Positions 1 to 64,000 of a stretch of 64,000 bases of DNA are shown in pieces. Under the pieces are notes generated by a model. It saw only the letters and a list, made by a program, of their open reading frames with translations. It did not search any database and was not told where the DNA came from. The DNA lies in the NCBI GenBank assembly GCA_965217585.1, contig OZ244561.1, positions 4,352,001-4,416,000 on the forward strand, given 5' to 3'. Origin of the DNA: Candidatus Latescibacterota bacterium. GTDB lineage: Bacteria; Latescibacterota; UBA2968; UBA8231. Position 1 is the first letter of the stretch; the number at the start of each line of letters is the position of its first letter. The translations under genes were made by a program, and so were the position numbers.

Positions 1-176
1 AGCAAGACGGTTTTGCCCACGCCGCGCAATCCCGTCAGCAGGATGCTCTTTTCAGCCCGGCGTTGCTTGATTCGGCCTAGTAGGATGCGAGCCTGATCAA
101 GCACGTCGTCCCTGCCGACAAGTTCGGGAGGGGGCGCTCCAGCACCGGGTGAAAAAGGGTTTTTTATCGGGTCCAT
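1..176 (-). CDS. N-terminal part of an ATP-binding (AAA-type P-loop) protein, truncated by the window edge
   Basis: Manual translation from ATG at 176: MDPIKNPFSPGAGAPPPELVGRDDVL...ILLTGLRGVGKTVLL. It has NPF..G..P..LVGR and Walker A GLRGVGKT. Not in the ORF track. Confidence 0.8.
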   Translation of the reverse strand, partial: MDPIKNPFSPGAGAPPPELVGRDDVLDQARILLGRIKQRRAEKSILLTGLRGVGKTVL

Positions 177-190
177 GAACGCTGTTCTAT

Positions 191-250
191 CTATTTATAC
201 CTATTTCTATCTATCTATACTATATTATACTATATTATACTATATTATAT
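191..250. repeat. AT-rich 10-bp tandem repeat array (TATATTATAC-like units)
   Basis: Units ctatttatac/ctatttctat/ctatctatac/tatattatac/tatattatac/tatattatat; a gtagatttta/gtagatttcc pair follows at 261-280. Confidence 0.8.
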
Positions 251-320
251 CACTAAACAAGTAGATTTTAGTAGATTTCCTGCGAGCAACCGCTATACCG
301 CAAAAAAGAGAAGACGCCTC

Positions 321-944
321 TTAGGCTTCCTCGGCAAACAAGCGCAAATCTCCTTTGCCCTCGCGGAGCACCTCGACTTGATCCCCCACCAATGACACCA
401 CGCTCGAAGCCTCCACGGGCAGCGGCCCGCACTCCAAGATCAAATCCACATGCGACCCCAGTTCTTCCTCTAAGGCCCACGGCTCGGTTAGCACCTCTTG
501 ATCGGCGTAGTTGGCGCTGGTGCTCAGGATGGGTTGGCCGAGGGCGCGGACCAAGGCCAGCGGCACTGGGTGATCGGGAATCCGCAAGCCGACGGTTTTC
601 TGTTTGGTTTGCAGGATGCGCGGCGTCTGGCGGGTGGCCGGCAATACGAAGGTGTACGCCCCCGGCAGGCACTGCTTGAGGATGCGGTGGGCGTAGTTGG
701 AGACGCGGGCGTAGTCGCTGATGTGGGTCAGGTCGGCGCAGACAAAGGACATGGGCTTCTTGCGGTCGCGGCCCTTGATGCGCTGCACGCGCTCAATCGC
801 CTGCTTGTTGGTGATGTCGCAGCCGAGGCCGTAGATCGTATCGGTGGGATAGACGATGACGCCCCCTTGTTGGAGTACCTCGGCTGCGCGCTGGATGTGG
901 CGGCCTTTGAGGCGGTCGGGATGAACGGTCAGTACTTGGACCAT
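321..944 (-). CDS. Sua5/YciO/YrdC family protein (threonylcarbamoyl-AMP synthase family, YciO-like)
   Basis: GGVIVYPTDTIYGLGC, KGR..KP, PGAYT, VGLRIP and STSAN motifs; start taken at MVQVL (944). Confidence 0.9.
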   Translation of the reverse strand: MVQVLTVHPDRLKGRHIQRAAEVLQQGGVIVYPTDTIYGLGCDITNKQAIERVQRIKGRDRKKPMSFVCADLTHISDYARVSNYAHRILKQCLPGAYTFVLPATRQTPRILQTKQKTVGLRIPDHPVPLALVRALGQPILSTSANYADQEVLTEPWALEEELGSHVDLILECGPLPVEASSVVSLVGDQVEVLREGKGDLRLFAEEA

Positions 945-945
945 T

Positions 946-1680
946 CTAGCGCTCCTGGTCGATTTTGGCGACCCACGCATCGACGACGGCCGCGATCATG
1001 GCCTGGCCGTGCTCCGCGTTGGCCGTGTAGCTGTTTTTGGTTTCGTCTTGTTGGCAGTACCAAGGTGGGTCGTCGCCGAGGCGGTCTTGCTCCACGAGTT
1101 CGGGACGCGCGGCGAGCAGGAAAGAAGTCTCGTTGTACCCGGCGTGATCGCCCCCGGCTGGGGGACTCGATTCCGGGAGGATCATGGGCTGCACTTCAAT
1201 GTGCCCGCCCCAAGAGCTAGCCCGGTCGAGCGCGTCGCGGTCGCCCCACCAGCCGCGTGGGTGCCCCTCGGCGAGCACCTGCTCAAACGCCAGCTCGGCC
1301 GCGGCCTTGCTGAAGGCTAAGGCGAGGGGGCCGCCCATGCCTTGGTGCATGATGGTGACGTAGGTCTTGCGGAAGCCCATCTCGATAAAGTTGCGCAGGA
1401 TGCTCTTGACCAAGCGGCCAAAGGCATCGTAGTCCGGGTCGATGGTCCCGTCGGCTGGACCGCCGAGGGCATAGCCGGTGGGGCCGTAGTCAAACGACGG
1501 GGCAATGACGCAAGGGGTGCGCGCGGCCACGCGGTCGCAAATTTCCTCGACGATGAGGGTGTCGTGGCCGATGGCCATGTGCGGGCCGTGGGTCTCGATG
1601 CAGCCGGCTGGCACTAGCAGGGGATGCCCTTGGGCCACCGCATCTGTAAGTTGGTAGGGACGCAGGTGCTTGAGGTGCAT
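946..1680 (-). CDS. Creatininase/amidohydrolase family protein
   Basis: PAGCIETHGPHMAIGHD and DHAGYNETS motifs; AAGGAG SD before ATG 1680. Confidence 0.85.
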   Translation of the reverse strand: MHLKHLRPYQLTDAVAQGHPLLVPAGCIETHGPHMAIGHDTLIVEEICDRVAARTPCVIAPSFDYGPTGYALGGPADGTIDPDYDAFGRLVKSILRNFIEMGFRKTYVTIMHQGMGGPLALAFSKAAAELAFEQVLAEGHPRGWWGDRDALDRASSWGGHIEVQPMILPESSPPAGGDHAGYNETSFLLAARPELVEQDRLGDDPPWYCQQDETKNSYTANAEHGQAMIAAVVDAWVAKIDQER

Positions 1681-1759
1681 GGAGAAGCTCCTTGTTGTGT
1701 CTGCGGAATTGGACATAATATAGGCCAGGAAGAGCACGTCAACTTAGGACATTGAGCAG

Positions 1760-3661
1760 ATGGCGCACACTGTTATTGGCACGGCTGGGCACATCGACCA
1801 CGGCAAAACCCTGTTGGTCAAGGCCCTGACCGGCATGGATACCGATCTGGCCCCGGAAGAGCGGGCGCGGGGGATTACCATTGAACTCGGCTTTGCCTTT
1901 TTGGGGGATCAGGCCACGATCATCGACGTGCCTGGGCACGAGCGCTTCGTCAAGACCATGGTGGCGGGCGTCAGCGCCATTGACGTGGCCATGCTGGTCA
2001 TTGCCGCGGACGACGGGGTGATGCCACAGTCGCGGGAGCATCTCGATGTGCTGCGGCTTTTGGGGGTCGAGCGCGGGGTGGTGGTGATCAACAAGGCCGA
2101 CTTGGTGGAAGAGGAGTGGTTGGACTTGGTGGAGGAGGAGGTGCGGGAGTTTGTGGAGGGGACTTTTTTGGCCCAGGCCGAGGTCTTTCGCGTCTCCGCG
2201 CTCAGCGGCGCGGGCATTGATCCGCTGCGGCGGCGACTGTTGGCCATGGTCGAGGACACCGCTGCCAAGCGCACCGATGCGCCGTTTCGCCTACCTGTAG
2301 ATCGAGCCTTTGGGGTCAAGGGATTTGGTCCCGTCTGTACGGGCACGGTGCAGGCCGGGATCTTGGCCGAGGGCGACCGCGTCGAGATCGCGCTCGAGGA
2401 TCGGTTGGCGCGCGTGCGCCGCCTGCAACAGCACGGCGCGACGGTACAAGAGGTGCGGGCCGGCGACCGCGCCGCAATCAATTTGGCCGGCGTGGAGCAG
2501 GACCAAATCGCACGCGGCCACTCGCTGGTCGCGCCCGGATTTTTCCGCCCCACGCAGATGCTAGATGTCCAGGTGCAGCTCCTCGCCTCCAGCCCCATGA
2601 CCATGGCGTCGCGCACCCGCGTGCGCCTGCACTTGGGCACGCGGGAGATTATGGCGCGAGTCGTCCTCCCCGGTGCCAAGCCCTTGCTGCCCGGGCAGGA
2701 GGGTTTCGCGCAGCTTCGCTTGGAGGCTCCCGTAGTTGCGGCGTGGGGCGACCGCTTTGTGCTGCGCCGGTACTCGCCGGCGCTGACCATTGGCGGCGGT
2801 CGCGTGCTCAACCCGCACCCGGCCAAGCACCGGCGCTTCGAGCCAGCGTTGCTCGCGCATTTGCAGGCGTTGGCCAGTGCCGACCTGCCCGAAGTCTTCG
2901 AGTGCTGGCTCCGCTACGCGGACGACCGGCTCAAGAGCCAGCAGGAGCTGGCCGGCGAGATGGGCATCGGCGTGGAGCGGTTGGCGCACCTGACGGACGC
3001 GCTCGTAGCCGCTGGCCGCGCCGAGCGCGTGGTGTCGGAGGGGCAAACGCACGTTCTGCATCTGGATGTGTGCGAGCAATGGGGTGCGGAGATCGATGCC
3101 GCGCTCGCGCGCTTTCACCGCGCTCAGCCGCTCAAGTTGGGATTGCCGCGCGAGGAGCTGCGCAATTTGAGTGCGCGCTACATCCAGCCCGAATTGTTCG
3201 ACTGCGTGTTGCGCTACTTGGAGGAAGCAGGGCGGATCGCGCTGGACGGGGCCGTGGTGCGGGCTGCGTCGCACCGCATTTGCTTCACCCCGGAGCAAGA
3301 GGTGCTGAAGGAAGCTGTGGAGGCGCGGCTCAACACGGCGAATTTTGCCAACTTGCCTACGATGGCCGAGCTAGCCCAATCCTTCGACGCCCCGCGGCCG
3401 CAGGTAACGGACATGGTCCAAGCGCTGCAAGCACTGGGGGTGGTGGCCGCGTTGGAGGGGGGCTTGCTGATCCATTGCGAGGCCCTCGCCCGCGCGCGGA
3501 CGCTGCTGAGCGATTTTCTCGCGCGCGACGGCGAGATTGCGGTAGCCGAATTCCGCACGCTGATTGGCAGCAATCGCAAATGCGCCATGGCGCTTTTGGG
3601 CCACTTCGACGCTGAGGGACTGACGGCGCGGCAGGGGGATGTGCGGGTTTTGGTGGGCTGA
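1760..3661 (+). CDS. selB: Selenocysteine-specific translation elongation factor SelB
   Basis: [37 protein letters not shown] and NKAD motifs; C-terminal winged-helix region ending in RK.A..LL..FD..G.T.R.GD.R. Confidence 0.95.
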
Positions 3662-3771
3662 TTCTAGGGGTGCGGCGTGCGTTGCGGTGGAATCGTTACC
3701 GACAATTGCAGCTCAAGTCACGTTGGAGCTTGCAATGCCACTGGGAACTAATTTGGAGGTAAAAAAAGAAG

Positions 3772-4236
3772 GTGACAGACGCGCTAGGTTATCGGGTGAG
3801 GCCGGCAAGAACTGACGATGTACATTCGGTGATGGGTTTAGCGCAACTTTGGGCCGAGGAAGGTTGTACAACCGGCTATGTCGCGTTAATGGAAGACGAC
3901 AAGCATCTGCAGTATTGGCTTGACGGCGGCTATTTTTTTGTCGGTGAGCATGAAGATGTGGTCATAGCGTACGCTGCGGGAGTCGTGAAAGTCGGGAAAA
4001 ATGCAATATTCAAATCCGAGGGCGAGCGATTTTTAGATGTTCACGAGGCCTTTGTTCATATTGACCACCGTGAAAATGGCGTTGGAGCTCGACTCGTCGA
4101 GGCGTTGCTATCGAGAGCAGAATCGGCAGGAATCAGCCGCTCCATGGTTGGTTCAAACAACATAGACTGGTTGCGCACGTATCGGTTTTATGAGCGACAT
4201 GGCTATAGGATGTTCTCGATTCAGATGTACAAGTAA
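3772..4236 (+). CDS. GNAT family N-acetyltransferase
   Basis: FVHIDHRENGVGARLV (motif A) and FYERHGY; GGAGG SD upstream. Confidence 0.85.
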   Translation: MTDALGYRVRPARTDDVHSVMGLAQLWAEEGCTTGYVALMEDDKHLQYWLDGGYFFVGEHEDVVIAYAAGVVKVGKNAIFKSEGERFLDVHEAFVHIDHRENGVGARLVEALLSRAESAGISRSMVGSNNIDWLRTYRFYERHGYRMFSIQMYK

Positions 4237-4416
4237 TTGGATTGGGATATTTCGCTTTGACGACGTTTTAGGCGTCTAAAAAGTACACCGAGCGGATGGA
4301 GTAGATAGGGGGCTATTGGCTTGGGATGCGCTTTCATGAATGGGAAGCTGTACTTGCTCCGTGGTTGGCCCCGCTGGCACGAATAGATTGCGGCTCAGAG
4401 CGAGCGCTATGAGCTA

Positions 4417-4871
4417 TTAGCTCGCTTTTGGCGGGCTTGCATAGGAGGGCGTTATATCGGGGAAAAAGGCGGCCACAATCTTCCATTCGCCCTTGATACG
4501 GCCCGTGAACCACACGTTTTGGCAATCGTCCCATCGGGCGTATACCTGACCGGTATCCGACCGCCAGCATCCCGATTCCCGCACTACGGATATGGCCATA
4601 TTTCCGCGCAAGTCCGTCTGTAATATTTGCTGTTCCTGCTCGTAGTTAGCGCCCTCGGGCATGCGCGTCTCCCCCCATTCCTGCATCTCGCTCTGCACCA
4701 AGAATAGGTGCGGCACCCAGTCCGTAGGGTCGGTCGATCCACACCCGAACAGCGGAAATAGGTCTCGTCGTGGCACGCGCGGACCGCATCCCAATTCTTT
4801 TCCCTGTGGGCCTGCTGGTAGCGATTCAGTAGGCGGTGGATCGCTTCGATATCGGCTCTGTCTCTATCCAT
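4417..4871 (-). pseudogene. Frameshifted SnoaL/NTF2-like protein
   Basis: The N-terminus (DIEAIHRLLNRYQQAH...WDAV) is in the frame of 4584..4871. The C-terminus (...RIKGEWKIVA) is in the frame of 4417..4794. The shift lies near 4745-4760. Confidence 0.55.
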
Positions 4872-4880
4872 GTCCAGTCA

Positions 4881-6162
4881 CTACAGCCTCCTTAGACAGC
4901 GTCTATGGTAAACGTATAGCCCACGCCGACCGGCACTTCGCGTTCGTCGACCTCGCGCACTATGGACTTGACCTCTTTCGATTCGGCTATCGACGGGTTC
5001 GGCTGGCTGTCCCGCGCCAGTGCCTTCGAGCGCGCCACTAGCGCTTCTCGCCGCGCCGAAATAAGCGTCGGTGAAGTCGAAGCGATCTTGCAGTCCCGCG
5101 CCGATGTCCAGTTTCCACTTTCTGCTGTCGCCCGTATCAAACCCCATTTCGAATGTCTGTCCCCCGTACCAGGTTCCCTGCCAAGGCCAGCTCCAGACGC
5201 TGTGTTTGATCGAGACGAAGGAATCGTCCCAGGTGTAGAGCCACACATCAGCAGTCGTCCATTCCCAGCTCCAGCCATCTTCGACTGAGCGCCGCTCCAG
5301 CGACACGGCTTGTCCGAGATTCAGCTTGCCGAGGTGCTCCATCCGCGGCCGCCAGTCGGCCGAAAACTCCACGGACTGCGACGCGACGCCGAGGTCGTGC
5401 TCGATAAATCCGAGCCTGTCAGCGCTGAAAGTGGATTCTATCGACCTGTAATTAACGCCCCCTGCGAAATTCCCGTGCCGATAGCTCATATCGGCAGCGG
5501 ATATATATCCGCTGCTGCCTTGTTCGGCGCTTCTGGCGGTATAGGCGTTGATGGTGTAGTGGTCGTCCCATTCTACCCGGGCATCCAACCCTGCGATCTG
5601 CTGCAGCGCCATCCCGCGATCCCAAACGCCTTCCACTAGCGCGCCCACAGTCGAATTGTGGAATACTTCCCTCTGTAGCTTCAGGACGCCGAATTTCGGC
5701 TTTGCACCGGCTTCGCTCCGGTCTTGAGCCGTCAGGATGCCGAGCGTGTATTCCCCGGCTTTGCCGGTAAATTTAGCGCCGAAATCCGGATCGGCGATCC
5801 GCCGGCTGTAGAACAATCCGTGTTTGCCGAGAAAGTCCGCGTTTTCGACGAAGAACGGACGCCTTTCTTTTAGGAAGAGAGGAAAGCGAGACAGGTTTAC
5901 CTCCTCCTCCTCGGCTTCGATTTGCGCGAAGTCTGGATTCACAGTTATGTCCAAAGTCGCATTTGCGGCGACACCGTATTTCACGTCCAACCCCGCGCTG
6001 GCCGTCTCTCCTCGCCAATCGGTGCGCGTCCTATCGACGCCGGATGCGGCATAGGGAAGTAGTTCGAGACGCAGCCCGGGGTCTATCCCCCGCAATCCCG
6101 GCGAACGCACCTAGTGGAATCGCCAACAGACAACCGGCGGCAATGATCCATTTCGCGCTCAC
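4881..6162 (-). pseudogene. DUF5916-type outer-membrane protein with internal deletion and frameshifts
   Basis: AGLDVKYG..LDITVNPDFAQIEA..NLSRFPLFLKERRPFFVEN..LFYSRRI signature. A signal-peptide start (GTG 6162, [30 protein letters not shown]) is out of frame with the core, and the C-terminus switches frame near 5020. Confidence 0.7.
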
Positions 6163-7409
6163 GCCGATGCTCCTCTGACCCGCTGAGTAGCCAGCACCCT
6201 GAACGGCACGATACTGATGCAGGTTATGACGACGCCCAACAGAAAAAGTTGCGTATAGCCCATGCTGAGGGCGAGGCGACCCCCACCGAAGGAGGTGATC
6301 GCGAAGCCCATCAAGGCGGCGGATGTGGTTACCGCCGACATCGTCGATCTCCAGCGCGAGATGATCAACTCTTGGTGGAAGACGGTAAACGCGGGCATGC
6401 GGACCGCGGTCAACACGATGACGCTGACATACCCTAGGCCGGCAGCCTCCCAGCGGGGAATAAGGGCCATCGGCAGCAGGGCCAAGGCGATGCCGAGCGT
6501 GGTGTAGGTGAAGACTTGTACGTGGTCTGTTTTGGCCAGCACGTACGGCATGACTAGGGCTGCGGGGACGGAAAGCAATTGCGCTAGCCCGATCATCCAG
6601 CCTATAGAGGGCGGCGAGATCCCGAGTTCCGCGTTCAGGTACACGTTGAAAAAGGTGCGGGCCACAGCGACCCCCGGAGCGGCGAGCAGGCTAATCAGGC
6701 CGATCATCAGTAACGGCGCATCCGGCCGCGTCCCGTTTTTGCCCTCAGTGACCGCATCCGGCTGTTCTAGGCCGCCGTCTCCTGTGGTCGAGCCGAACAG
6801 AACGAGCGACGGTGCCAAGACGAGCGAGGCTACGAGCAGACTGCACTGGTAGGGGACGAGTCCGTCATAACCGGTCAGCCGGGCGAAAACCTGCGGCAGC
6901 GCCCCCCCTAGTGCGCTGCCGGCAAAGCCGAAAAGCGGCCAGACCGCCCCGCGCAGGGCGAATACGAGCGAGCGGTTGTCGGCTGCCGTGGCCGACATCA
7001 GAAAGGGGCTACTGTTGACCATATATGTGGCGAAGCCACAGTTGATGATCACTTGTACCGCGGTGATCCACCCCGTGCGCAGCGGGCCAAAAAAGAACCC
7101 AGCCAGAGACATGAGTAGATACCCCATGACCATGGGTGACACGCCCCCCACCAGAGTACGTCGGTAGCCGGCCCTGCGGGCCCAGTTGTCGGCTATCGGG
7201 CTGAAAAGGGCGAAGCTCAACAAGCCTGCGGCGTTGAAATGACCGACCAAGTCGACGCCATAGTCCATCCTCAGCAGATAGAGATTGAACAGGACGCTGT
7301 AGATGCCGAACGCCGAAAACCCGATCAGGGCGGCGCAGGCCATATATAGCTTGACATCCCTCTCAAAGCGCGCGAGGAAGTGCCCCATATAGATCGTCGT
7401 GCGATACAT
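6159..7409 (-). CDS. MFS transporter
   Basis: About 12 hydrophobic segments; FNLYLL..GY-like N-terminus; 416 aa. Confidence 0.85.
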
Positions 7410-7524
7410 ATACCTCGTCTCCCTTCATACAGGAGACGAGCGAGTGGTGCATGTGTTTGTACAAAAAATCAAAAATTTTGCGCTATGGCAGCATCGGCGA
7501 TTTCGACCCGTCTCGAATGCGGCC

Positions 7525-7700
7525 ATGGTGGAAACTACGGCCGTGTATTTCGAGGATGTAGGGCAGACCTTGGGTCTGGATCAGGTAGGCGTCGATTACA
7601 GCGGCTGGGGTATGGGCTGTGCGGTGGGCGACTACGACAACGATGGCGACGTGGACCTCTACGCTACGTACTGGGGCCCCAACAGACTCTACCGCTTTCC
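7525..7700 (+). pseudogene. Isolated FG-GAP/VCBS repeat fragment of a CRTAC1/ASPIC-UnbV-type protein
   Basis: FEDV...GL...[31 protein letters not shown]; only one repeat is present, and the ORF then runs into the antisense strand of exbD. Confidence 0.7.
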
Positions 7701-7791
7701 ACAATGCATCGGCCGTAGCACGTGCATTCAGATGGTGGGCTTCTGTGGGTGTTTGAAGAGGGGTTGTTTGCCGTGGCGGTCCGATTTCAAA

Positions 7792-8208
7792 CTATTCTTT
7801 TCGCAGGTCTTCCGTAGCCAGCGGTATTTTTTCGATCCCCACGCGCTTGGCCACCTCGAAGAGATCCAATAGGTACTTATGCGGAGTCTCCTGATCGGTC
7901 CGCACTACCAGCGTCAGACTCCGGGTGCCTTCTTTTTCCCGCAAAAGGACCTGCTCCAGATTGTCCAAGGTCACGAGCTGGCGGTTGATCTCCATGCGGC
8001 CGTCCTGGGTGATCGATGCCACTAGTTTCTTCTCTTCGACAATCACCCCCTGTTGTGCTTCGGGTAATACGACCTGGAGGCTGTAGGGTTGCTTAAACAC
8101 CGTGGTTACCATAAAGAAGATCAGCAGCAAAAAAACGCAGTCGATCAGCGGCGTCATATTCAATTCTTGTTCTTCGTACAGGGATTTGCGCCTGGACATC
8201 GGACTCAT
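7792..8208 (-). CDS. exbD: Biopolymer transporter ExbD/TolR
   Basis: [21 protein letters not shown] motif. Confidence 0.9.
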
Positions 8209-8621
8209 TCCTCCTGTTCCCGCACAAAAGCGATGCCCTCAACTCCAACCTCTTTGGCTTTATCCACCACAAACACTACGTGTTTCTGGACGCACTCGCC
8301 GTCGGCCTGAATAATGATATTCTCGTTGTTGGCCTCTTCCATGGCCGTGACCAGCCGAGCCGCCAAGGCCGTCGGTGCCACGTCCTCACCCTTGATTTGG
8401 ATCTTGCCGTTGCGGTCCAGCAGGACGTTGATGTCTTTCTTCTTTTCTTCCGTGGCTTCGCTTTCGGCCGGCATGTCCACTTCCAGCCCTTTGGTGTGTA
8501 GAAACACCGTGGTTACCATAAAGAAGATCAGCAGCAAGAAAACGCAGTCAATCAGCGGCGTCATATCCGGGCCGCCTTCGGCAAGAAAGCTCTCTGGCCG
8601 ATCTTTTTGGTGTCTGGCCAT
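8205..8621 (-). CDS. exbD: Biopolymer transporter ExbD/TolR
   Basis: [19 protein letters not shown] and IIIQAD motifs. Confidence 0.9.
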   Translation of the reverse strand: MARHQKDRPESFLAEGGPDMTPLIDCVFLLLIFFMVTTVFLHTKGLEVDMPAESEATEEKKKDINVLLDRNGKIQIKGEDVAPTALAARLVTAMEEANNENIIIQADGECVQKHVVFVVDKAKEVGVEGIAFVREQEE

Positions 8622-8645
8622 GGGGTTGACTCCTCCCTGCGGGAG

Positions 8646-9392
8646 CTACTCTGTCGTTTCGTATTGTTGGCGCTGTCCCGCAGTGATCAGAGCATTGGCA
8701 AAGGCATGCCCGTACATCTCGGCACTTTCCAGTAAATTGTCCGCTTTGCGCGCTAGATAGCGGTACAATACAATCGTTGGGATGGCGACGATCAGCCCCG
8801 ATGCCGTAGTGACCAAAGCTTGGGAAATACCGCCAGCAACGACTTTCGGGTCCCCTGCACCAGCCGTGGCGATGGACTCGAAGGCGATGATCATCCCCAT
8901 AATGGTGCCGAGCAATCCTAACAAAGGGCTTATATTGCCGATGGTATTCAGGATCGCTAGATTTTTGCCCAGATAGGCCCGGGCGGCTCCCTCGGTCTGA
9001 ATGACCAACTCTTCTTTGAGATCAGCGAGTTCCCGTTGAATCACCATAAACCTGCCCACTTGGCCACCGCCGCCGGCATCAGCTAGGCGGATGATCTCCT
9101 CGTTCGTCTCTTCGAATTCTCGCTGTTCGATCATCAGCGTATCGTATCGTTTCAACAGCGAAGCAAATACATAATTGAGCAGGCCCTTGCCGCGGTTGCA
9201 CTCTTCCACGACCGCCTTTTCCCCGCCGTTGCGCAGCGCGTTTTCGAGCCTGTCTAGCTCATTTTGGGCTTCTTCAGGCGTGGGTAATTGCTTGAAGATC
9301 CACAGGCGTTCAATAGAGTAGGCAATGGCCAGAATAGCACAGCCGATTAGGGGGACCATCATCGGACCGCCACTTTGAATTATATCCCACAT
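8646..9392 (-). CDS. exbB: MotA/TolQ/ExbB proton channel protein
   Basis: GGPMMVPL, SPLLGLLGT.MGMI.AF and GISQALVTTA.GL.VAIP motifs. Confidence 0.92.
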   Translation of the reverse strand: MWDIIQSGGPMMVPLIGCAILAIAYSIERLWIFKQLPTPEEAQNELDRLENALRNGGEKAVVEECNRGKGLLNYVFASLLKRYDTLMIEQREFEETNEEIIRLADAGGGGQVGRFMVIQRELADLKEELVIQTEGAARAYLGKNLAILNTIGNISPLLGLLGTIMGMIIAFESIATAGAGDPKVVAGGISQALVTTASGLIVAIPTIVLYRYLARKADNLLESAEMYGHAFANALITAGQRQQYETTE

Positions 9393-9424
9393 TGCTACTG
9401 CTCCTTTTTGGCAAGAGAAGGGTT

Positions 9425-10363
9425 CTAGTCGTCTTCTTTGGCGTTTCTAGATAAACGCTGCCCTATGCGTAAACCGGCATCGATGACACCGAATTTCTCA
9501 ACGACCTCGGCCTTGCACAGGTGCGGCCCGATAATTTGATGCACCCTGACCAGAGCGATTCGGGCCTCTTTATTATACAGCGGCAGGACATCGCCGTACT
9601 CGACGCGATCCAAGATGCCGATGCCTAGATACACCTCGCCGGCCTCCACAGCTAGGACTTGGGCCTGCTCGCCGGAAAGGTCGATGGGTGGGCGCTCCAT
9701 CAGACTCTTAATCATTTGGCTGCTGAGGTCTCGGAAGGCGATATCGACGAGTTTGCCAAAGGCCAATTCAAAAAAACGCTCGGAACCGAAGTCAACCTTA
9801 AAGAGTTCGCGGAACACCCGATCCTGTTTGCGCGGCCGGCCGAACAGATCTAGGCCGTACGACTTTTCCGTGGAGTCTCTGAGCGTTTCAAAGGTCTCGA
9901 CTATTTCTCCCGTCGCTACTCTGATTAGCTGCACTTGGCTGAGGTGGATCACTGAATTGTAGGATTTATAGCCGGCCAGATTGGGGTTTCCCATTGTCAC
10001 GCGACGCATGCCCAGTTTCTCTACGATACCGGTAATGACCACGTCGGCATCCAAGAACAGGCCCAGCCGTACGGCCCGGTCAATACCTTGGTATTTTTTA
10101 AACTGTTTGTTTAGTTGAACGACCTCGACTTCTTTTGTCGGAATGACAAAGATCGCATCGTCTGCATCCAGATATCGACCTAGCAAATCGGGCACATCTC
10201 TAGACAAGTGCCATCCCGCCTGAAAACCGGCTTGGTCCTCAAAATCGAGCAGGGCAAGGCGCAGGGTCGGCAGCGGCCCCTCGGCCGCGACCGCCATGTC
10301 GAGCGCCAGAAGGTCGGCACCAGCCCAGGTACAAAGGAATGAAATGGTTAGAAGCGGTTTCAT
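9425..10363 (-). CDS. Exported CsgG/FlgT-like protein
   Basis: N-terminal hydrophobic segment; LALLDFED..., AVRLGLFLDADVVITG, LIRVATGEIV (CsgG/TolB-N-like); C-terminal VYLGIG..D.V..GD (FlgT-C-like). Confidence 0.6.
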   Translation of the reverse strand: MKPLLTISFLCTWAGADLLALDMAVAAEGPLPTLRLALLDFEDQAGFQAGWHLSRDVPDLLGRYLDADDAIFVIPTKEVEVVQLNKQFKKYQGIDRAVRLGLFLDADVVITGIVEKLGMRRVTMGNPNLAGYKSYNSVIHLSQVQLIRVATGEIVETFETLRDSTEKSYGLDLFGRPRKQDRVFRELFKVDFGSERFFELAFGKLVDIAFRDLSSQMIKSLMERPPIDLSGEQAQVLAVEAGEVYLGIGILDRVEYGDVLPLYNKEARIALVRVHQIIGPHLCKAEVVEKFGVIDAGLRIGQRLSRNAKEDD

Positions 10364-10549
10364 AACGGTCTTCGTATGATCACCAGACAGGCCCCCCACT
10401 ACACAGCACCCACAAAATACCTTCAAACACGGGCGATTGGCAATAGGAGGGCACCTGAGTGGGCGGTTCCAAGACCCGCTCGGGCCACTCGGAGGCCGCC
10501 GACCAAGTAGCTAGTAGTAAAAAAATAAAACCTGTTTGCAGCGCGGACT

Positions 10550-12634
10550 TCACACCTCGACGTTCAACGCGCTGACCACCCCCGGCACGCCCATGTTATT
10601 CAAGATGCGCATCTCTAGCACGTTTAGTCCTTCGTGCAGTGACCAGTCGATCTGGGCCGGCCGCTCCTGCCATGGTTGCCCATCGACCCGCACCTCGAAG
10701 GACATAAAACCGGGAGTTTCCGTCTCCAGATAAATGCGTAGCTGGCGTTCGTCAATGGCCTCGGCGACGTACCGCGTTTGATTGAGCGTCGGGTAGAAAT
10801 CCGCCCGCCGGTTCGCGTGCCGGGTAAAGTGGGGTAGCGGCGGGACTTGGTCGTCGGCCCAGTTGAGGTAGCCGTTCCACGACCACACTTCGGTACCTTG
10901 GCTCACCGGCAGGGGGCGGGGCCGGCTGAACACGTCAAAACGCGGCACGATGCGGAAGTGGCAAAACGAGCGAAACAAAAAGAGCGTGCCCTCCGCGGTG
11001 GAATGTTCGTAGTCTCCATCGTAGAAGGCGATGGGGAGGTCTTTTACCACCGCCTCCAAATCTTGGTGAAAAAGATAAGGGCGATCCCAGCGTTCGGGAC
11101 GCTCTAGCCGTGCGGCCAGCACTTGATGGATTTCTTGGGTGTCCAGTGGGACTAGGGTTTGGGGGTCGTACCAGTAATAATCGCGGGTGGCATCTAGGTG
11201 CATCCACTTGCCGTAGTCATTGGACCAGACCTCGGCGATTTCGTGGCCGGTCATGCCCTCGCTGTGGAAATTGAGGTGGCGGGCGGGGATGCCCATACTC
11301 AAACAGGCGGCCACCAGTACCACATTGGGATAAAGGCACATGCAGTCGCGCCGCCGCTGTTCGTACTGGTTCATCCGAATGGCGCCGTTCTCGTCCCGTG
11401 CAAGGCAAACCCAGGCGAGCGGGTCCCACGGGAAGTGGCTGCAGGCACTCAGGGGGATGTGATACGCCCAGCGGTGCAGCCGCGCGATTTTATCGAATTC
11501 GGTCTGTGCCCCGGCCACCACCGCGTCCAGTTCGCATTGCTGGCGCAAATCCCGCAGTATCTGGGCGCGATAGTCCTCGTACGGCATGGGGATAGACGGC
11601 CGTAGAATCTGGGCGTTTTTAGCGCTGACTAAGCGGCCTGCGAACCGCTCTCCTTGCTGGAAGTCGGCGTTGATCTGGACACTTTTGAGCACAGGGGATT
11701 GCAACCCGTCCGCGGTTGAAAAATCGACTTTCCACTGGATGTAACGGCCTCTGACTGTTGCCGGTTGTCCGTCATAGACCTGCCAGTCGCTCCAGTGGTC
11801 TGCATCCCAGACGGGACAAGAGCCGGTTCGCAAGGCCCAATCGAGCTGGGTGCCCTCGGGGATATCCGCTTCCCAGTCTAGGGTTATGCGCTGCAGACTC
11901 CGCTCGCTTTTAACCGCGTCGTCCGACTCGCCAGCCGCGTCGATCACCTTAGAGACCAGTTCGCCGTTGCGGCGAAAGCGGTCAAGGACCAGACGCAGCA
12001 CGTATTCCCCGCGTTCTGCTTCCCAGGTTTGGCCGCCGTCGATACTATGGCGGCTGGCGTAGGGAAGCGTTACGGGATCGTCCATGCCCTTGTAAAAATC
12101 GCGGTAGTCCGCCACCATTAGCTGCCAGCCAGCCAAGCCGTCCACAGCGGCCACTTCAATCTCATTGTCGCCTAGCTGTAGGGTCTCTGGCGGAATATCC
12201 ACATAGTACCAGCGGCTCCAACTCCACTGCCTCACCATCAACTCCCAGTACTGGTTGGCTTGGGGCGCGGCTTGGCGCGAGGGGGAGCGCAGGACTGGTT
12301 GTCCGTTTATTGTAAACTGGAGGGTGGACTGGTTGTCTTGGCGTTCCTTGGCTATAAACGCTAGCTGGGTTCCAAGTACAGCCGGATCATCCAAATGCAG
12401 GGTTTTGCGGAACACCGTCTGGCCGCTCACCTCGACAAAAGGCTCGATGTCTTCTTGGTCTGAACGGCCCGAGCCGGGCGCGTCGTTCTCGACCACTTGG
12501 CCGCGAAACAGGCGGATGCCCTCGTCCTGCTGACCCATCCACAGATCCGTCGTCTTGGCGGCGCTAGTATAGACCTCTTCGGCTTTCATAAAAATGGTAA
12601 CGCGTTGCTCTTTGAGGGCAGTAGAGACAGTCAT
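10550..12634 (-). CDS. Transglutaminase-like domain protein
   Basis: CMC...ACLSMGIPAR...GHEIAEVWSNDYGKWMHLDAT gives a Cys-His-Asp triad. Confidence 0.8.
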   Translation of the reverse strand: MTVSTALKEQRVTIFMKAEEVYTSAAKTTDLWMGQQDEGIRLFRGQVVENDAPGSGRSDQEDIEPFVEVSGQTVFRKTLHLDDPAVLGTQLAFIAKERQDNQSTLQFTINGQPVLRSPSRQAAPQANQYWELMVRQWSWSRWYYVDIPPETLQLGDNEIEVAAVDGLAGWQLMVADYRDFYKGMDDPVTLPYASRHSIDGGQTWEAERGEYVLRLVLDRFRRNGELVSKVIDAAGESDDAVKSERSLQRITLDWEADIPEGTQLDWALRTGSCPVWDADHWSDWQVYDGQPATVRGRYIQWKVDFSTADGLQSPVLKSVQINADFQQGERFAGRLVSAKNAQILRPSIPMPYEDYRAQILRDLRQQCELDAVVAGAQTEFDKIARLHRWAYHIPLSACSHFPWDPLAWVCLARDENGAIRMNQYEQRRRDCMCLYPNVVLVAACLSMGIPARHLNFHSEGMTGHEIAEVWSNDYGKWMHLDATRDYYWYDPQTLVPLDTQEIHQVLAARLERPERWDRPYLFHQDLEAVVKDLPIAFYDGDYEHSTAEGTLFLFRSFCHFRIVPRFDVFSRPRPLPVSQGTEVWSWNGYLNWADDQVPPLPHFTRHANRRADFYPTLNQTRYVAEAIDERQLRIYLETETPGFMSFEVRVDGQPWQERPAQIDWSLHEGLNVLEMRILNNMGVPGVVSALNVEV

Positions 12635-12779
12635 TGCACTTCCTTCCGTCAATGGGGCTTACTGGCAAATGCAGAGAACGATCTTATAGTATATATGGCC
12701 TGACAGCACAAGAGGTTTTTCATCCTTTGCGTAGGTTGTGCATCCGGTCCATCCTTGGCGCAAGCATTGGAGTTAGCGG

Positions 12780-14741
12780 ATGCAAGTTCTAAGAAAGAAG
12801 AATCAGGACGCGGCTTCTGTAGCGGGTGTTACGGTGCGCTCTCTGCTGGTCGGGTCTCTGATGACTCTGGGCATCAGCACCATAGCGCCCTACAGCAACA
12901 TGATCCTGCGCGGCTCGAACTTTGCCCTCGATTTCAGTACGGCCGGCGCTATTTTTTTGTTTTTTCTCTTTGTTTTTTTTGTTCAAACCGGGCTCAAGGC
13001 CCTGCATCCCCGCTTGAGCCTGCGGCGTCAGGAACTGGTGGTCATCTATATCATGGCCATCGTGGGCTGCGCCATTCCCAGTATGGGGCTCACCGAATAC
13101 CTCCTGCCCATCATTAGCGGCGTGCTCTACTACGCCACTCCGGAGAACGAGTGGGCAGAGCTGATTCATCCGTTTGTTCGCCCTTGGCTCGTACCGCAAG
13201 ACTACGATGCGGCCCGGTATTTCTACGAAGGTCTGCCGCAGGGGATGCCCATACCGTGGTCCGCTTGGTCGGTGCCCCTATTAGCTTGGATGCCCCTCAT
13301 CCTGTGCGTGTACGTGGCCATGATTTGCATTGCGGTCATCTTGCGGCGTCCCTGGATCCAGGACGAACGCCTGAATTATCCGCTCATTCAGGTACCCATC
13401 GCCATGATTGCCGAGGGCGGGCCAACCGACAGACTCAGCCCATTTTTTAAGAATCCGATCATGTGGGCGGGCTTTGCCATTCCCTTCTTCATCGGCTCCA
13501 TCCGCGCCCTGCACAACTACTACGACTTTGTCCCTGATATCGTTATGGTCACCAGCATCCCGCTTTTCCGCAATACCACCAACCTGCAGATCGCCCTGAG
13601 CTTCCCCATGGTGGGTTTCGCCTTTCTGGTCAATCTCGATATCGCTTTTAGTATCTGGTTTTTTAACCTAGTCGGTCGCGTCCAGGAAGGCACCCTTGGC
13701 ATTCTGGGTGTGGCGAGTACAGAAAAGCTCAATTTCGCCACCATCCCCATCTTCGCCCACCAGGGCATGGGTGCCATGATCGTGCTGGTATTCTTCAGTC
13801 TGTGGATGGCCCGCCGGCATCTGGTGCGGGTTTTCCGCAAGGCGTTCATGGGGCTTCCAGATGTCGATGATTCAGACGAGATGCTCTCCTACCGGACCGC
13901 TGTTTTCGGCCTTATAGCGACGAGCCTTTTCATCGGGGTCTGGCTGGCACTGGCGGGTTTGGCATGGTGGGTGGTGCCCATCTACTTATTCGCCATGTTC
14001 ACGCTGTTCGTCGGCATTACCCGGGTTGTGGCCGAAGGTGGTATTGCCGCCACCCGGGCACCGCTGATCGCCGCGGATTTTGTCACCTCGGGTCTGGGCT
14101 CGGCAGTGCTCGGAGGCCAGACCCTCACGGCGCTAAGTTTCACTTATGTTTGGGCCGCTGACATCCGCACCTTTGTCTTGGCGTCCTGCGCCAATGGCCT
14201 CAAATTGGCCGAAGAGTATTTGAGCGGGAGCAAACGAGCACTTTTTGCCGCCATCATGCTGTCCATCTGCATTAGTCTGGGGGCTTCGATCTGGATCGTA
14301 CTCTATCTGAGCTATACCTACGGGGGTGTCAATCTAGAGCCTTGGTTTTTCATCAGCGGCCCCCAAGTGCCCTTCAAATTTGTGGCGCGCGAGTTCCAGA
14401 ACCTAGACGCCCCCGATCTGGTAGGCTGGATCTCGACCCTAGTCGGCGGCGGGGTCATGGCCCTACTGATGATCGCGCGTCAGCACCTGTTCTGGTGGCC
14501 CCTGCACCCGCTCGGGTATGTCGTCAGCGCCAGCACCTACCTGACCAACTACATTTCTTTTAGTGTCTTTTTGGCCTGGCTAATCAAAGCCATCATTCTC
14601 AAGTACGGAGGCCCGGCCTATTTTCGGCAGGCCTGTCCTTTCTTTTTGGGATTGATTCTGGGCCAGTTTTCCGTGGCAGGGGCGTGGCTGGTTATCGACT
14701 ACTTTACGGGCATGACCGGCAATTCCATTTACTGGGTATAG
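12780..14741 (+). CDS. DUF6785/DUF6784-type polytopic membrane protein (OPT-like putative transporter)
   Basis: YYATPENEW, W..ERL.YPL, WWPLHPLGY and PFFLGL.LG motifs; many TM segments; paralog of 23954..25891. Confidence 0.8.
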   Translation: MQVLRKKNQDAASVAGVTVRSLLVGSLMTLGISTIAPYSNMILRGSNFALDFSTAGAIFLFFLFVFFVQTGLKALHPRLSLRRQELVVIYIMAIVGCAIPSMGLTEYLLPIISGVLYYATPENEWAELIHPFVRPWLVPQDYDAARYFYEGLPQGMPIPWSAWSVPLLAWMPLILCVYVAMICIAVILRRPWIQDERLNYPLIQVPIAMIAEGGPTDRLSPFFKNPIMWAGFAIPFFIGSIRALHNYYDFVPDIVMVTSIPLFRNTTNLQIALSFPMVGFAFLVNLDIAFSIWFFNLVGRVQEGTLGILGVASTEKLNFATIPIFAHQGMGAMIVLVFFSLWMARRHLVRVFRKAFMGLPDVDDSDEMLSYRTAVFGLIATSLFIGVWLALAGLAWWVVPIYLFAMFTLFVGITRVVAEGGIAATRAPLIAADFVTSGLGSAVLGGQTLTALSFTYVWAADIRTFVLASCANGLKLAEEYLSGSKRALFAAIMLSICISLGASIWIVLYLSYTYGGVNLEPWFFISGPQVPFKFVAREFQNLDAPDLVGWISTLVGGGVMALLMIARQHLFWWPLHPLGYVVSASTYLTNYISFSVFLAWLIKAIILKYGGPAYFRQACPFFLGLILGQFSVAGAWLVIDYFTGMTGNSIYWV

Positions 14742-14747
14742 ACTCCC

Positions 14748-15473
14748 TCAGCCTTCGTCGTATCCCTTTACGGGCCGTGCCCAGATATTGCGATAGCGCA
14801 CTAAATCGCCGTGATCTTGCAGGCGAAGTGGGCCAGCGGGGGGATGCGCTTCGTAGCGATAGACGCCGCGGTGGCCCGTGGGGCCTAAGACCTCGACGTG
14901 GTGGTGGACCAAGACGCCGTTGTGGACCAAGGTGAGGTAGGCCGGGCTGATCAGCTTGGTGCCGTTGAAGCGCGGGGCCGTCCAGAAGATATCGTAGGTC
15001 TGCCATTCGCCGGGTGGACGGCAGGCGTTGACCAGCGGCGGGTACTCGCCATAGACGGCGGCCGTGGTGCCGTCGGCATACGTGGGGTTGTCGTACCCGT
15101 CGAGGACTTGGATCTCGTATAGGCTCATGAGGAAGACGCCGCTGTTGCCGCGCCCTTGGCTCTCGCCTTTGACCTCGCTAGGGCAGGCGAATTCGAGATG
15201 ATACTGGACGTCGCCAAAGCACGCCGTGCTCACGATGTCGCCGGAACGGGGCACGACCTCCATGTAGCCGTCGGCCACCTGCCAAGGGGCGTCGCCGCCG
15301 TTTGCGCTCTGCCAGCCGTCGAGGCTGGTCCCGTCGAAGAGGACGACCCCGTCTGAGGGGGGGCTGTTGTCGCTGCCGGGGGTCACGACCGCCGGGGCGG
15401 GCCGCTGGTGATCATGGACGCAATAGGGTGAGTTGGGTAGCAGGGGGGTATCGTCGTACCCTGATTTGCCCAT
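14748..15473 (-). CDS. DUF1080 / 3-keto-disaccharide hydrolase family protein
   Basis: VLFDG.SL..W, GNSGVF...YEIQVLD, WQTYDI and LQDHGD.VRYRNIW motifs. Confidence 0.9.
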   Translation of the reverse strand: MGKSGYDDTPLLPNSPYCVHDHQRPAPAVVTPGSDNSPPSDGVVLFDGTSLDGWQSANGGDAPWQVADGYMEVVPRSGDIVSTACFGDVQYHLEFACPSEVKGESQGRGNSGVFLMSLYEIQVLDGYDNPTYADGTTAAVYGEYPPLVNACRPPGEWQTYDIFWTAPRFNGTKLISPAYLTLVHNGVLVHHHVEVLGPTGHRGVYRYEAHPPAGPLRLQDHGDLVRYRNIWARPVKGYDEG

Positions 15474-15653
15474 TTGGACGAGCTCCTTGTTGGGGTGAGA
15501 TGGGTTGGGATATAAAGGGAGCAGGACGCGCTCGCGTCAATAGCCCGTCCTTGGGCATCGCATTATATTGAATGCCATTCAACTCAAGGACGTGGCTGTG
15601 CGCCCGTCGCTGTCATCTACTAACTCTTTCACACCGAGCACCGGAGACCGTTC

Positions 15654-17066
15654 ATGCCTCGTCCCAACATCCTCTTCATTATGACCGACGACCACGCGGC
15701 CCACGCCATGAGTTGCTATGGCAGCCGCATCAATAGAACGCCCAACCTCGACCGCATTGCCCAAGGCGGCATGCGCTTTGACAACTGCTTTTGCACCAAT
15801 TCGATTTGCGGCCCCTCCCGCGCCACCATCCTCACCGGCACGTACAATCACGTCAACGGCATGACCACCTTGAACTCGCGCCACGACAATCGCCAGCTCA
15901 ACTTCGCCAAGCTCTTGCAGGGCGTTGGCTACCAGACCGCCATCGTCGGCAAATGGCACCTAGGCCAGGGGCCGGCCCACTGGCCTACTGGCTTCGACTA
16001 CTACAACATCCTCCAGGGCCAAGGCCCCTATTTCGACCCGGAAATGGTGTGCAACGGCGACAAGGTCCAATACCAAGGCTACACCACCGATATTATCACC
16101 GACCTGTCGCTCGACTGGCTCCAGGCGCGCGACAAGGAGCGACCCTTTTGTCTGATGTACCACCACAAGGCCCCCCACCGCCCTTGGGAGCCGGACGAAA
16201 AACACGCCCATCTGTACGAAGACGAGGATATCCCCGAGCCGGAGACCTTTGACGACGACTACCAGAATCGGGCCGCCGCCGCCGGGGCCGCCAAAATGCG
16301 GATTGATCGCGATCTCAACGCCACGGATCTCAAGCGGCCCGTACCCGCAGGACTGACCCCGGAAGAGGAAAAGAGGTGGAAGTACCAGCGCTATATAAAG
16401 GACTATCTACGCTGCGTCGCCTCGGTTGATGACAACGTCGGCCGCGTGCTCGACTATCTCGACGCCGAGGGCATTGTCGACGACACCCTCGTCGTCTATA
16501 CCTCGGACCAGGGGTTTTTCCTCGGCGATCACGGCTGGTACGACAAGCGCTTCATGTACGAGGAATCGCTGCGCATGCCCTTCCTCATCCGCTATCCCCG
16601 CGCCATTGCCGCCGGCAGCGTCAGCGCCGACATGATCCTCAACGTTGACTTTGCCCCCACTTTCCTAGACTACGCCGGCGTCGCCATTCCCGACTCATTC
16701 CAGGGCCGCACCCTGCGCCCCGTGCTGGAGGGACGAACCCCGGACGACTGGCAGACCGCGATGTACTATCGCTACTGGATGCACTTGGCGCACCACCACG
16801 TGTACGCCCACTACGGGGTCCGCACCCTGCGCTACAAGCTCATCTACTACTATGCCGACGCCCTAGCCCAGCCCGGTGCGCTAGACGAGAGCAAAGAGCC
16901 AGAATGGGAATTGTTCGATCTGGAAAAAGATCCATGCGAACTGGTCAATGTGTACCACGACTCGGCCTACGCCGAAGTGGTACGCCAATTGCGCGGGGAA
17001 TTGCGCCGCCTACAGGATAAAGTGGGCGATCAGCCCTATGCGGAGGAACGTCCGCTGCCGAATTGA
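15654..17066 (+). CDS. Formylglycine-dependent sulfatase
   Basis: PNILFIMTDDH, CGPSRA (CxPxR), GKWHLG and SDQGFFLGDHGWYDKRFMYEES motifs. Confidence 0.95.
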   Translation: MPRPNILFIMTDDHAAHAMSCYGSRINRTPNLDRIAQGGMRFDNCFCTNSICGPSRATILTGTYNHVNGMTTLNSRHDNRQLNFAKLLQGVGYQTAIVGKWHLGQGPAHWPTGFDYYNILQGQGPYFDPEMVCNGDKVQYQGYTTDIITDLSLDWLQARDKERPFCLMYHHKAPHRPWEPDEKHAHLYEDEDIPEPETFDDDYQNRAAAAGAAKMRIDRDLNATDLKRPVPAGLTPEEEKRWKYQRYIKDYLRCVASVDDNVGRVLDYLDAEGIVDDTLVVYTSDQGFFLGDHGWYDKRFMYEESLRMPFLIRYPRAIAAGSVSADMILNVDFAPTFLDYAGVAIPDSFQGRTLRPVLEGRTPDDWQTAMYYRYWMHLAHHHVYAHYGVRTLRYKLIYYYADALAQPGALDESKEPEWELFDLEKDPCELVNVYHDSAYAEVVRQLRGELRRLQDKVGDQPYAEERPLPN

Positions 17067-17127
17067 GCTAGGTGAAGCCCAAAGCGGTACACTCGCAGGT
17101 TTTAAGACAACTGCTGGGAGAAAACTC

Positions 17128-18948
17128 ATGCCCGAATCATATCGCGGTTCACATCAGCAGTACGACGCGATTTGCCAATCCAACGCGATGATTCCGATGC
17201 GCGATGGCGTATGCTTGGCAACCGACATCTACTTTCCTACGCTGGGCGATCAGCCGGCGGCGGGAAAATTTCCGGTAATTTTGGAACGCACCCCCTACGA
17301 CAAGGCGGCCGCGGGAAATGTGACGAATGGTGCGTACTACGCTCGGCGCGGCTACGTCTGTGCGATTCAGGATGTGCGCGGCCGCTTTGCCAGCGACGGC
17401 GAGTGGTATCCATTTGCCAAAGAAGCCCCCGATGGCTACGACACGGTGGAATGGCTCGCCGCGCAAGAGTGGAGTGATGGACAAATCGGCACGATGGGTG
17501 GGTCGTATTGCGGCAGCGATCAGTCGGCGCTGGCAACGCTCAATCCGCCGCATCTGGCGACGATGATTGTCGCTGTTGGCGCGTCGAATTACTACCACTG
17601 TTCGATGCGCCAAAACGGTGCGCTCGAACAACGGTTCATGATCTATGCCTTCCGCATGGCGACCACCAGCAAGGAAGCGCTTGCCGATGTTAACATCAAA
17701 GCCGCGGTTGACAGGGCGTTTGCCAATGTGGACGAGTGGGTGTCGCGTGCTCCGCTCAAGAAAGGCACATCGCCGTTGCGGATGCTGCCGAATTACGAGC
17801 AATGGGTGCTCGATCTATTCACGCACGGAGAATACGACGATTACTGGAAGCAACGCGGGTACGCCATCTCTCAGTATTACGAGGAGCACGCCGATGTGCC
17901 GACGCTCTACCTCGGTGGATGGTATGACTCGTATGCGCGGGCGACCTGCGAGAATTTTACGGCACTCAGCAAAATGAAAAAGTCGCGGCAGGTGCTGTTG
18001 ATGGGGCCGTGGACGCACGGTGGCTGGAGTGTGTCGAATGCCGGCGATGTCGATTTCGGCAATCACTCCTTTATTAATTACAATGACCTGCGGCTGGCGT
18101 GGTTCGACCACTTCCTCAAGGGGCTGCACACAGAAGTCGCTGCCTGGTCGCCGGTCAAGATTTTCGCAATGGGCACTGGCGAGGGCACAGCCAACTATCA
18201 GGGACGCCTCCATCACGGCGGCCATTGGCGCGACGAGCAGGACTTTCCCCTGCCCGACACCCAGTTCACGCCGTACTATCTGCACGCCGCTGGCGAGCTG
18301 TCCACCGCGCTACCAACCACTGGTCACCCAGCAAGCCGCTTTAGCTTTGATCCGCGCGATCCCGTTCCAACTATTGGCGGTGGAATCTCCGCTGCGGACC
18401 CCATCATGGGTGCTGGTGCGTTTGACCAGCTAGGGGACTCTAGGTTCTTTGGCTGCAAAGACACCCTACCTCTCAATGCCCGCAGCGATGTCCTGACCTT
18501 CCAGACCGATCCGTTAGAGAACGATGTGGAAGTCACGGGGCCAATTACGGTCAAACTCCACGCCTCATCATCGGCCCGCGATACTGACTTCACAGCCAAA
18601 CTGATCGACGTTTGTCCATTGAGCGATGACTATCCCGATGGGCTTGCTATCAACCTGACAGACTCGATCATTCGCGCCCGCTACCGAAATAGTTGGGATG
18701 CTCCAGAATTATTGGAACCGGGGAAGGTTTACGAGTTCGTCTTTCAACTGTATCCAACGTCCAACGTCTTCAAGAAGGGACATCGGATTCGCTTAGACAT
18801 TTCCAGCAGCAACTGGCCGCGCTTTGACGTGAATCCGAACACGGGCGGCGATTTGGGCTTTGAGCGGCGGTTTGAGATTGCAGAGCAGACGATTTATCAC
18901 GAGCCCGAACACCCGTCGCATGTGGTTTTACCTATTCTTGAGCGCTAA
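17128..18948 (+). CDS. CocE/NonD family serine hydrolase
   Basis: IPMRDGV.LATD, RTPYDK, QDVRGR, GGSY nucleophile elbow, GWYD, GPWTH and PRFDVNPNTG motifs. Confidence 0.93.
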   Translation: MPESYRGSHQQYDAICQSNAMIPMRDGVCLATDIYFPTLGDQPAAGKFPVILERTPYDKAAAGNVTNGAYYARRGYVCAIQDVRGRFASDGEWYPFAKEAPDGYDTVEWLAAQEWSDGQIGTMGGSYCGSDQSALATLNPPHLATMIVAVGASNYYHCSMRQNGALEQRFMIYAFRMATTSKEALADVNIKAAVDRAFANVDEWVSRAPLKKGTSPLRMLPNYEQWVLDLFTHGEYDDYWKQRGYAISQYYEEHADVPTLYLGGWYDSYARATCENFTALSKMKKSRQVLLMGPWTHGGWSVSNAGDVDFGNHSFINYNDLRLAWFDHFLKGLHTEVAAWSPVKIFAMGTGEGTANYQGRLHHGGHWRDEQDFPLPDTQFTPYYLHAAGELSTALPTTGHPASRFSFDPRDPVPTIGGGISAADPIMGAGAFDQLGDSRFFGCKDTLPLNARSDVLTFQTDPLENDVEVTGPITVKLHASSSARDTDFTAKLIDVCPLSDDYPDGLAINLTDSIIRARYRNSWDAPELLEPGKVYEFVFQLYPTSNVFKKGHRIRLDISSSNWPRFDVNPNTGGDLGFERRFEIAEQTIYHEPEHPSHVVLPILER

Positions 18949-18984
18949 GCGAGCCATCAAACGTACAGGTGAAAAATACGCCGC

Positions 18985-19992
18985 TCACAAACGCATTCCC
19001 TGCTCTGTGAACCAATCGAAGGTGTCGCGGATCGACTCTGCAAGTGGCCGAGATTCGTATCCCAATAGTTCCCTCGCTGAGGATTGATCAACGGATACCG
19101 GGCAGTCGCGCAAGAGTTTGAGCGAGTTTCGGGAGTAAAGAGGCGGTTGGGTTCGCCTCGCGGCATATTTAATCAAGGGCAAACCTGCCCGAGCCAGAGA
19201 ATAGGGTATGACAGGGCGCATCACGCTATGTCCCAAGACCTGAGAACACAGACGCGCCAGTTGAATGGTCCTTGCGTATCGCCCCGCGGTAAAATGAACC
19301 TCGCCCCCGTATTCGTTGGTCCCCACCGCATTCGCTATGGCATGCGCCACGTCGCGCACGTCGCTCCACCAAAATCCCCCGTTGACGAGACACGGAAGCT
19401 GCTTGCGTGCTAGGGCGAGCAACGCGCTGCCGGCGAGGGTCGGCTCGCTGTCGCCGGGACCTATGAGGGCCGAAGGACAGACGATAGATGCATTGATCCA
19501 ACCGCCTCTCGTCGCGTCAAGCACGCTTATATGCGCTTCGGCTTTTGTGGCCTTGTAGGGGATTTTGGAATGCTGATCCAGTTTTGAGCTGACGCTTAGA
19601 GTCGTTCCACGCAGCGGGCTAAATGCGTGGATGGAACTGATGTGTACCAGTTTGCGGACGCTGTTACCAATACATGCTTGAATCACATTGCGGGTGCCCG
19701 TCAGGTTGACTTCATCAGCCAAACCTGTGGGATCAGCGTCAATTGGCACAACCTCGGCGCTGTGGACGACGGCGTGAGTATTTTGGAGTGCTTGGTTCAA
19801 CGACTCAGGATTGCGGACATCGGCAGGCCGCAATTCGACCTGTTCGCTCAGGTCCTCGGGAAGTTGGCGATTGCTACCCTCGGACGTAACAGCGCGCACC
19901 GCATACCCGCAGTGCAACAAGGCGCGGCATATATGGCTGCCGAGAAAGTCCGCAGCACCGGTCACCGCCACTGTGCTATCTGTGTCTTCCAT
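18985..19992 (-). CDS. NAD-dependent epimerase/dehydratase (HpnA/dihydroflavonol-reductase-like SDR)
   Basis: VTGAADFLG (degenerate GxxGxxG), VN..GTRNV, HISS, YKATK and DVRDVA motifs. Confidence 0.85.
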   Translation of the reverse strand: MEDTDSTVAVTGAADFLGSHICRALLHCGYAVRAVTSEGSNRQLPEDLSEQVELRPADVRNPESLNQALQNTHAVVHSAEVVPIDADPTGLADEVNLTGTRNVIQACIGNSVRKLVHISSIHAFSPLRGTTLSVSSKLDQHSKIPYKATKAEAHISVLDATRGGWINASIVCPSALIGPGDSEPTLAGSALLALARKQLPCLVNGGFWWSDVRDVAHAIANAVGTNEYGGEVHFTAGRYARTIQLARLCSQVLGHSVMRPVIPYSLARAGLPLIKYAARRTQPPLYSRNSLKLLRDCPVSVDQSSARELLGYESRPLAESIRDTFDWFTEQGMRL

Positions 19993-20012
19993 GATCGCTA
20001 TTCAGCCTTTCC

Positions 20013-21386
20013 CTACGACCAATTCTTTGGCCAGGAAAAATGCGCGTTGATATCTTCCACGTATTTCATCGGTGCATTGGGTTCAATATTAAACAGCGCG
20101 TCCAGCGTCTCCAACCCATGCTTATAAGATTTTGTCTCTTTGCTTTCGAGCACGCCAAACAGCATCATCGATTTATCGCCCGATAAGACCGCTTCGAGGG
20201 TGCGCTCCATGTCGAGCCAATCGGGATAGATACATTCCAGCATAATTTTCTTGGGCAATGGCGGCACGCGCAAAGGCTGAATGCCTTTCTTATTGACAAT
20301 CGCGGGGACTTCCACCGCCACGTCGTCGGGAATGCCCGGCAGGGCGCCGCAATTGGGCACATTCACCTGAAACTGGCCTTCGACGTTGTTGACCAGCCCA
20401 TTCATAATGGGAATATGCTGTTCGGGCGTCAGCTGATCGCCAAATAGATCAATCGGGCGGATTTTCTCGTCATAGGCCGCCGCTTTCATCTGCTCGTATT
20501 TTTTGGCCTTGCCAGCTAAAACCTCATCGCGTCCAGCCGGCGTGTCTTTGCCGCCATTGGGATCGTACCAGTATTTCCGCGCCTCCAAATCCGTGTGATA
20601 CCACCAGCCGCCCCGCCGAGGCGTATCGCCAATGGGCATCAGGCCATACATCTTGTATTGATGAATCGCCGCGCGCGACATCTGCGTGGGGATTGCCTTG
20701 CCTGCTCGGGTCATCTTCTCCCAATACGCCTCGCTTTCTTCGGCAATCCACTGATCCAGCCTTGGATACATGTCTTCGTTGTCATAGATGAAATCCGTCA
20801 GCCAAATATTGTGGTTCAGCCCCGGTGCCTGCCACGTCACCTCATCGGGATTTAATCCCAGTGTGTGCGCCACACCTGCGTAGCCGTAATGTCCGTGACA
20901 CAACCCACACGCCTTAATCCCCGTCTCCCGCGTCATCAATGTCGTTCCGTCAAAAACCGGATTGCCGGCCAACAAAATCCACGCATCGGGACACAGTTTC
21001 TCCATGTCCTTTGCTACATCTAGTATCAGTTGCAAATTGTGATATTCGGGCATCCCAGTTCTGTCGTAAAAATAGCCGATTTTGGCCGTCATTTTGCGCC
21101 GGCGCTGCATGAAATACTCATTGTGCGTCACCGTTGCCGTATTGATCACAAAATCGGCGTCTTTTAGCGCAGCTTCCTGATCCGTGGTTTTCGCAAACGT
21201 CATATCTGCGCCCAAGTCCTCGGCATAGCGCCGCCCGAGTGCATAAATGACATCGAGCACTTCCTCGTTGATATCCATAAAACAAACGTGGCTGCCGTTT
21301 AGTGCCTTGGTCAGACACAAATCCTTCACTAGGCCGAGCGAAAATACCACGCTGCCCGCGCCAAAAATCGTCACCTTATTGGCCAT
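20013..21386 (-). CDS. Glycoside hydrolase family 4 (alpha-glucosidase/alpha-galactosidase)
   Basis: GAGS, DADFVINTA, NPV, GLCHGH, GLNH and VNVPN.G...DVAVEVP motifs. Confidence 0.92.
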   Translation of the reverse strand: MANKVTIFGAGSVVFSLGLVKDLCLTKALNGSHVCFMDINEEVLDVIYALGRRYAEDLGADMTFAKTTDQEAALKDADFVINTATVTHNEYFMQRRRKMTAKIGYFYDRTGMPEYHNLQLILDVAKDMEKLCPDAWILLAGNPVFDGTTLMTRETGIKACGLCHGHYGYAGVAHTLGLNPDEVTWQAPGLNHNIWLTDFIYDNEDMYPRLDQWIAEESEAYWEKMTRAGKAIPTQMSRAAIHQYKMYGLMPIGDTPRRGGWWYHTDLEARKYWYDPNGGKDTPAGRDEVLAGKAKKYEQMKAAAYDEKIRPIDLFGDQLTPEQHIPIMNGLVNNVEGQFQVNVPNCGALPGIPDDVAVEVPAIVNKKGIQPLRVPPLPKKIMLECIYPDWLDMERTLEAVLSGDKSMMLFGVLESKETKSYKHGLETLDALFNIEPNAPMKYVEDINAHFSWPKNWS

Positions 21387-21418
21387 TGGACCCTCCTCGA
21401 TGAAAAAATTCCAACAGG

Positions 21419-21488
21419 AATCTAAGTTGTAGTGCAGCCTGATTTAGGTTTATTGGTAATCACCCAAGATTAAACTAAGACCTAAATA
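21419..21488. repeat. Dispersed intergenic repeat, copy 1 (similar to 45363-45433)
   Basis: aatctaagttgtagtgcagcct-gatttaggtttattggtaatc aligns to aatctaagttgtggtgtagccccgatttaggtttatttgcaatc; internal IR ATTTAGGT...ACCTAAAT. Confidence 0.75.
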
Positions 21489-21708
21489 CAGAAGCTGCAC
21501 CATACTTATACATAACGTGAGTTCGGGTTATCTGCTTAACATAGGAAGGAAAGGAATCATCCTCATTCTACGCAAATCCACCCTGGGCCTTCACCGGCCT
21601 TTCACACAAAATCCGGTAGTATCAAAAAATTCATCTTGACATCCACATGGATGTCGTTGCATATATACTGCACCTAAACCGTCGGCGGCAGAGGCCAAAA
21701 AGCTCGGT

Positions 21709-21729
21709 CGGTTTTCATGCAACAAAGCC
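21709..21729 (+). promoter_or_regulatory. Conserved upstream motif shared by the two CTD-protein paralogs
   Basis: CGGTTTTCATGCAACAAAGCC is identical to the minus-strand copy at 27942-27962. Confidence 0.6.
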
Positions 21730-21819
21730 CCAGAAAGGAGATGAAGGGGAATAGGCAATTGAGATAGGGCAATACTCACCTCAAATAGTAAACTATCCTA
21801 TAATTAAGGAGAATTACGC

Positions 21820-23751
21820 ATGGTAGTGCTCAGATCTATAGGAATTACTTCAGCGCTATTGCTCACCCTTTCGGGGATCTCCGGTGCCGAATGGCTGCTG
21901 ATAGGAGATCCAGACATAGGACTTGCTGACATGACCAGCGGCGGCAAGCCCACAACATTGACGATCCGGGAATTTTCAGATATCTCGGATTATGCCTTTG
22001 ACGGCTCGGATCTGGAGATTCCCTTCACGCTTGAGGGCACTGGAGCCACGGTGTATCTGGTTATCTACACCGTTGATCAGCACCCCCCGCTGACCATAGA
22101 GGGCGAAGGGCCCGCACCGTATAATGATCCCGAGCACGCGGCGGCCGGCTGGCATGTGTTTGAGGATGTCGATTGGCTGGTCTACAAGTCCGACGGTGTG
22201 CGCTTAGAAGAGGGTGCCAATACCATCGTCTGGAACGGCCGCGACCTGAACGGCGATATCGTACCTGCGGGCAGCTACGATCTCTTCTTGGCCGCCTTTG
22301 ACGACGAGGCGACCCCGCATATAGTCGGAACGGTTCGTCCCAACTTTGGCGGAGTTCACCAGCTAATCGTCGATACGGATCGGGGGCTTATGTTTGGCCC
22401 TTCCGAATACGTCCACAATATGGAGAACGACTGGATTGAGAACCTGCTGGGCAGAGACGAAGTCAATCGGCAGGAGGTGGAAGCCGCGTGCGGTGATAAT
22501 TGTTCCAGCAGAATCCACAATGGAACCCCGTTGAACGCCGATTACACCGAGTGGATCGGCAATATAAACGGCGGCGGCGGTTGGCTCGTGCGCTACAATT
22601 TTGATTGGGATGCACTCCAGGTCATCCCCCAGAGCGATTGGGCTTTGGACGCAGGTGCCGTAGATGGAATCCTCAGTTGCGGCGACGCGCTTCCCGGTCG
22701 CCAGTACGCCTCCATCACCAATCCGGAAAAAACAATCGTCTGGGCTGGCGGTGGGGTATCCGGCACCGTGGCCAAACTCACCGGCTGGGATGTGGAAACC
22801 GGCGAATTGGTCTCGGGCAAGGACTGGGATTTGTCGGAAATCTTCCTCTACGACAACAATGGCAGCGATCGGGTCGGAGGCGTGGGCTGGATCTCCAGGA
22901 TGTCCAACGGCGAGCCCGATCCCTTCGGCATTACCACAACGGGGCACCACACGTCGGTCATCTTGCGTCTGGATTATGACGGCAACGTAAAATACATAAA
23001 CCGCAATGGAGATGGCTTTGGCGACATGGAGGCGTTCAGCGATGGTGCCTTTGGTGGCGGTCTGATCTACGGCCATACCGAGGCCCCGTCCTTCAAGTAT
23101 TCGATCTACTCGACCAAGTGGGGCTGGACCGTGTATCCCGCAGGTGGGGCAGATGTCGTCAATTACGGGTACGTGCTAGGGGAAGATGGCTCGGGCCTAT
23201 TCAAACTCCAGCCCAAGGCCATCCCGGCGACCTTTCCGGATCATCTAATGATAGTTGACGAGGGCGAGAGCGATTGGGACGGCGTCTATCTCAACATAGG
23301 TGCGGGCGAAGGGGGAGCAGCGACCAATGACTGGATAAGTCAGTTGGGAGATGATCCAGATCCGGTGGTACCTCTCCTCTTTCCCATCGTGCACATGCCG
23401 TACGACCAGAAGCGGGTGAGCTTGGGTTCGGACGCCACGGCGATCACGGAACTGCAGGACAGGAATACGCCGGATAAGTACGAGCTGGGCAATGCCTATC
23501 CCAACCCCTTTAATCCGGAGACCACCATCCGCTTTTCTCTGCCCTGGAGCGTCGACGTCAAGGTCGATGTCTTCAACGATCAGGGCCAACTGGTCCGCAG
23601 TCTGGTTGACGAAACCATGAATGCTGGGCAGTTCGAGGTGACCTGGGACGGCAAGAATGACGCCGGCCAACAGGTTGCTAGCGGCGTGTACATCTACAAG
23701 ATCAATGCGCCGAACCTGAGCATGAGCAAGAAGGTGACTTTCCTCAAGTAG
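21820..23751 (+). CDS. Secreted protein with internal FlgD-Ig-like domain and C-terminal FlgD/T9SS-type-A-like sorting domain
   Basis: Signal peptide; IVWNGRD..G..V.AG.Y; C-terminal LGNAYPNPFNPETTIRFSL...VTWDG...VASGVYIYKI...KKVTFLK. Confidence 0.85.
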   Translation: MVVLRSIGITSALLLTLSGISGAEWLLIGDPDIGLADMTSGGKPTTLTIREFSDISDYAFDGSDLEIPFTLEGTGATVYLVIYTVDQHPPLTIEGEGPAPYNDPEHAAAGWHVFEDVDWLVYKSDGVRLEEGANTIVWNGRDLNGDIVPAGSYDLFLAAFDDEATPHIVGTVRPNFGGVHQLIVDTDRGLMFGPSEYVHNMENDWIENLLGRDEVNRQEVEAACGDNCSSRIHNGTPLNADYTEWIGNINGGGGWLVRYNFDWDALQVIPQSDWALDAGAVDGILSCGDALPGRQYASITNPEKTIVWAGGGVSGTVAKLTGWDVETGELVSGKDWDLSEIFLYDNNGSDRVGGVGWISRMSNGEPDPFGITTTGHHTSVILRLDYDGNVKYINRNGDGFGDMEAFSDGAFGGGLIYGHTEAPSFKYSIYSTKWGWTVYPAGGADVVNYGYVLGEDGSGLFKLQPKAIPATFPDHLMIVDEGESDWDGVYLNIGAGEGGAATNDWISQLGDDPDPVVPLLFPIVHMPYDQKRVSLGSDATAITELQDRNTPDKYELGNAYPNPFNPETTIRFSLPWSVDVKVDVFNDQGQLVRSLVDETMNAGQFEVTWDGKNDAGQQVASGVYIYKINAPNLSMSKKVTFLK

Positions 23752-23807
23752 ACGATGTGGTAGGGACCACGAGACAGAGAAGTTAGATTAGGTGTTGTGA
23801 AGTGCGT

Positions 23808-23848
23808 AGAGAAACAGAGGATTTTATCGTCCTCTGTTTCTCTTTTTT
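23808..23848 (+). terminator. Rho-independent terminator
   Basis: AGAGAAACAGAGGA-loop-TCCTCTGTTTCTCT followed by a T-run, downstream of 21820..23751. Confidence 0.85.
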
Positions 23849-23849
23849 A

Positions 23850-23927
23850 GAAGCCGTCTGAAAATTCTTGGTGAGCCCAAAGCGCGAGCGAGCCGCGCGA
23901 CGGCCGCTAGGGGGTTCAGACGGCTTC
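23850..23927. mobile_element. 78-bp MITE-like element with 13-bp terminal IRs and TTA target duplication
   Basis: TTA-GAAGCCGTCTGAA...TTCAGACGGCTTC-TTA. Confidence 0.7.
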
Positions 23928-23953
23928 TTAGGCTGTACAACCGGGTTGGTAGC

Positions 23954-25891
23954 ATGTCTAATGCTCAACATGAGGAAGCGACCGTTCGCTCCTTCCTGAT
24001 CGGGACCCTGGTCAGTCTATTGATCGGCTTGGGTATAGCCTATGCGGATAACGCCATTCGGGGGAGTTACATGGCGTTCGACTTCGGCTCCCCGGTGGCG
24101 GTGTTTTTTTTGTTCGTGATTGTCGCCTTGCTCAATCCCTTGGCGGGATGGATCCGCCGCGCCTGGTTCCTCTCAGAGGCCGAGATCACCCTTGTCTTTA
24201 TTATGGCGCTGGTGGCGGCTTCGATCCCGGCGATGGGACTGACCGGCTTTTTCCTTCCCTATCTGAGCGGCGCCCAGTATTATGCCAGTCCGGAGAATGG
24301 CTGGGCGGAGCTGTTTATGCACTACACCCCGGACTGGTTGATCGTGCAGGATCAGCAGGCCATCAAGAACTTCTACGAGGGCAATCCGCAGGGGGCGAGT
24401 GACATCCCCTGGAAGGCTTGGCTACCGTCTTTACTGGCGTGGCTGCCCTTTCTGCTGGCGCTCTACCTAGTCATGATCGCTTCTATGGTAATCCTGCGCC
24501 GCCAGTGGATGACGCACGAGCGCTTGCTCTACCCGCTGATGCAGCCCTCCCTGGCCCTGATCGCGCAAGAAAAGGGGCGCTTGCTGCCGCCTCTCTTGCG
24601 CTCGGCTTTATTCTGGTTTGGAGTGGGCATTCCCTTCACTATTGGCAGTGTCACGGCCCTGCACGCCTATTATCCTGTCTTTCCGAAGATCGAACTCTAT
24701 ACGCTCCTGCCAATTTTCCGCGGCACTACTCTACTTCGACCCGGCTTCTACTTTACAACCATCGGTTTTACTTATTTTCTGAGTCGGGACATCTCCCTCG
24801 GGATCTGGCTTTTTAACCTGCTGGCCAAGCTTCAGGAAGGGTCGTTCAACCTTCTGGGGGTTTCCAGCACCGAATATATGGAGTGGGTTACGGTGCCTAT
24901 CCTGGCGCATCAGAATATCGGGGCCATGATTGTTTTCGTGCTCTTCGGTCTATGGATGGGCCGCTCCCATCTGAGGGCAGTGGTGCGCAAGGCGTTCAGG
25001 GGTGACGCGTCGGTGCAAGATGCGGACGAGATGATGTCGTACCGGACCGCGGTCTTCTTGGTCCTGGGTGGCAGCGGGTTTATGATGTGGTGGCTGTGGA
25101 TGTCGGGTCTAGCGCTGTGGGCGACCGGCATGGTTCTGTTCATAGCGTTTGTGCTCTTTCTGGGACTGACCCGGATGGTGACGGAAGGGGGGTTCTTCAC
25201 CACGCGGGCACCCATGAACCCGGGGAATTTCATGGTGTCCGGATTCGGGACCGAGACGCTGGGGGCGAGCGGGGTGACGGCCTTGGGGTACACCTTTGTC
25301 TGGGCGGGAGAGCTGCGCGTCTTCGTCATGGCCGCCTGTGCTAATGCGCTCATGATGGCGGAGAAGATCCGCGGCCGACGGAAGATATTGCTGTGGGCTA
25401 TGCTGGTCGCGATTCTGGTCAGTGCGCTAGGTTCTATCTGGGTTGAGATGGCACTGGGGTATCGCTATGGGGGCGTCAACCTGAGCGGGTTTTTCACGGG
25501 ACTGGTGCACTATCCATTCAGATTCATCGCGCGCAACTTGGCAAACCCCACAGGCCCTCATTGGGGCGGGTGGTTGTGGACGGCGTACGGCGGCGTCTTG
25601 ATGGGGGGGCTGATGCTGGCCCGGCAACGCTTGTCGTGGTGGCCCATCCACCCGATGAGTCTGCCGATCAGTTCAATGTGGATGACGGACTCCATTATGC
25701 TGAGCGTCTTTCTATCCTGGTTGATCAAAGGAGTTATCTTGAAGTACGGGGGACGGCGACTCTACGACCGAGGCAAGCCATTTTTCATCGGCCTGGTCAT
25801 TGGCCAGTTTGCCTGCATGGGGTGCTGGCTGATTATAGATTATTTTACCGGTATGACAGGTAATGTGGTGTACCGGTTGAGTGGAGATTGA
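23954..25891 (+). CDS. DUF6785/DUF6784-type polytopic membrane protein (paralog 2)
   Basis: YYASPENGW, QW..HERL.YPL, WWPIHP and PFFIGL motifs; collinear with 12780..14741. Confidence 0.8.
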   Translation: MSNAQHEEATVRSFLIGTLVSLLIGLGIAYADNAIRGSYMAFDFGSPVAVFFLFVIVALLNPLAGWIRRAWFLSEAEITLVFIMALVAASIPAMGLTGFFLPYLSGAQYYASPENGWAELFMHYTPDWLIVQDQQAIKNFYEGNPQGASDIPWKAWLPSLLAWLPFLLALYLVMIASMVILRRQWMTHERLLYPLMQPSLALIAQEKGRLLPPLLRSALFWFGVGIPFTIGSVTALHAYYPVFPKIELYTLLPIFRGTTLLRPGFYFTTIGFTYFLSRDISLGIWLFNLLAKLQEGSFNLLGVSSTEYMEWVTVPILAHQNIGAMIVFVLFGLWMGRSHLRAVVRKAFRGDASVQDADEMMSYRTAVFLVLGGSGFMMWWLWMSGLALWATGMVLFIAFVLFLGLTRMVTEGGFFTTRAPMNPGNFMVSGFGTETLGASGVTALGYTFVWAGELRVFVMAACANALMMAEKIRGRRKILLWAMLVAILVSALGSIWVEMALGYRYGGVNLSGFFTGLVHYPFRFIARNLANPTGPHWGGWLWTAYGGVLMGGLMLARQRLSWWPIHPMSLPISSMWMTDSIMLSVFLSWLIKGVILKYGGRRLYDRGKPFFIGLVIGQFACMGCWLIIDYFTGMTGNVVYRLSGD

Positions 25892-25928
25892 CTCATGACA
25901 AATATCGGCGACAATCACCTCTTTGAGC

Positions 25929-25962
25929 AAAAAAAGCGCCGCCGGCAAAACCGGCGGCGCTT
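25929..25962 (-). terminator. Rho-independent terminator
   Basis: Minus strand AAGCGCCGCCGG-TTTTG-CCGGCGGCGC-TTTTTTT, just after the stop of 25999..27909. Confidence 0.9.
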
Positions 25963-25998
25963 GGTGCAGGCCCATCTAGGCGATTGGCAGCGAGAACC

Positions 25999-27909
25999 TC
26001 ATTTGAGGAAAGTCACCTTCTTGCTCAAACTCAGGTTCGGCGCATTGATCTTGTAGATGTACACTCCGCTGGCGACCTGATGGCCCGCGTCGTCCGTGCC
26101 GTCCCAGGTCACCTCGAACTGCCCCGCATTCAACGTCTCGTTAACCAGTGTGCGGACGAGCTGACCCTGGTCGTTGAAGACGTCGATCTTGACGTCAACG
26201 TTCCAAGGCAGGGAAAAGCGAATGGTCGTCTCCGGGTTGAACGGGTTGGGATAGGCATTGCCCAACTCGTAGACGTCCGGCGTGTTCCCTTCCTGCTCGG
26301 TAATCGCCGTCATCATCGCACCTAGGTTGACCCTCTTCTGGTCATAGGGCCAATACGCGATGGGATAGGTATTGGGGAAAGGCGTATCAGCGGGTAACCA
26401 GTCGTTGGTGGCGGCTTCGTCCTGAATGCCGCCCACGGCTAAATACACGCCGTCCCAGTTGGTGTCGTCGTTGACGATGATGGTAAACTGCGGCCAAGTC
26501 AGAGGAGCTTGCTTGGGTTGGAAATTGAACAGACCCGAGCCGTCCTGGCCCAGGACGTATCCAAAGTTGACATTGTCGAGACCGTTGGCCGGCAGCGAGA
26601 CCCAGCCCCAGTCGGTGACGTAGATCGAGTACTTGAAGTTGGGTGCCTCGGTGTGGCCGTAGATCAAGTCGGCAAAGCCGGCCTCCGCGCTCCAGGGCTT
26701 CTGGTCGCCAAAGCCGTCGCCGTTGCGATTGACCCACTTCAAGTTGCCGTCCCAGTCGTGGCGCGTTACCAACGAGGTGTGGTGGCTAGTGGCAGCAATG
26801 CCAAAGGGATCGGGCTCGCCGTTGTACTGCTTGGCCACCCAACCGGGGCCGCTGCTGCGGTCGCTGCCCTTGTTGTCGTAGAGCCACAGATCCGACTGAT
26901 CCCAGTCGAAGAGCTTTTCGCCGGTCTCGACCGACCAGCCGACCATGGAACTCTGGGTGCCGGAGACCCCGCCGGTAGTCAGCAGGATGGTCTTGTCCGG
27001 ATTGAGGTATGAGCCGTAGGCACGGCCGGGCATGCCGTTCTCGATGACGCCGTTCTCGGCACCGGCGTCCAAGCCCCACTCCTCGTCGGCGATGAGTTGG
27101 TTGGAATCCCAGTCGATGGAACCGCGCAGCATAAAACCCGTCCCAGACTGGATATTACCGATCCAGTCATTGCCGCTGAGCAGGTTGATGGTCCGAAAGG
27201 CATCGCCGCTGCAGCGCTCGCCGCAGGCATCGCTCAGGGAGGAAACATCAAGGGCGTCGAGCGACTCCGTCTGGGCAGCCCAGTCGTGCTCGATCCAGTC
27301 GTCGGTCATGGTCGCCTTGTACAGGGCGCCGTACAGCAGGTCGCGGCTCGGGTCGATGGCGACAAAGCGATATGAACCCGTGGTCCGCTTCACCGGACCG
27401 ACGAGATGGGGCGTGGCCTCGTCGTCGTACGCGGCTAGGTGCAGGTGGTACGCGCCGGCCTCCACGACATTGCCGTCCATGTCTCGGCCGTTCCACACGA
27501 TGGTGTTGTCGCCTTCTTCAACGCGCTGGCCCTCGGACTTGAAAACCAGGTAATCGACGCCTTCGTACACGTGCCAACCTGGATCGCCGCGCTCGGCGTC
27601 CTGGTACGGGGGTGGCCCTTCGCCCTCAATGGTCAGGGGCGGATTCTGGCCCGTGGTGTAGATGATGAGCCACACGGTGGCACCGGCACCCTCGAGGGTG
27701 AAATTGATCTCCAGATCCGAACCATCAAAGGCGTAGTCTTCGATGTCGCTTAGCCCTTCGATGGTGAGGATGGTGGGAGGTTCGCCGCCGCTGGTCATAT
27801 CGGCCAAGCCGACATCGGCGCTACCGGCGTGCAGAAAAGCGCTAGCCGACCCCACAGAGAGGAATAGAGCCATGACGGCCATTCCCAAAATGTGCAATAC
27901 TTTCATCAT
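25999..27909 (-). CDS. Secreted FlgD-Ig/CTD protein, paralog of 21820..23751
   Basis: Signal peptide; GLADMTSGG, DYAFDGSDLEI, YGHTEAP.FKYSIY and a near-identical C-terminal YPNPFNPETT...KKVTFLK. Confidence 0.85.
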   Translation of the reverse strand: MMKVLHILGMAVMALFLSVGSASAFLHAGSADVGLADMTSGGEPPTILTIEGLSDIEDYAFDGSDLEINFTLEGAGATVWLIIYTTGQNPPLTIEGEGPPPYQDAERGDPGWHVYEGVDYLVFKSEGQRVEEGDNTIVWNGRDMDGNVVEAGAYHLHLAAYDDEATPHLVGPVKRTTGSYRFVAIDPSRDLLYGALYKATMTDDWIEHDWAAQTESLDALDVSSLSDACGERCSGDAFRTINLLSGNDWIGNIQSGTGFMLRGSIDWDSNQLIADEEWGLDAGAENGVIENGMPGRAYGSYLNPDKTILLTTGGVSGTQSSMVGWSVETGEKLFDWDQSDLWLYDNKGSDRSSGPGWVAKQYNGEPDPFGIAATSHHTSLVTRHDWDGNLKWVNRNGDGFGDQKPWSAEAGFADLIYGHTEAPNFKYSIYVTDWGWVSLPANGLDNVNFGYVLGQDGSGLFNFQPKQAPLTWPQFTIIVNDDTNWDGVYLAVGGIQDEAATNDWLPADTPFPNTYPIAYWPYDQKRVNLGAMMTAITEQEGNTPDVYELGNAYPNPFNPETTIRFSLPWNVDVKIDVFNDQGQLVRTLVNETLNAGQFEVTWDGTDDAGHQVASGVYIYKINAPNLSLSKKVTFLK

Positions 27910-27941
27910 ACTTCCTCGCTTTTTAAGTTTTAGTTGTGCAT

Positions 27942-27962
27942 GGCTTTGTTGCATGAAAACCG
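27942..27962 (-). promoter_or_regulatory. Conserved upstream motif, copy 2
   Basis: 21/21 identity to 21709-21729, in the same orientation relative to the paralogous gene. Confidence 0.6.
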
Positions 27963-28019
27963 GCCGGGGCCTGTTGGCCCTAGCCCTCGATGATTTAAGC
28001 GTCGTTGTCTACCTGGGCG

Positions 28020-28080
28020 GCCCCCGCGCCGACTCCTCGGTCTGAATCACCAACTCCTGTTGCACACCATGTACCTCCTC
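28020..28080 (-). pseudogene. Remnant of an exbB-like paralog
   Basis: SD GAGGAGGT plus ATG (28070), followed in a different frame by sequence encoding QELVIQTEESAR versus ExbB EELVIQTEGAAR; 20/21 nt identical to 8991-9011. Confidence 0.55.
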
Positions 28081-28121
28081 TACGCTGTCCCTAAGCGCCC
28101 CCTGGGCGTAGCCCATCGGGC

Positions 28122-28895
28122 CTATCCCTGGGGCGCGGCGGTCACCTGTTGCACTGCGTTCCTTTCGATTTGTTGCTCGAATTCGAGGACGATGTCCACT
28201 GTTTCTATGGGCTGTTCGGAAGCGTCGAATTTCAGGACGAAATCCTTGAGCACCAAGCGCACCTGCCGCACTTCCTCGTCGAGCGGTTCAAAGGCCAGCA
28301 AACCAGTGTAGTTTTCTCCCTTGAACACTTTCTGGTCCTCTATATAAGCGGTGCTGCGCACATTGCCCATGCGCAGGTCGAAACGGTAGAATTCGTTGCC
28401 GCTCTGGCCCCGGATGGCCCGGTAGTAGCGCTCGAAACTATTGTGCGGCGAGAAAGACGGCAGGCCAAAGGAATGTAGCACCTCGCCCCGATCAGTGTAG
28501 AGCAGGGCCTCGATGGGGTCCAGCATGACCTTGGCGTACACATCGTTGGTGACGCTGATGCGGAATACAGTGAAGCGCTTGGGCGTATGGCCCACGAGCG
28601 GGTCGATCCAGTCCCCGTACGTATAGGGGTTGGTGGAGAAGAAACCCCGGTGCGAGTCCTCGGGGAATATAGCGTTCAATTCCGCGTCTGTCATGGACTC
28701 GACTTTGACGCGCAAGCCTTCGATGGCGTAGGTGACGGATCCCTCCACCTCCACCTCCACCACATAGTCTTTCGGGCTGGCCTGCTGGGCACTGGGGACC
28801 AAGTCGTTGCTGTACAGGATATTGGGCGGCGTGAAGAAACTGCACCCGCTGAAAACCAGCAGTAAGGCGGCAAAACGCATGATCGCGTACCTCAT
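28122..28895 (-). CDS. Putative lipoprotein of unknown function
   Basis: Lipobox-like LLVFSGC; overlaps the upstream gene (ATGA). Confidence 0.75.
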   Translation of the reverse strand: MRYAIMRFAALLLVFSGCSFFTPPNILYSNDLVPSAQQASPKDYVVEVEVEGSVTYAIEGLRVKVESMTDAELNAIFPEDSHRGFFSTNPYTYGDWIDPLVGHTPKRFTVFRISVTNDVYAKVMLDPIEALLYTDRGEVLHSFGLPSFSPHNSFERYYRAIRGQSGNEFYRFDLRMGNVRSTAYIEDQKVFKGENYTGLLAFEPLDEEVRQVRLVLKDFVLKFDASEQPIETVDIVLEFEQQIERNAVQQVTAAPQG

Positions 28896-30127
28896 TGGCT
28901 ACTGACCTGACGGTAAAAGTCGATTTGCTGCTGGGCGATGGATCCCTCTTGGGTGAGGGCGAAAATAACGGCATTGATGCCAAAGCGCAATTGCGGCTCG
29001 TTGCCGTACAACTGAGCCCAGTTGTGCACGTATCCCTTGTCCGAATAAATTCCCACCAAGCGGTTGTCCAAGAAAATCCCCTCGAGGTTGTACACCGACT
29101 CGGCAATAGTCTGGAAATTCTGGCCTCGCTGATCGGCAAAGGAGCCGACCTGCAATTCCGAACCGACGGGCGGACCGTCGAAATCGTAGAACGTGTGGTA
29201 AATGGGATGCGTATTGTGAATGGGCCGCAGGGTCCCCTGGGCACCCAAGGCATCGCGGAAAATCTGCCGCAGCGAGGCCTCGGCTTGGCTGAACTCGAGC
29301 GTGGGGGTGGCGTTGTCGACAAAAATAAAACCCCCGCTGCGCAGGTAAGCGCCCAAGTTGTGGATTTCGCGCTCGGTCAGTTCAAAAGCCTCGTTCGCGG
29401 TGATGTACACAAAAGGCGTGCGGAAGAGCTCCTGCGAATCGAGGAAGAGATGCTCGTCTACCTTGGCGGTGATGCCCGTCTGCTCATTGAGCGCATCGAC
29501 CAGATTGGGCATGGCTTTGGCGGCGCTGTCAAAGATCGGCTCCAGGTCCGTGGCCCAGGCCGTGCCCAGATAGACGAAGCCCATGACGTTCTTCTTGTCC
29601 GTCGGGTCCTGGATGATTAGGCCCTTGTACTTGCCGGTGTCCAGCGCATCAAGGTCGAGCAATTCTTCGCGCATGGCAATGCGCTTCTCCGGCTCCTTGG
29701 TACCCTTGACCCGGGCGGCCGACAGCTCGATGGGAGTGGTCTGCAAATCGATCTGCACGTCGGCTTCCACGGCGTATTCGAAAGTCTCAATGCGGCCGAA
29801 CACCGAGGCACCGGGCAGGCGGCGGGTCGTGGGCGTAGCCAGCCGGGGTTTCATGGTGGTCACCTGCTTGGTCATGGCCCGGGGGCGCAGGCGTTGGCGT
29901 TTGAGGGCAAAGGGCTTGGTCGATTTGGGCTTGCGGATGATGAGCCGGGTGACCGCCGGCTGAGGCGCGGCCCGCTCCTTGCCCACCACGATGAAATAGG
30001 CTATCCCCCCCGACGAGGACACTAGGGCGATGACCAATCCCCAGATGGTGGCGCGATAGGTCTTGAGCAGGCGACTCAAGCGCAGTCCGTCGCTCGGCAC
30101 CCTGAAACGACTTTGGTCTAGCGGCAT
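28892..30127 (-). CDS. Membrane-anchored DUF4159 domain protein
   Basis: N-terminal TM and a TonB-like basic/Pro linker; PFVYIT, NLGAYLRSGGFIFVDN, HPIYH.FYDF and GIN...FALT motifs. Confidence 0.85.
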   Translation of the reverse strand: MPLDQSRFRVPSDGLRLSRLLKTYRATIWGLVIALVSSSGGIAYFIVVGKERAAPQPAVTRLIIRKPKSTKPFALKRQRLRPRAMTKQVTTMKPRLATPTTRRLPGASVFGRIETFEYAVEADVQIDLQTTPIELSAARVKGTKEPEKRIAMREELLDLDALDTGKYKGLIIQDPTDKKNVMGFVYLGTAWATDLEPIFDSAAKAMPNLVDALNEQTGITAKVDEHLFLDSQELFRTPFVYITANEAFELTEREIHNLGAYLRSGGFIFVDNATPTLEFSQAEASLRQIFRDALGAQGTLRPIHNTHPIYHTFYDFDGPPVGSELQVGSFADQRGQNFQTIAESVYNLEGIFLDNRLVGIYSDKGYVHNWAQLYGNEPQLRFGINAVIFALTQEGSIAQQQIDFYRQVSSQ

Positions 30128-30144
30128 GGGATCCTATCCCTATT

Positions 30145-30528
30145 CTAGGGCACTTCTAAGATAAAGGGCTCGGATTGCGGCCCGAAAAAATCGCGGGCGT
30201 CGACCGCCCACACGCGAATCTGCCAAACGGTCCCCGCTTCGGTACTCAACGATCCATCGTCGGCAAAGGCGCGGGCTTCCGGATCTGCTACTGACTTAGT
30301 CTCCATGCCGCCGCTGGCGTCCGTGAAGCTGACGACGAAACCGGCGACATTCTCCGCGGTGGCCATCTGCCAGGACACGCTCACGGCCCCTCCCTCTACC
30401 CCCGCCTGCACATCGGTGGGTTGGGCGAGGAGACCTCGATGGTACTGGGAAGGCATCTCCGTGTCGTTGCTGCAGGCGACTAGGGCCACCAGCGCCGTTC
30501 CCGCAAAAAGGCGTATCGCTCTATACAT
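30145..30528 (-). CDS. Lipoprotein with fibronectin type III-like domain
   Basis: Lipobox LVAC; P.DVQA...VSVSW...GFVV...IRVWAVD...S pattern. Confidence 0.7.
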   Translation of the reverse strand: MYRAIRLFAGTALVALVACSNDTEMPSQYHRGLLAQPTDVQAGVEGGAVSVSWQMATAENVAGFVVSFTDASGGMETKSVADPEARAFADDGSLSTEAGTVWQIRVWAVDARDFFGPQSEPFILEVP

Positions 30529-30553
30529 GCCCGAACTCCTTACAAGGATGCGG

Positions 30554-31105
30554 TTAAAAACGGGCCACTAAGCCCATGCCCGGGGCGTTGCCAGCGGCCA
30601 TGGGCACCAGATTGACGGCTTTGCCCGCCACGGGCGCGCCGCCGTAGAACAGCACGTCCAGCACATTGTAGCTGTACGTCGCCAAGCTCAGGACGCCAAA
30701 GACGCGGCGCAACAGATGGGACCGGTCGAGATCGTCTTTCTTGCCCGCCAGTCGTTGCCAACTCTCCTCGGCCTGGGCAAAAGTGCCAGCATCCCGCAAC
30801 GCTTGGTAGCGCTCCTTTTCCAGTTCGAATTGCACTTCCTGGGTATTGAAGTCTTCGTGCGACGTCAACCAGATCACCAGACAGCCCATCTCGGCTACCA
30901 TCAGGGTCGTGCCCTTGGGCTTGTGGCCGGTGGCCAACTGGCCCAATCCGGGAAAGATCAGGGATAGACCAACAGCCTGCGGGCGCGAGACGCCGCTCTG
31001 GCGCTCCTCAAAGCGCTTTGCCGGCGCCTCCTGGGCCCAGAGCCCTTGGCTGGCGAGAAGCAACACGGCGCTGCCCAAAATGGCCGTCAGGGGTCGTATC
31101 AACAT
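30554..31105 (-). CDS. Exported/membrane protein (DUF5683-like SL..PGLGQ motif)
   Basis: Signal peptide, LSLIFPGLGQL..G, Y.YN.LD and a C-terminal Phe. Confidence 0.65.
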   Translation of the reverse strand: MLIRPLTAILGSAVLLLASQGLWAQEAPAKRFEERQSGVSRPQAVGLSLIFPGLGQLATGHKPKGTTLMVAEMGCLVIWLTSHEDFNTQEVQFELEKERYQALRDAGTFAQAEESWQRLAGKKDDLDRSHLLRRVFGVLSLATYSYNVLDVLFYGGAPVAGKAVNLVPMAAGNAPGMGLVARF

Positions 31106-31153
31106 AGCCAAATCCTCATTTGTCGTCTCTACCTCCGGCGGTGCAAAACAAAT

Positions 31154-34100
31154 TCACAAGCGCGTACTGACGATCCAATCCCGGTGCGACTTGGCAAATT
31201 GGAAGGCTTCTCGCGAAGCCCGTTTGTCCTCGTACAGGCCGATGACTTGGTCGTATACTTCGACGGCGTCTTTCCACTTGTTCAGTCCCTCCAGACACAC
31301 GCCCAAGTTGCTGAGAGATCCCAAGGCGCTCTCGGTCTCGGGGTAGCGCTCCATCACCTCCTCGAAAACCTCTATCGCCTCCTTGAAATAGCGCTGCTCT
31401 TTGGTCACATCGGCCGAATCCATCAGGGCCAGGCCCCGCTCGTAGAATTCGTAGGCCACCGACTCCTCCAACTCGGCGATCAGGCGGGGGACCTGCTCGG
31501 CCACCGGCGCGTCGGCGTAGCGCTCCCGCACCTTATTGTACGCGTCTATAGCCTCCTGATATGCCTGGCGGTTGTACGCGTAATCGCCCAGCGTAAACTG
31601 CGCCGAGGCGGCGAATTCGCTCTCGGGATAGCGGCGCAGCAATTCGGCCATGGCCTCCATGGCTTCTTCATCGCGCTTTAACTCGATGAGGCACCAGGCC
31701 TTGTTGTAGTGGGAGTTGTCCGCCGACGTCTCGGCGGGGAACTCGGCGAGGATGCGGTCGTACAGACCGAGCGCTGCGGCGAACTCCCCGAGCTGATAAT
31801 AACTTTCGGCCGCGCCAAAGAGCATATCCGGCAATTCGCGCGCTCGCGGGTAATCGCTCAACAGCCCGAGGAACTCGCGCTGGGCGTCCTCGAATTCGCG
31901 CATGCTGTAGTGCGCGTTGGCCAAGTAGAAGCGCACCAGTAGGTCCTGACTCGGCTCGAGGCCAGCCTGGCGCAGGGTGCCAAAGACTTCCTTGGCCCGG
32001 TCGAGCTGGTCTCGGTCGAAGTAGTGGATGCCCTGCGCCAAGCGCATATCCGTGGCGAATTCCGATTCGGGATACTGGTCTAGGACTCGGCCAAATACCT
32101 CGACCGCTTCATCCCCCCGCCCCAAACGCGAGAGGGCGTCCCCCAAAACGAAGTACGCACGCTCTCTGAGTAGGATGGTCTGACCGGGGCCCAATTCGTC
32201 GGCAAAGGACAAACCGAGCACTCGCCGGGCAAGGCGGACGGTCTGCCCGTAGTCGTCGCGCTCGTAGTACAGATCCATCATGCGGCCCAAGATTTCGGCC
32301 TGCTCCTCCGGGGTCTCGGCATTGGTCACCATATCGTCGAGGACCTGTATGGCCTCGCCGCCCCGGTCCTGTTTCAGGTAGGATAGGGACAGAGCGTTTT
32401 CCGCCGAGCGCACTTTCTCTGGGTCTTCGACATGGTCAATGATCCATCTGAAGTCCTCCTCGGCCAGGGAGTAGTTTTCCACGACAAAGGCCGTATTCCC
32501 CCGGCTGAAGCGCAACGCTTCTTCCAGCCTGCTGCCGCCCCGGACGTGCTCGAGGGCCTGCGAAAAGTGGTCGATGGACCGCGGGTACGCCCCCTCACCG
32601 CTATGCGCCTGTCCTATCAGATAGTGGAAACTAGCTCGCTGGCCAGCGTCGGCCCGCTCCAGACCCGCTATTAGGACTGGAATGGCCTCGGTTAACTGGC
32701 CCTGGGTCACCAGGGTATGGCCGCTGCCCAGCCGCGCTCGGGCAAAATGGGGCGACTCTGGGTCGACGGCCAAAAGAGCCTGGATGGCTCCATCTGGATC
32801 GCCCAAAGCTTGGCGAGCCAAGGCCAAGCGCATATAGGCGTCGGCGGCGTAATCGCTTTCCGGGAAGCGGTCCAACAATTGCCGCGCCCGCTGTGCTGCC
32901 GCCTCGTATTCGCCGCGTCCGTAGTACAGTTCGCCCAATTGCACCAAGGCGCGCTGCACATAGCCCCGGTCGCGTCCTTCCCCGACAATGGCTTCAAAAG
33001 TGCTCTGAGCCCGGTCGAGAGCCTCCTGACCACCCTGCGACTGGTGCGCTAGGGCGCGATTGAAACGGGCGTCCAAGCCATAGGGCGAGCCCTCATCGCT
33101 CAGCACGGTATCGTATTGGGCGATGGCCCGATCGAGCAAGTCGCTGGCACCGGCTTGGTCGTCCTCGCCCAGCCGCGCCTGGGCCATCTGCTGGTACGCG
33201 CTGCCGATGCGATAGCGCACCCGTTCGAGCGAAAAACCCGCGCCGCCGGCAATATCGCCATAGCCCCGGAGATAGATGCGGTATTCCTGGATCGCCTGCT
33301 CATATTGGCCGCGGGCGAAGAGGCGCTCGGCCAAGGCATATTGAATGCGCGCCCTCAGGGTGCGATCGGTCGATTGGTCAATGGCCTCGCGGTACGTCTG
33401 CAGGGCCGTCGCCAGATCGCCCTGCTCTTGGTAGAGATCGGCCATGCGCAAATAGGCCTCTTCGACCAGACGGCGCTCCGTGCTAAAGAGGGCGATCACC
33501 CGCCGATAGGCCGCCAGCCCCTCGTCGTACCGCCCCAGCTTGGTGAAACAATTGCCCACGCGAATCTCGGCCTTGGCCGCCAGCTCCAGCGCGGTTTCGT
33601 CGACCAGACCGGCCAGTTTCTCCCGCCGCATCTGATTGAGTTGCTCTTCGGTGAGTTCCTCGATGCGCTGGCCTTTGACTAGGCGGCGGTAGTGTTCAAT
33701 GGCCTGTAAGTACTCGCCCTGTTCCTGATAGGATTCACCTATCTGAAAGAGGCTGCGGTCGGCTTGGTAACCCGTGGGATAGAGTTCGAGCAACTCTTTG
33801 AAGGCGGCAATCGCCCGGGTGTAGTTCTGCATTTCGTAAAAGGCCCAGCCCCGGTTATAATAGCCGCCCACGGCTCGCGGCTCGCCCGGATAGGCCGCGA
33901 TCATGGCGTCGGCGGCCTCAATCACTTCGAGGTAGCGCCCGGCTTCAAAGTACAGATCGACCAGCCGGCCAAAGGCCTGGACGCGCAACACCTGGTTGGC
34001 GGCCGTTTCGCTGACCTGGCGGAAGGCCCTCACCGAGCGGGCAAAGGCGCTGTCGGCCTGCGCCTGAAAGCCCTCTCGGCGCTCCGGATCGCGCGCCTCC

Positions 34101-34402
34101 CCGGCAAAGCGGGAAAAATCGGTGAAGAGCTTGCTGTAAGCATTGCCAATCTGGTAATTGGCGGCTTCCAGCACGGGAAAACTCTCCGATCCCACGCTCA
34201 CCGAGATCTTCTGTGTATCGAGCAAGCGGCTGCGCACCTGCAGGACTTCCTCATAGCGGACAATGGCCTGATCGTACGCGCCCTCGGCGTAAAATGCCTG
34301 GGCGTCGCGGAAGGAAGCCACCAAATCGTCCCGGTTCGGGGTGCGCGCGGCAAACTGCGTCCCGAGGACCGTGACCAGAGCTAGGACAAGGACGAGATTC
34401 AT
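31154..34402 (-). CDS. Large exported tetratricopeptide repeat protein
   Basis: Signal peptide; many TPR units of the A...F..LL..YP.S type; SD AGGAGG before ATG 34402. Confidence 0.9.
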   Translation of the reverse strand: MNLVLVLALVTVLGTQFAARTPNRDDLVASFRDAQAFYAEGAYDQAIVRYEEVLQVRSRLLDTQKISVSVGSESFPVLEAANYQIGNAYSKLFTDFSRFAGEARDPERREGFQAQADSAFARSVRAFRQVSETAANQVLRVQAFGRLVDLYFEAGRYLEVIEAADAMIAAYPGEPRAVGGYYNRGWAFYEMQNYTRAIAAFKELLELYPTGYQADRSLFQIGESYQEQGEYLQAIEHYRRLVKGQRIEELTEEQLNQMRREKLAGLVDETALELAAKAEIRVGNCFTKLGRYDEGLAAYRRVIALFSTERRLVEEAYLRMADLYQEQGDLATALQTYREAIDQSTDRTLRARIQYALAERLFARGQYEQAIQEYRIYLRGYGDIAGGAGFSLERVRYRIGSAYQQMAQARLGEDDQAGASDLLDRAIAQYDTVLSDEGSPYGLDARFNRALAHQSQGGQEALDRAQSTFEAIVGEGRDRGYVQRALVQLGELYYGRGEYEAAAQRARQLLDRFPESDYAADAYMRLALARQALGDPDGAIQALLAVDPESPHFARARLGSGHTLVTQGQLTEAIPVLIAGLERADAGQRASFHYLIGQAHSGEGAYPRSIDHFSQALEHVRGGSRLEEALRFSRGNTAFVVENYSLAEEDFRWIIDHVEDPEKVRSAENALSLSYLKQDRGGEAIQVLDDMVTNAETPEEQAEILGRMMDLYYERDDYGQTVRLARRVLGLSFADELGPGQTILLRERAYFVLGDALSRLGRGDEAVEVFGRVLDQYPESEFATDMRLAQGIHYFDRDQLDRAKEVFGTLRQAGLEPSQDLLVRFYLANAHYSMREFEDAQREFLGLLSDYPRARELPDMLFGAAESYYQLGEFAAALGLYDRILAEFPAETSADNSHYNKAWCLIELKRDEEAMEAMAELLRRYPESEFAASAQFTLGDYAYNRQAYQEAIDAYNKVRERYADAPVAEQVPRLIAELEESVAYEFYERGLALMDSADVTKEQRYFKEAIEVFEEVMERYPETESALGSLSNLGVCLEGLNKWKDAVEVYDQVIGLYEDKRASREAFQFAKSHRDWIVSTRL

Positions 34403-34436
34403 GTGCCGATGCCTCCTGTGGAAAAGTAAAAGCTCA

Positions 34437-37400
34437 TCACTCGTATTCAAATCCCAGAATCACATTTATATAGGCGGCGATAAATTCCACATTGGCCTCG
34501 TCAGCCACATCCAGATCGTCGAACTCCTTGACGCGGCGGCGGAGACCCATATTGGTCGAGATCAGATAGCCGAAGTACTTTGAATCGTTGGTCACCATAA
34601 ACACAATATCGCTCTGCTCGAAGTCCCGGCGCGCGTCGGCCAGATCGTTCACGCTGTAGGGGAGCAGCGACCCCAGTCCCTGGACGCCGAGTTGGAATCG
34701 GGTTCGGCTGGTCAGGCGGTACTCCAGCTTGGTCAGCGGGATCAGATTGCGCTCGTGCAGGGTGGGCAACTCCAGGCTGCGTCGCCACTCTTTGAGGTAG
34801 CGGAATTTGAAACCGGCGAAAAGGGTCAACTGATCGGCCAGCGGCCAAGTATAGTCGACCTTGTGCACCATGGCCCAGCGGCTCAGACGCTCGCTCTCTT
34901 GGAAGGTGCCGTCGAAGAGTTCGCCCTCGCGCTGGGCATTGATCTCGTACTTGACTTTATTGCGCATATTGAGCCGGGGGATCGCATTCCAACGGGCGTC
35001 GGTGAAAAAGCGCAAATATCTGCTGGCCTTGAAGAGCAGTGGATCATAGCGCTCCTCTTCGACAAAGGGGGCGAGCTGGATATTGCGCTGGAAGCCCGGG
35101 AAATCGAGTTCGAATAGTTCGGCCGTGGTCAGCACCCGGTCGCTGTACACGCTCAGCGGATCCTCCACCCCGTCCTCAACTTCCTCCAGCGAGGCAACGG
35201 CAAAAAACTGGCCCACCGCCGGTACTTTGCGCCAGTAGGTCAAGCGGGTGTAGAGTACGTCGCTGGGGGCCCCGCCGGCATTCTGTGCGGCATCCATCAA
35301 GCCCACGGACCAAGTCAGACCGGGCGCTGGGTTGAACTGGCCGTACACGTGCAGCCCGCGCAAGTCGGGATCGTACGGATAATCCGGGTCGGTGTCGTTC
35401 TCGCGCGCGTCGAGGAAGTCGTTGTGGTTCATGTCGAGGTCGTAGTCGTAGACCTGGGCGTCGACATCGTACATGAGGAAGGGCTCGATATCGTCCGGCG
35501 TGCCGTTGATGTTCTTGTTCTGGTCTGGATAGCCGTCGTGGTCCTCGTCCAGGCCCGGGAAAATGCCGTCGATGTCGGACTGGCCCAGGAAGAACATGCC
35601 CGGACTGGCGTGGTTGGTGTACCAGCTATCGGGGAAGCGATCGTTGTCGTCGTTGTCCTCGACCAACCGGTGGATGAGGGCGTCGTTCTGGGTGATCAGA
35701 CTCCCCGTACAGCAACCTTCGTCGCGGCCGATAAAAGAGCGCAGCTCAGTATTGTAGTGCGGCCCGATAGAAAAGTATTCGCCGCCGAAGCCCCACAGCG
35801 GAAAGTCGCGCTTCACCGTGACGTAGAAGGCGTTGTCGCTGATAGTGCCGCGCTTGCCGGGACGCACCTCGCGGTCGAGGGCGTTGATGCTGAGCGCGTC
35901 CCTGGGCACCCGCACCCCGGGAGGACCGCTCACGTACTGGGAATAGCTGTTGCTGCGGGCGAATTCGGCGTTGATCTCAAAACCCTTGAGCACGCCGTAC
36001 ACATTGGCGCTGTACAGGCGCACCCCTGTGGGCGTGCCGGCCCGGACCCGCACCCGCTCGACCGGCTCCTGCGGCGATGGCGTGCCGTCGGCCCGCGCCA
36101 CCGTGCGGAAGAAGGAGGCATAGCGGTACTTGTCGCGGTAATTCGAGTCGGGCTCGTTGGGCTGTATACCCCCGATATCGATCTCCGACAGTTCGACGTG
36201 GTAATCGCCCGAGATGAACAGGTCGACGTCGACCGACTCGATCCACTCGCCAAAGGGCTCCAGATCGACGTAGAGAATGCCGTACTCCCGGCCGTCAAAG
36301 GCCTGCGGCAGATCGGCCCGGGTGTGCAGACCGAGAAACTGTCCATCGGGGTTTTCCGCGCTGCGCTCGGCCTCTTCGTGGGCGAACTGCTCGTGCACGG
36401 TGATGGGGTCTTCGTCCTCGCGCTCGGCGTTGATCGCGTAGTCCGGGCCGAACAACTTGAAGTCGCGGTAGTAGAGGTGGGCGATCCAGAAGGGGAACTC
36501 GTAGCCCCGGTAATAGACATCCGCGTCAAAGGCCGCGTAATTAATGTACGGGTCGTACGTGCTAGCGATGGCACCCCGGTTGATCGACTGGTAGTCGTTG
36601 CCGGTGCGGGGAAGGGGCTTGCGCTCGCCCGAACGGAGCAGATCCTGGGCGTAGGGCTGGCGCTCGGCCCCGCGCGTATCCAAGCGGACGATGAAGGGCT
36701 CGAGTTCTGGCTGTAACTCGCCGTTGACATATACGTCCACTCGGTGCAGCACCGCCCCGGTCACCCCCAGGCCGGGGGCGTCGTCGGCAATGCGGATGGC
36801 CAGCAGGGCCGGGGCGTTCTGGGCCGCCCCAGCCACCCCTTTGAAGGACAGGTCGTTGCTCGACATCAGCGGCTCGAATTGGTGGGCGTTGACAAAAGTG
36901 CCGCCAAAGTGGAGAAAACCCACTTGGCGCTCGTAGTGCGCCCCGCCGATGAGAGCACCGGGGATGACCCCGCCGCCGCCCGTGTGGCGGTTTCTCGAAA
37001 TCAGGGCCGAGAAACTGTCCCGCCCGGTGCCCATGTCGAACCGCAAACCGTCGAGATTGGCCATCTTGAAGGTCAGGGGCGTAAATTTGGTGCGAATCTC
37101 ATTGGCCCAGATGACCTTGGCCTGCCAAGCGTCGGTGCCGTCCGTGCCCACAATGACATTGTTGAACAGCCGTCCAAAGGCGACCCCGGCCTGACCGTGG
37201 CTCCCCCCTTCGCCTATGGAGGAGAATCCGCGCTGGGCGCCCAGTCCCCGGCGCTCCCGCCAGTTGACCGAGTTCGAGCCGTAGATGAGGAAATCTCCTA
37301 AATCGCTGTAATAGGGCCGCAGCGTATTGGTAAAGGGTGGCAGCCGGGGGTATTCGGCAAAGCCGTAATTCTGGTAGAGCGTCTCGTCGTAGCGCCCCAC

Positions 37401-37565
37401 AAAGCTCTGGTCGGGCATGAGCCGCTGCGGCCCCAAGGTGGGCTGCTCTGGGGTGTCTTCTGCCGACTGGGCCCCCAAACCCCCGGCCAGCAGCAGGGCC
37501 GCCCCCAGCCACGCACAGGCGAGCTTGGCCAATTGGTCAATGCCGATGATCACTTGCCGTCTCAT
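34437..37565 (-). CDS. Large exported (probable outer-membrane) protein with Asp-rich repeats, paralog C
   Basis: Signal peptide; IRTKFTPLTF, VEDNDDNDRFPD, GIFPGLDEDHDG and RENDTDPDYPYD motifs; amphipathic beta-strand C-terminus ending GFEYE. Confidence 0.8.
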   Translation of the reverse strand: MRRQVIIGIDQLAKLACAWLGAALLLAGGLGAQSAEDTPEQPTLGPQRLMPDQSFVGRYDETLYQNYGFAEYPRLPPFTNTLRPYYSDLGDFLIYGSNSVNWRERRGLGAQRGFSSIGEGGSHGQAGVAFGRLFNNVIVGTDGTDAWQAKVIWANEIRTKFTPLTFKMANLDGLRFDMGTGRDSFSALISRNRHTGGGGVIPGALIGGAHYERQVGFLHFGGTFVNAHQFEPLMSSNDLSFKGVAGAAQNAPALLAIRIADDAPGLGVTGAVLHRVDVYVNGELQPELEPFIVRLDTRGAERQPYAQDLLRSGERKPLPRTGNDYQSINRGAIASTYDPYINYAAFDADVYYRGYEFPFWIAHLYYRDFKLFGPDYAINAEREDEDPITVHEQFAHEEAERSAENPDGQFLGLHTRADLPQAFDGREYGILYVDLEPFGEWIESVDVDLFISGDYHVELSEIDIGGIQPNEPDSNYRDKYRYASFFRTVARADGTPSPQEPVERVRVRAGTPTGVRLYSANVYGVLKGFEINAEFARSNSYSQYVSGPPGVRVPRDALSINALDREVRPGKRGTISDNAFYVTVKRDFPLWGFGGEYFSIGPHYNTELRSFIGRDEGCCTGSLITQNDALIHRLVEDNDDNDRFPDSWYTNHASPGMFFLGQSDIDGIFPGLDEDHDGYPDQNKNINGTPDDIEPFLMYDVDAQVYDYDLDMNHNDFLDARENDTDPDYPYDPDLRGLHVYGQFNPAPGLTWSVGLMDAAQNAGGAPSDVLYTRLTYWRKVPAVGQFFAVASLEEVEDGVEDPLSVYSDRVLTTAELFELDFPGFQRNIQLAPFVEEERYDPLLFKASRYLRFFTDARWNAIPRLNMRNKVKYEINAQREGELFDGTFQESERLSRWAMVHKVDYTWPLADQLTLFAGFKFRYLKEWRRSLELPTLHERNLIPLTKLEYRLTSRTRFQLGVQGLGSLLPYSVNDLADARRDFEQSDIVFMVTNDSKYFGYLISTNMGLRRRVKEFDDLDVADEANVEFIAAYINVILGFEYE

Positions 37566-37566
37566 A

Positions 37567-40359
37567 TCAAAACAGGGGTCTCAGGCCGGCGATCATGCGC
37601 AGGAAAACGCGCGAAAAGTCGATACCCTGGTCGTGGCGCGACCGGTCCTTGAACTTGCGTGTGCTCCTCTGATAACCCACTTCGACATTGATCTGGTAGC
37701 CCGTGTACGAGGATTTGTTGGTCACCAAGGCCACGTAGTCCTCCCCGTCGAAATCCGCTCCCGGAGCCGCCTTGTTGCGATACAGGCTCTTGAGAAAGGG
37801 CAAACCCTGGGTGCCCACCTTCACGGAGGTGCGTTTCGAAATCGGGTACTCCATCCGCAAGATGGGATAGACGAAGTCCTCTTCAATCGGCAGTACTTGG
37901 CCCTCGTCGTCGAGGCGCTGGCGCAACCACTTGAACTGCAGCATCACCCCCAACTGCTTCCACGGCATCCACAGATAATCGGCCTTGAAGACCGTGGCCA
38001 GATCGGCGATGCGGTTGTCCGGCTGGAGGGGCGTGCGGCGCTGGAAGTTATTTTCCGACTTCAGGCTCACCTCGACATTGAGATTGGACACGCGGATGAA
38101 GCGGGTGCGCATATAGAAGGTATTGACCCAACTATCGCGCATCAGCAGTGGATCGACCAGCAGCCGCGATGTGCCCAGCGGATGGCGCAATTCCTCCTGG
38201 GTGGGCAGGCGCAAGGGGATTATATCCGGGGTGAAGTATATGGGATCGCGCCCCAGGCCAAAGACTTCGTCCGCAATCTCGTCCCGCACCCTCTTGAGCC
38301 GCTCGACAGCGTAGATCTCAACCAGGAAGGGCAGGCGGCGTTCGTGCTCGTAGCGGCCGTAGTACACTTCGGCCTGATCGCCGCCAAAGGGCGCCCAGGT
38401 CCGGTGGTAGCCCAGGGTCACTTTCATGCCCGAACGCGGCCGGTAGCTACCAAAGCCGTGCAGCCCTCGTCGGTCCTGGTCGTACGGGTAATCGGGCTTC
38501 AAATCGTCTTCGCGCTCGTCGATGACGCCGTTGTTATTGGTATCTTCGCCGTAGTCGTACGCGTCGGGATTGACCCCGTAGAGCAGGAAGGCTTCGTAGT
38601 AGTCTGGGATGCGGTTGTTGTTCTCGTTGATATCGGGCCGGCCATTCAAATCGGCGTCGAGTCCAGGGAAGATGCCGTCGGGATCCTCGATGAAACGCCC
38701 GCCCGCCAGGCTGGTGGTTTTACGCAGGAAAAAGGTGTCGGGGAAGGGGTCTTTGTCGTCGTTGTCGTCCACTGTATCAAATTCGAGGGTGCGGGTGGCG
38801 TCGGCCCGGTTGGGGCCGAGGAAATCCGGCAGTCTGGGCTCCTGGAAATTGGTGGGGAACTGGAAGGGGCTGTTGATCAACTGGAAATAGGTCTGGTACG
38901 AGTCATCCTGCACGGACAGGCGGGTGGTGTACTCAGCGTCTATGTTAAAGGCTTCGCCGCCCAAACTGAAGCGCCCGAGATCGCGCCGCAGTACGGCGAA
39001 CCAAGCCTGGCTCTGATCGAGCTGGTGCCGGCCCAGGGTGCCCAGCAGGGCCGGATAGGCGCGGTACGAGAAATTGCGCACGTACTCAGTCCGCAGCGAG
39101 TACCCCTTGATGTCTATATTGGCATGCACGCTAGCTAGGGTGCGCCCGGTCTCCCGGCCGTAGCGCACTCGCACTCGGCGGAAATTGTCGAGGTTGTCGG
39201 GCTTGCCCTGCGCCTGCCCGGCGGGGTAGAAATAGGTCGCGGGGTTAAAAGAGGCCCCATCGAATATCTCCGACAATTCGAGCAGATAATCCCCGGCCAC
39301 GTCGATCTCTATAGCGGCTTTGTTGACGATGAGGGTATCGAGCCCGTCGATAAAGGAGGAAGGCACCTGGAACCAGAACAGCAGCGACCCCTCGCCCCGA
39401 GTTTCATAAACTCCCTGCGGGGTCGGCTCGATGTGTGGAAAGTTGATGGCTAGGTCGTTGCTCGAGTCGCGGAAAATCGGCGGAATGATGGTGCGGTCCG
39501 GGTGTTCGGTGACCGTGAGTCGCAACGCGCCCGTGTCGAGTTTGTTGTAGGGTCCGAGCACGTGCTCCAAGCGGCGGCCGTTGAGCGCGACGCCCGCCCT
39601 GCGGACCCGCACGCCGATGGCGTCGTTGGGGTCTTGGTCGGCCACGCGCAACACCAGCCACAGGGGGGGAGCCCCGGTGGTGGGCAGGGTCCCTTTGAAG
39701 CTGTTCTCGCCGAGCGTCTTAAAACTGTCGGTGCGGTACTGGTTGACCCAGCTCACGCCCAGATCCAGGCCCGGCCGCTTGGTGCGCAGGTCGGCGCCCA
39801 GCAAATAGGTACTCCACGACGGCCTGAACTGCGAACCCTCGCGGCCGTGGACCACGAAGTCAGCATTTCTGATGGCCTCGAAAATGGGTCGATCGACGCG
39901 CGATACAGCCAGCACCAGCGAGGCGTTCTTGAAGTTGCTGTCCACCCGGAGCCCGTTCATAGCCGCCAAGTCGAGGGTCAGCGGAGTGAATTTGGTGCGG
40001 ATGCGATCGCCGATAATCAGGCGGGTGTCCACGCCTTTGTACGAGTCGTTGGCAATGACTAGGCGATTGAGAAAATCACCGTATTGCCGCTCCTTGCCGA
40101 TGATGCTTCCGGGCGTGGTCTGCAAGGTGCGGAATTCCTGCAGTTCAAAGACATTGACCCCGTTCATCACGAACTGCCCCATATTGTCGAACTGCGGCGT
40201 GCGATCGCGGCCGAATACCAGACTCTCATACGGCCGGTATCCCTCGTACGCATAGTTGCGGTACGGCTCGGTGTTGCGGATGATCAACTGGGCATCCACT
40301 GCCGCGCCGCACGCTAGGGCCAGGGCCAGGAAGGCTAGATGTCGGTTCGCGCCGCGCAT
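37567..40359 (-). CDS. Large exported (probable outer-membrane) protein with Asp-rich repeats, paralog B
   Basis: GDRIRTKFTPLTL, VDDNDDKDPFPD, GIFPGLDADLNG, REDDLKPDYPYD and GTQGLPFL motifs. Confidence 0.8.
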   Translation of the reverse strand: MRGANRHLAFLALALACGAAVDAQLIIRNTEPYRNYAYEGYRPYESLVFGRDRTPQFDNMGQFVMNGVNVFELQEFRTLQTTPGSIIGKERQYGDFLNRLVIANDSYKGVDTRLIIGDRIRTKFTPLTLDLAAMNGLRVDSNFKNASLVLAVSRVDRPIFEAIRNADFVVHGREGSQFRPSWSTYLLGADLRTKRPGLDLGVSWVNQYRTDSFKTLGENSFKGTLPTTGAPPLWLVLRVADQDPNDAIGVRVRRAGVALNGRRLEHVLGPYNKLDTGALRLTVTEHPDRTIIPPIFRDSSNDLAINFPHIEPTPQGVYETRGEGSLLFWFQVPSSFIDGLDTLIVNKAAIEIDVAGDYLLELSEIFDGASFNPATYFYPAGQAQGKPDNLDNFRRVRVRYGRETGRTLASVHANIDIKGYSLRTEYVRNFSYRAYPALLGTLGRHQLDQSQAWFAVLRRDLGRFSLGGEAFNIDAEYTTRLSVQDDSYQTYFQLINSPFQFPTNFQEPRLPDFLGPNRADATRTLEFDTVDDNDDKDPFPDTFFLRKTTSLAGGRFIEDPDGIFPGLDADLNGRPDINENNNRIPDYYEAFLLYGVNPDAYDYGEDTNNNGVIDEREDDLKPDYPYDQDRRGLHGFGSYRPRSGMKVTLGYHRTWAPFGGDQAEVYYGRYEHERRLPFLVEIYAVERLKRVRDEIADEVFGLGRDPIYFTPDIIPLRLPTQEELRHPLGTSRLLVDPLLMRDSWVNTFYMRTRFIRVSNLNVEVSLKSENNFQRRTPLQPDNRIADLATVFKADYLWMPWKQLGVMLQFKWLRQRLDDEGQVLPIEEDFVYPILRMEYPISKRTSVKVGTQGLPFLKSLYRNKAAPGADFDGEDYVALVTNKSSYTGYQINVEVGYQRSTRKFKDRSRHDQGIDFSRVFLRMIAGLRPLF

Positions 40360-40360
40360 A

Positions 40361-43015
40361 TCAGCCAATATACACCTTGAAAAAGTACTCTATATAGCCC
40401 GCCGACGGACGCAACGAGCCGGAGAATTCGGTAAAAGTCCGAAAAAATCCCATGAGAATGGTCAGGTCATAGCCGCTGTAATTGCTCCTGTTCTGCAGAA
40501 AACCAGTATAGGTATTTTTGCGGAAATCGCGTTCGGGGTTGGCCGGATCAATAGAGCGCTCGGGCAGCAAGGGGAAGCCTTGGACGCCCGTCTTGAGGAG
40601 GGTATTGGGCGTTATGCTGTAGTCGACTTGCAAAATCGGGATCAGCCGGCGCGTCTGGCTGTCGGGGATCTGGCGATCGGGAAATTTGCTGCGCCGGTAC
40701 GTGTGCTTAAAGCGCGGCACAATTTTAAAGCGCTGCCAGTTATAGGTGTAGTCTATCTTGTTGGCTATGGCAAAGTGTGTAATGGTCCCCGGCGATGCCA
40801 GCAGGGGATCGGCCGCGGCTTTGTCGCTCAGATCGACATGCTTGAAGGTGGCGATAGTGCGGATGTTCATCCCGGGCACGGTCCACAGGCCCCACTCGAC
40901 ATAGGTCAGATTGTCGATTGCGTCGCGGTTCTCGAGCAGATCCTGCTGCAGCGAACTCTGGTTGCCAAAGTTGAAAACCGTATTGGGGATGCCGTCTTGC
41001 ACCCACTTGATCCGGTGGTTGGCGCGCACATAACCCAGATCCTGCCAGTCGCGCTGGTACTGGCCCTCGATGTATTCGGCGTCGCTGTCCAATCCCAGGG
41101 TGGGCTGTTCCATCCGGTACGCGCCCAGGCGCAATTGGGCGTGTGAGGTCGGATTGTACCTGAGAAAAGCGTGGAAACCGCGGTGGTCGAGCGGGTACAT
41201 ATAGTCCGCGAGATTGTCGTTCTCCCTGAGGTCGGGCATACCGTTGTTGTTGAAGTCGTCGCCAAAAGACAAATCGGGCGACTCCACGTGGTACTGCAGA
41301 AAAGGCGAGCCCGAGCCCGTGGCCGCAAAATCGAGAATGCCGTCGCCGTCGAGATCTAGGCCCGGAAAAACGCCGTGGCCCACGCCTTGGGAATCGAAGT
41401 AGGGATCAAAGGGATCGTTGTGCTCCAACTCGTCGGGCCAATCGTCGAGATCGTCGTTGTCTTCGACTAGGGCAAAAGGCTGGTACAGCCTGCCGCCCAC
41501 AGTTGGCCCCGCGCCCGAGCTCTGGAATATGGGGAATTCCGTATTGTAGTCGTCCGGCATGTCGAACCACTCACCGCCCGCGTCGACCCGGTCGTGCAGA
41601 GACTTGAGCACATTGAAGTAAAAGACCGAAGAATCGCGCTCCCGGCGCTTGCCCCGGTCGGTGGGCATTTTGAGGTGGTTCGTGCTGCGGGCAAATTCGC
41701 CCTTGATCTCAAAGCCGAGGATCTGGGCATCGAAATCCAGGCCCATGATGCTCAAACCCGTGGGAAAACCGTAGCCGAAGCGCACCTGGCGCAGATTCGA
41801 TCTGTTGCTCGGATGACCCTCCGCCCGCAGAGCGTGGTGCCAATCGTAGTAGAAGTCCTCCTCGCCCGAGGCCAGGAAGGGCACCTGCACCGCGCCGACG
41901 ACATCAACGCTGTAGTCGTCGGCCAGGAGGGCTTCAAATTCGATGTCAGAGACCGTATCCGGCACAGCGAATTGGTAAAAGACCACATCGGCACCGCTGG
42001 CCCGCAGCGGCGCACCTCGGGTGGGCGGGCGCACCTCTCGGGCTATGTCTTCCAACACGGCGGCGAAAAAGGGCCGATTGCTGGCCTCAACCACGGGTTG
42101 CAGCCAGGACTGGTTGCGCCGCAGATAGTCGATTTCGTTGGGCTTGATCTGGATCGTGCTGGTCAGGTCCGGCGTTATGGTGAGCCTGTTGATGAGCTGG
42201 TCGATACGCGCCACCCGCAGCGGCTCGACCAAGACGCCGTCGGCCCGCATGACCACTTGGTGGATCTCCGCCCCTGCGAAAGAATCGTTGGGCGCGTCGT
42301 CGGCAAAGAAGACGAATACGGTTTTCAAGCCGCCCTGGACCAGCCCGGGGACCGCGCCTTTCAAGCCGTTGATCTTGTCCGAAGCTTCCGAATCAAAGCG
42401 GTGCGTATTGACAAAGGTCGTGCCGAGGCGCAAAAAATCGCCTATGCGGCTCTGCCAATGTCCGCCAAAGAGCGAGGTGCCGAAAACGCGGAAATTCTGC
42501 ACGGCGTCGTCGGGGGCCAAGGAGCCGGTGCGAAATTCGAGGGGGTTGGTCAGGTGGGCGGCGACCATGCTAAAGCTGCTCTTGCGCGACGAGCCGTCCC
42601 AGCGGATGCCGTTGAAGCGGGGCAAGTTCAGGGTCATGGGCGTGAAATATGTCCGCACGTGGTCGCCGATGATTAGGCGCGTCGACCAGCGGCCAAAGCC
42701 CTCTTCGGCCATGACGAGCTTGTTGAAAAATCCGTCGTACCGACCGCTGCGCGATTCAAAGCTGCCCCTGACTCCAGGCGCGTCGCGGCGCACTTCGCTG
42801 AATTCGAGGATATCGACGCCGTCGATGAGCAAATCGCCAAAGAGATCAAAGCGGCGGTTCTCCTCCTCGAGGTCGTAGTTCCGGTACCCGGCCCCGCCGT
42901 AGTTCTCAAATACCTCGTTGGCCCATAGCGAGCGAAAATCCCGCGACAGGAACTGGCTGCGAGCCTCCTCGGCGGTCAGGGTCAGGCAGAGCAGAAAGAC
43001 AGAGAAAGCACGCAT
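40361..43015 (-). CDS. Large exported (probable outer-membrane) protein with Asp-rich repeats, paralog A
   Basis: GDHVRTYFTPMTL, VEDNDDLDDWPD, GVFPGLDLDGDG, RENDNLADYMY and GVQGFPLL motifs; alternative start at 43066. Confidence 0.8.
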   Translation of the reverse strand: MRAFSVFLLCLTLTAEEARSQFLSRDFRSLWANEVFENYGGAGYRNYDLEEENRRFDLFGDLLIDGVDILEFSEVRRDAPGVRGSFESRSGRYDGFFNKLVMAEEGFGRWSTRLIIGDHVRTYFTPMTLNLPRFNGIRWDGSSRKSSFSMVAAHLTNPLEFRTGSLAPDDAVQNFRVFGTSLFGGHWQSRIGDFLRLGTTFVNTHRFDSEASDKINGLKGAVPGLVQGGLKTVFVFFADDAPNDSFAGAEIHQVVMRADGVLVEPLRVARIDQLINRLTITPDLTSTIQIKPNEIDYLRRNQSWLQPVVEASNRPFFAAVLEDIAREVRPPTRGAPLRASGADVVFYQFAVPDTVSDIEFEALLADDYSVDVVGAVQVPFLASGEEDFYYDWHHALRAEGHPSNRSNLRQVRFGYGFPTGLSIMGLDFDAQILGFEIKGEFARSTNHLKMPTDRGKRRERDSSVFYFNVLKSLHDRVDAGGEWFDMPDDYNTEFPIFQSSGAGPTVGGRLYQPFALVEDNDDLDDWPDELEHNDPFDPYFDSQGVGHGVFPGLDLDGDGILDFAATGSGSPFLQYHVESPDLSFGDDFNNNGMPDLRENDNLADYMYPLDHRGFHAFLRYNPTSHAQLRLGAYRMEQPTLGLDSDAEYIEGQYQRDWQDLGYVRANHRIKWVQDGIPNTVFNFGNQSSLQQDLLENRDAIDNLTYVEWGLWTVPGMNIRTIATFKHVDLSDKAAADPLLASPGTITHFAIANKIDYTYNWQRFKIVPRFKHTYRRSKFPDRQIPDSQTRRLIPILQVDYSITPNTLLKTGVQGFPLLPERSIDPANPERDFRKNTYTGFLQNRSNYSGYDLTILMGFFRTFTEFSGSLRPSAGYIEYFFKVYIG

Positions 43016-43071
43016 AGGCTCGACGAATCTCTCAGTTGCGGCACCAATAGCTGTTGTACCAAACACATCCG

Positions 43072-45201
43072 CTAATAGGCCAATCCCACCACTCCGGTTA
43101 CAATTTCATCGTCGGGGTCCAGATCGACGATGACGCGGTAGAGGTATAGCCCTGGCGACAACAATTCCCCGCTGTCCGAGCGCCCATCCCAGCGGCCCGG
43201 CAACGGCCTCCCCCCACTCCCGATCGGGGCGTACAGGCCGGCGTCCAACGACTGGCCGGGTAGGGTGCGCACCAACCTGCCGCCCAAATCGTACAATTCG
43301 ATATAGACTCGGCCCCCCTTAACGCGTGCCAGGGTGAAGCCCAGCACCACCTCGTCATTGATTCCATCGCCGTTGGGGGTGAACACCTTGGGATGGGCCT
43401 CGACATCGGCGAGAATGGGCAATTTGAAGTCAATGGTCACCGCGGTCAGCGAATATTCGCGTTCAGTGTCGGGATCAACGCCCTCGAGCGGCTGCACCAA
43501 AAAGGGCGAAGTGGACTCCGGGGCGAAAACCAGTCCCTGGAAATTGTGGGTAGCAGCCAGCATGCGGGTGGTGAAGGGAATGAGTAGATCGGCGTCGGCA
43601 CCGATGGGCGGGTCAAAGGCTATGATCAGGGAATCGTTAGTCGCGTACGTATTGGCCGCGTCAATGGCGGTTCTGTCCACCCCCTCTATGCCGTCCATGT
43701 CCAGGCGCGCCGGCCACGGCGTCAGGATGGCCAGACGCGACACTCCCGCGTCGTCATCGCCAAAGCGGAGCACGAGCGAATAAGTGAAGGTCGTATCTAC
43801 GCCAATGGGCACTTCCAGCGGTACCACTGCGGCCAGGGCCTCGGCTGCAGCCAAATTGCCCGTATTGAAAGACACCTCTAGGCTGTCGAGGCGCGGACCG
43901 CTGGCCAGTTCGCCGGTCGCCATGCGCACCTGGTACTGGAAGAAGCGCCGCGGTTCGGGGACATTGGGCAGAATTTCCCGCTCCCGGCTCCAGGGCGACC
44001 AATCGCTCCAAGTCTCCCCGTCGCTGCCGCTGCGGAAGCGCAGATCCATCTCGGCTTTGGGCGGGACATCCCCGTACCAGCGCACTCGCCCGAAGTCCTT
44101 GTTGTCCTCTAGGCCAAAATCCAGCGGCGGCGACAGGTACGTCCCCTGCTCAACCACACCTTCGCCGAAGACTTCGATCTCGCCTACCCGGGGGTTTGAG
44201 TTGCGATTGGCAAACTCGGTCACCACTAGGCGTACAAAGCGCACCGGCGTGGTGGGAAAGAAGACCTCGGTCTCTTGGAATTCGGTGATCTGGTTGCGCG
44301 CCGCCACATCGAGGAAGCTGACCCCATCCTTGCTCACCAAGATGCTGTACCCGCGCAACGAGTGTTCCTCCCAGGTCAGCCGCGACGGCGGCTGGGTGAG
44401 CACTCGCACCCGGTTGACCGGGAAGAGGCGGCCCATATCGATCTCGACCTCCTGCAGCAGGGCGCTGACCCCTTTGCGGAAAGTCACCGGGGTGTTGACG
44501 CTTCCGTCGACGAGCTTGGGTTCGTCCGAGAAGGTGTTGAAGGCGAGATTCTCGCCCTCCAGCGAGCGCAGTTGCAAACCGCCCCCGCTGGGATCCATAT
44601 CGCCGGGAAAACCGGCTAGACTCTGGGCCCGCGTCAGATCGAGGTCGGCAAATTCGGCAAAATCGCTCGGGTCGAGACTGCTGGCTTGGGAGGGCAACCA
44701 CCTGACCTCCAGACCGTCCTCCTCGTGTTGGGCCAGTTTGTTCTGCTTGATCTCGGTCCAATCGGCTCCTTCTTCGTTGGGCAGCGGGAAACCCGTCCAG
44801 AACCACGGCGTTATGCGATCCGTGGGCGAACTGACGAACTGCACGTCCTCTGCATCGATCACCAGGAAAAAACCGTATTCGGGCCGCGTGCCGCTGTACT
44901 CCACCGCCACCGCAATGATATTGGCCCGCCGCTTAAAAGAGGCCTCCCACGTCTCCACGGTCGTCGGATCGTCGTCAGTGCCCACCAGATCGCCATTGAG
45001 GTACAGGGCGTACTTACCGCCGGCGGCAATGCGCATCTCGCCATCTGCCTTGGCGGCGAATTCAGCGTAGCCCAGATAATAGGAAGTAGCGGGAAAAGTA
45101 CTGATGGTAGTGCGTTCTTGCGCGGCGAGATGGCCTGGCAGCATCAACAAGGCCGCTCCGACTACGAGCCACTTTAAACTCTTCGCTTGTGTTACGCTCA
45201 C
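43072..45201 (-). CDS. Secreted discoidin (F5/8)-like domain protein with C-terminal FTPNGDG(IND)/FlgD-type sorting domain
   Basis: Signal peptide; IDMGR...VNRVR..., RFVRL...EIEVFG; VFTPNGDGIND...WDGR..SG....PGLYLY. Confidence 0.8.
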   Translation of the reverse strand: MSVTQAKSLKWLVVGAALLMLPGHLAAQERTTISTFPATSYYLGYAEFAAKADGEMRIAAGGKYALYLNGDLVGTDDDPTTVETWEASFKRRANIIAVAVEYSGTRPEYGFFLVIDAEDVQFVSSPTDRITPWFWTGFPLPNEEGADWTEIKQNKLAQHEEDGLEVRWLPSQASSLDPSDFAEFADLDLTRAQSLAGFPGDMDPSGGGLQLRSLEGENLAFNTFSDEPKLVDGSVNTPVTFRKGVSALLQEVEIDMGRLFPVNRVRVLTQPPSRLTWEEHSLRGYSILVSKDGVSFLDVAARNQITEFQETEVFFPTTPVRFVRLVVTEFANRNSNPRVGEIEVFGEGVVEQGTYLSPPLDFGLEDNKDFGRVRWYGDVPPKAEMDLRFRSGSDGETWSDWSPWSREREILPNVPEPRRFFQYQVRMATGELASGPRLDSLEVSFNTGNLAAAEALAAVVPLEVPIGVDTTFTYSLVLRFGDDDAGVSRLAILTPWPARLDMDGIEGVDRTAIDAANTYATNDSLIIAFDPPIGADADLLIPFTTRMLAATHNFQGLVFAPESTSPFLVQPLEGVDPDTEREYSLTAVTIDFKLPILADVEAHPKVFTPNGDGINDEVVLGFTLARVKGGRVYIELYDLGGRLVRTLPGQSLDAGLYAPIGSGGRPLPGRWDGRSDSGELLSPGLYLYRVIVDLDPDDEIVTGVVGLAY

Positions 45202-45362
45202 GTTGGACTACCTCGTTTTTTCGGGTGAATACAGACGGACGCCGACTTTAAGCGCGACAATATCGCCCGCAGTAATGCACTCTCTCGATGAGGGCCTCAA
45301 GTTACGCTCTCGAGAAGTAGATGTCAAACAAATTTGAGGGAACGACCTAAGTACACGATAGT

Positions 45363-45433
45363 AATCTAAGTTGTGGTGTAGCCCCGATTTAGGTTTATTT
45401 GCAATCCTCACCCACCACCGTATCGACCTAATC
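45363..45433. repeat. Dispersed intergenic repeat, copy 2
   Basis: About 45 bp of high similarity to 21419-21465, followed by caccca...gaccta in both copies. Confidence 0.75.
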
Positions 45434-45870
45434 AGTCAAAGCCGCTCTTTTGCGGGTAGTCTCCGAGTTTTGACAGGGAAAGGAGCATTTATACAGTGAC
45501 GGAACTGATGGGGCAGCAGAGTTATTGGCCGAAGCGTTGGACTCCTATCCGAATCGGCATCCTGAACGAGCGGGGACCTAATCTTGCGCTGGTAGGCTCG
45601 CACGCCAATCTGATCACGGCAGCGATGTTTCTCACGGGCATGGCGGCCAATCCGATGGTGGCGAAGACAGCCAACGCGGTGTTTGGCGTCACCTTTGATT
45701 GGGGAACGTGGGCACTTGGATCGTTGGTTCCGGGACTCGTCGGACTAGCTCTGTTGCCGGTATTTATCTTTTTTCTAGCAAAGCCGACACTGACGGACAC
45801 TCGTGAAGCGCAGGCGGTCGCGCAAAGGGAACTTGAGGAGATGGGTAGGTGGAGCAGGGGCGAAAAGATT

Positions 45871-47204
45871 GTAAGCCACTGTCAGCTAAAGCAGACAGCT
45901 TTCACGGACTACGCTTGAGATCCCTTCCTCTACGTTAGCGTCCGTAGGCCAGCATCTGGCCCTTTTCAAGATGTTTCTGGCCGCGTTGACATCGCGGTTT
46001 AATTCGCATCCACAGGAGCATTTGTGCACACGAACGGCCAAAGACTTCCTCGCCCAAGCATCGCATTGAGAGCACTGCTGAGAGGTGTTCTTAGGGTCAA
46101 TAGCTACAAGCTGGCAACCAGCACTTTCAGCCTTGTAACCGATCATAGCTTTGAACATCCCAAGTCCTGCATCAGCAGCGGATCGAGCGAGTGTTTTGCT
46201 TTGGGTCATAAAAGCCAGCGGCAAGTCTTCAATCGCTATCAGCGCATAGTCTTGGGTCAGCTTGTGAGTCAGCCGATGCCAAAAGTCTTTGCGCTGCTGT
46301 TTGATTTTGTCGTGCAGACGGGCGACTTCGTATTTGGACTCGTAAAAGCGATTAGAGCCTTTCTTTTTTCGCGACAGAGACCTTTGAGCGACTCGAAGTT
46401 TGGCAAGCGAACGCTTCAACCAGCGAGGGTTTTCAATGAGGGTGCCGTCCGACAAAGCCAACAGAGAATTTAGTCCCATGTCGATTCCAACGGCGAGACC
46501 AGACTTCAGCGACTTAGGCTCTTGGCCGTCGTCACCGAGAAAGCAGACATACCAACGTCCCAATCGCTGAGTAAGGACGACCTGCTTGAGCATGCTTTCA
46601 GGAATATTCCGATGCAGCTTGACCTTAATGAGGCCAACATGCTGGACGTAGAGCTTGTCGTCCGAGAGCTTGCATCCGTCCCCGTGCCGATACTCAAGGG
46701 AGCGAAAACGCTTGAAGGGCTTGAAGCGCGGAAATCCTGGCTTTTTGTCGTCTGGGTGCGGCTTTTTCAGTCTGCGAAAGAAGGCTTGCATCGCTTTGTC
46801 TTGGCGACGAAGAAGCTGTTGGACTTGAGTTGCATTCAAGAGACCAAAGTCTTCGGGCCGCTCTTTTCTGTCGGCCTTAAAGCGACTCCAGAGGGAGACA
46901 AAGTTGAGCGTTTGTCCCTTAGTCCGATAGGCTTTCTTGCGAACATCCAACGCCTCGTTGTAGAGGACGCAAGACTGGTACCGGAGGACGTTGAGAAGGT
47001 CGTCCTGCTCTTGAGTTGGATAAAGCCTAAATCGGTATGCCCGTTGCATGACTATAATGTCTAAAGTTGACACAACCGCCTCAAGAGCTAATCAATGTTT
47101 GGACGTGCTTTTTTTGGCTTTTCTTCAAGGAGCACTTCGGCCCCGTCAGAAAAGCCCCTCCTATCCCCCTGCCAGCTAAAGCAAGCAGTCCCCCGGAGAC
47201 AATT
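45871..47204 (-). mobile_element. IS200/IS605-family element carrying tnpB only (IS1341-like)
   Basis: Related subterminal hairpins at both ends (ctgtcagctaaagcagacag at ~45879; ctgccagctaaagcaagcag at ~47169); interrupts the DASS frame; no tnpA. End coordinates are approximate. Confidence 0.85.
45886..47049 (-). CDS. tnpB: RNA-guided endonuclease TnpB
   Basis: RAYRFRLYPT HTH, GFPRFK, RuvC I VGIDMGL, RuvC II IEDL, Zn finger CSQC..CSC, RuvC III RDVNAARNI. Confidence 0.95.
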   Translation of the reverse strand: MQRAYRFRLYPTQEQDDLLNVLRYQSCVLYNEALDVRKKAYRTKGQTLNFVSLWSRFKADRKERPEDFGLLNATQVQQLLRRQDKAMQAFFRRLKKPHPDDKKPGFPRFKPFKRFRSLEYRHGDGCKLSDDKLYVQHVGLIKVKLHRNIPESMLKQVVLTQRLGRWYVCFLGDDGQEPKSLKSGLAVGIDMGLNSLLALSDGTLIENPRWLKRSLAKLRVAQRSLSRKKKGSNRFYESKYEVARLHDKIKQQRKDFWHRLTHKLTQDYALIAIEDLPLAFMTQSKTLARSAADAGLGMFKAMIGYKAESAGCQLVAIDPKNTSQQCSQCDAWARKSLAVRVHKCSCGCELNRDVNAARNILKRARCWPTDANVEEGISSVVRESCLL

Positions 47205-47588
47205 ATGGATTGGTGGTTTGCTGACTATGGCGAGAAGCCTCAAAGAGCACGGGTTCATTGATTGGTTTGCCCAGGCTGTCGGCGCACATTGCCGCGATGG
47301 GTACTGTGTTTTTAGCGGTGGCACTAGGCGCGGGGGCACCGGCGATGCTCACGGTCGCCATATTCGCATATTTTTCTAATCTCTGTGGGTGTACAACCAA
47401 CTACTCGACGGGGCCGGTGATTATCTACTTTGGTTTAGATTATGTATCACCTAGAAGGTGGTTCGCTAACGGTTTTTTGGTGTCGCTGTATCATCTGGTA
47501 ATTTGGTTGGGTGTCGGGCTGGTCTGGTGGAAGATGCTTGGTTGGTGGTAGTTGGGATTGAGCCGCAGGGTAGAGTACCTCGACGTTC

Positions 47589-48660
47589 CTAAATCCATTT
47601 GTATTCGCTCACGTCGATATCGAATCGCTTCGCCGTCTCTCGCATGTCCGCCAGCGTCACGTGATTGAGAGGGATTCCCTTTGCACGATACTCGGCGCGG
47701 CGAATCGCTTCTAGCTCGCCCGGGGCGTACACTCGGTCAAAACCGGGAGCGAGCCGGCAGTCGTGGATCTGCTGGATGGCGGTGTCCACTCTTGACTTGA
47801 AGCGTTCGACGTCCTCGAAGGAGGCGATGTGGATAGCGGCGACGAAGTGGCCGTCTGCGCCGGGGGTTGGCCCGTCTTCGATGCTGCCCAGTTCGGTCCC
47901 GTAGCTGGCACCGGAAAGCATGGATGCAAGGATGCCCATAATCATCGACAGCCCAGCCCCTTTGAACCCTCCGATGGGGGCTAGTAGGCCGTTGATCGCC
48001 ACCTTGGGATCGGTCGTCGGCTGGCCTTCCCGGTCTAGTGCCCATCCCTCGGGCAGGCGCATCCCTTTCTGTTCGTAGATCCGAATTTTTCCGTGGGAAG
48101 ACCCGCTGAATGCGGCGTCGTACACGATGGGAGCCATCTTCCCCGCTGGTACGGAGAACGCAATCGGATTGATGCCCAAGATCCGCTCGGCACCTCCCCA
48201 GGGTGCCATCGTCGGCAGCGCATTTGTGGTGGCGATTCCGATCATGTCGTGCGGCAGCGCCATGCGGGCGAAATACGCCATGGCCCCGCAATGATTGCTG
48301 CCGCGAATGGCTCCGGCTGCGATGGCCGGTCTTCGCTGCCTTGCTAATCACCTCCCGCATGGCCCAGGTCGTGCCGATCTGGCCCATTGAATTGCGTCCA
48401 TCCACGACGACGAACGAGGGGCCTTCACCGACGACTTCGGGCTTTGCCGTTGGATTCACGCCCTGAGTGGTCAGCTTCTCCACGTACTCGGGCACCCGCA
48501 GGACGCCGTGCGAGTGAGTTCCGCACAGATCCGCGTACACGAGCGAATCGGTCAGCAGGGCGGCGTCCGCTTGCGACATACCGCACCGCTCGAAAATGGT
48601 GGCTACCAACTCCAGTAGCTCTTCTACGTCCACGCGGGTTTCTTCGTCGAATTCGTTCAT
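47589..48660 (-). pseudogene. Ldh_2 family (malate/L-lactate/ureidoglycolate dehydrogenase-like) oxidoreductase with a single-base frameshift
   Basis: SHGVLR and DGRNSMGQ in one frame; SNHCGAMAY, G.NPIA and GGFKGAGL in another. One extra base (GGCC-ATC) at ~48324. Confidence 0.85.
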
Positions 48661-48661
48661 G

Positions 48662-49495
48662 CTATCCTTCTTGCGCCGCTTGCGTAATCGCCGCGATTTT
48701 ATCGGCAAAGCGCACTTGGCTGTCGTCTTGAGGTGCGTAGCCGATTACGCGCCGGGCATTGGCCAAGCTCCAGAAGTTGTGCGCGTTGCCGCTGATGCCG
48801 TAGAAAATCTGGAAGGGTACGCCGTTGGCGTCGCGGATATCTTCGGTCTCAATGCTCTTGACTACCAGTTGCACTTGGTCGCGCACGCTCAGATAGGCTC
48901 CCAAGCCTCGGTGCATTTGCTGTAGATCGTTGCCGCAGCCGTCGATGTCGGTCTCGCGAGGACCGCCGATGCGCAATTGCACATTTTCCAGGGCTGGCCC
49001 TTCCTTACCGCAGGCGAACATGAAGCCCAGCAGTTCATACGAAGCCTTGGCCCAGCCGTAGAAATTGTCCGAGAGGGGCAGCATGTCGGGTGTGACGAAG
49101 TCCATGCGTCCCGACCAGATCAAATTTTCGTAGTAGTCGGCTGCGTGGTTGGAGCTGATGATCACGGCCCGCCGCACGCCTTCGTCTTGGCAGACTCGGT
49201 ACACATTGTGGGCCATGGTGATATTGTTGGTCTCATTCCAGAAGCGCTGTTCGCCCTGCCCGGTTGAGATAAAGCCACAGTGGACTACCGCGTCGGCTCC
49301 TCTGAAGTGTTCCCGATAGGCATCGCGATCTTTTTCTTCTAGATCGGCGATGTGGATTCCTGCGACTTCTTCACCTTGGCGATTGGTCGTTTTCACATCC
49401 AAGAGAACGGTTTCGTAGCGTTCCTTTAGGGCCGGCAACATGCGGCCGGCGACGTACCCGGATGCACCGGTGACGACGATTTTGCGTTTGGTCAT
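48662..49495 (-). CDS. NAD-dependent epimerase/dehydratase (uronate dehydrogenase-like)
   Basis: VTGASGYVA, SSNHA, YGWAK, LRIG and IGYAPQD motifs. Confidence 0.85.
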   Translation of the reverse strand: MTKRKIVVTGASGYVAGRMLPALKERYETVLLDVKTTNRQGEEVAGIHIADLEEKDRDAYREHFRGADAVVHCGFISTGQGEQRFWNETNNITMAHNVYRVCQDEGVRRAVIISSNHAADYYENLIWSGRMDFVTPDMLPLSDNFYGWAKASYELLGFMFACGKEGPALENVQLRIGGPRETDIDGCGNDLQQMHRGLGAYLSVRDQVQLVVKSIETEDIRDANGVPFQIFYGISGNAHNFWSLANARRVIGYAPQDDSQVRFADKIAAITQAAQEG

Positions 49496-49589
49496 GGGGT
49501 CTTCCTAAGCTGTGGGTTTAGTTGAAGGTTTTGGTTAATTGACGGCTGGCGCGGTTGATTTGGCGATATAGGTATTCAAGCGAGCGCGG

Positions 49590-57949: not shown

Positions 57950-58408
57950 CTAAGCCGATATATCGAGCAGGGCCTCTTCGTCGGCTAGGGCGTAGCCCTG
58001 TTCGAGCAGGTCGGCGAGGGTTGTGCGCGATAAAATTTGATCAACGGCCTGCTGCACTTGCCCCCACAGCGCGCGCACCGAACACGCGGTGAGCGAGTGC
58101 GTGCAGCAATCCGCGCTGCCGGAGAAGTGATCGCAGAAGTCGTCGTCGAAGAGGCGACCGCCCAGCGTGACGAGCGCGTCGGCCACGGCGATTTGGTGGG
58201 GAGGCTTGGTGAGGGCGTAGCCGCCTTGCTGGCCGCGGGCACTTGCCACAAAGCCGCCTTGCCGGAGAATGCGCAAGAGCTTGGCGACGTTGTGATGGGT
58301 GATGCCCTCAGCTTGGCTGATTTCCGGGATGGTCAGGCTGCCGGGGGTCTGGCGGGCCAGTTGCAACAGGCAGCGCAAACCGTATTCTTCGCTCGAGCTG
58401 AGTTTCAT
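57950..58408 (-). CDS. Rrf2 family transcriptional regulator (IscR/SufR-like)
   Basis: EEYGLRCL, V.S.RGQQGGYAL and Cys cluster FC...CC....C. Confidence 0.9.
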   Translation of the reverse strand: MKLSSSEEYGLRCLLQLARQTPGSLTIPEISQAEGITHHNVAKLLRILRQGGFVASARGQQGGYALTKPPHQIAVADALVTLGGRLFDDDFCDHFSGSADCCTHSLTACSVRALWGQVQQAVDQILSRTTLADLLEQGYALADEEALLDISA

Positions 58409-58499
58409 AAGAATCTCTCCACTGAGCAGAGGTCAGTAGCCAGTGGCCCCGGTAGGGAAGAGACTGGCTACCGGCCACTGATCACTAACCACTGCTTCT

Positions 58500-58838
58500 C
58501 TACATCATGCCTAGTTCGAGTTTGGCCCCTTCGGTCATCATGTCGATCGTCCACGGCGGATCCCACACGACCTCGACCAAAGTCGTGGCGATGCCCGGGA
58601 CATGGGCCTTGATTTTGTGCTCGATTTCCGGCGGCAGCGTGCCGGCTACCGGACAGGCGGGCGAGGTCAAGGTCATGGTCACGTGGACGTCCTGCGAATC
58701 GCTGACCTCAATTTCGTAGATCAGGCCGAGGGCAAAGATATCGACCGGAATCTCGGGGTCGTAGCAGGTCTTGAGCACGGCCACCACTTTGGCCTCGGTA
58801 GAGTCGGTGGGAAAGGTTTTTTCGTGCAACAGTTCCAT
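58500..58838 (-). CDS. sufT: SufT/DUF59 Fe-S cluster assembly protein
   Basis: DPEIPVDI..LGLIY, MTLTSPACP and WDPPW motifs. Confidence 0.9.
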   Translation of the reverse strand: MELLHEKTFPTDSTEAKVVAVLKTCYDPEIPVDIFALGLIYEIEVSDSQDVHVTMTLTSPACPVAGTLPPEIEHKIKAHVPGIATTLVEVVWDPPWTIDMMTEGAKLELGMM

Positions 58839-58866
58839 GGCGGACTCCTTTTTAGATGGCGCGTTT

Positions 58867-59319
58867 CTATTCGGTGGATGCGGGAGACGGGTTTTGTTCT
58901 ATGGCCGCTTTGGCGGCGTGCCAAGCGAGGGTCGCGCACTTGACGCGCATGGGAAACTCGCGCACCCCAGAGAAGATGGCCATCTTGCCCAAGGTTTGGT
59001 GATCGACGGGCGCGTCCGGCTCTGCGGTCACCATCTGCTGGAACTGCTGAAACAGTTCGACCGCCTCGTCGGGCCGCTTGCCCTTGAGGGCGGTGGTCAT
59101 CAGCGAAGCCGAGGCTTTGGAAATGGCGCAACCCGACCCTTCAAAGCTAATGTCGGCAATCCGCTCGTCGGCCATGTGGAGATAGATGTGCAAGTGGTCG
59201 CCGCACAGGGGATTGTAGCCCTCTTGCGTACGATTGGCCTCCGGCAGCTTGCCGAAGTTGCGCGGATTTTTGTTGTGATCGAGGATGATCTGCTGGTATA
59301 GCTCGCGAAGCTCAGTCAT
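58867..59319 (-). CDS. sufU: SufU Fe-S scaffold/sulfur transfer protein
   Basis: LYQQIILDH..NPRN, NPLCGD, GCAISKASAS and RVKCATL.WH motifs. Confidence 0.93.
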   Translation of the reverse strand: MTELRELYQQIILDHNKNPRNFGKLPEANRTQEGYNPLCGDHLHIYLHMADERIADISFEGSGCAISKASASLMTTALKGKRPDEAVELFQQFQQMVTAEPDAPVDHQTLGKMAIFSGVREFPMRVKCATLAWHAAKAAIEQNPSPASTE

Positions 59320-59363
59320 AGTTGAAGTGCCTCATTGATGTTGTATAAGCCACTACCCGTTCC

Positions 59364-60593
59364 TTATCCCCCAAACACCTTCTTGACCTTGTGCAACGCC
59401 GCGACTAGGGCGTCAATTTCCGCGCGCGTGTTGTAAAAAGCCAACGAGGCGCGCACCGTAGCGGGCACTTGGTAAAACTGCATGGTCGGCTGGGCACAAT
59501 GGTGGCCGGCGCGCACGGCAATGCCCTCGGCGTCGAGGACGGTGCCGATGTCGTGCGGGTGGATGTCGCCGAGTATGAAGGAGAGGACGGCCACACGCTC
59601 GCGGGCCGTGCCAATCAGGCGCAGGCCCGGGATGGCGGCGAGAGCGGCGTCTGCGTACGCGAGCAAGTCGGCCTCGTACGCGGCGATCTGCTCCCGCCCT
59701 ACGGAGTTGACGTAATCAATGGCGGCCTCCAAGCCCATGCCGCCGGCGATGTGCGGCGTGCCGGCCTCAAAGCGAGCCGGCGGGGCGGCATACGTGGTGC
59801 CGGCAAAGCTGACCTTTTCGATCATGGAGCCGCCGCCTTCATAGGGCGGCATGGCGTGTAAAAGGGCCTGCTTGCCGTAGAGCACACCGATGCCGGTGGG
59901 GCCGAAGAGCTTGTGCCCGGAAAAGGCGTAGAAGTCGCAGTCGAGGTCCTGCACGTCCACTGGCAAGTGGGGCACTCCTTGCGCTCCATCGACGACGACG
60001 ACTGCGCCGTGCTGATGGGCCAAGGCGGCGATTTCCTTTACCGGCAGGATGGTGCCGAGGGCGTTGGAAGCGTGGGCGATGGCCACGATGCGGGTGCGCT
60101 CGGACAGCAGGCGCTCGTATTCGTCGAAGAGGAACTCGCCCGTATCGCTGATGGGCACTACCCGCAGGCGCGCGCCCTTTTCTTCGCACAGCATTTGCCA
60201 CGGCACGATGTTGGAGTGGTGCTCTAGCTGCGAGACGATGATCTCGTCGCCGGGGCCTAGCTGCGATCGGCCATAGCTGTGGGCGACGAGATTGAGCGCC
60301 TCGGTGGTGCCGCGCACGAAGACGACCTCGCTGTTTTCGCGGGCGTTGATAAACTGGCCGACTCGGCCGCGCGCTCGCTCATAGGCAAAGGTAGCCTGTT
60401 GGCTGAGGAAGTGAACGCCGCGATGGATGTTGGAGTTTTCGCGGGCGTAGTAGCGCTGGAGCGCGTAGATGACCGTCAGCGGCTTTTGGGTGGTCGCGCC
60501 GTTGTCGAAATAGACTAGATCCTTGCCGCGAATTTTCTCGCCGAGCACGGGGAAGTCGCGGCGGATTTTGGCTACGTCAAAGGAAGCGGTCAC
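59364..60593 (-). CDS. sufS: Cysteine desulfurase SufS
   Basis: YFDNGATTQKP, EHHSNIVPW, FSGHK.FGPTGIG, RFEAGTP and RAGHHCA motifs. Confidence 0.95.
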   Translation of the reverse strand: MTASFDVAKIRRDFPVLGEKIRGKDLVYFDNGATTQKPLTVIYALQRYYARENSNIHRGVHFLSQQATFAYERARGRVGQFINARENSEVVFVRGTTEALNLVAHSYGRSQLGPGDEIIVSQLEHHSNIVPWQMLCEEKGARLRVVPISDTGEFLFDEYERLLSERTRIVAIAHASNALGTILPVKEIAALAHQHGAVVVVDGAQGVPHLPVDVQDLDCDFYAFSGHKLFGPTGIGVLYGKQALLHAMPPYEGGGSMIEKVSFAGTTYAAPPARFEAGTPHIAGGMGLEAAIDYVNSVGREQIAAYEADLLAYADAALAAIPGLRLIGTARERVAVLSFILGDIHPHDIGTVLDAEGIAVRAGHHCAQPTMQFYQVPATVRASLAFYNTRAEIDALVAALHKVKKVFGG

Positions 60594-61882
60594 GGGGCAA
60601 CTCCGGCGGCGGCTTGGTCCAGCCGACGGTCGACTAGCTGGTTGAGCTGGTTTTTAAGGGTGGGGACGCGCACGCGGTCGAGGACCTCGCCGGCGAAGGC
60701 CCGCGTCAGCACCCGGACAGCCTCGCGGTGGCCGATGCCTCGGGAGCGCAAGTAAAAGAGGGCGTCTTCGTCGAGCTGGCCGATGGTAGCTCCGTGCGAA
60801 CACTTGACGTCGTCGGCGTAGATTTCGAGTTGGGGCTTGGTGTTGATTTGCGCCGTCTCCGAGAGTAGGAGGTTTTGGTTGGCTTGATAGGCGTCGGTTT
60901 TTTGCGCGGCTTGGTGAACGTGGATCTTGCCGCGGAAGACGCCGGTGGCGCGGCCGCCGAGGATGCCTTTGTAGAATTCGTGGCTCTGGCAGTGGGGCTG
61001 GGCGTGTTCGATGAGCGTGTGGTTATCGACGTGTTGCGCTCCGTCCTCGATGTAGAGGCCGTTGAGGGTGGAGTCAACGCCTTCGCCTACTAAGGAGGTG
61101 TGGACGTGGTGGCGGGTCAGGCGTCCTCCCAAGGTGATGGCGGTCGAGCGGAATTGGGCGGCGCGTTCTTCGCGGACGTGGGTCGCCGCGACGTGGAAGG
61201 CGGCGGCGGACTCGCGCTGGACCCGGTAGTGGTCGAGCACGACGTTGGGGCCGACGAAGAATTCGCTGACGCTGTTGGTCAGATACGGTTCTGACCCTAA
61301 ACCGACGTAGCTTTCGACTAGGATCGCTTGGGTGTTGGCTTCGGCGACCACGAGGACGCGCGGATGGGAGACGACGTTGGCGCGTTGGCCGGTGGAGACA
61401 AACAGCAAGTGGATGGGCTGCTCGACGACGGCTCCCCGAGGCAGATAGACGACCGCACCGTCTTGCAAGAAGGCGGTGTTGAGCGCGGTGAAGGCCGCGT
61501 CCTCGGTAGCGGCGGCCTGGCCTAGGGCCGCCGAGACTAGGTCGCCGTTTGAGGCGATGGCTTCGCTCAAACGCTCGACGCGCACACCGGCGGATAGGCC
61601 GTTGAGTTGGGAATGCGCGAGGGCGAAGTGGCCATCGACAAAGACCAGCCCGTTGAGGCCGTAGCGGTAGTCGTCGAGAACGACAGGTGCCGTCGTGGAA
61701 TCGGCTAGCGCAAAGTTGATCCGAGTTAGCGGGGCAATGTTCGTAAAAGCCCACTCCTCGTCTTTGGTCGTCGGAAAGCCAGCAGCGGCGAAGTGCTCAA
61801 TGGCCTTTTGACGCAGCGGCAGCAGCGCACCTGTGCCGACGAGGTCTTTAAAGCACGACTGATAATGGGCGACGCCGTTCAT
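60590..61882 (-). CDS. sufD: Fe-S cluster assembly protein SufD
   Basis: [42 protein letters not shown] and LFYLRSRGI motifs. Confidence 0.95.
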
Positions 61883-62628
61883 GCCGCTTGCTCCTTGACC
61901 CAATCGTAGCCCTTTTCCTCTAGCGTCAGCGCCAATTCCTTGCCGCCCGACTGGGCGATGCGTCCCTCGTAGAGCACGTGGACGAAGTCGGGGATTATGT
62001 AGTTGAGCAGGCGCTGGTAGTGAGTAACGACGACGACGGCTTTGTCTGGAGCGTGGAGTTGATTGACGCCTTGGGCGACGATCCGCAGCGCGTCGATGTC
62101 GAGGCCGGAGTCGGTCTCGTCGAGGATCGAGAGCTTGGGTTCCAACACGGCCATCTGCAAGATTTCGTGGCGCTTTTTCTCGCCGCCGGAAAAGCCTTCG
62201 TTGACCGACCGCTTGAGGAAGCTCTCGTCCATTTCCACCAAGGCGAGCTTTTCGCGGATTAGGCCGAGGAAGTCGAAGGCGTCGAGTTCCTCCTCGCCGT
62301 TTTGCTTGCGGAGTTCGTTATAGCTTTGGCGGAGGAAGTACGTGGAGTTGACGCCGGGGATTTCCACCGGGTACTGAAAGGCGAGGAATAGCCCGGCACA
62401 CGCCCGCTCTTCCGGCGCGAGTTCGAGCAAATCTTGGCCGCAGTACGTGGCCGACCCTTCGGTGATGTCGTAGCCCTCGCGGCCGGCGAGGACTTGCGCG
62501 AGGGTGCTTTTGCCCGAGCCGTTGGGGCCCATAATGGCGTGGATTTCGCCGGGTTCTACTGCTAGATTGACACCGCGCAGGATGGGGGTGTCTTCAACGG
62601 CGACGTGGAGGTTTTCGATGTAGAGCAT
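61879..62628 (-). CDS. sufC: Fe-S cluster assembly ATPase SufC
   Basis: [44 protein letters not shown] and THYQRLL motifs. Confidence 0.97.
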
Positions 62629-62667
62629 GACGTGCTTTCGGTTAGGGTTGTAATGCTATGGGTTTGT

Positions 62668-63144
62668 TTAGCCCTTCAATGCTTTTGTCAGTGGCGAGCC
62701 GCATCTCACCAGTTTAATCGGCACCGGCTTCCTGCGGAAAACGACGTGGTTGACAGATTTTAGAAAACCGTCGCGCTCAATGCGGTGAAGCTCGCCGCCG
62801 TACGCTGCGACAGGGCGAAATCTGACTTGGACATTCTGCGGAAGCAGTTTATCCGCAATATCGGCACCTGCGCGTAGCTGGGGCAGGAACTTGCTGACCC
62901 GAGCGGAACTTGCGGTCAATTCTACTGGTGCAACCCACGGTGCTCTGTTTGCGTTACTGCCTCCGATGAACAAGAAATCGCAATGTGCCTGATTTGCTTT
63001 AACCGGCGCGGCCTCGTGTTCCAAGCTGATTAGGACCGATGGTTCGGGCGCGCCCTCCAGCGATAGGGAGCAGCTTCCGTCTCGGCATACAGTTGTGTGG
63101 CATCGCATATCGGTTCTTTCCCGGACGATTCTTACTATCGACAC
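62668..63144 (-). CDS. Uncharacterised protein coupled to an ATPase (possible PD-(D/E)xK-like fold)
   Basis: HCDFLFIG...VAPVELT...QL..GA; 5 bp downstream of the ATPase. Confidence 0.6.
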   Translation of the reverse strand: MSIVRIVRERTDMRCHTTVCRDGSCSLSLEGAPEPSVLISLEHEAAPVKANQAHCDFLFIGGSNANRAPWVAPVELTASSARVSKFLPQLRAGADIADKLLPQNVQVRFRPVAAYGGELHRIERDGFLKSVNHVVFRRKPVPIKLVRCGSPLTKALKG

Positions 63145-63149
63145 TGATA

Positions 63150-64000
63150 TTACCCCTCTTGAATGCGGGCGGAAATTTCTGCCCAGCGATTGTAGAGGGA
63201 TTCAGTGACCAAGCCGAAGCCAGCCGGAAAGGTTGCCGACTCGGTATCGAGCGAAATTTCTCGCACCACGGAACCTCTCCCTTCCGAACTCGGCTCGAAG
63301 AACCACGCTCCTAATTGATCGGGACTGAGCACTATATCTGCATTATCAATGCCCTCGCGCCGCTCCTCGGGAAGTTCTGCTAAGCGAACCAGATTGGCCA
63401 ACTCTTCCAGTACCCATTCGCTGTGGGTGGTAATGATGATTCGGATACCAGACTGCACGGCTGCTGCGAGTTGACGGGTGAACTCCACCTGCATGGCCGG
63501 ATGCAGGTGGGATTCGGGTTCTTCAATGATGAGCAGGTCGCCTAGCTGAACGACATGACGTAGGTATAGCACTACAGGTGCTAACTCCGACACCATGGAT
63601 GATGCATTCATCAAGGGCAAATCTCGCTTCCAGCCATTCGGTCGAAAGACAAACGAAGGGTAGTCGATTGGCGACTGTTCGACGCGGACGGCCCCCCGTA
63701 GTAGCGTCTGTTCCAAGCGCTGTGCGAGGTTATCGTAATTTTTATGGTGTGCCCGTCGCGATGAACCGGCCAACGCAACAAGCTGTTCCATAAAGTCGCC
63801 GAGAACTCCAGAAAGTACTGGCATGGGAGAATCCGGTCGTAGCGCAGCCCGCGATGCTCTCGCTATCAAAGATCGCACGACCACTTGATGTGCGTGCATT
63901 ACACCAGCGCGGTCGGCGGGAAGGTAATGCGCGGGGCGAGACAATGGGCCGGCGATATCTGAAGCAATGTCGCTAGCAAGAGTGCAAAGCAGGTCCTCTA
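63150..64000 (-). CDS. C-terminal part of an AAA_15/AAA_21-type ATPase (5' end outside the window)
   Basis: YLPADRAG, SSMVSELAP, LIIEEPESHLHP and ITTHS motifs. Confidence 0.88.
   Translation of the reverse strand, partial: EDLLCTLASDIASDIAGPLSRPAHYLPADRAGVMHAHQVVVRSLIARASRAALRPDSPMPVLSGVLGDFMEQLVALAGSSRRAHHKNYDNLAQRLEQTLLRGAVRVEQSPIDYPSFVFRPNGWKRDLPLMNASSMVSELAPVVLYLRHVVQLGDLLIIEEPESHLHPAMQVEFTRQLAAAVQSGIRIIITTHSEWVLEELANLVRLAELPEERREGIDNADIVLSPDQLGAWFFEPSSEGRGSVVREISLDTESATFPAGFGLVTESLYNRWAEISARIQEG

Follow-up and report, generated by a model that had tools for sequence, protein, structure and literature searches.

Organization of the gene cluster

Within the analysed window, a 64,000-nucleotide stretch of a Candidatus Latescibacterota genome, nine ORFs (g1 to g9) occupy positions 28122-45201 of the minus strand. 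Spacing between neighbouring genes ranges from -14 to +42 bp, the start of g9 overlaps the stop of g8 by 4 nt, and each of the nine products has an N-terminal signal peptide, lipobox or TM helix, in agreement with a preliminary description of nine co-oriented, tightly spaced genes with export signals or membrane anchors. The longest ORFs encode 901 (g2) and 1098 (g5) amino acids, and the sizes given earlier (885 and 1080 amino acids) fit internal start codons.

Table 1 Features of the cluster and associated genes in the window.
Feature	Position	Strand	Description
g1	43072..45201	-	Exported, surface-type, 709 aa; F5/8 type C (discoidin) domain and C-terminal sorting-like domain
g2	40361..43066	-	Predicted giant outer-membrane barrel, paralog 1; 901-aa ORF, signal peptide begins at internal Met
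g3	37567..40368	-	Predicted giant barrel, paralog 2; 933 aa
g4	34437..37565	-	Predicted giant barrel, paralog 3; 1042 aa
g5	31154..34450	-	Exported TPR protein, ~1,080-1,098 aa; candidate periplasmic scaffold
g6	30554..31111	-	Small membrane protein, DUF5683-like
g7	30145..30528	-	127-aa lipoprotein, FN3-like
g8	28892..30127	-	Bitopic inner-membrane protein with periplasmic DUF4159 domain (Pfam, 100.7 bits)
g9	28122..28895	-	257-aa lipoprotein; short form of a family with TonB-C-terminal-like long forms
g10	25999..27954	-	Tenth conserved cluster member; 651 aa with C-terminal sorting domain of T9SS type A
DUF6785/DUF6784 protein	23954-25891	+	Polytopic membrane protein, 9 TM segments (Pfam); associated module 21820..25891
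Second T9SS-tailed protein	21820-23751	+	Pfam; part of associated module 21820..25891
W333	9425..10426	-	Exported 333-aa protein, no known family; directly after g9 in orthologous clusters
ExbB/TolQ-type proton channel	8646..9392	-	Pfam MotA_ExbB, 100.3 bits
Two tandem ExbD/TolR-type genes	7792..8621 (8205-8621, 7792-8208)	-	Pfam ExbD, 95.9 and 103 bits

The first gene product, g1, matched Pfam F5_F8_type_C (31 bits, cutoff 28.2), with a tail resembling CHU_C below the cutoff (21 bits, cutoff 27). The product of g10, a gene not listed in the preliminary description, passed the cutoff of TIGR04183 (37.1 bits, cutoff 23) and also matched FlgD_ig. Many TPR Pfam models matched g5, whose NCBIfam matches to YbgF/CpoB, BamD and PorW/SprE were repeat-driven and below the cutoff. 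The DUF5683 score of g6 was 19.5 bits in the window and 27.7 and 31.4 bits in orthologues (cutoff 26.7). The accessory protein g7 has the lipobox LVAC|S, and one of its orthologues (L047) approached the fn3 cutoff of 25 bits (24 bits, E 4.5e-5). In g8, a conserved cytoplasmic RFxAPSD motif is followed by a TM helix (residues 30-48), a basic Pro/Lys/Arg linker and the periplasmic DUF4159 domain; in the PDB it matched the uncharacterised protein 4i66 (E 7e-6). A Ser/His signature in the TM helix is a hallmark of TonB/TolA-type proteins; alignment A4 revealed neither this signature nor conservation of the g8 helix.

A family of predicted giant outer-membrane barrels

The products of g2, g3 and g4 are mutually paralogous, with 27-30% identity in BLASTP (E 2e-65 for g2-g3, 2e-70 for g3-g4 and 1e-45 for g2-g4), and every shared motif quoted in the preliminary description was recovered in their alignment (IRTxFTPxT, V(E/D)DNDDxDxxPD, G(I/V)FPGLDxDxxG, RE(N/D)DxxxDY and GxQG). 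The suggestion that they belong to no characterised family was borne out, as none had a Pfam, NCBIfam or PDB sequence match. The AF2 model of g2 (pLDDT 75.8, pTM 0.72) predicts a very large β-barrel of about 26-28 long antiparallel strands, consistent with the outer-membrane barrel nature proposed earlier. Residues 30-69 are disordered in the barrel model and a globular N-terminal plug is absent from it. An N-terminal extension with the elements YxNY, lGxxLxxG, ExR and GS, modelled with pLDDT <50, is common to barrels of the cluster and to those encoded alone. Foldseek searches with the model returned generic large barrels only, all with TMq of 0.3 or less, headed by MtrB (E 1.9e-9, TMq 0.29); the further best matches were Deinococcus SlpA, LptD, TonB-dependent transporters, SusC, FimD and SprA (E 8e-5 and TMq 0.21 for the latter). 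Together, g2, g3 and g4 represent a new, unclassified family of predicted very large outer-membrane β-barrels, which counts 935 representatives (50% identity) within E<=1e-3 and 301 under the stricter threshold of E<=1e-30.

Conservation and multiplicity of the cluster

The barrel-family search identified 594 confirmed stretches in one-genome-per-species contigs. The 78 loci retained, with genes called by a home-made codon-usage caller, were mostly labelled Latescibacterota (52) or Gemmatimonadota (15), and family members, where named, mostly carry the label Latescibacterota, in line with the lineage specificity proposed before. The order g1-g2-g3-g4, with g1 immediately upstream of g2, recurred at 41 of the 78 related loci, so the gene order noted in the window is indeed conserved. 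At least two diverged cluster types occur together within single genomes, their proteins being 45-75% and 31-47% identical to those of the window; one such genome (OZ252098.1) has L014, L025 and L038. We designate the window cluster a type-A copy and the second type as type B. In a FastTree phylogeny of the barrels, which carries long-branch warnings, the g2, g3 and g4 orthogroups each joined both cluster types (supports 100, 98 and 95, respectively), g3 orthologues forming a clade of their own and the g4 clade also taking in most lone barrels. Because each orthogroup unites both cluster types, the barrel triplication appears to be older than the cluster duplication.

The TPR protein g5 was kept in all cluster types; g6 was missing from 8 type-A loci and is thus considered an accessory part. 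In all 17 type-A loci reaching far enough, g10 is located upstream of g1; a position downstream of g9 is confined to the window and the relatives with 92-96% identity to it (L001-L005). The pair formed by a T9SS-tailed protein and a DUF6785/DUF6784 protein is also encoded ahead of lone barrels in L053 and L055, and barrels in L023, L061, L063 and L073 have DUF6785 as a neighbour.

The g4-centred query used to retrieve the loci biases which barrels appear to be lone. Lone or tandem barrels adjoin GFO/IDH/MocA oxidoreductases, xylose-isomerase-like TIM barrels, enolase-superfamily enzymes, DUF4838, DUF2961, BNR sialidase-like proteins, PhyH, GDSL, amidohydrolases, FG-GAP/ASPIC proteins, gamma-glutamyltranspeptidase, DUF6785/6784 proteins (9-11 TM) and T9SS-tailed proteins. 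These catabolic and permease neighbours are no more than suggestive of an import context.

Association with an ExbB-ExbD-ExbD motor and a TonB-like domain

A link to ExbB and ExbD had been guessed from the window and is now backed by synteny. In 19 of the 21 type-A loci, tblastn places g9, W333, ExbB and two ExbD genes in succession on the same strand; there is no strand change from the barrels to the motor, where the operon stops. In 5 of 12 type-B loci the motor lies inside the cluster, in the order g8-ExbB-ExbD-ExbD-DUF4340; an adjoining full motor was absent from two type-A (L014 and L021) and seven type-B loci. The window motor, 17.7 kb from the cluster, is a displaced part (positions 7792-9392) of what is a single operon in relatives. 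Its ExbB scored below every NCBIfam equivalog cutoff, and W333 had no Pfam, NCBIfam or PDB match.

Pfam and NCBIfam scans of the window cluster proteins and W333 detected no TonB family or TonB C-terminal model. The lipobox-bearing g9 is a short form devoid of a TonB-like domain, as are 12 of 12 type-A g9 proteins in alignment A6. It shares 46% identity (E 8e-73) with the core of P0255, named 'energy transducer TonB' in its source. Two long g9 forms (L070:6181-7428 and L076:8569-9972) matched the AgmX/PglI model NF033768 with 60.9 and 54.7 bits (cutoff 40), as did seven more homologues with 42-77 bits, and three also passed TIGR01352 (tonB_Cterm). The corresponding AF2 model (pLDDT 88) matched TonB C-terminal domains with probabilities of 0.89-1.0 and TMt of 0.40-0.61, none at E<=0.001. 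This domain had not been noted in the preliminary description. P0320 is a natural fusion of the g9 core (E 2e-50) with DUF4159 (E 4e-12).

A candidate trans-envelope machine

The cluster most likely moves large molecules across the cell envelope. Our preferred reading, with a probability of roughly 0.4, is that the nine genes form the main block of one type-A copy of a trans-envelope system that is present in multiple copies and occurs chiefly in Latescibacterota. This system would be a PMF-coupled envelope machine whose architecture is Ton-like or Glt-like and which is probably used for import. We infer the physical assembly, energy coupling, import direction and substrate, as well as a hetero-oligomer of the barrels. 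The three anciently diverged barrels would reside in the outer membrane; g1 and g10, which combine tails of T9SS type with domains resembling carbohydrate-binding modules or propellers, at the cell surface; the ~1,100-aa TPR scaffold g5 and the lipoproteins g7 and g9 in the periplasm; and g8, g6 and the ExbB-ExbD-ExbD motor in the inner membrane. Work of the motor could be conveyed through g8, g9 and the TPR scaffold to the unstructured, conserved periplasmic extension of the barrels and so gate them, the TonB-C-terminal-like domain of long g9 forms possibly contacting this extension. Surface proteins may capture large substrates, most likely glycans or other polymers, which the gated barrels would admit and inner-membrane permeases such as DUF6785/6784 could pass onward. 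The barrels show no plug domain on which gating of the kind known from TonB-dependent transporters could be based. Also weighing against this reading are the short form of type-A g9, the lack of TonB matches among the window cluster proteins and W333, the unconserved g8 helix, the distance of the window motor, the loci with no full motor alongside and the ordinary TonB systems reported for the phylum.

Alternatively, the motor might pull on a three-barrel outer-membrane platform through the TPR and TonB-CTD-like proteins, so that g1 and g10 are moved, exposed or tensioned for adhesion, gliding or surface-coat handling rather than solute transport. Such an Agl-Glt-like force transducer seems unlikely, although it parallels the Myxococcus machine part for part as described in PMC11761067 and PMC3169522: three outer-membrane barrels (GltA/B/H), the ~1,190-aa TPR protein GltD with the TPR proteins GltE and GltC, a motor (AglR/AglQ/AglS) homologous to TolQ and TolR whose subunit assignment differs between the two sources, the TonB-CTD-like GltG and GltJ, and a surface adhesin. 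Long g9 forms exceed the AgmX/PglI cutoff and match GltG C-terminally (E 1e-7 to 7e-12), and type-B clusters have an additional 424-aa TPR protein. However, the GltG matches are restricted to the TonB-like domain and far under the 650-bit cutoff, the FHA/TM architecture of GltG is absent, the 20 NCBIfam matches of g5 are generic TPR models only, Glt barrels are small (209 aa for GltH, PMC3169522) compared with 900-1,040 aa here, and transport is the better fit for the dozens of lone barrels that adjoin genes for catabolism and permeases.

The barrels could also be abundant passive porins or SlpA-like structural proteins with loosely related neighbours, the adjacent ExbB and ExbD serving ordinary TonB-dependent receptors or Tol-like envelope integrity. 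SlpA_C matches, weak and always below the cutoff, recurred in 6 of 30 members (best E 4.2e-4), Foldseek matched the SlpA barrel (E 6e-9), YbgF/CpoB was the strongest NCBIfam match of g5, and the barrels have acidic DxDxDG-like loops that presumably could bind Ca2+ and stabilize the envelope. PMC4454575 reports ordinary Plug-domain receptors and canonical TonB/ExbB/ExbD systems in Latescibacteria single-cell genomes, so that such receptors, rather than the barrels, could be what the adjacent motor energizes. We nevertheless consider this quite improbable, given the unbroken run from barrels to motor, the fusion of cluster-specific g9 to TonB-like and DUF4159 modules, TM scores to SlpA of only 0.2 and Pfam scans that found no SLH or OmpA-like peptidoglycan-binding domain.

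Least probable is that the barrels are a translocon or anchor for the T9SS-type cargo g1 and g10, as this lineage's own equivalent of SprA, PorV or PorP: every full cluster encodes a tail-bearing protein directly upstream of its barrels, the gene right ahead of lone barrels or barrel runs encodes a g10-like protein at five loci (L046, L061, L063, L071 and L073), g10 passes the sorting-domain cutoff, a PorP_SprF-like gene (37.3 bits, cutoff 22.3) lies between g1 and g2 in L034, and T9SS, per the abstracts of PMC8754138 and PMC10202324, likewise combines a giant barrel with a PMF motor and a TPR lipoprotein (SprE/PorW), but no SprA, PorV or GldKLMN homology was found in the window, SprA ranked weakly in Foldseek and many of the lone barrels are not flanked by a tail-bearing protein.

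Comparison with known systems

MtrB, LptD and Deinococcus SlpA gave the best Foldseek matches, with similar predicted strand numbers, but differ in TM scores of 0.15-0.29, identities of 6-11% and partners absent here (no cytochromes, LptE or SLH domain). The analogy to Sus and T9SS drawn in the preliminary description stands for architecture only, and fails on the plug, SusD and SprA homology. T9SS (SprA/Sov, PorV, SprE/PorW and GldLM) likewise has a giant barrel and a PMF motor, a scaffold resembling a TPR lipoprotein, and adjoining genes whose products end in cargo-type domains, and the phylum belongs to the same superphylum; it differs in its single barrel of ~2,400 aa (from Foldseek chain lengths) instead of three of ~900-1,040 aa, the motor here is of ExbB/ExbD type, and homology to SprA, PorV or GldK/L/M/N was not detectable.

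TonB-dependent transport, including Bacteroidota SusC/SusD, is similar in its many-copy outer-membrane barrel family, often beside catabolic genes, in the surface binding protein encoded next to the barrel, in the linked ExbB/ExbD motor and TonB-C-terminal-like domain, and in the conserved N-terminal periplasmic barrel segment. The barrels of TonB-dependent transporters have 22 strands, compared with ~26-28 in the giant barrels, which have no Plug or TonB_dep_Rec domain, occur as three fixed tandem paralogs and are accompanied by T9SS-tailed partners instead of SusD. Further differences are the extra parts (1,100-aa TPR protein, DUF4159, DUF5683-like and DUF4340) and the placement of the TonB-like domain on lipoprotein-type long g9 forms, outside the window's own cluster.

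The Agl-Glt machine differs in its barrels, unrelated in sequence and four to five times smaller, in its GltG-type FHA/TM architecture, cytoplasmic GltI and MglA-linked parts, none of which was seen here, and in Glt proteins to which no sequence match of g5 was found; the lone barrels of the present family, moreover, have a catabolic genomic context. Its likeness to the present layout, which the preliminary description did not mention, extends to the wider 'core complex' (Luciano et al. 2011, PMC3169522), an operon of unknown function that is reported from Fibrobacter as well as from Gammaproteobacteria, among them Saccharophagus degradans and Teredinibacter turnerae, and that in some cases is present as several copies. 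Shared features are three outer-membrane barrels, very long and shorter TPR proteins, a motor with one gene of TolQ/ExbB type and two of TolR/ExbD type, a TonB-CTD domain of the AgmX/PglI type and partners resembling surface adhesins, as well as the occurrence of several diverged copies within a genome.

Organization of the cluster

The cluster comprises nine minus-strand ORFs separated from their neighbours by -14 to +42 bp, in agreement with the preliminary description of nine co-oriented, tightly spaced genes with export signals or membrane anchors; a signal peptide, lipobox or TM helix was found at the start of all nine proteins. The first gene, g1, encodes a 709-aa protein with a discoidin-type domain (Pfam F5_F8_type_C, 31 bits, cutoff 28.2) and a sorting-like C-terminal tail that remained below threshold (CHU_C, 21 vs 27). 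The proteins encoded by g2, g3 and g4 (901, 933 and 1,042 aa) had been described as tandem paralogs, which BLASTP corroborated (E-values 2e-65, 2e-70 and 1e-45; 27-30% identity), and all the shared motifs quoted for them are present in their alignment. They are followed by g5, a TPR protein (1,098 aa when its longest ORF is taken), by g6, weakly DUF5683-like in the window and with orthologues above the cutoff (27.7 and 31.4 bits), by the lipobox-bearing g7 and g9 and, between these two, by the DUF4159 protein g8 (PF13709, 100.7 bits, gathering score 25.9), in which the DUF4159 domain comes after a cytoplasmic RFxAPSD motif that is conserved, a TM helix that is not, and a basic Pro/Lys/Arg linker.

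A tenth member, g10, bears a T9SS type A sorting domain, and such a tail is also found on a second protein encoded nearby. All ESM Atlas scores for g10 were below 0.9, and the hint of an NHL-like propeller is taken as a lead only. A complex prediction for residues 39-901 of g2 and the g1 C-terminal domain (596-709) scored 0.00 and is given no weight on binding either way. The place immediately upstream of g1, which g10 occupies in orthologous clusters, is taken in the window by an IS605-type OrfB/TnpB gene; this gene may mark the rearrangement by which g10 and the ExbBD block were relocated in the lineage of the window.

Features of the window, and one of a related locus, with their coordinates
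Feature	Position	Strand	Observation
SelB gene	1760-3661	+	Complete selenocysteine-specific elongation factor
409-aa ORF	4881-6110	-	DUF5916 match covers only the first 96 of 572 positions
W333-ExbB-ExbD-ExbD	10426-7792	-	Adjoins a transglutaminase-like gene
ExbB-ExbD-ExbD	7792-9392	-	ExbB 100.3 bits; ExbDs 95.9 and 103 bits; above Pfam PF01618/PF02472 gathering scores
W333	9425-10426	-	Exported 333-aa protein
DUF6785/DUF6784 protein	12780-14741	+	Polytopic membrane protein
Tail-bearing protein	21820-23751		TIGR04183 35.3 bits (cutoff 23)
DUF6785/DUF6784 protein	23954-25891	+	Paralog of 12780-14741
g10	25999-27954		651 aa; TIGR04183 37.1 bits (cutoff 23)
Cluster g1-g9	28122-45201	-	Nine ORFs
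OrfB/TnpB gene	45886-47073	-	OrfB_IS605, Cas12f1-like TNB domain, HTH
Malate/L-lactate dehydrogenase (Ldh_2)	47589-48708	-	Two overlapping ORFs in different frames
Ldh_2 ORF	47737-48708	-	Profile positions 1-103
Ldh_2 ORF	47589-48281	-	Profile positions 119-332
Low-GC island	52000-58000		GC 0.45-0.51, about 0.6 elsewhere
AAA_15/AAA_21 ATPase	53636-55108		Candidate defence models PDC-M55A 1.5e-45, NsnB 3.6e-39, AriA 2.3e-23
Sigma-54 activator	55758-57254		
AAA_21/AAA_15-type ATPase fragment	63150-63944	-	PD-T4-4_A (2.1e-27), PDC-M47A
PorP_SprF-like gene	L034:2259-3185	+	37.3 bits (cutoff 22.3)

Distribution and gene order

A genome scan with a g4-centred query and one genome per species returned at least 594 confirmed stretches. 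The 78 loci retained were labelled Latescibacterota (52), Gemmatimonadota (15) or one of four other phyla (once each), with seven lacking a name; these phyla are the labels of the metagenome-assembled genomes as given. Genes in the loci were called by codon usage, longest-ORF calling having picked antisense ORFs in GC-rich DNA. Searches with the window proteins (tblastn) recovered g1-g2-g3-g4 in this order in 41 of the 78 loci, diverged cluster types included, and the gene order on which the preliminary description had staked its proposal is thus conserved.

The window proteins are 92-96% identical to those of five Latescibacterota chromosomes (L001-L005). Two main arrangements were recognized, namely type A (45-75% identity to the window), ordered g10-g1-g2-g3-g4-g5-(g6-g7)-g8-g9, and type B (31-47% identity), ordered g10-g1-g2-g3-g4-g6-g7-g8-[...]-g5-g9, which coexist in single genomes (OZ252098.1, with loci L014, L025 and L038; OY730476.1, with L001 and L057). 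Upstream of g1, g10 was present in all 17 type-A loci with sufficient reach; a g10 downstream of g9 is confined to the window and its nearest relatives. Six further loci have other variants (L058, L060, L070, L074, L076 and L077). A second g1-like gene lies between g3 and g4 in L074 (g1-g2-g3-g1-g4) and L070 is ordered g8-g9-g1-g4-g1-g2-g3, which suggests that g1-type proteins are paired with particular barrels. In one divergent cluster (L034) a PorP_SprF-like gene is inserted between g1 and g2, which hints at a T9SS type-B-like partner for g1-type proteins in certain lineages.

In a FastTree phylogeny of 160 barrels, which gave long-branch warnings and from which the near-identical loci L001-L005 were omitted, type-A and type-B g2 share one clade (support 100), as do those of g3 (98) and g4 (95). 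Because both types unite within each clade, the triplication is older than the duplication of the cluster, and the fixed gene order points to non-redundant roles of the three putative barrels.

A family of very large predicted barrels

The expectation that the paralogs form β-barrels was supported by an AlphaFold2 model of g2 built from a 30-sequence alignment (A2; mean pLDDT 75.8, pTM 0.72). According to DSSP, the model has about 26-28 long antiparallel strands of 10-18 residues each, running from about residue 70 to the C-terminus, with a mixed α/β insert at about 226-405 and a low-confidence acidic loop (533-627) bearing the DNDD and DxDxDG-like motifs. Since short turns alternate with longer loops when counted back from the C-terminus, the acidic loop would be placed on the extracellular side. 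Residues 30-69 are conserved and disordered in the model (pLDDT < 50), which contains no globular N-terminal domain; the motifs of this N-terminal extension (YxNY, lGxxLxxG, ExR and GS) are common to cluster barrels and to barrels found without the rest of the cluster (lone barrels).

Foldseek searches of the PDB with the g2 model returned generic large barrels only, namely MtrB (E 1.9e-9, TMq 0.29), Deinococcus SlpA (E about 6e-9, TMq 0.20) and, with weaker E-values and TMq of 0.3 or less, LptD, TonB-dependent transporters, SusC, FimD and SprA. Neither g2, g3 nor g4 matched Pfam or NCBIfam, and profiles of the two barrel alignments (A1 and A2) found no match among PDB sequences, so the earlier failure to recognize a characterized family persisted. 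Membership of the SlpA type was rejected, as SlpA_C was detected weakly in six of 30 members (best E 4.2e-4) and reached at best 14.9 bits in the window, below the gathering score of 35, and the Pfam SLH anchor was absent from the window barrels and the 30 members. In the ESM Atlas, g3 fell among clusters of hypothetical proteins most commonly labelled Latescibacterota, with DUF6029 as a weak additional lead (0.90; 164 features in common). Given the generic Foldseek matches, the empty PDB profile searches and the sub-cutoff SlpA_C scores, g2, g3 and g4 are predicted to be very large outer-membrane barrels of a family undescribed in the libraries searched. At E ≤ 1e-3 the A2 profile matched 935 representatives of clusters formed at 50% identity, and 301 of them at E ≤ 1e-30; among the matches listed, no source name was more specific than "hypothetical protein", and the organisms, where given, were mostly Candidatus Latescibacterota, with a few Gemmatimonadetes and single matches from Dehalococcoidia or Omnitrophota.

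Synteny with an ExbB-ExbD motor

Of 21 type-A loci that extend far enough downstream, 19 have, after g9 and on its strand, a homologue of the exported window protein W333 and then ExbB-ExbD-ExbD, after which the strand switches; masked sequence does not account for the two exceptions, L014 and L021. Five of the 12 type-B loci have ExbB-ExbD-ExbD-DUF4340 and a 424-aa TPR protein between g8 and g5, and the slot in the other seven contains DUF4340, preceded in six by a transglutaminase-like gene of opposite orientation. With the motor contiguous with the cluster in these 19 type-A and five type-B loci, the proposal that the machine is ExbBD-energised gains real comparative support from synteny. 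In the window itself the motor block is 17.7 kb from g9, an interval with genes for catabolism, for two DUF6785/6784 proteins and for two proteins with tails. W333 belongs to no known family and a PDB sequence search with it was empty; its interpretation as a split-off TonB-like part of the short g9 found no support.

Long forms of g9 carry a TonB-like domain

The window g9 represents the short form within its family, whose members in L070, L076 and L058 have at least 400 aa. The AgmX/PglI C-terminal model NF033768 (cutoff 40) was passed by the long forms of L070 (60.9 bits) and L076 (54.7 bits) and by seven further homologues (42-77 bits); the L058 ORF runs off the end of its locus and has the same sequence pattern by eye. 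Three of nine long forms also passed TIGR01352 (tonB_Cterm), and some are named "energy transducer TonB" or "AgmX/PglI C-terminal domain-containing protein" in their sources. An AlphaFold2 model of the L070 protein (pLDDT 88) matched TonB/TolA C-terminal domains with probabilities of 0.89-1.0 and TMt of 0.40-0.61, none at E ≤ 0.001, and its predicted core weakly matched MPT63/YjhA-type β-sandwiches. The alignment of the window g9 to the homologue P0255 covers the core of the latter (46% identity, E 8e-73); g9 ends before the TonB-like domain, as do all 12 type-A proteins in the g9 alignment (A6). No TonB C-terminal domain was found in g9, g8, g5 or W333 of the window.

TonB-family proteins couple to ExbB/ExbD through an N-terminal TM helix with a Ser/His signature. 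Such a signature is absent from g8, whose helix lacks His and is not conserved among 16 homologues, and g8 was therefore rejected as a TonB/TolA analogue; g9, against the conserved N-terminal TM helix of the TonB family, has a lipoprotein-type signal. Two homologues, P0320 and P0321, carry PF13709. In P0320 a DUF4159 domain (E 4e-12 against g8) is joined to a g9 core (E 2e-50), a fusion that ties the two proteins together and keeps g8 a candidate partner. The g8 and g9 ORFs overlap by 4 nt in the window.

Lone barrels and other features of the window

About one third of the loci contain one to three barrels without the remaining cluster genes. Among the proteins encoded next to them are GFO/IDH/MocA oxidoreductases, xylose-isomerase-like TIM barrels, enolase-superfamily enzymes, BNR sialidase-like proteins, DUF4838, DUF2961, PhyH dioxygenases, GDSL esterases, amidohydrolases, FG-GAP/ASPIC proteins, gamma-glutamyltranspeptidase and a sodium:solute symporter. 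In L046, L061, L063, L071 and L073 the gene immediately before the barrel, or before the run of barrels, encodes a g10-like protein with a tail, and in L053 and L055 a tail protein, DUF6785 and a barrel follow one another in this order. Between 9 and 11 TM segments are predicted for DUF6785/6784 proteins, and around the paralogous pair in the window lie genes for sulfatase, GH4, 3-keto-disaccharide hydrolase, S15 peptidase and epimerase. In the library searched we found no literature on DUF6785, none on T9SS in Latescibacter and nothing on DUF4159 beyond the Pfam paper, and no paper listed there dealt with this cluster system.

Elsewhere in the window, the apparently split Ldh_2 gene is likely a frameshift or pseudogene, the DUF5916-like ORF may encode an outer-membrane protein that has been truncated or has diverged, and the complete SelB gene indicates that the organism probably makes selenoproteins. 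Within the low-GC island, a 341-aa protein without a match and the sigma-54 activator are beside the ATPase with defence-model matches; a second ATPase fragment lies near the window end.

Proposed function

Latescibacterota are widespread uncultured degraders of organic polymers, and we know of no described route by which large substrates cross their outer membrane. The cluster, whose barrels belong to a large unclassified family (935 representative clusters) and are linked by synteny to a proton-driven motor, is a concrete and testable candidate. Its most likely reading, to which we assign a probability of roughly 0.4, is a PMF-coupled import machine. Polymers would be caught by surface proteins with lectin-like domains; the ExbB-ExbD2 motor would act through g8/g9 and the TPR strut on the periplasmic N-terminal extension of the barrels, the contact in long g9 forms being the TonB-like domain; the barrels would then open and inner-membrane permeases would finish uptake. 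Against this reading stand the missing TonB-like domain in the window's cluster, the lack of a plug, the motor that is not adjacent in the window and the canonical Plug-domain receptors and TonB systems reported for the phylum (PMC4454575).

In its boldest form, which we regard as speculative and rather doubtful, the barrels would add a third class to the motor-gated importers of the outer membrane, next to TonB-dependent transporters and SusCD. Plug-less barrels with about 26-28 strands would form a hetero-trimer; lectin-like proteins anchored by way of T9SS would act as its lid, and ExbB-ExbD2 would open it via a lipoprotein-borne TonB-like domain and a 1,100-aa TPR strut. Latescibacterota would in this way take up polymers whose size exceeds what known transporters can admit, and the lone barrels would be satellites, each specific to a substrate. 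The cluster combines the components of the Myxococcus gliding "core complex" with a catabolic, Sus-like genomic setting and could reveal the role of core complexes in non-gliding bacteria, their function outside myxobacteria having been described as unknown since 2011; the barrel family would also fill gaps for very large barrels in Pfam, NCBIfam and structure libraries.

Comparison with known systems

TonB-dependent transporters and SusC have an N-terminal plug, whereas the barrels described here are predicted to lack one, their modelled strands beginning near residue 70; no Pfam Plug domain was detected in the window barrels at E ≤ 0.01 or in the 30 members at E ≤ 1. Homology to TonB_dep_Rec was likewise not found in Pfam or NCBIfam, and Foldseek matches to transporter chains had TMq of 0.19-0.22. 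Such transporters also have a TonB box that binds the TonB C-terminal domain; all barrel groups here have a conserved N-terminal extension, modelled with low confidence. SusC/SusD pairs include a SusD lipoprotein; no SusD model was matched by any cluster or flanking protein, and the neighbours here are T9SS-tailed proteins. The scattering of lone barrels resembles that of TonB-dependent receptor or SusC genes in genomes.

The layout also mirrors the Agl-Glt machine of Myxococcus, and for this reason we retain, as an unlikely alternative, transduction of force rather than import. As described in two papers (PMC11761067, PMC3169522), that machine has the outer-membrane barrels GltA/B/H, the TPR protein GltD of about 1,190 aa, the TPR proteins GltE and GltC, an AglR/AglQ/AglS motor homologous to TolQ and TolR, GltG and GltJ with TonB-CTD-like domains, and a surface adhesin. 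Its core complex operon (aglR, aglQ, aglS, gltD, gltE, gltG and gltC) was reported in 2011, with no function assigned, from Fibrobacter and from Gammaproteobacteria such as Saccharophagus degradans and Teredinibacter turnerae (PMC3169522). The single TolQ-like gene and the two TolR-like genes of each operon correspond to ExbB-ExbD-ExbD here, displaced in the window. GltG consists of FHA, TM, Pro-rich linker and TonB-CTD. Of these parts the long g9 forms alone have one, the C-terminal AgmX/PglI domain; these forms scored 14-45 bits on the GltG equivalog (cutoff 650), and no GltG-type protein was found. Among 20 NCBIfam families, g5 matched generic TPR types only, it being uncertain whether NCBIfam includes GltD, GltE or GltC models.

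A passive porin or a Tol-like role appears quite improbable. The ExbB and ExbDs of the window missed every cutoff of the NCBIfam equivalogs TolQ, ExbB, TolR and ExbD. About as improbable is a secretion or anchoring device: the C-terminal sorting domain of T9SS cargo also occurs here, on g10 and the second tail-bearing protein and below threshold on g1, but no SprA/Sov or GldK/L/M/N homologue was found among the window proteins scanned, and SprA matched the g2 model with E 8.2e-5 and TMq 0.21. PMF-coupled import is the reading we prefer, for a cluster in which the barrels are a new family and the reused modules are ExbB/ExbD, a TonB-CTD-like domain, TPR proteins and T9SS tails.
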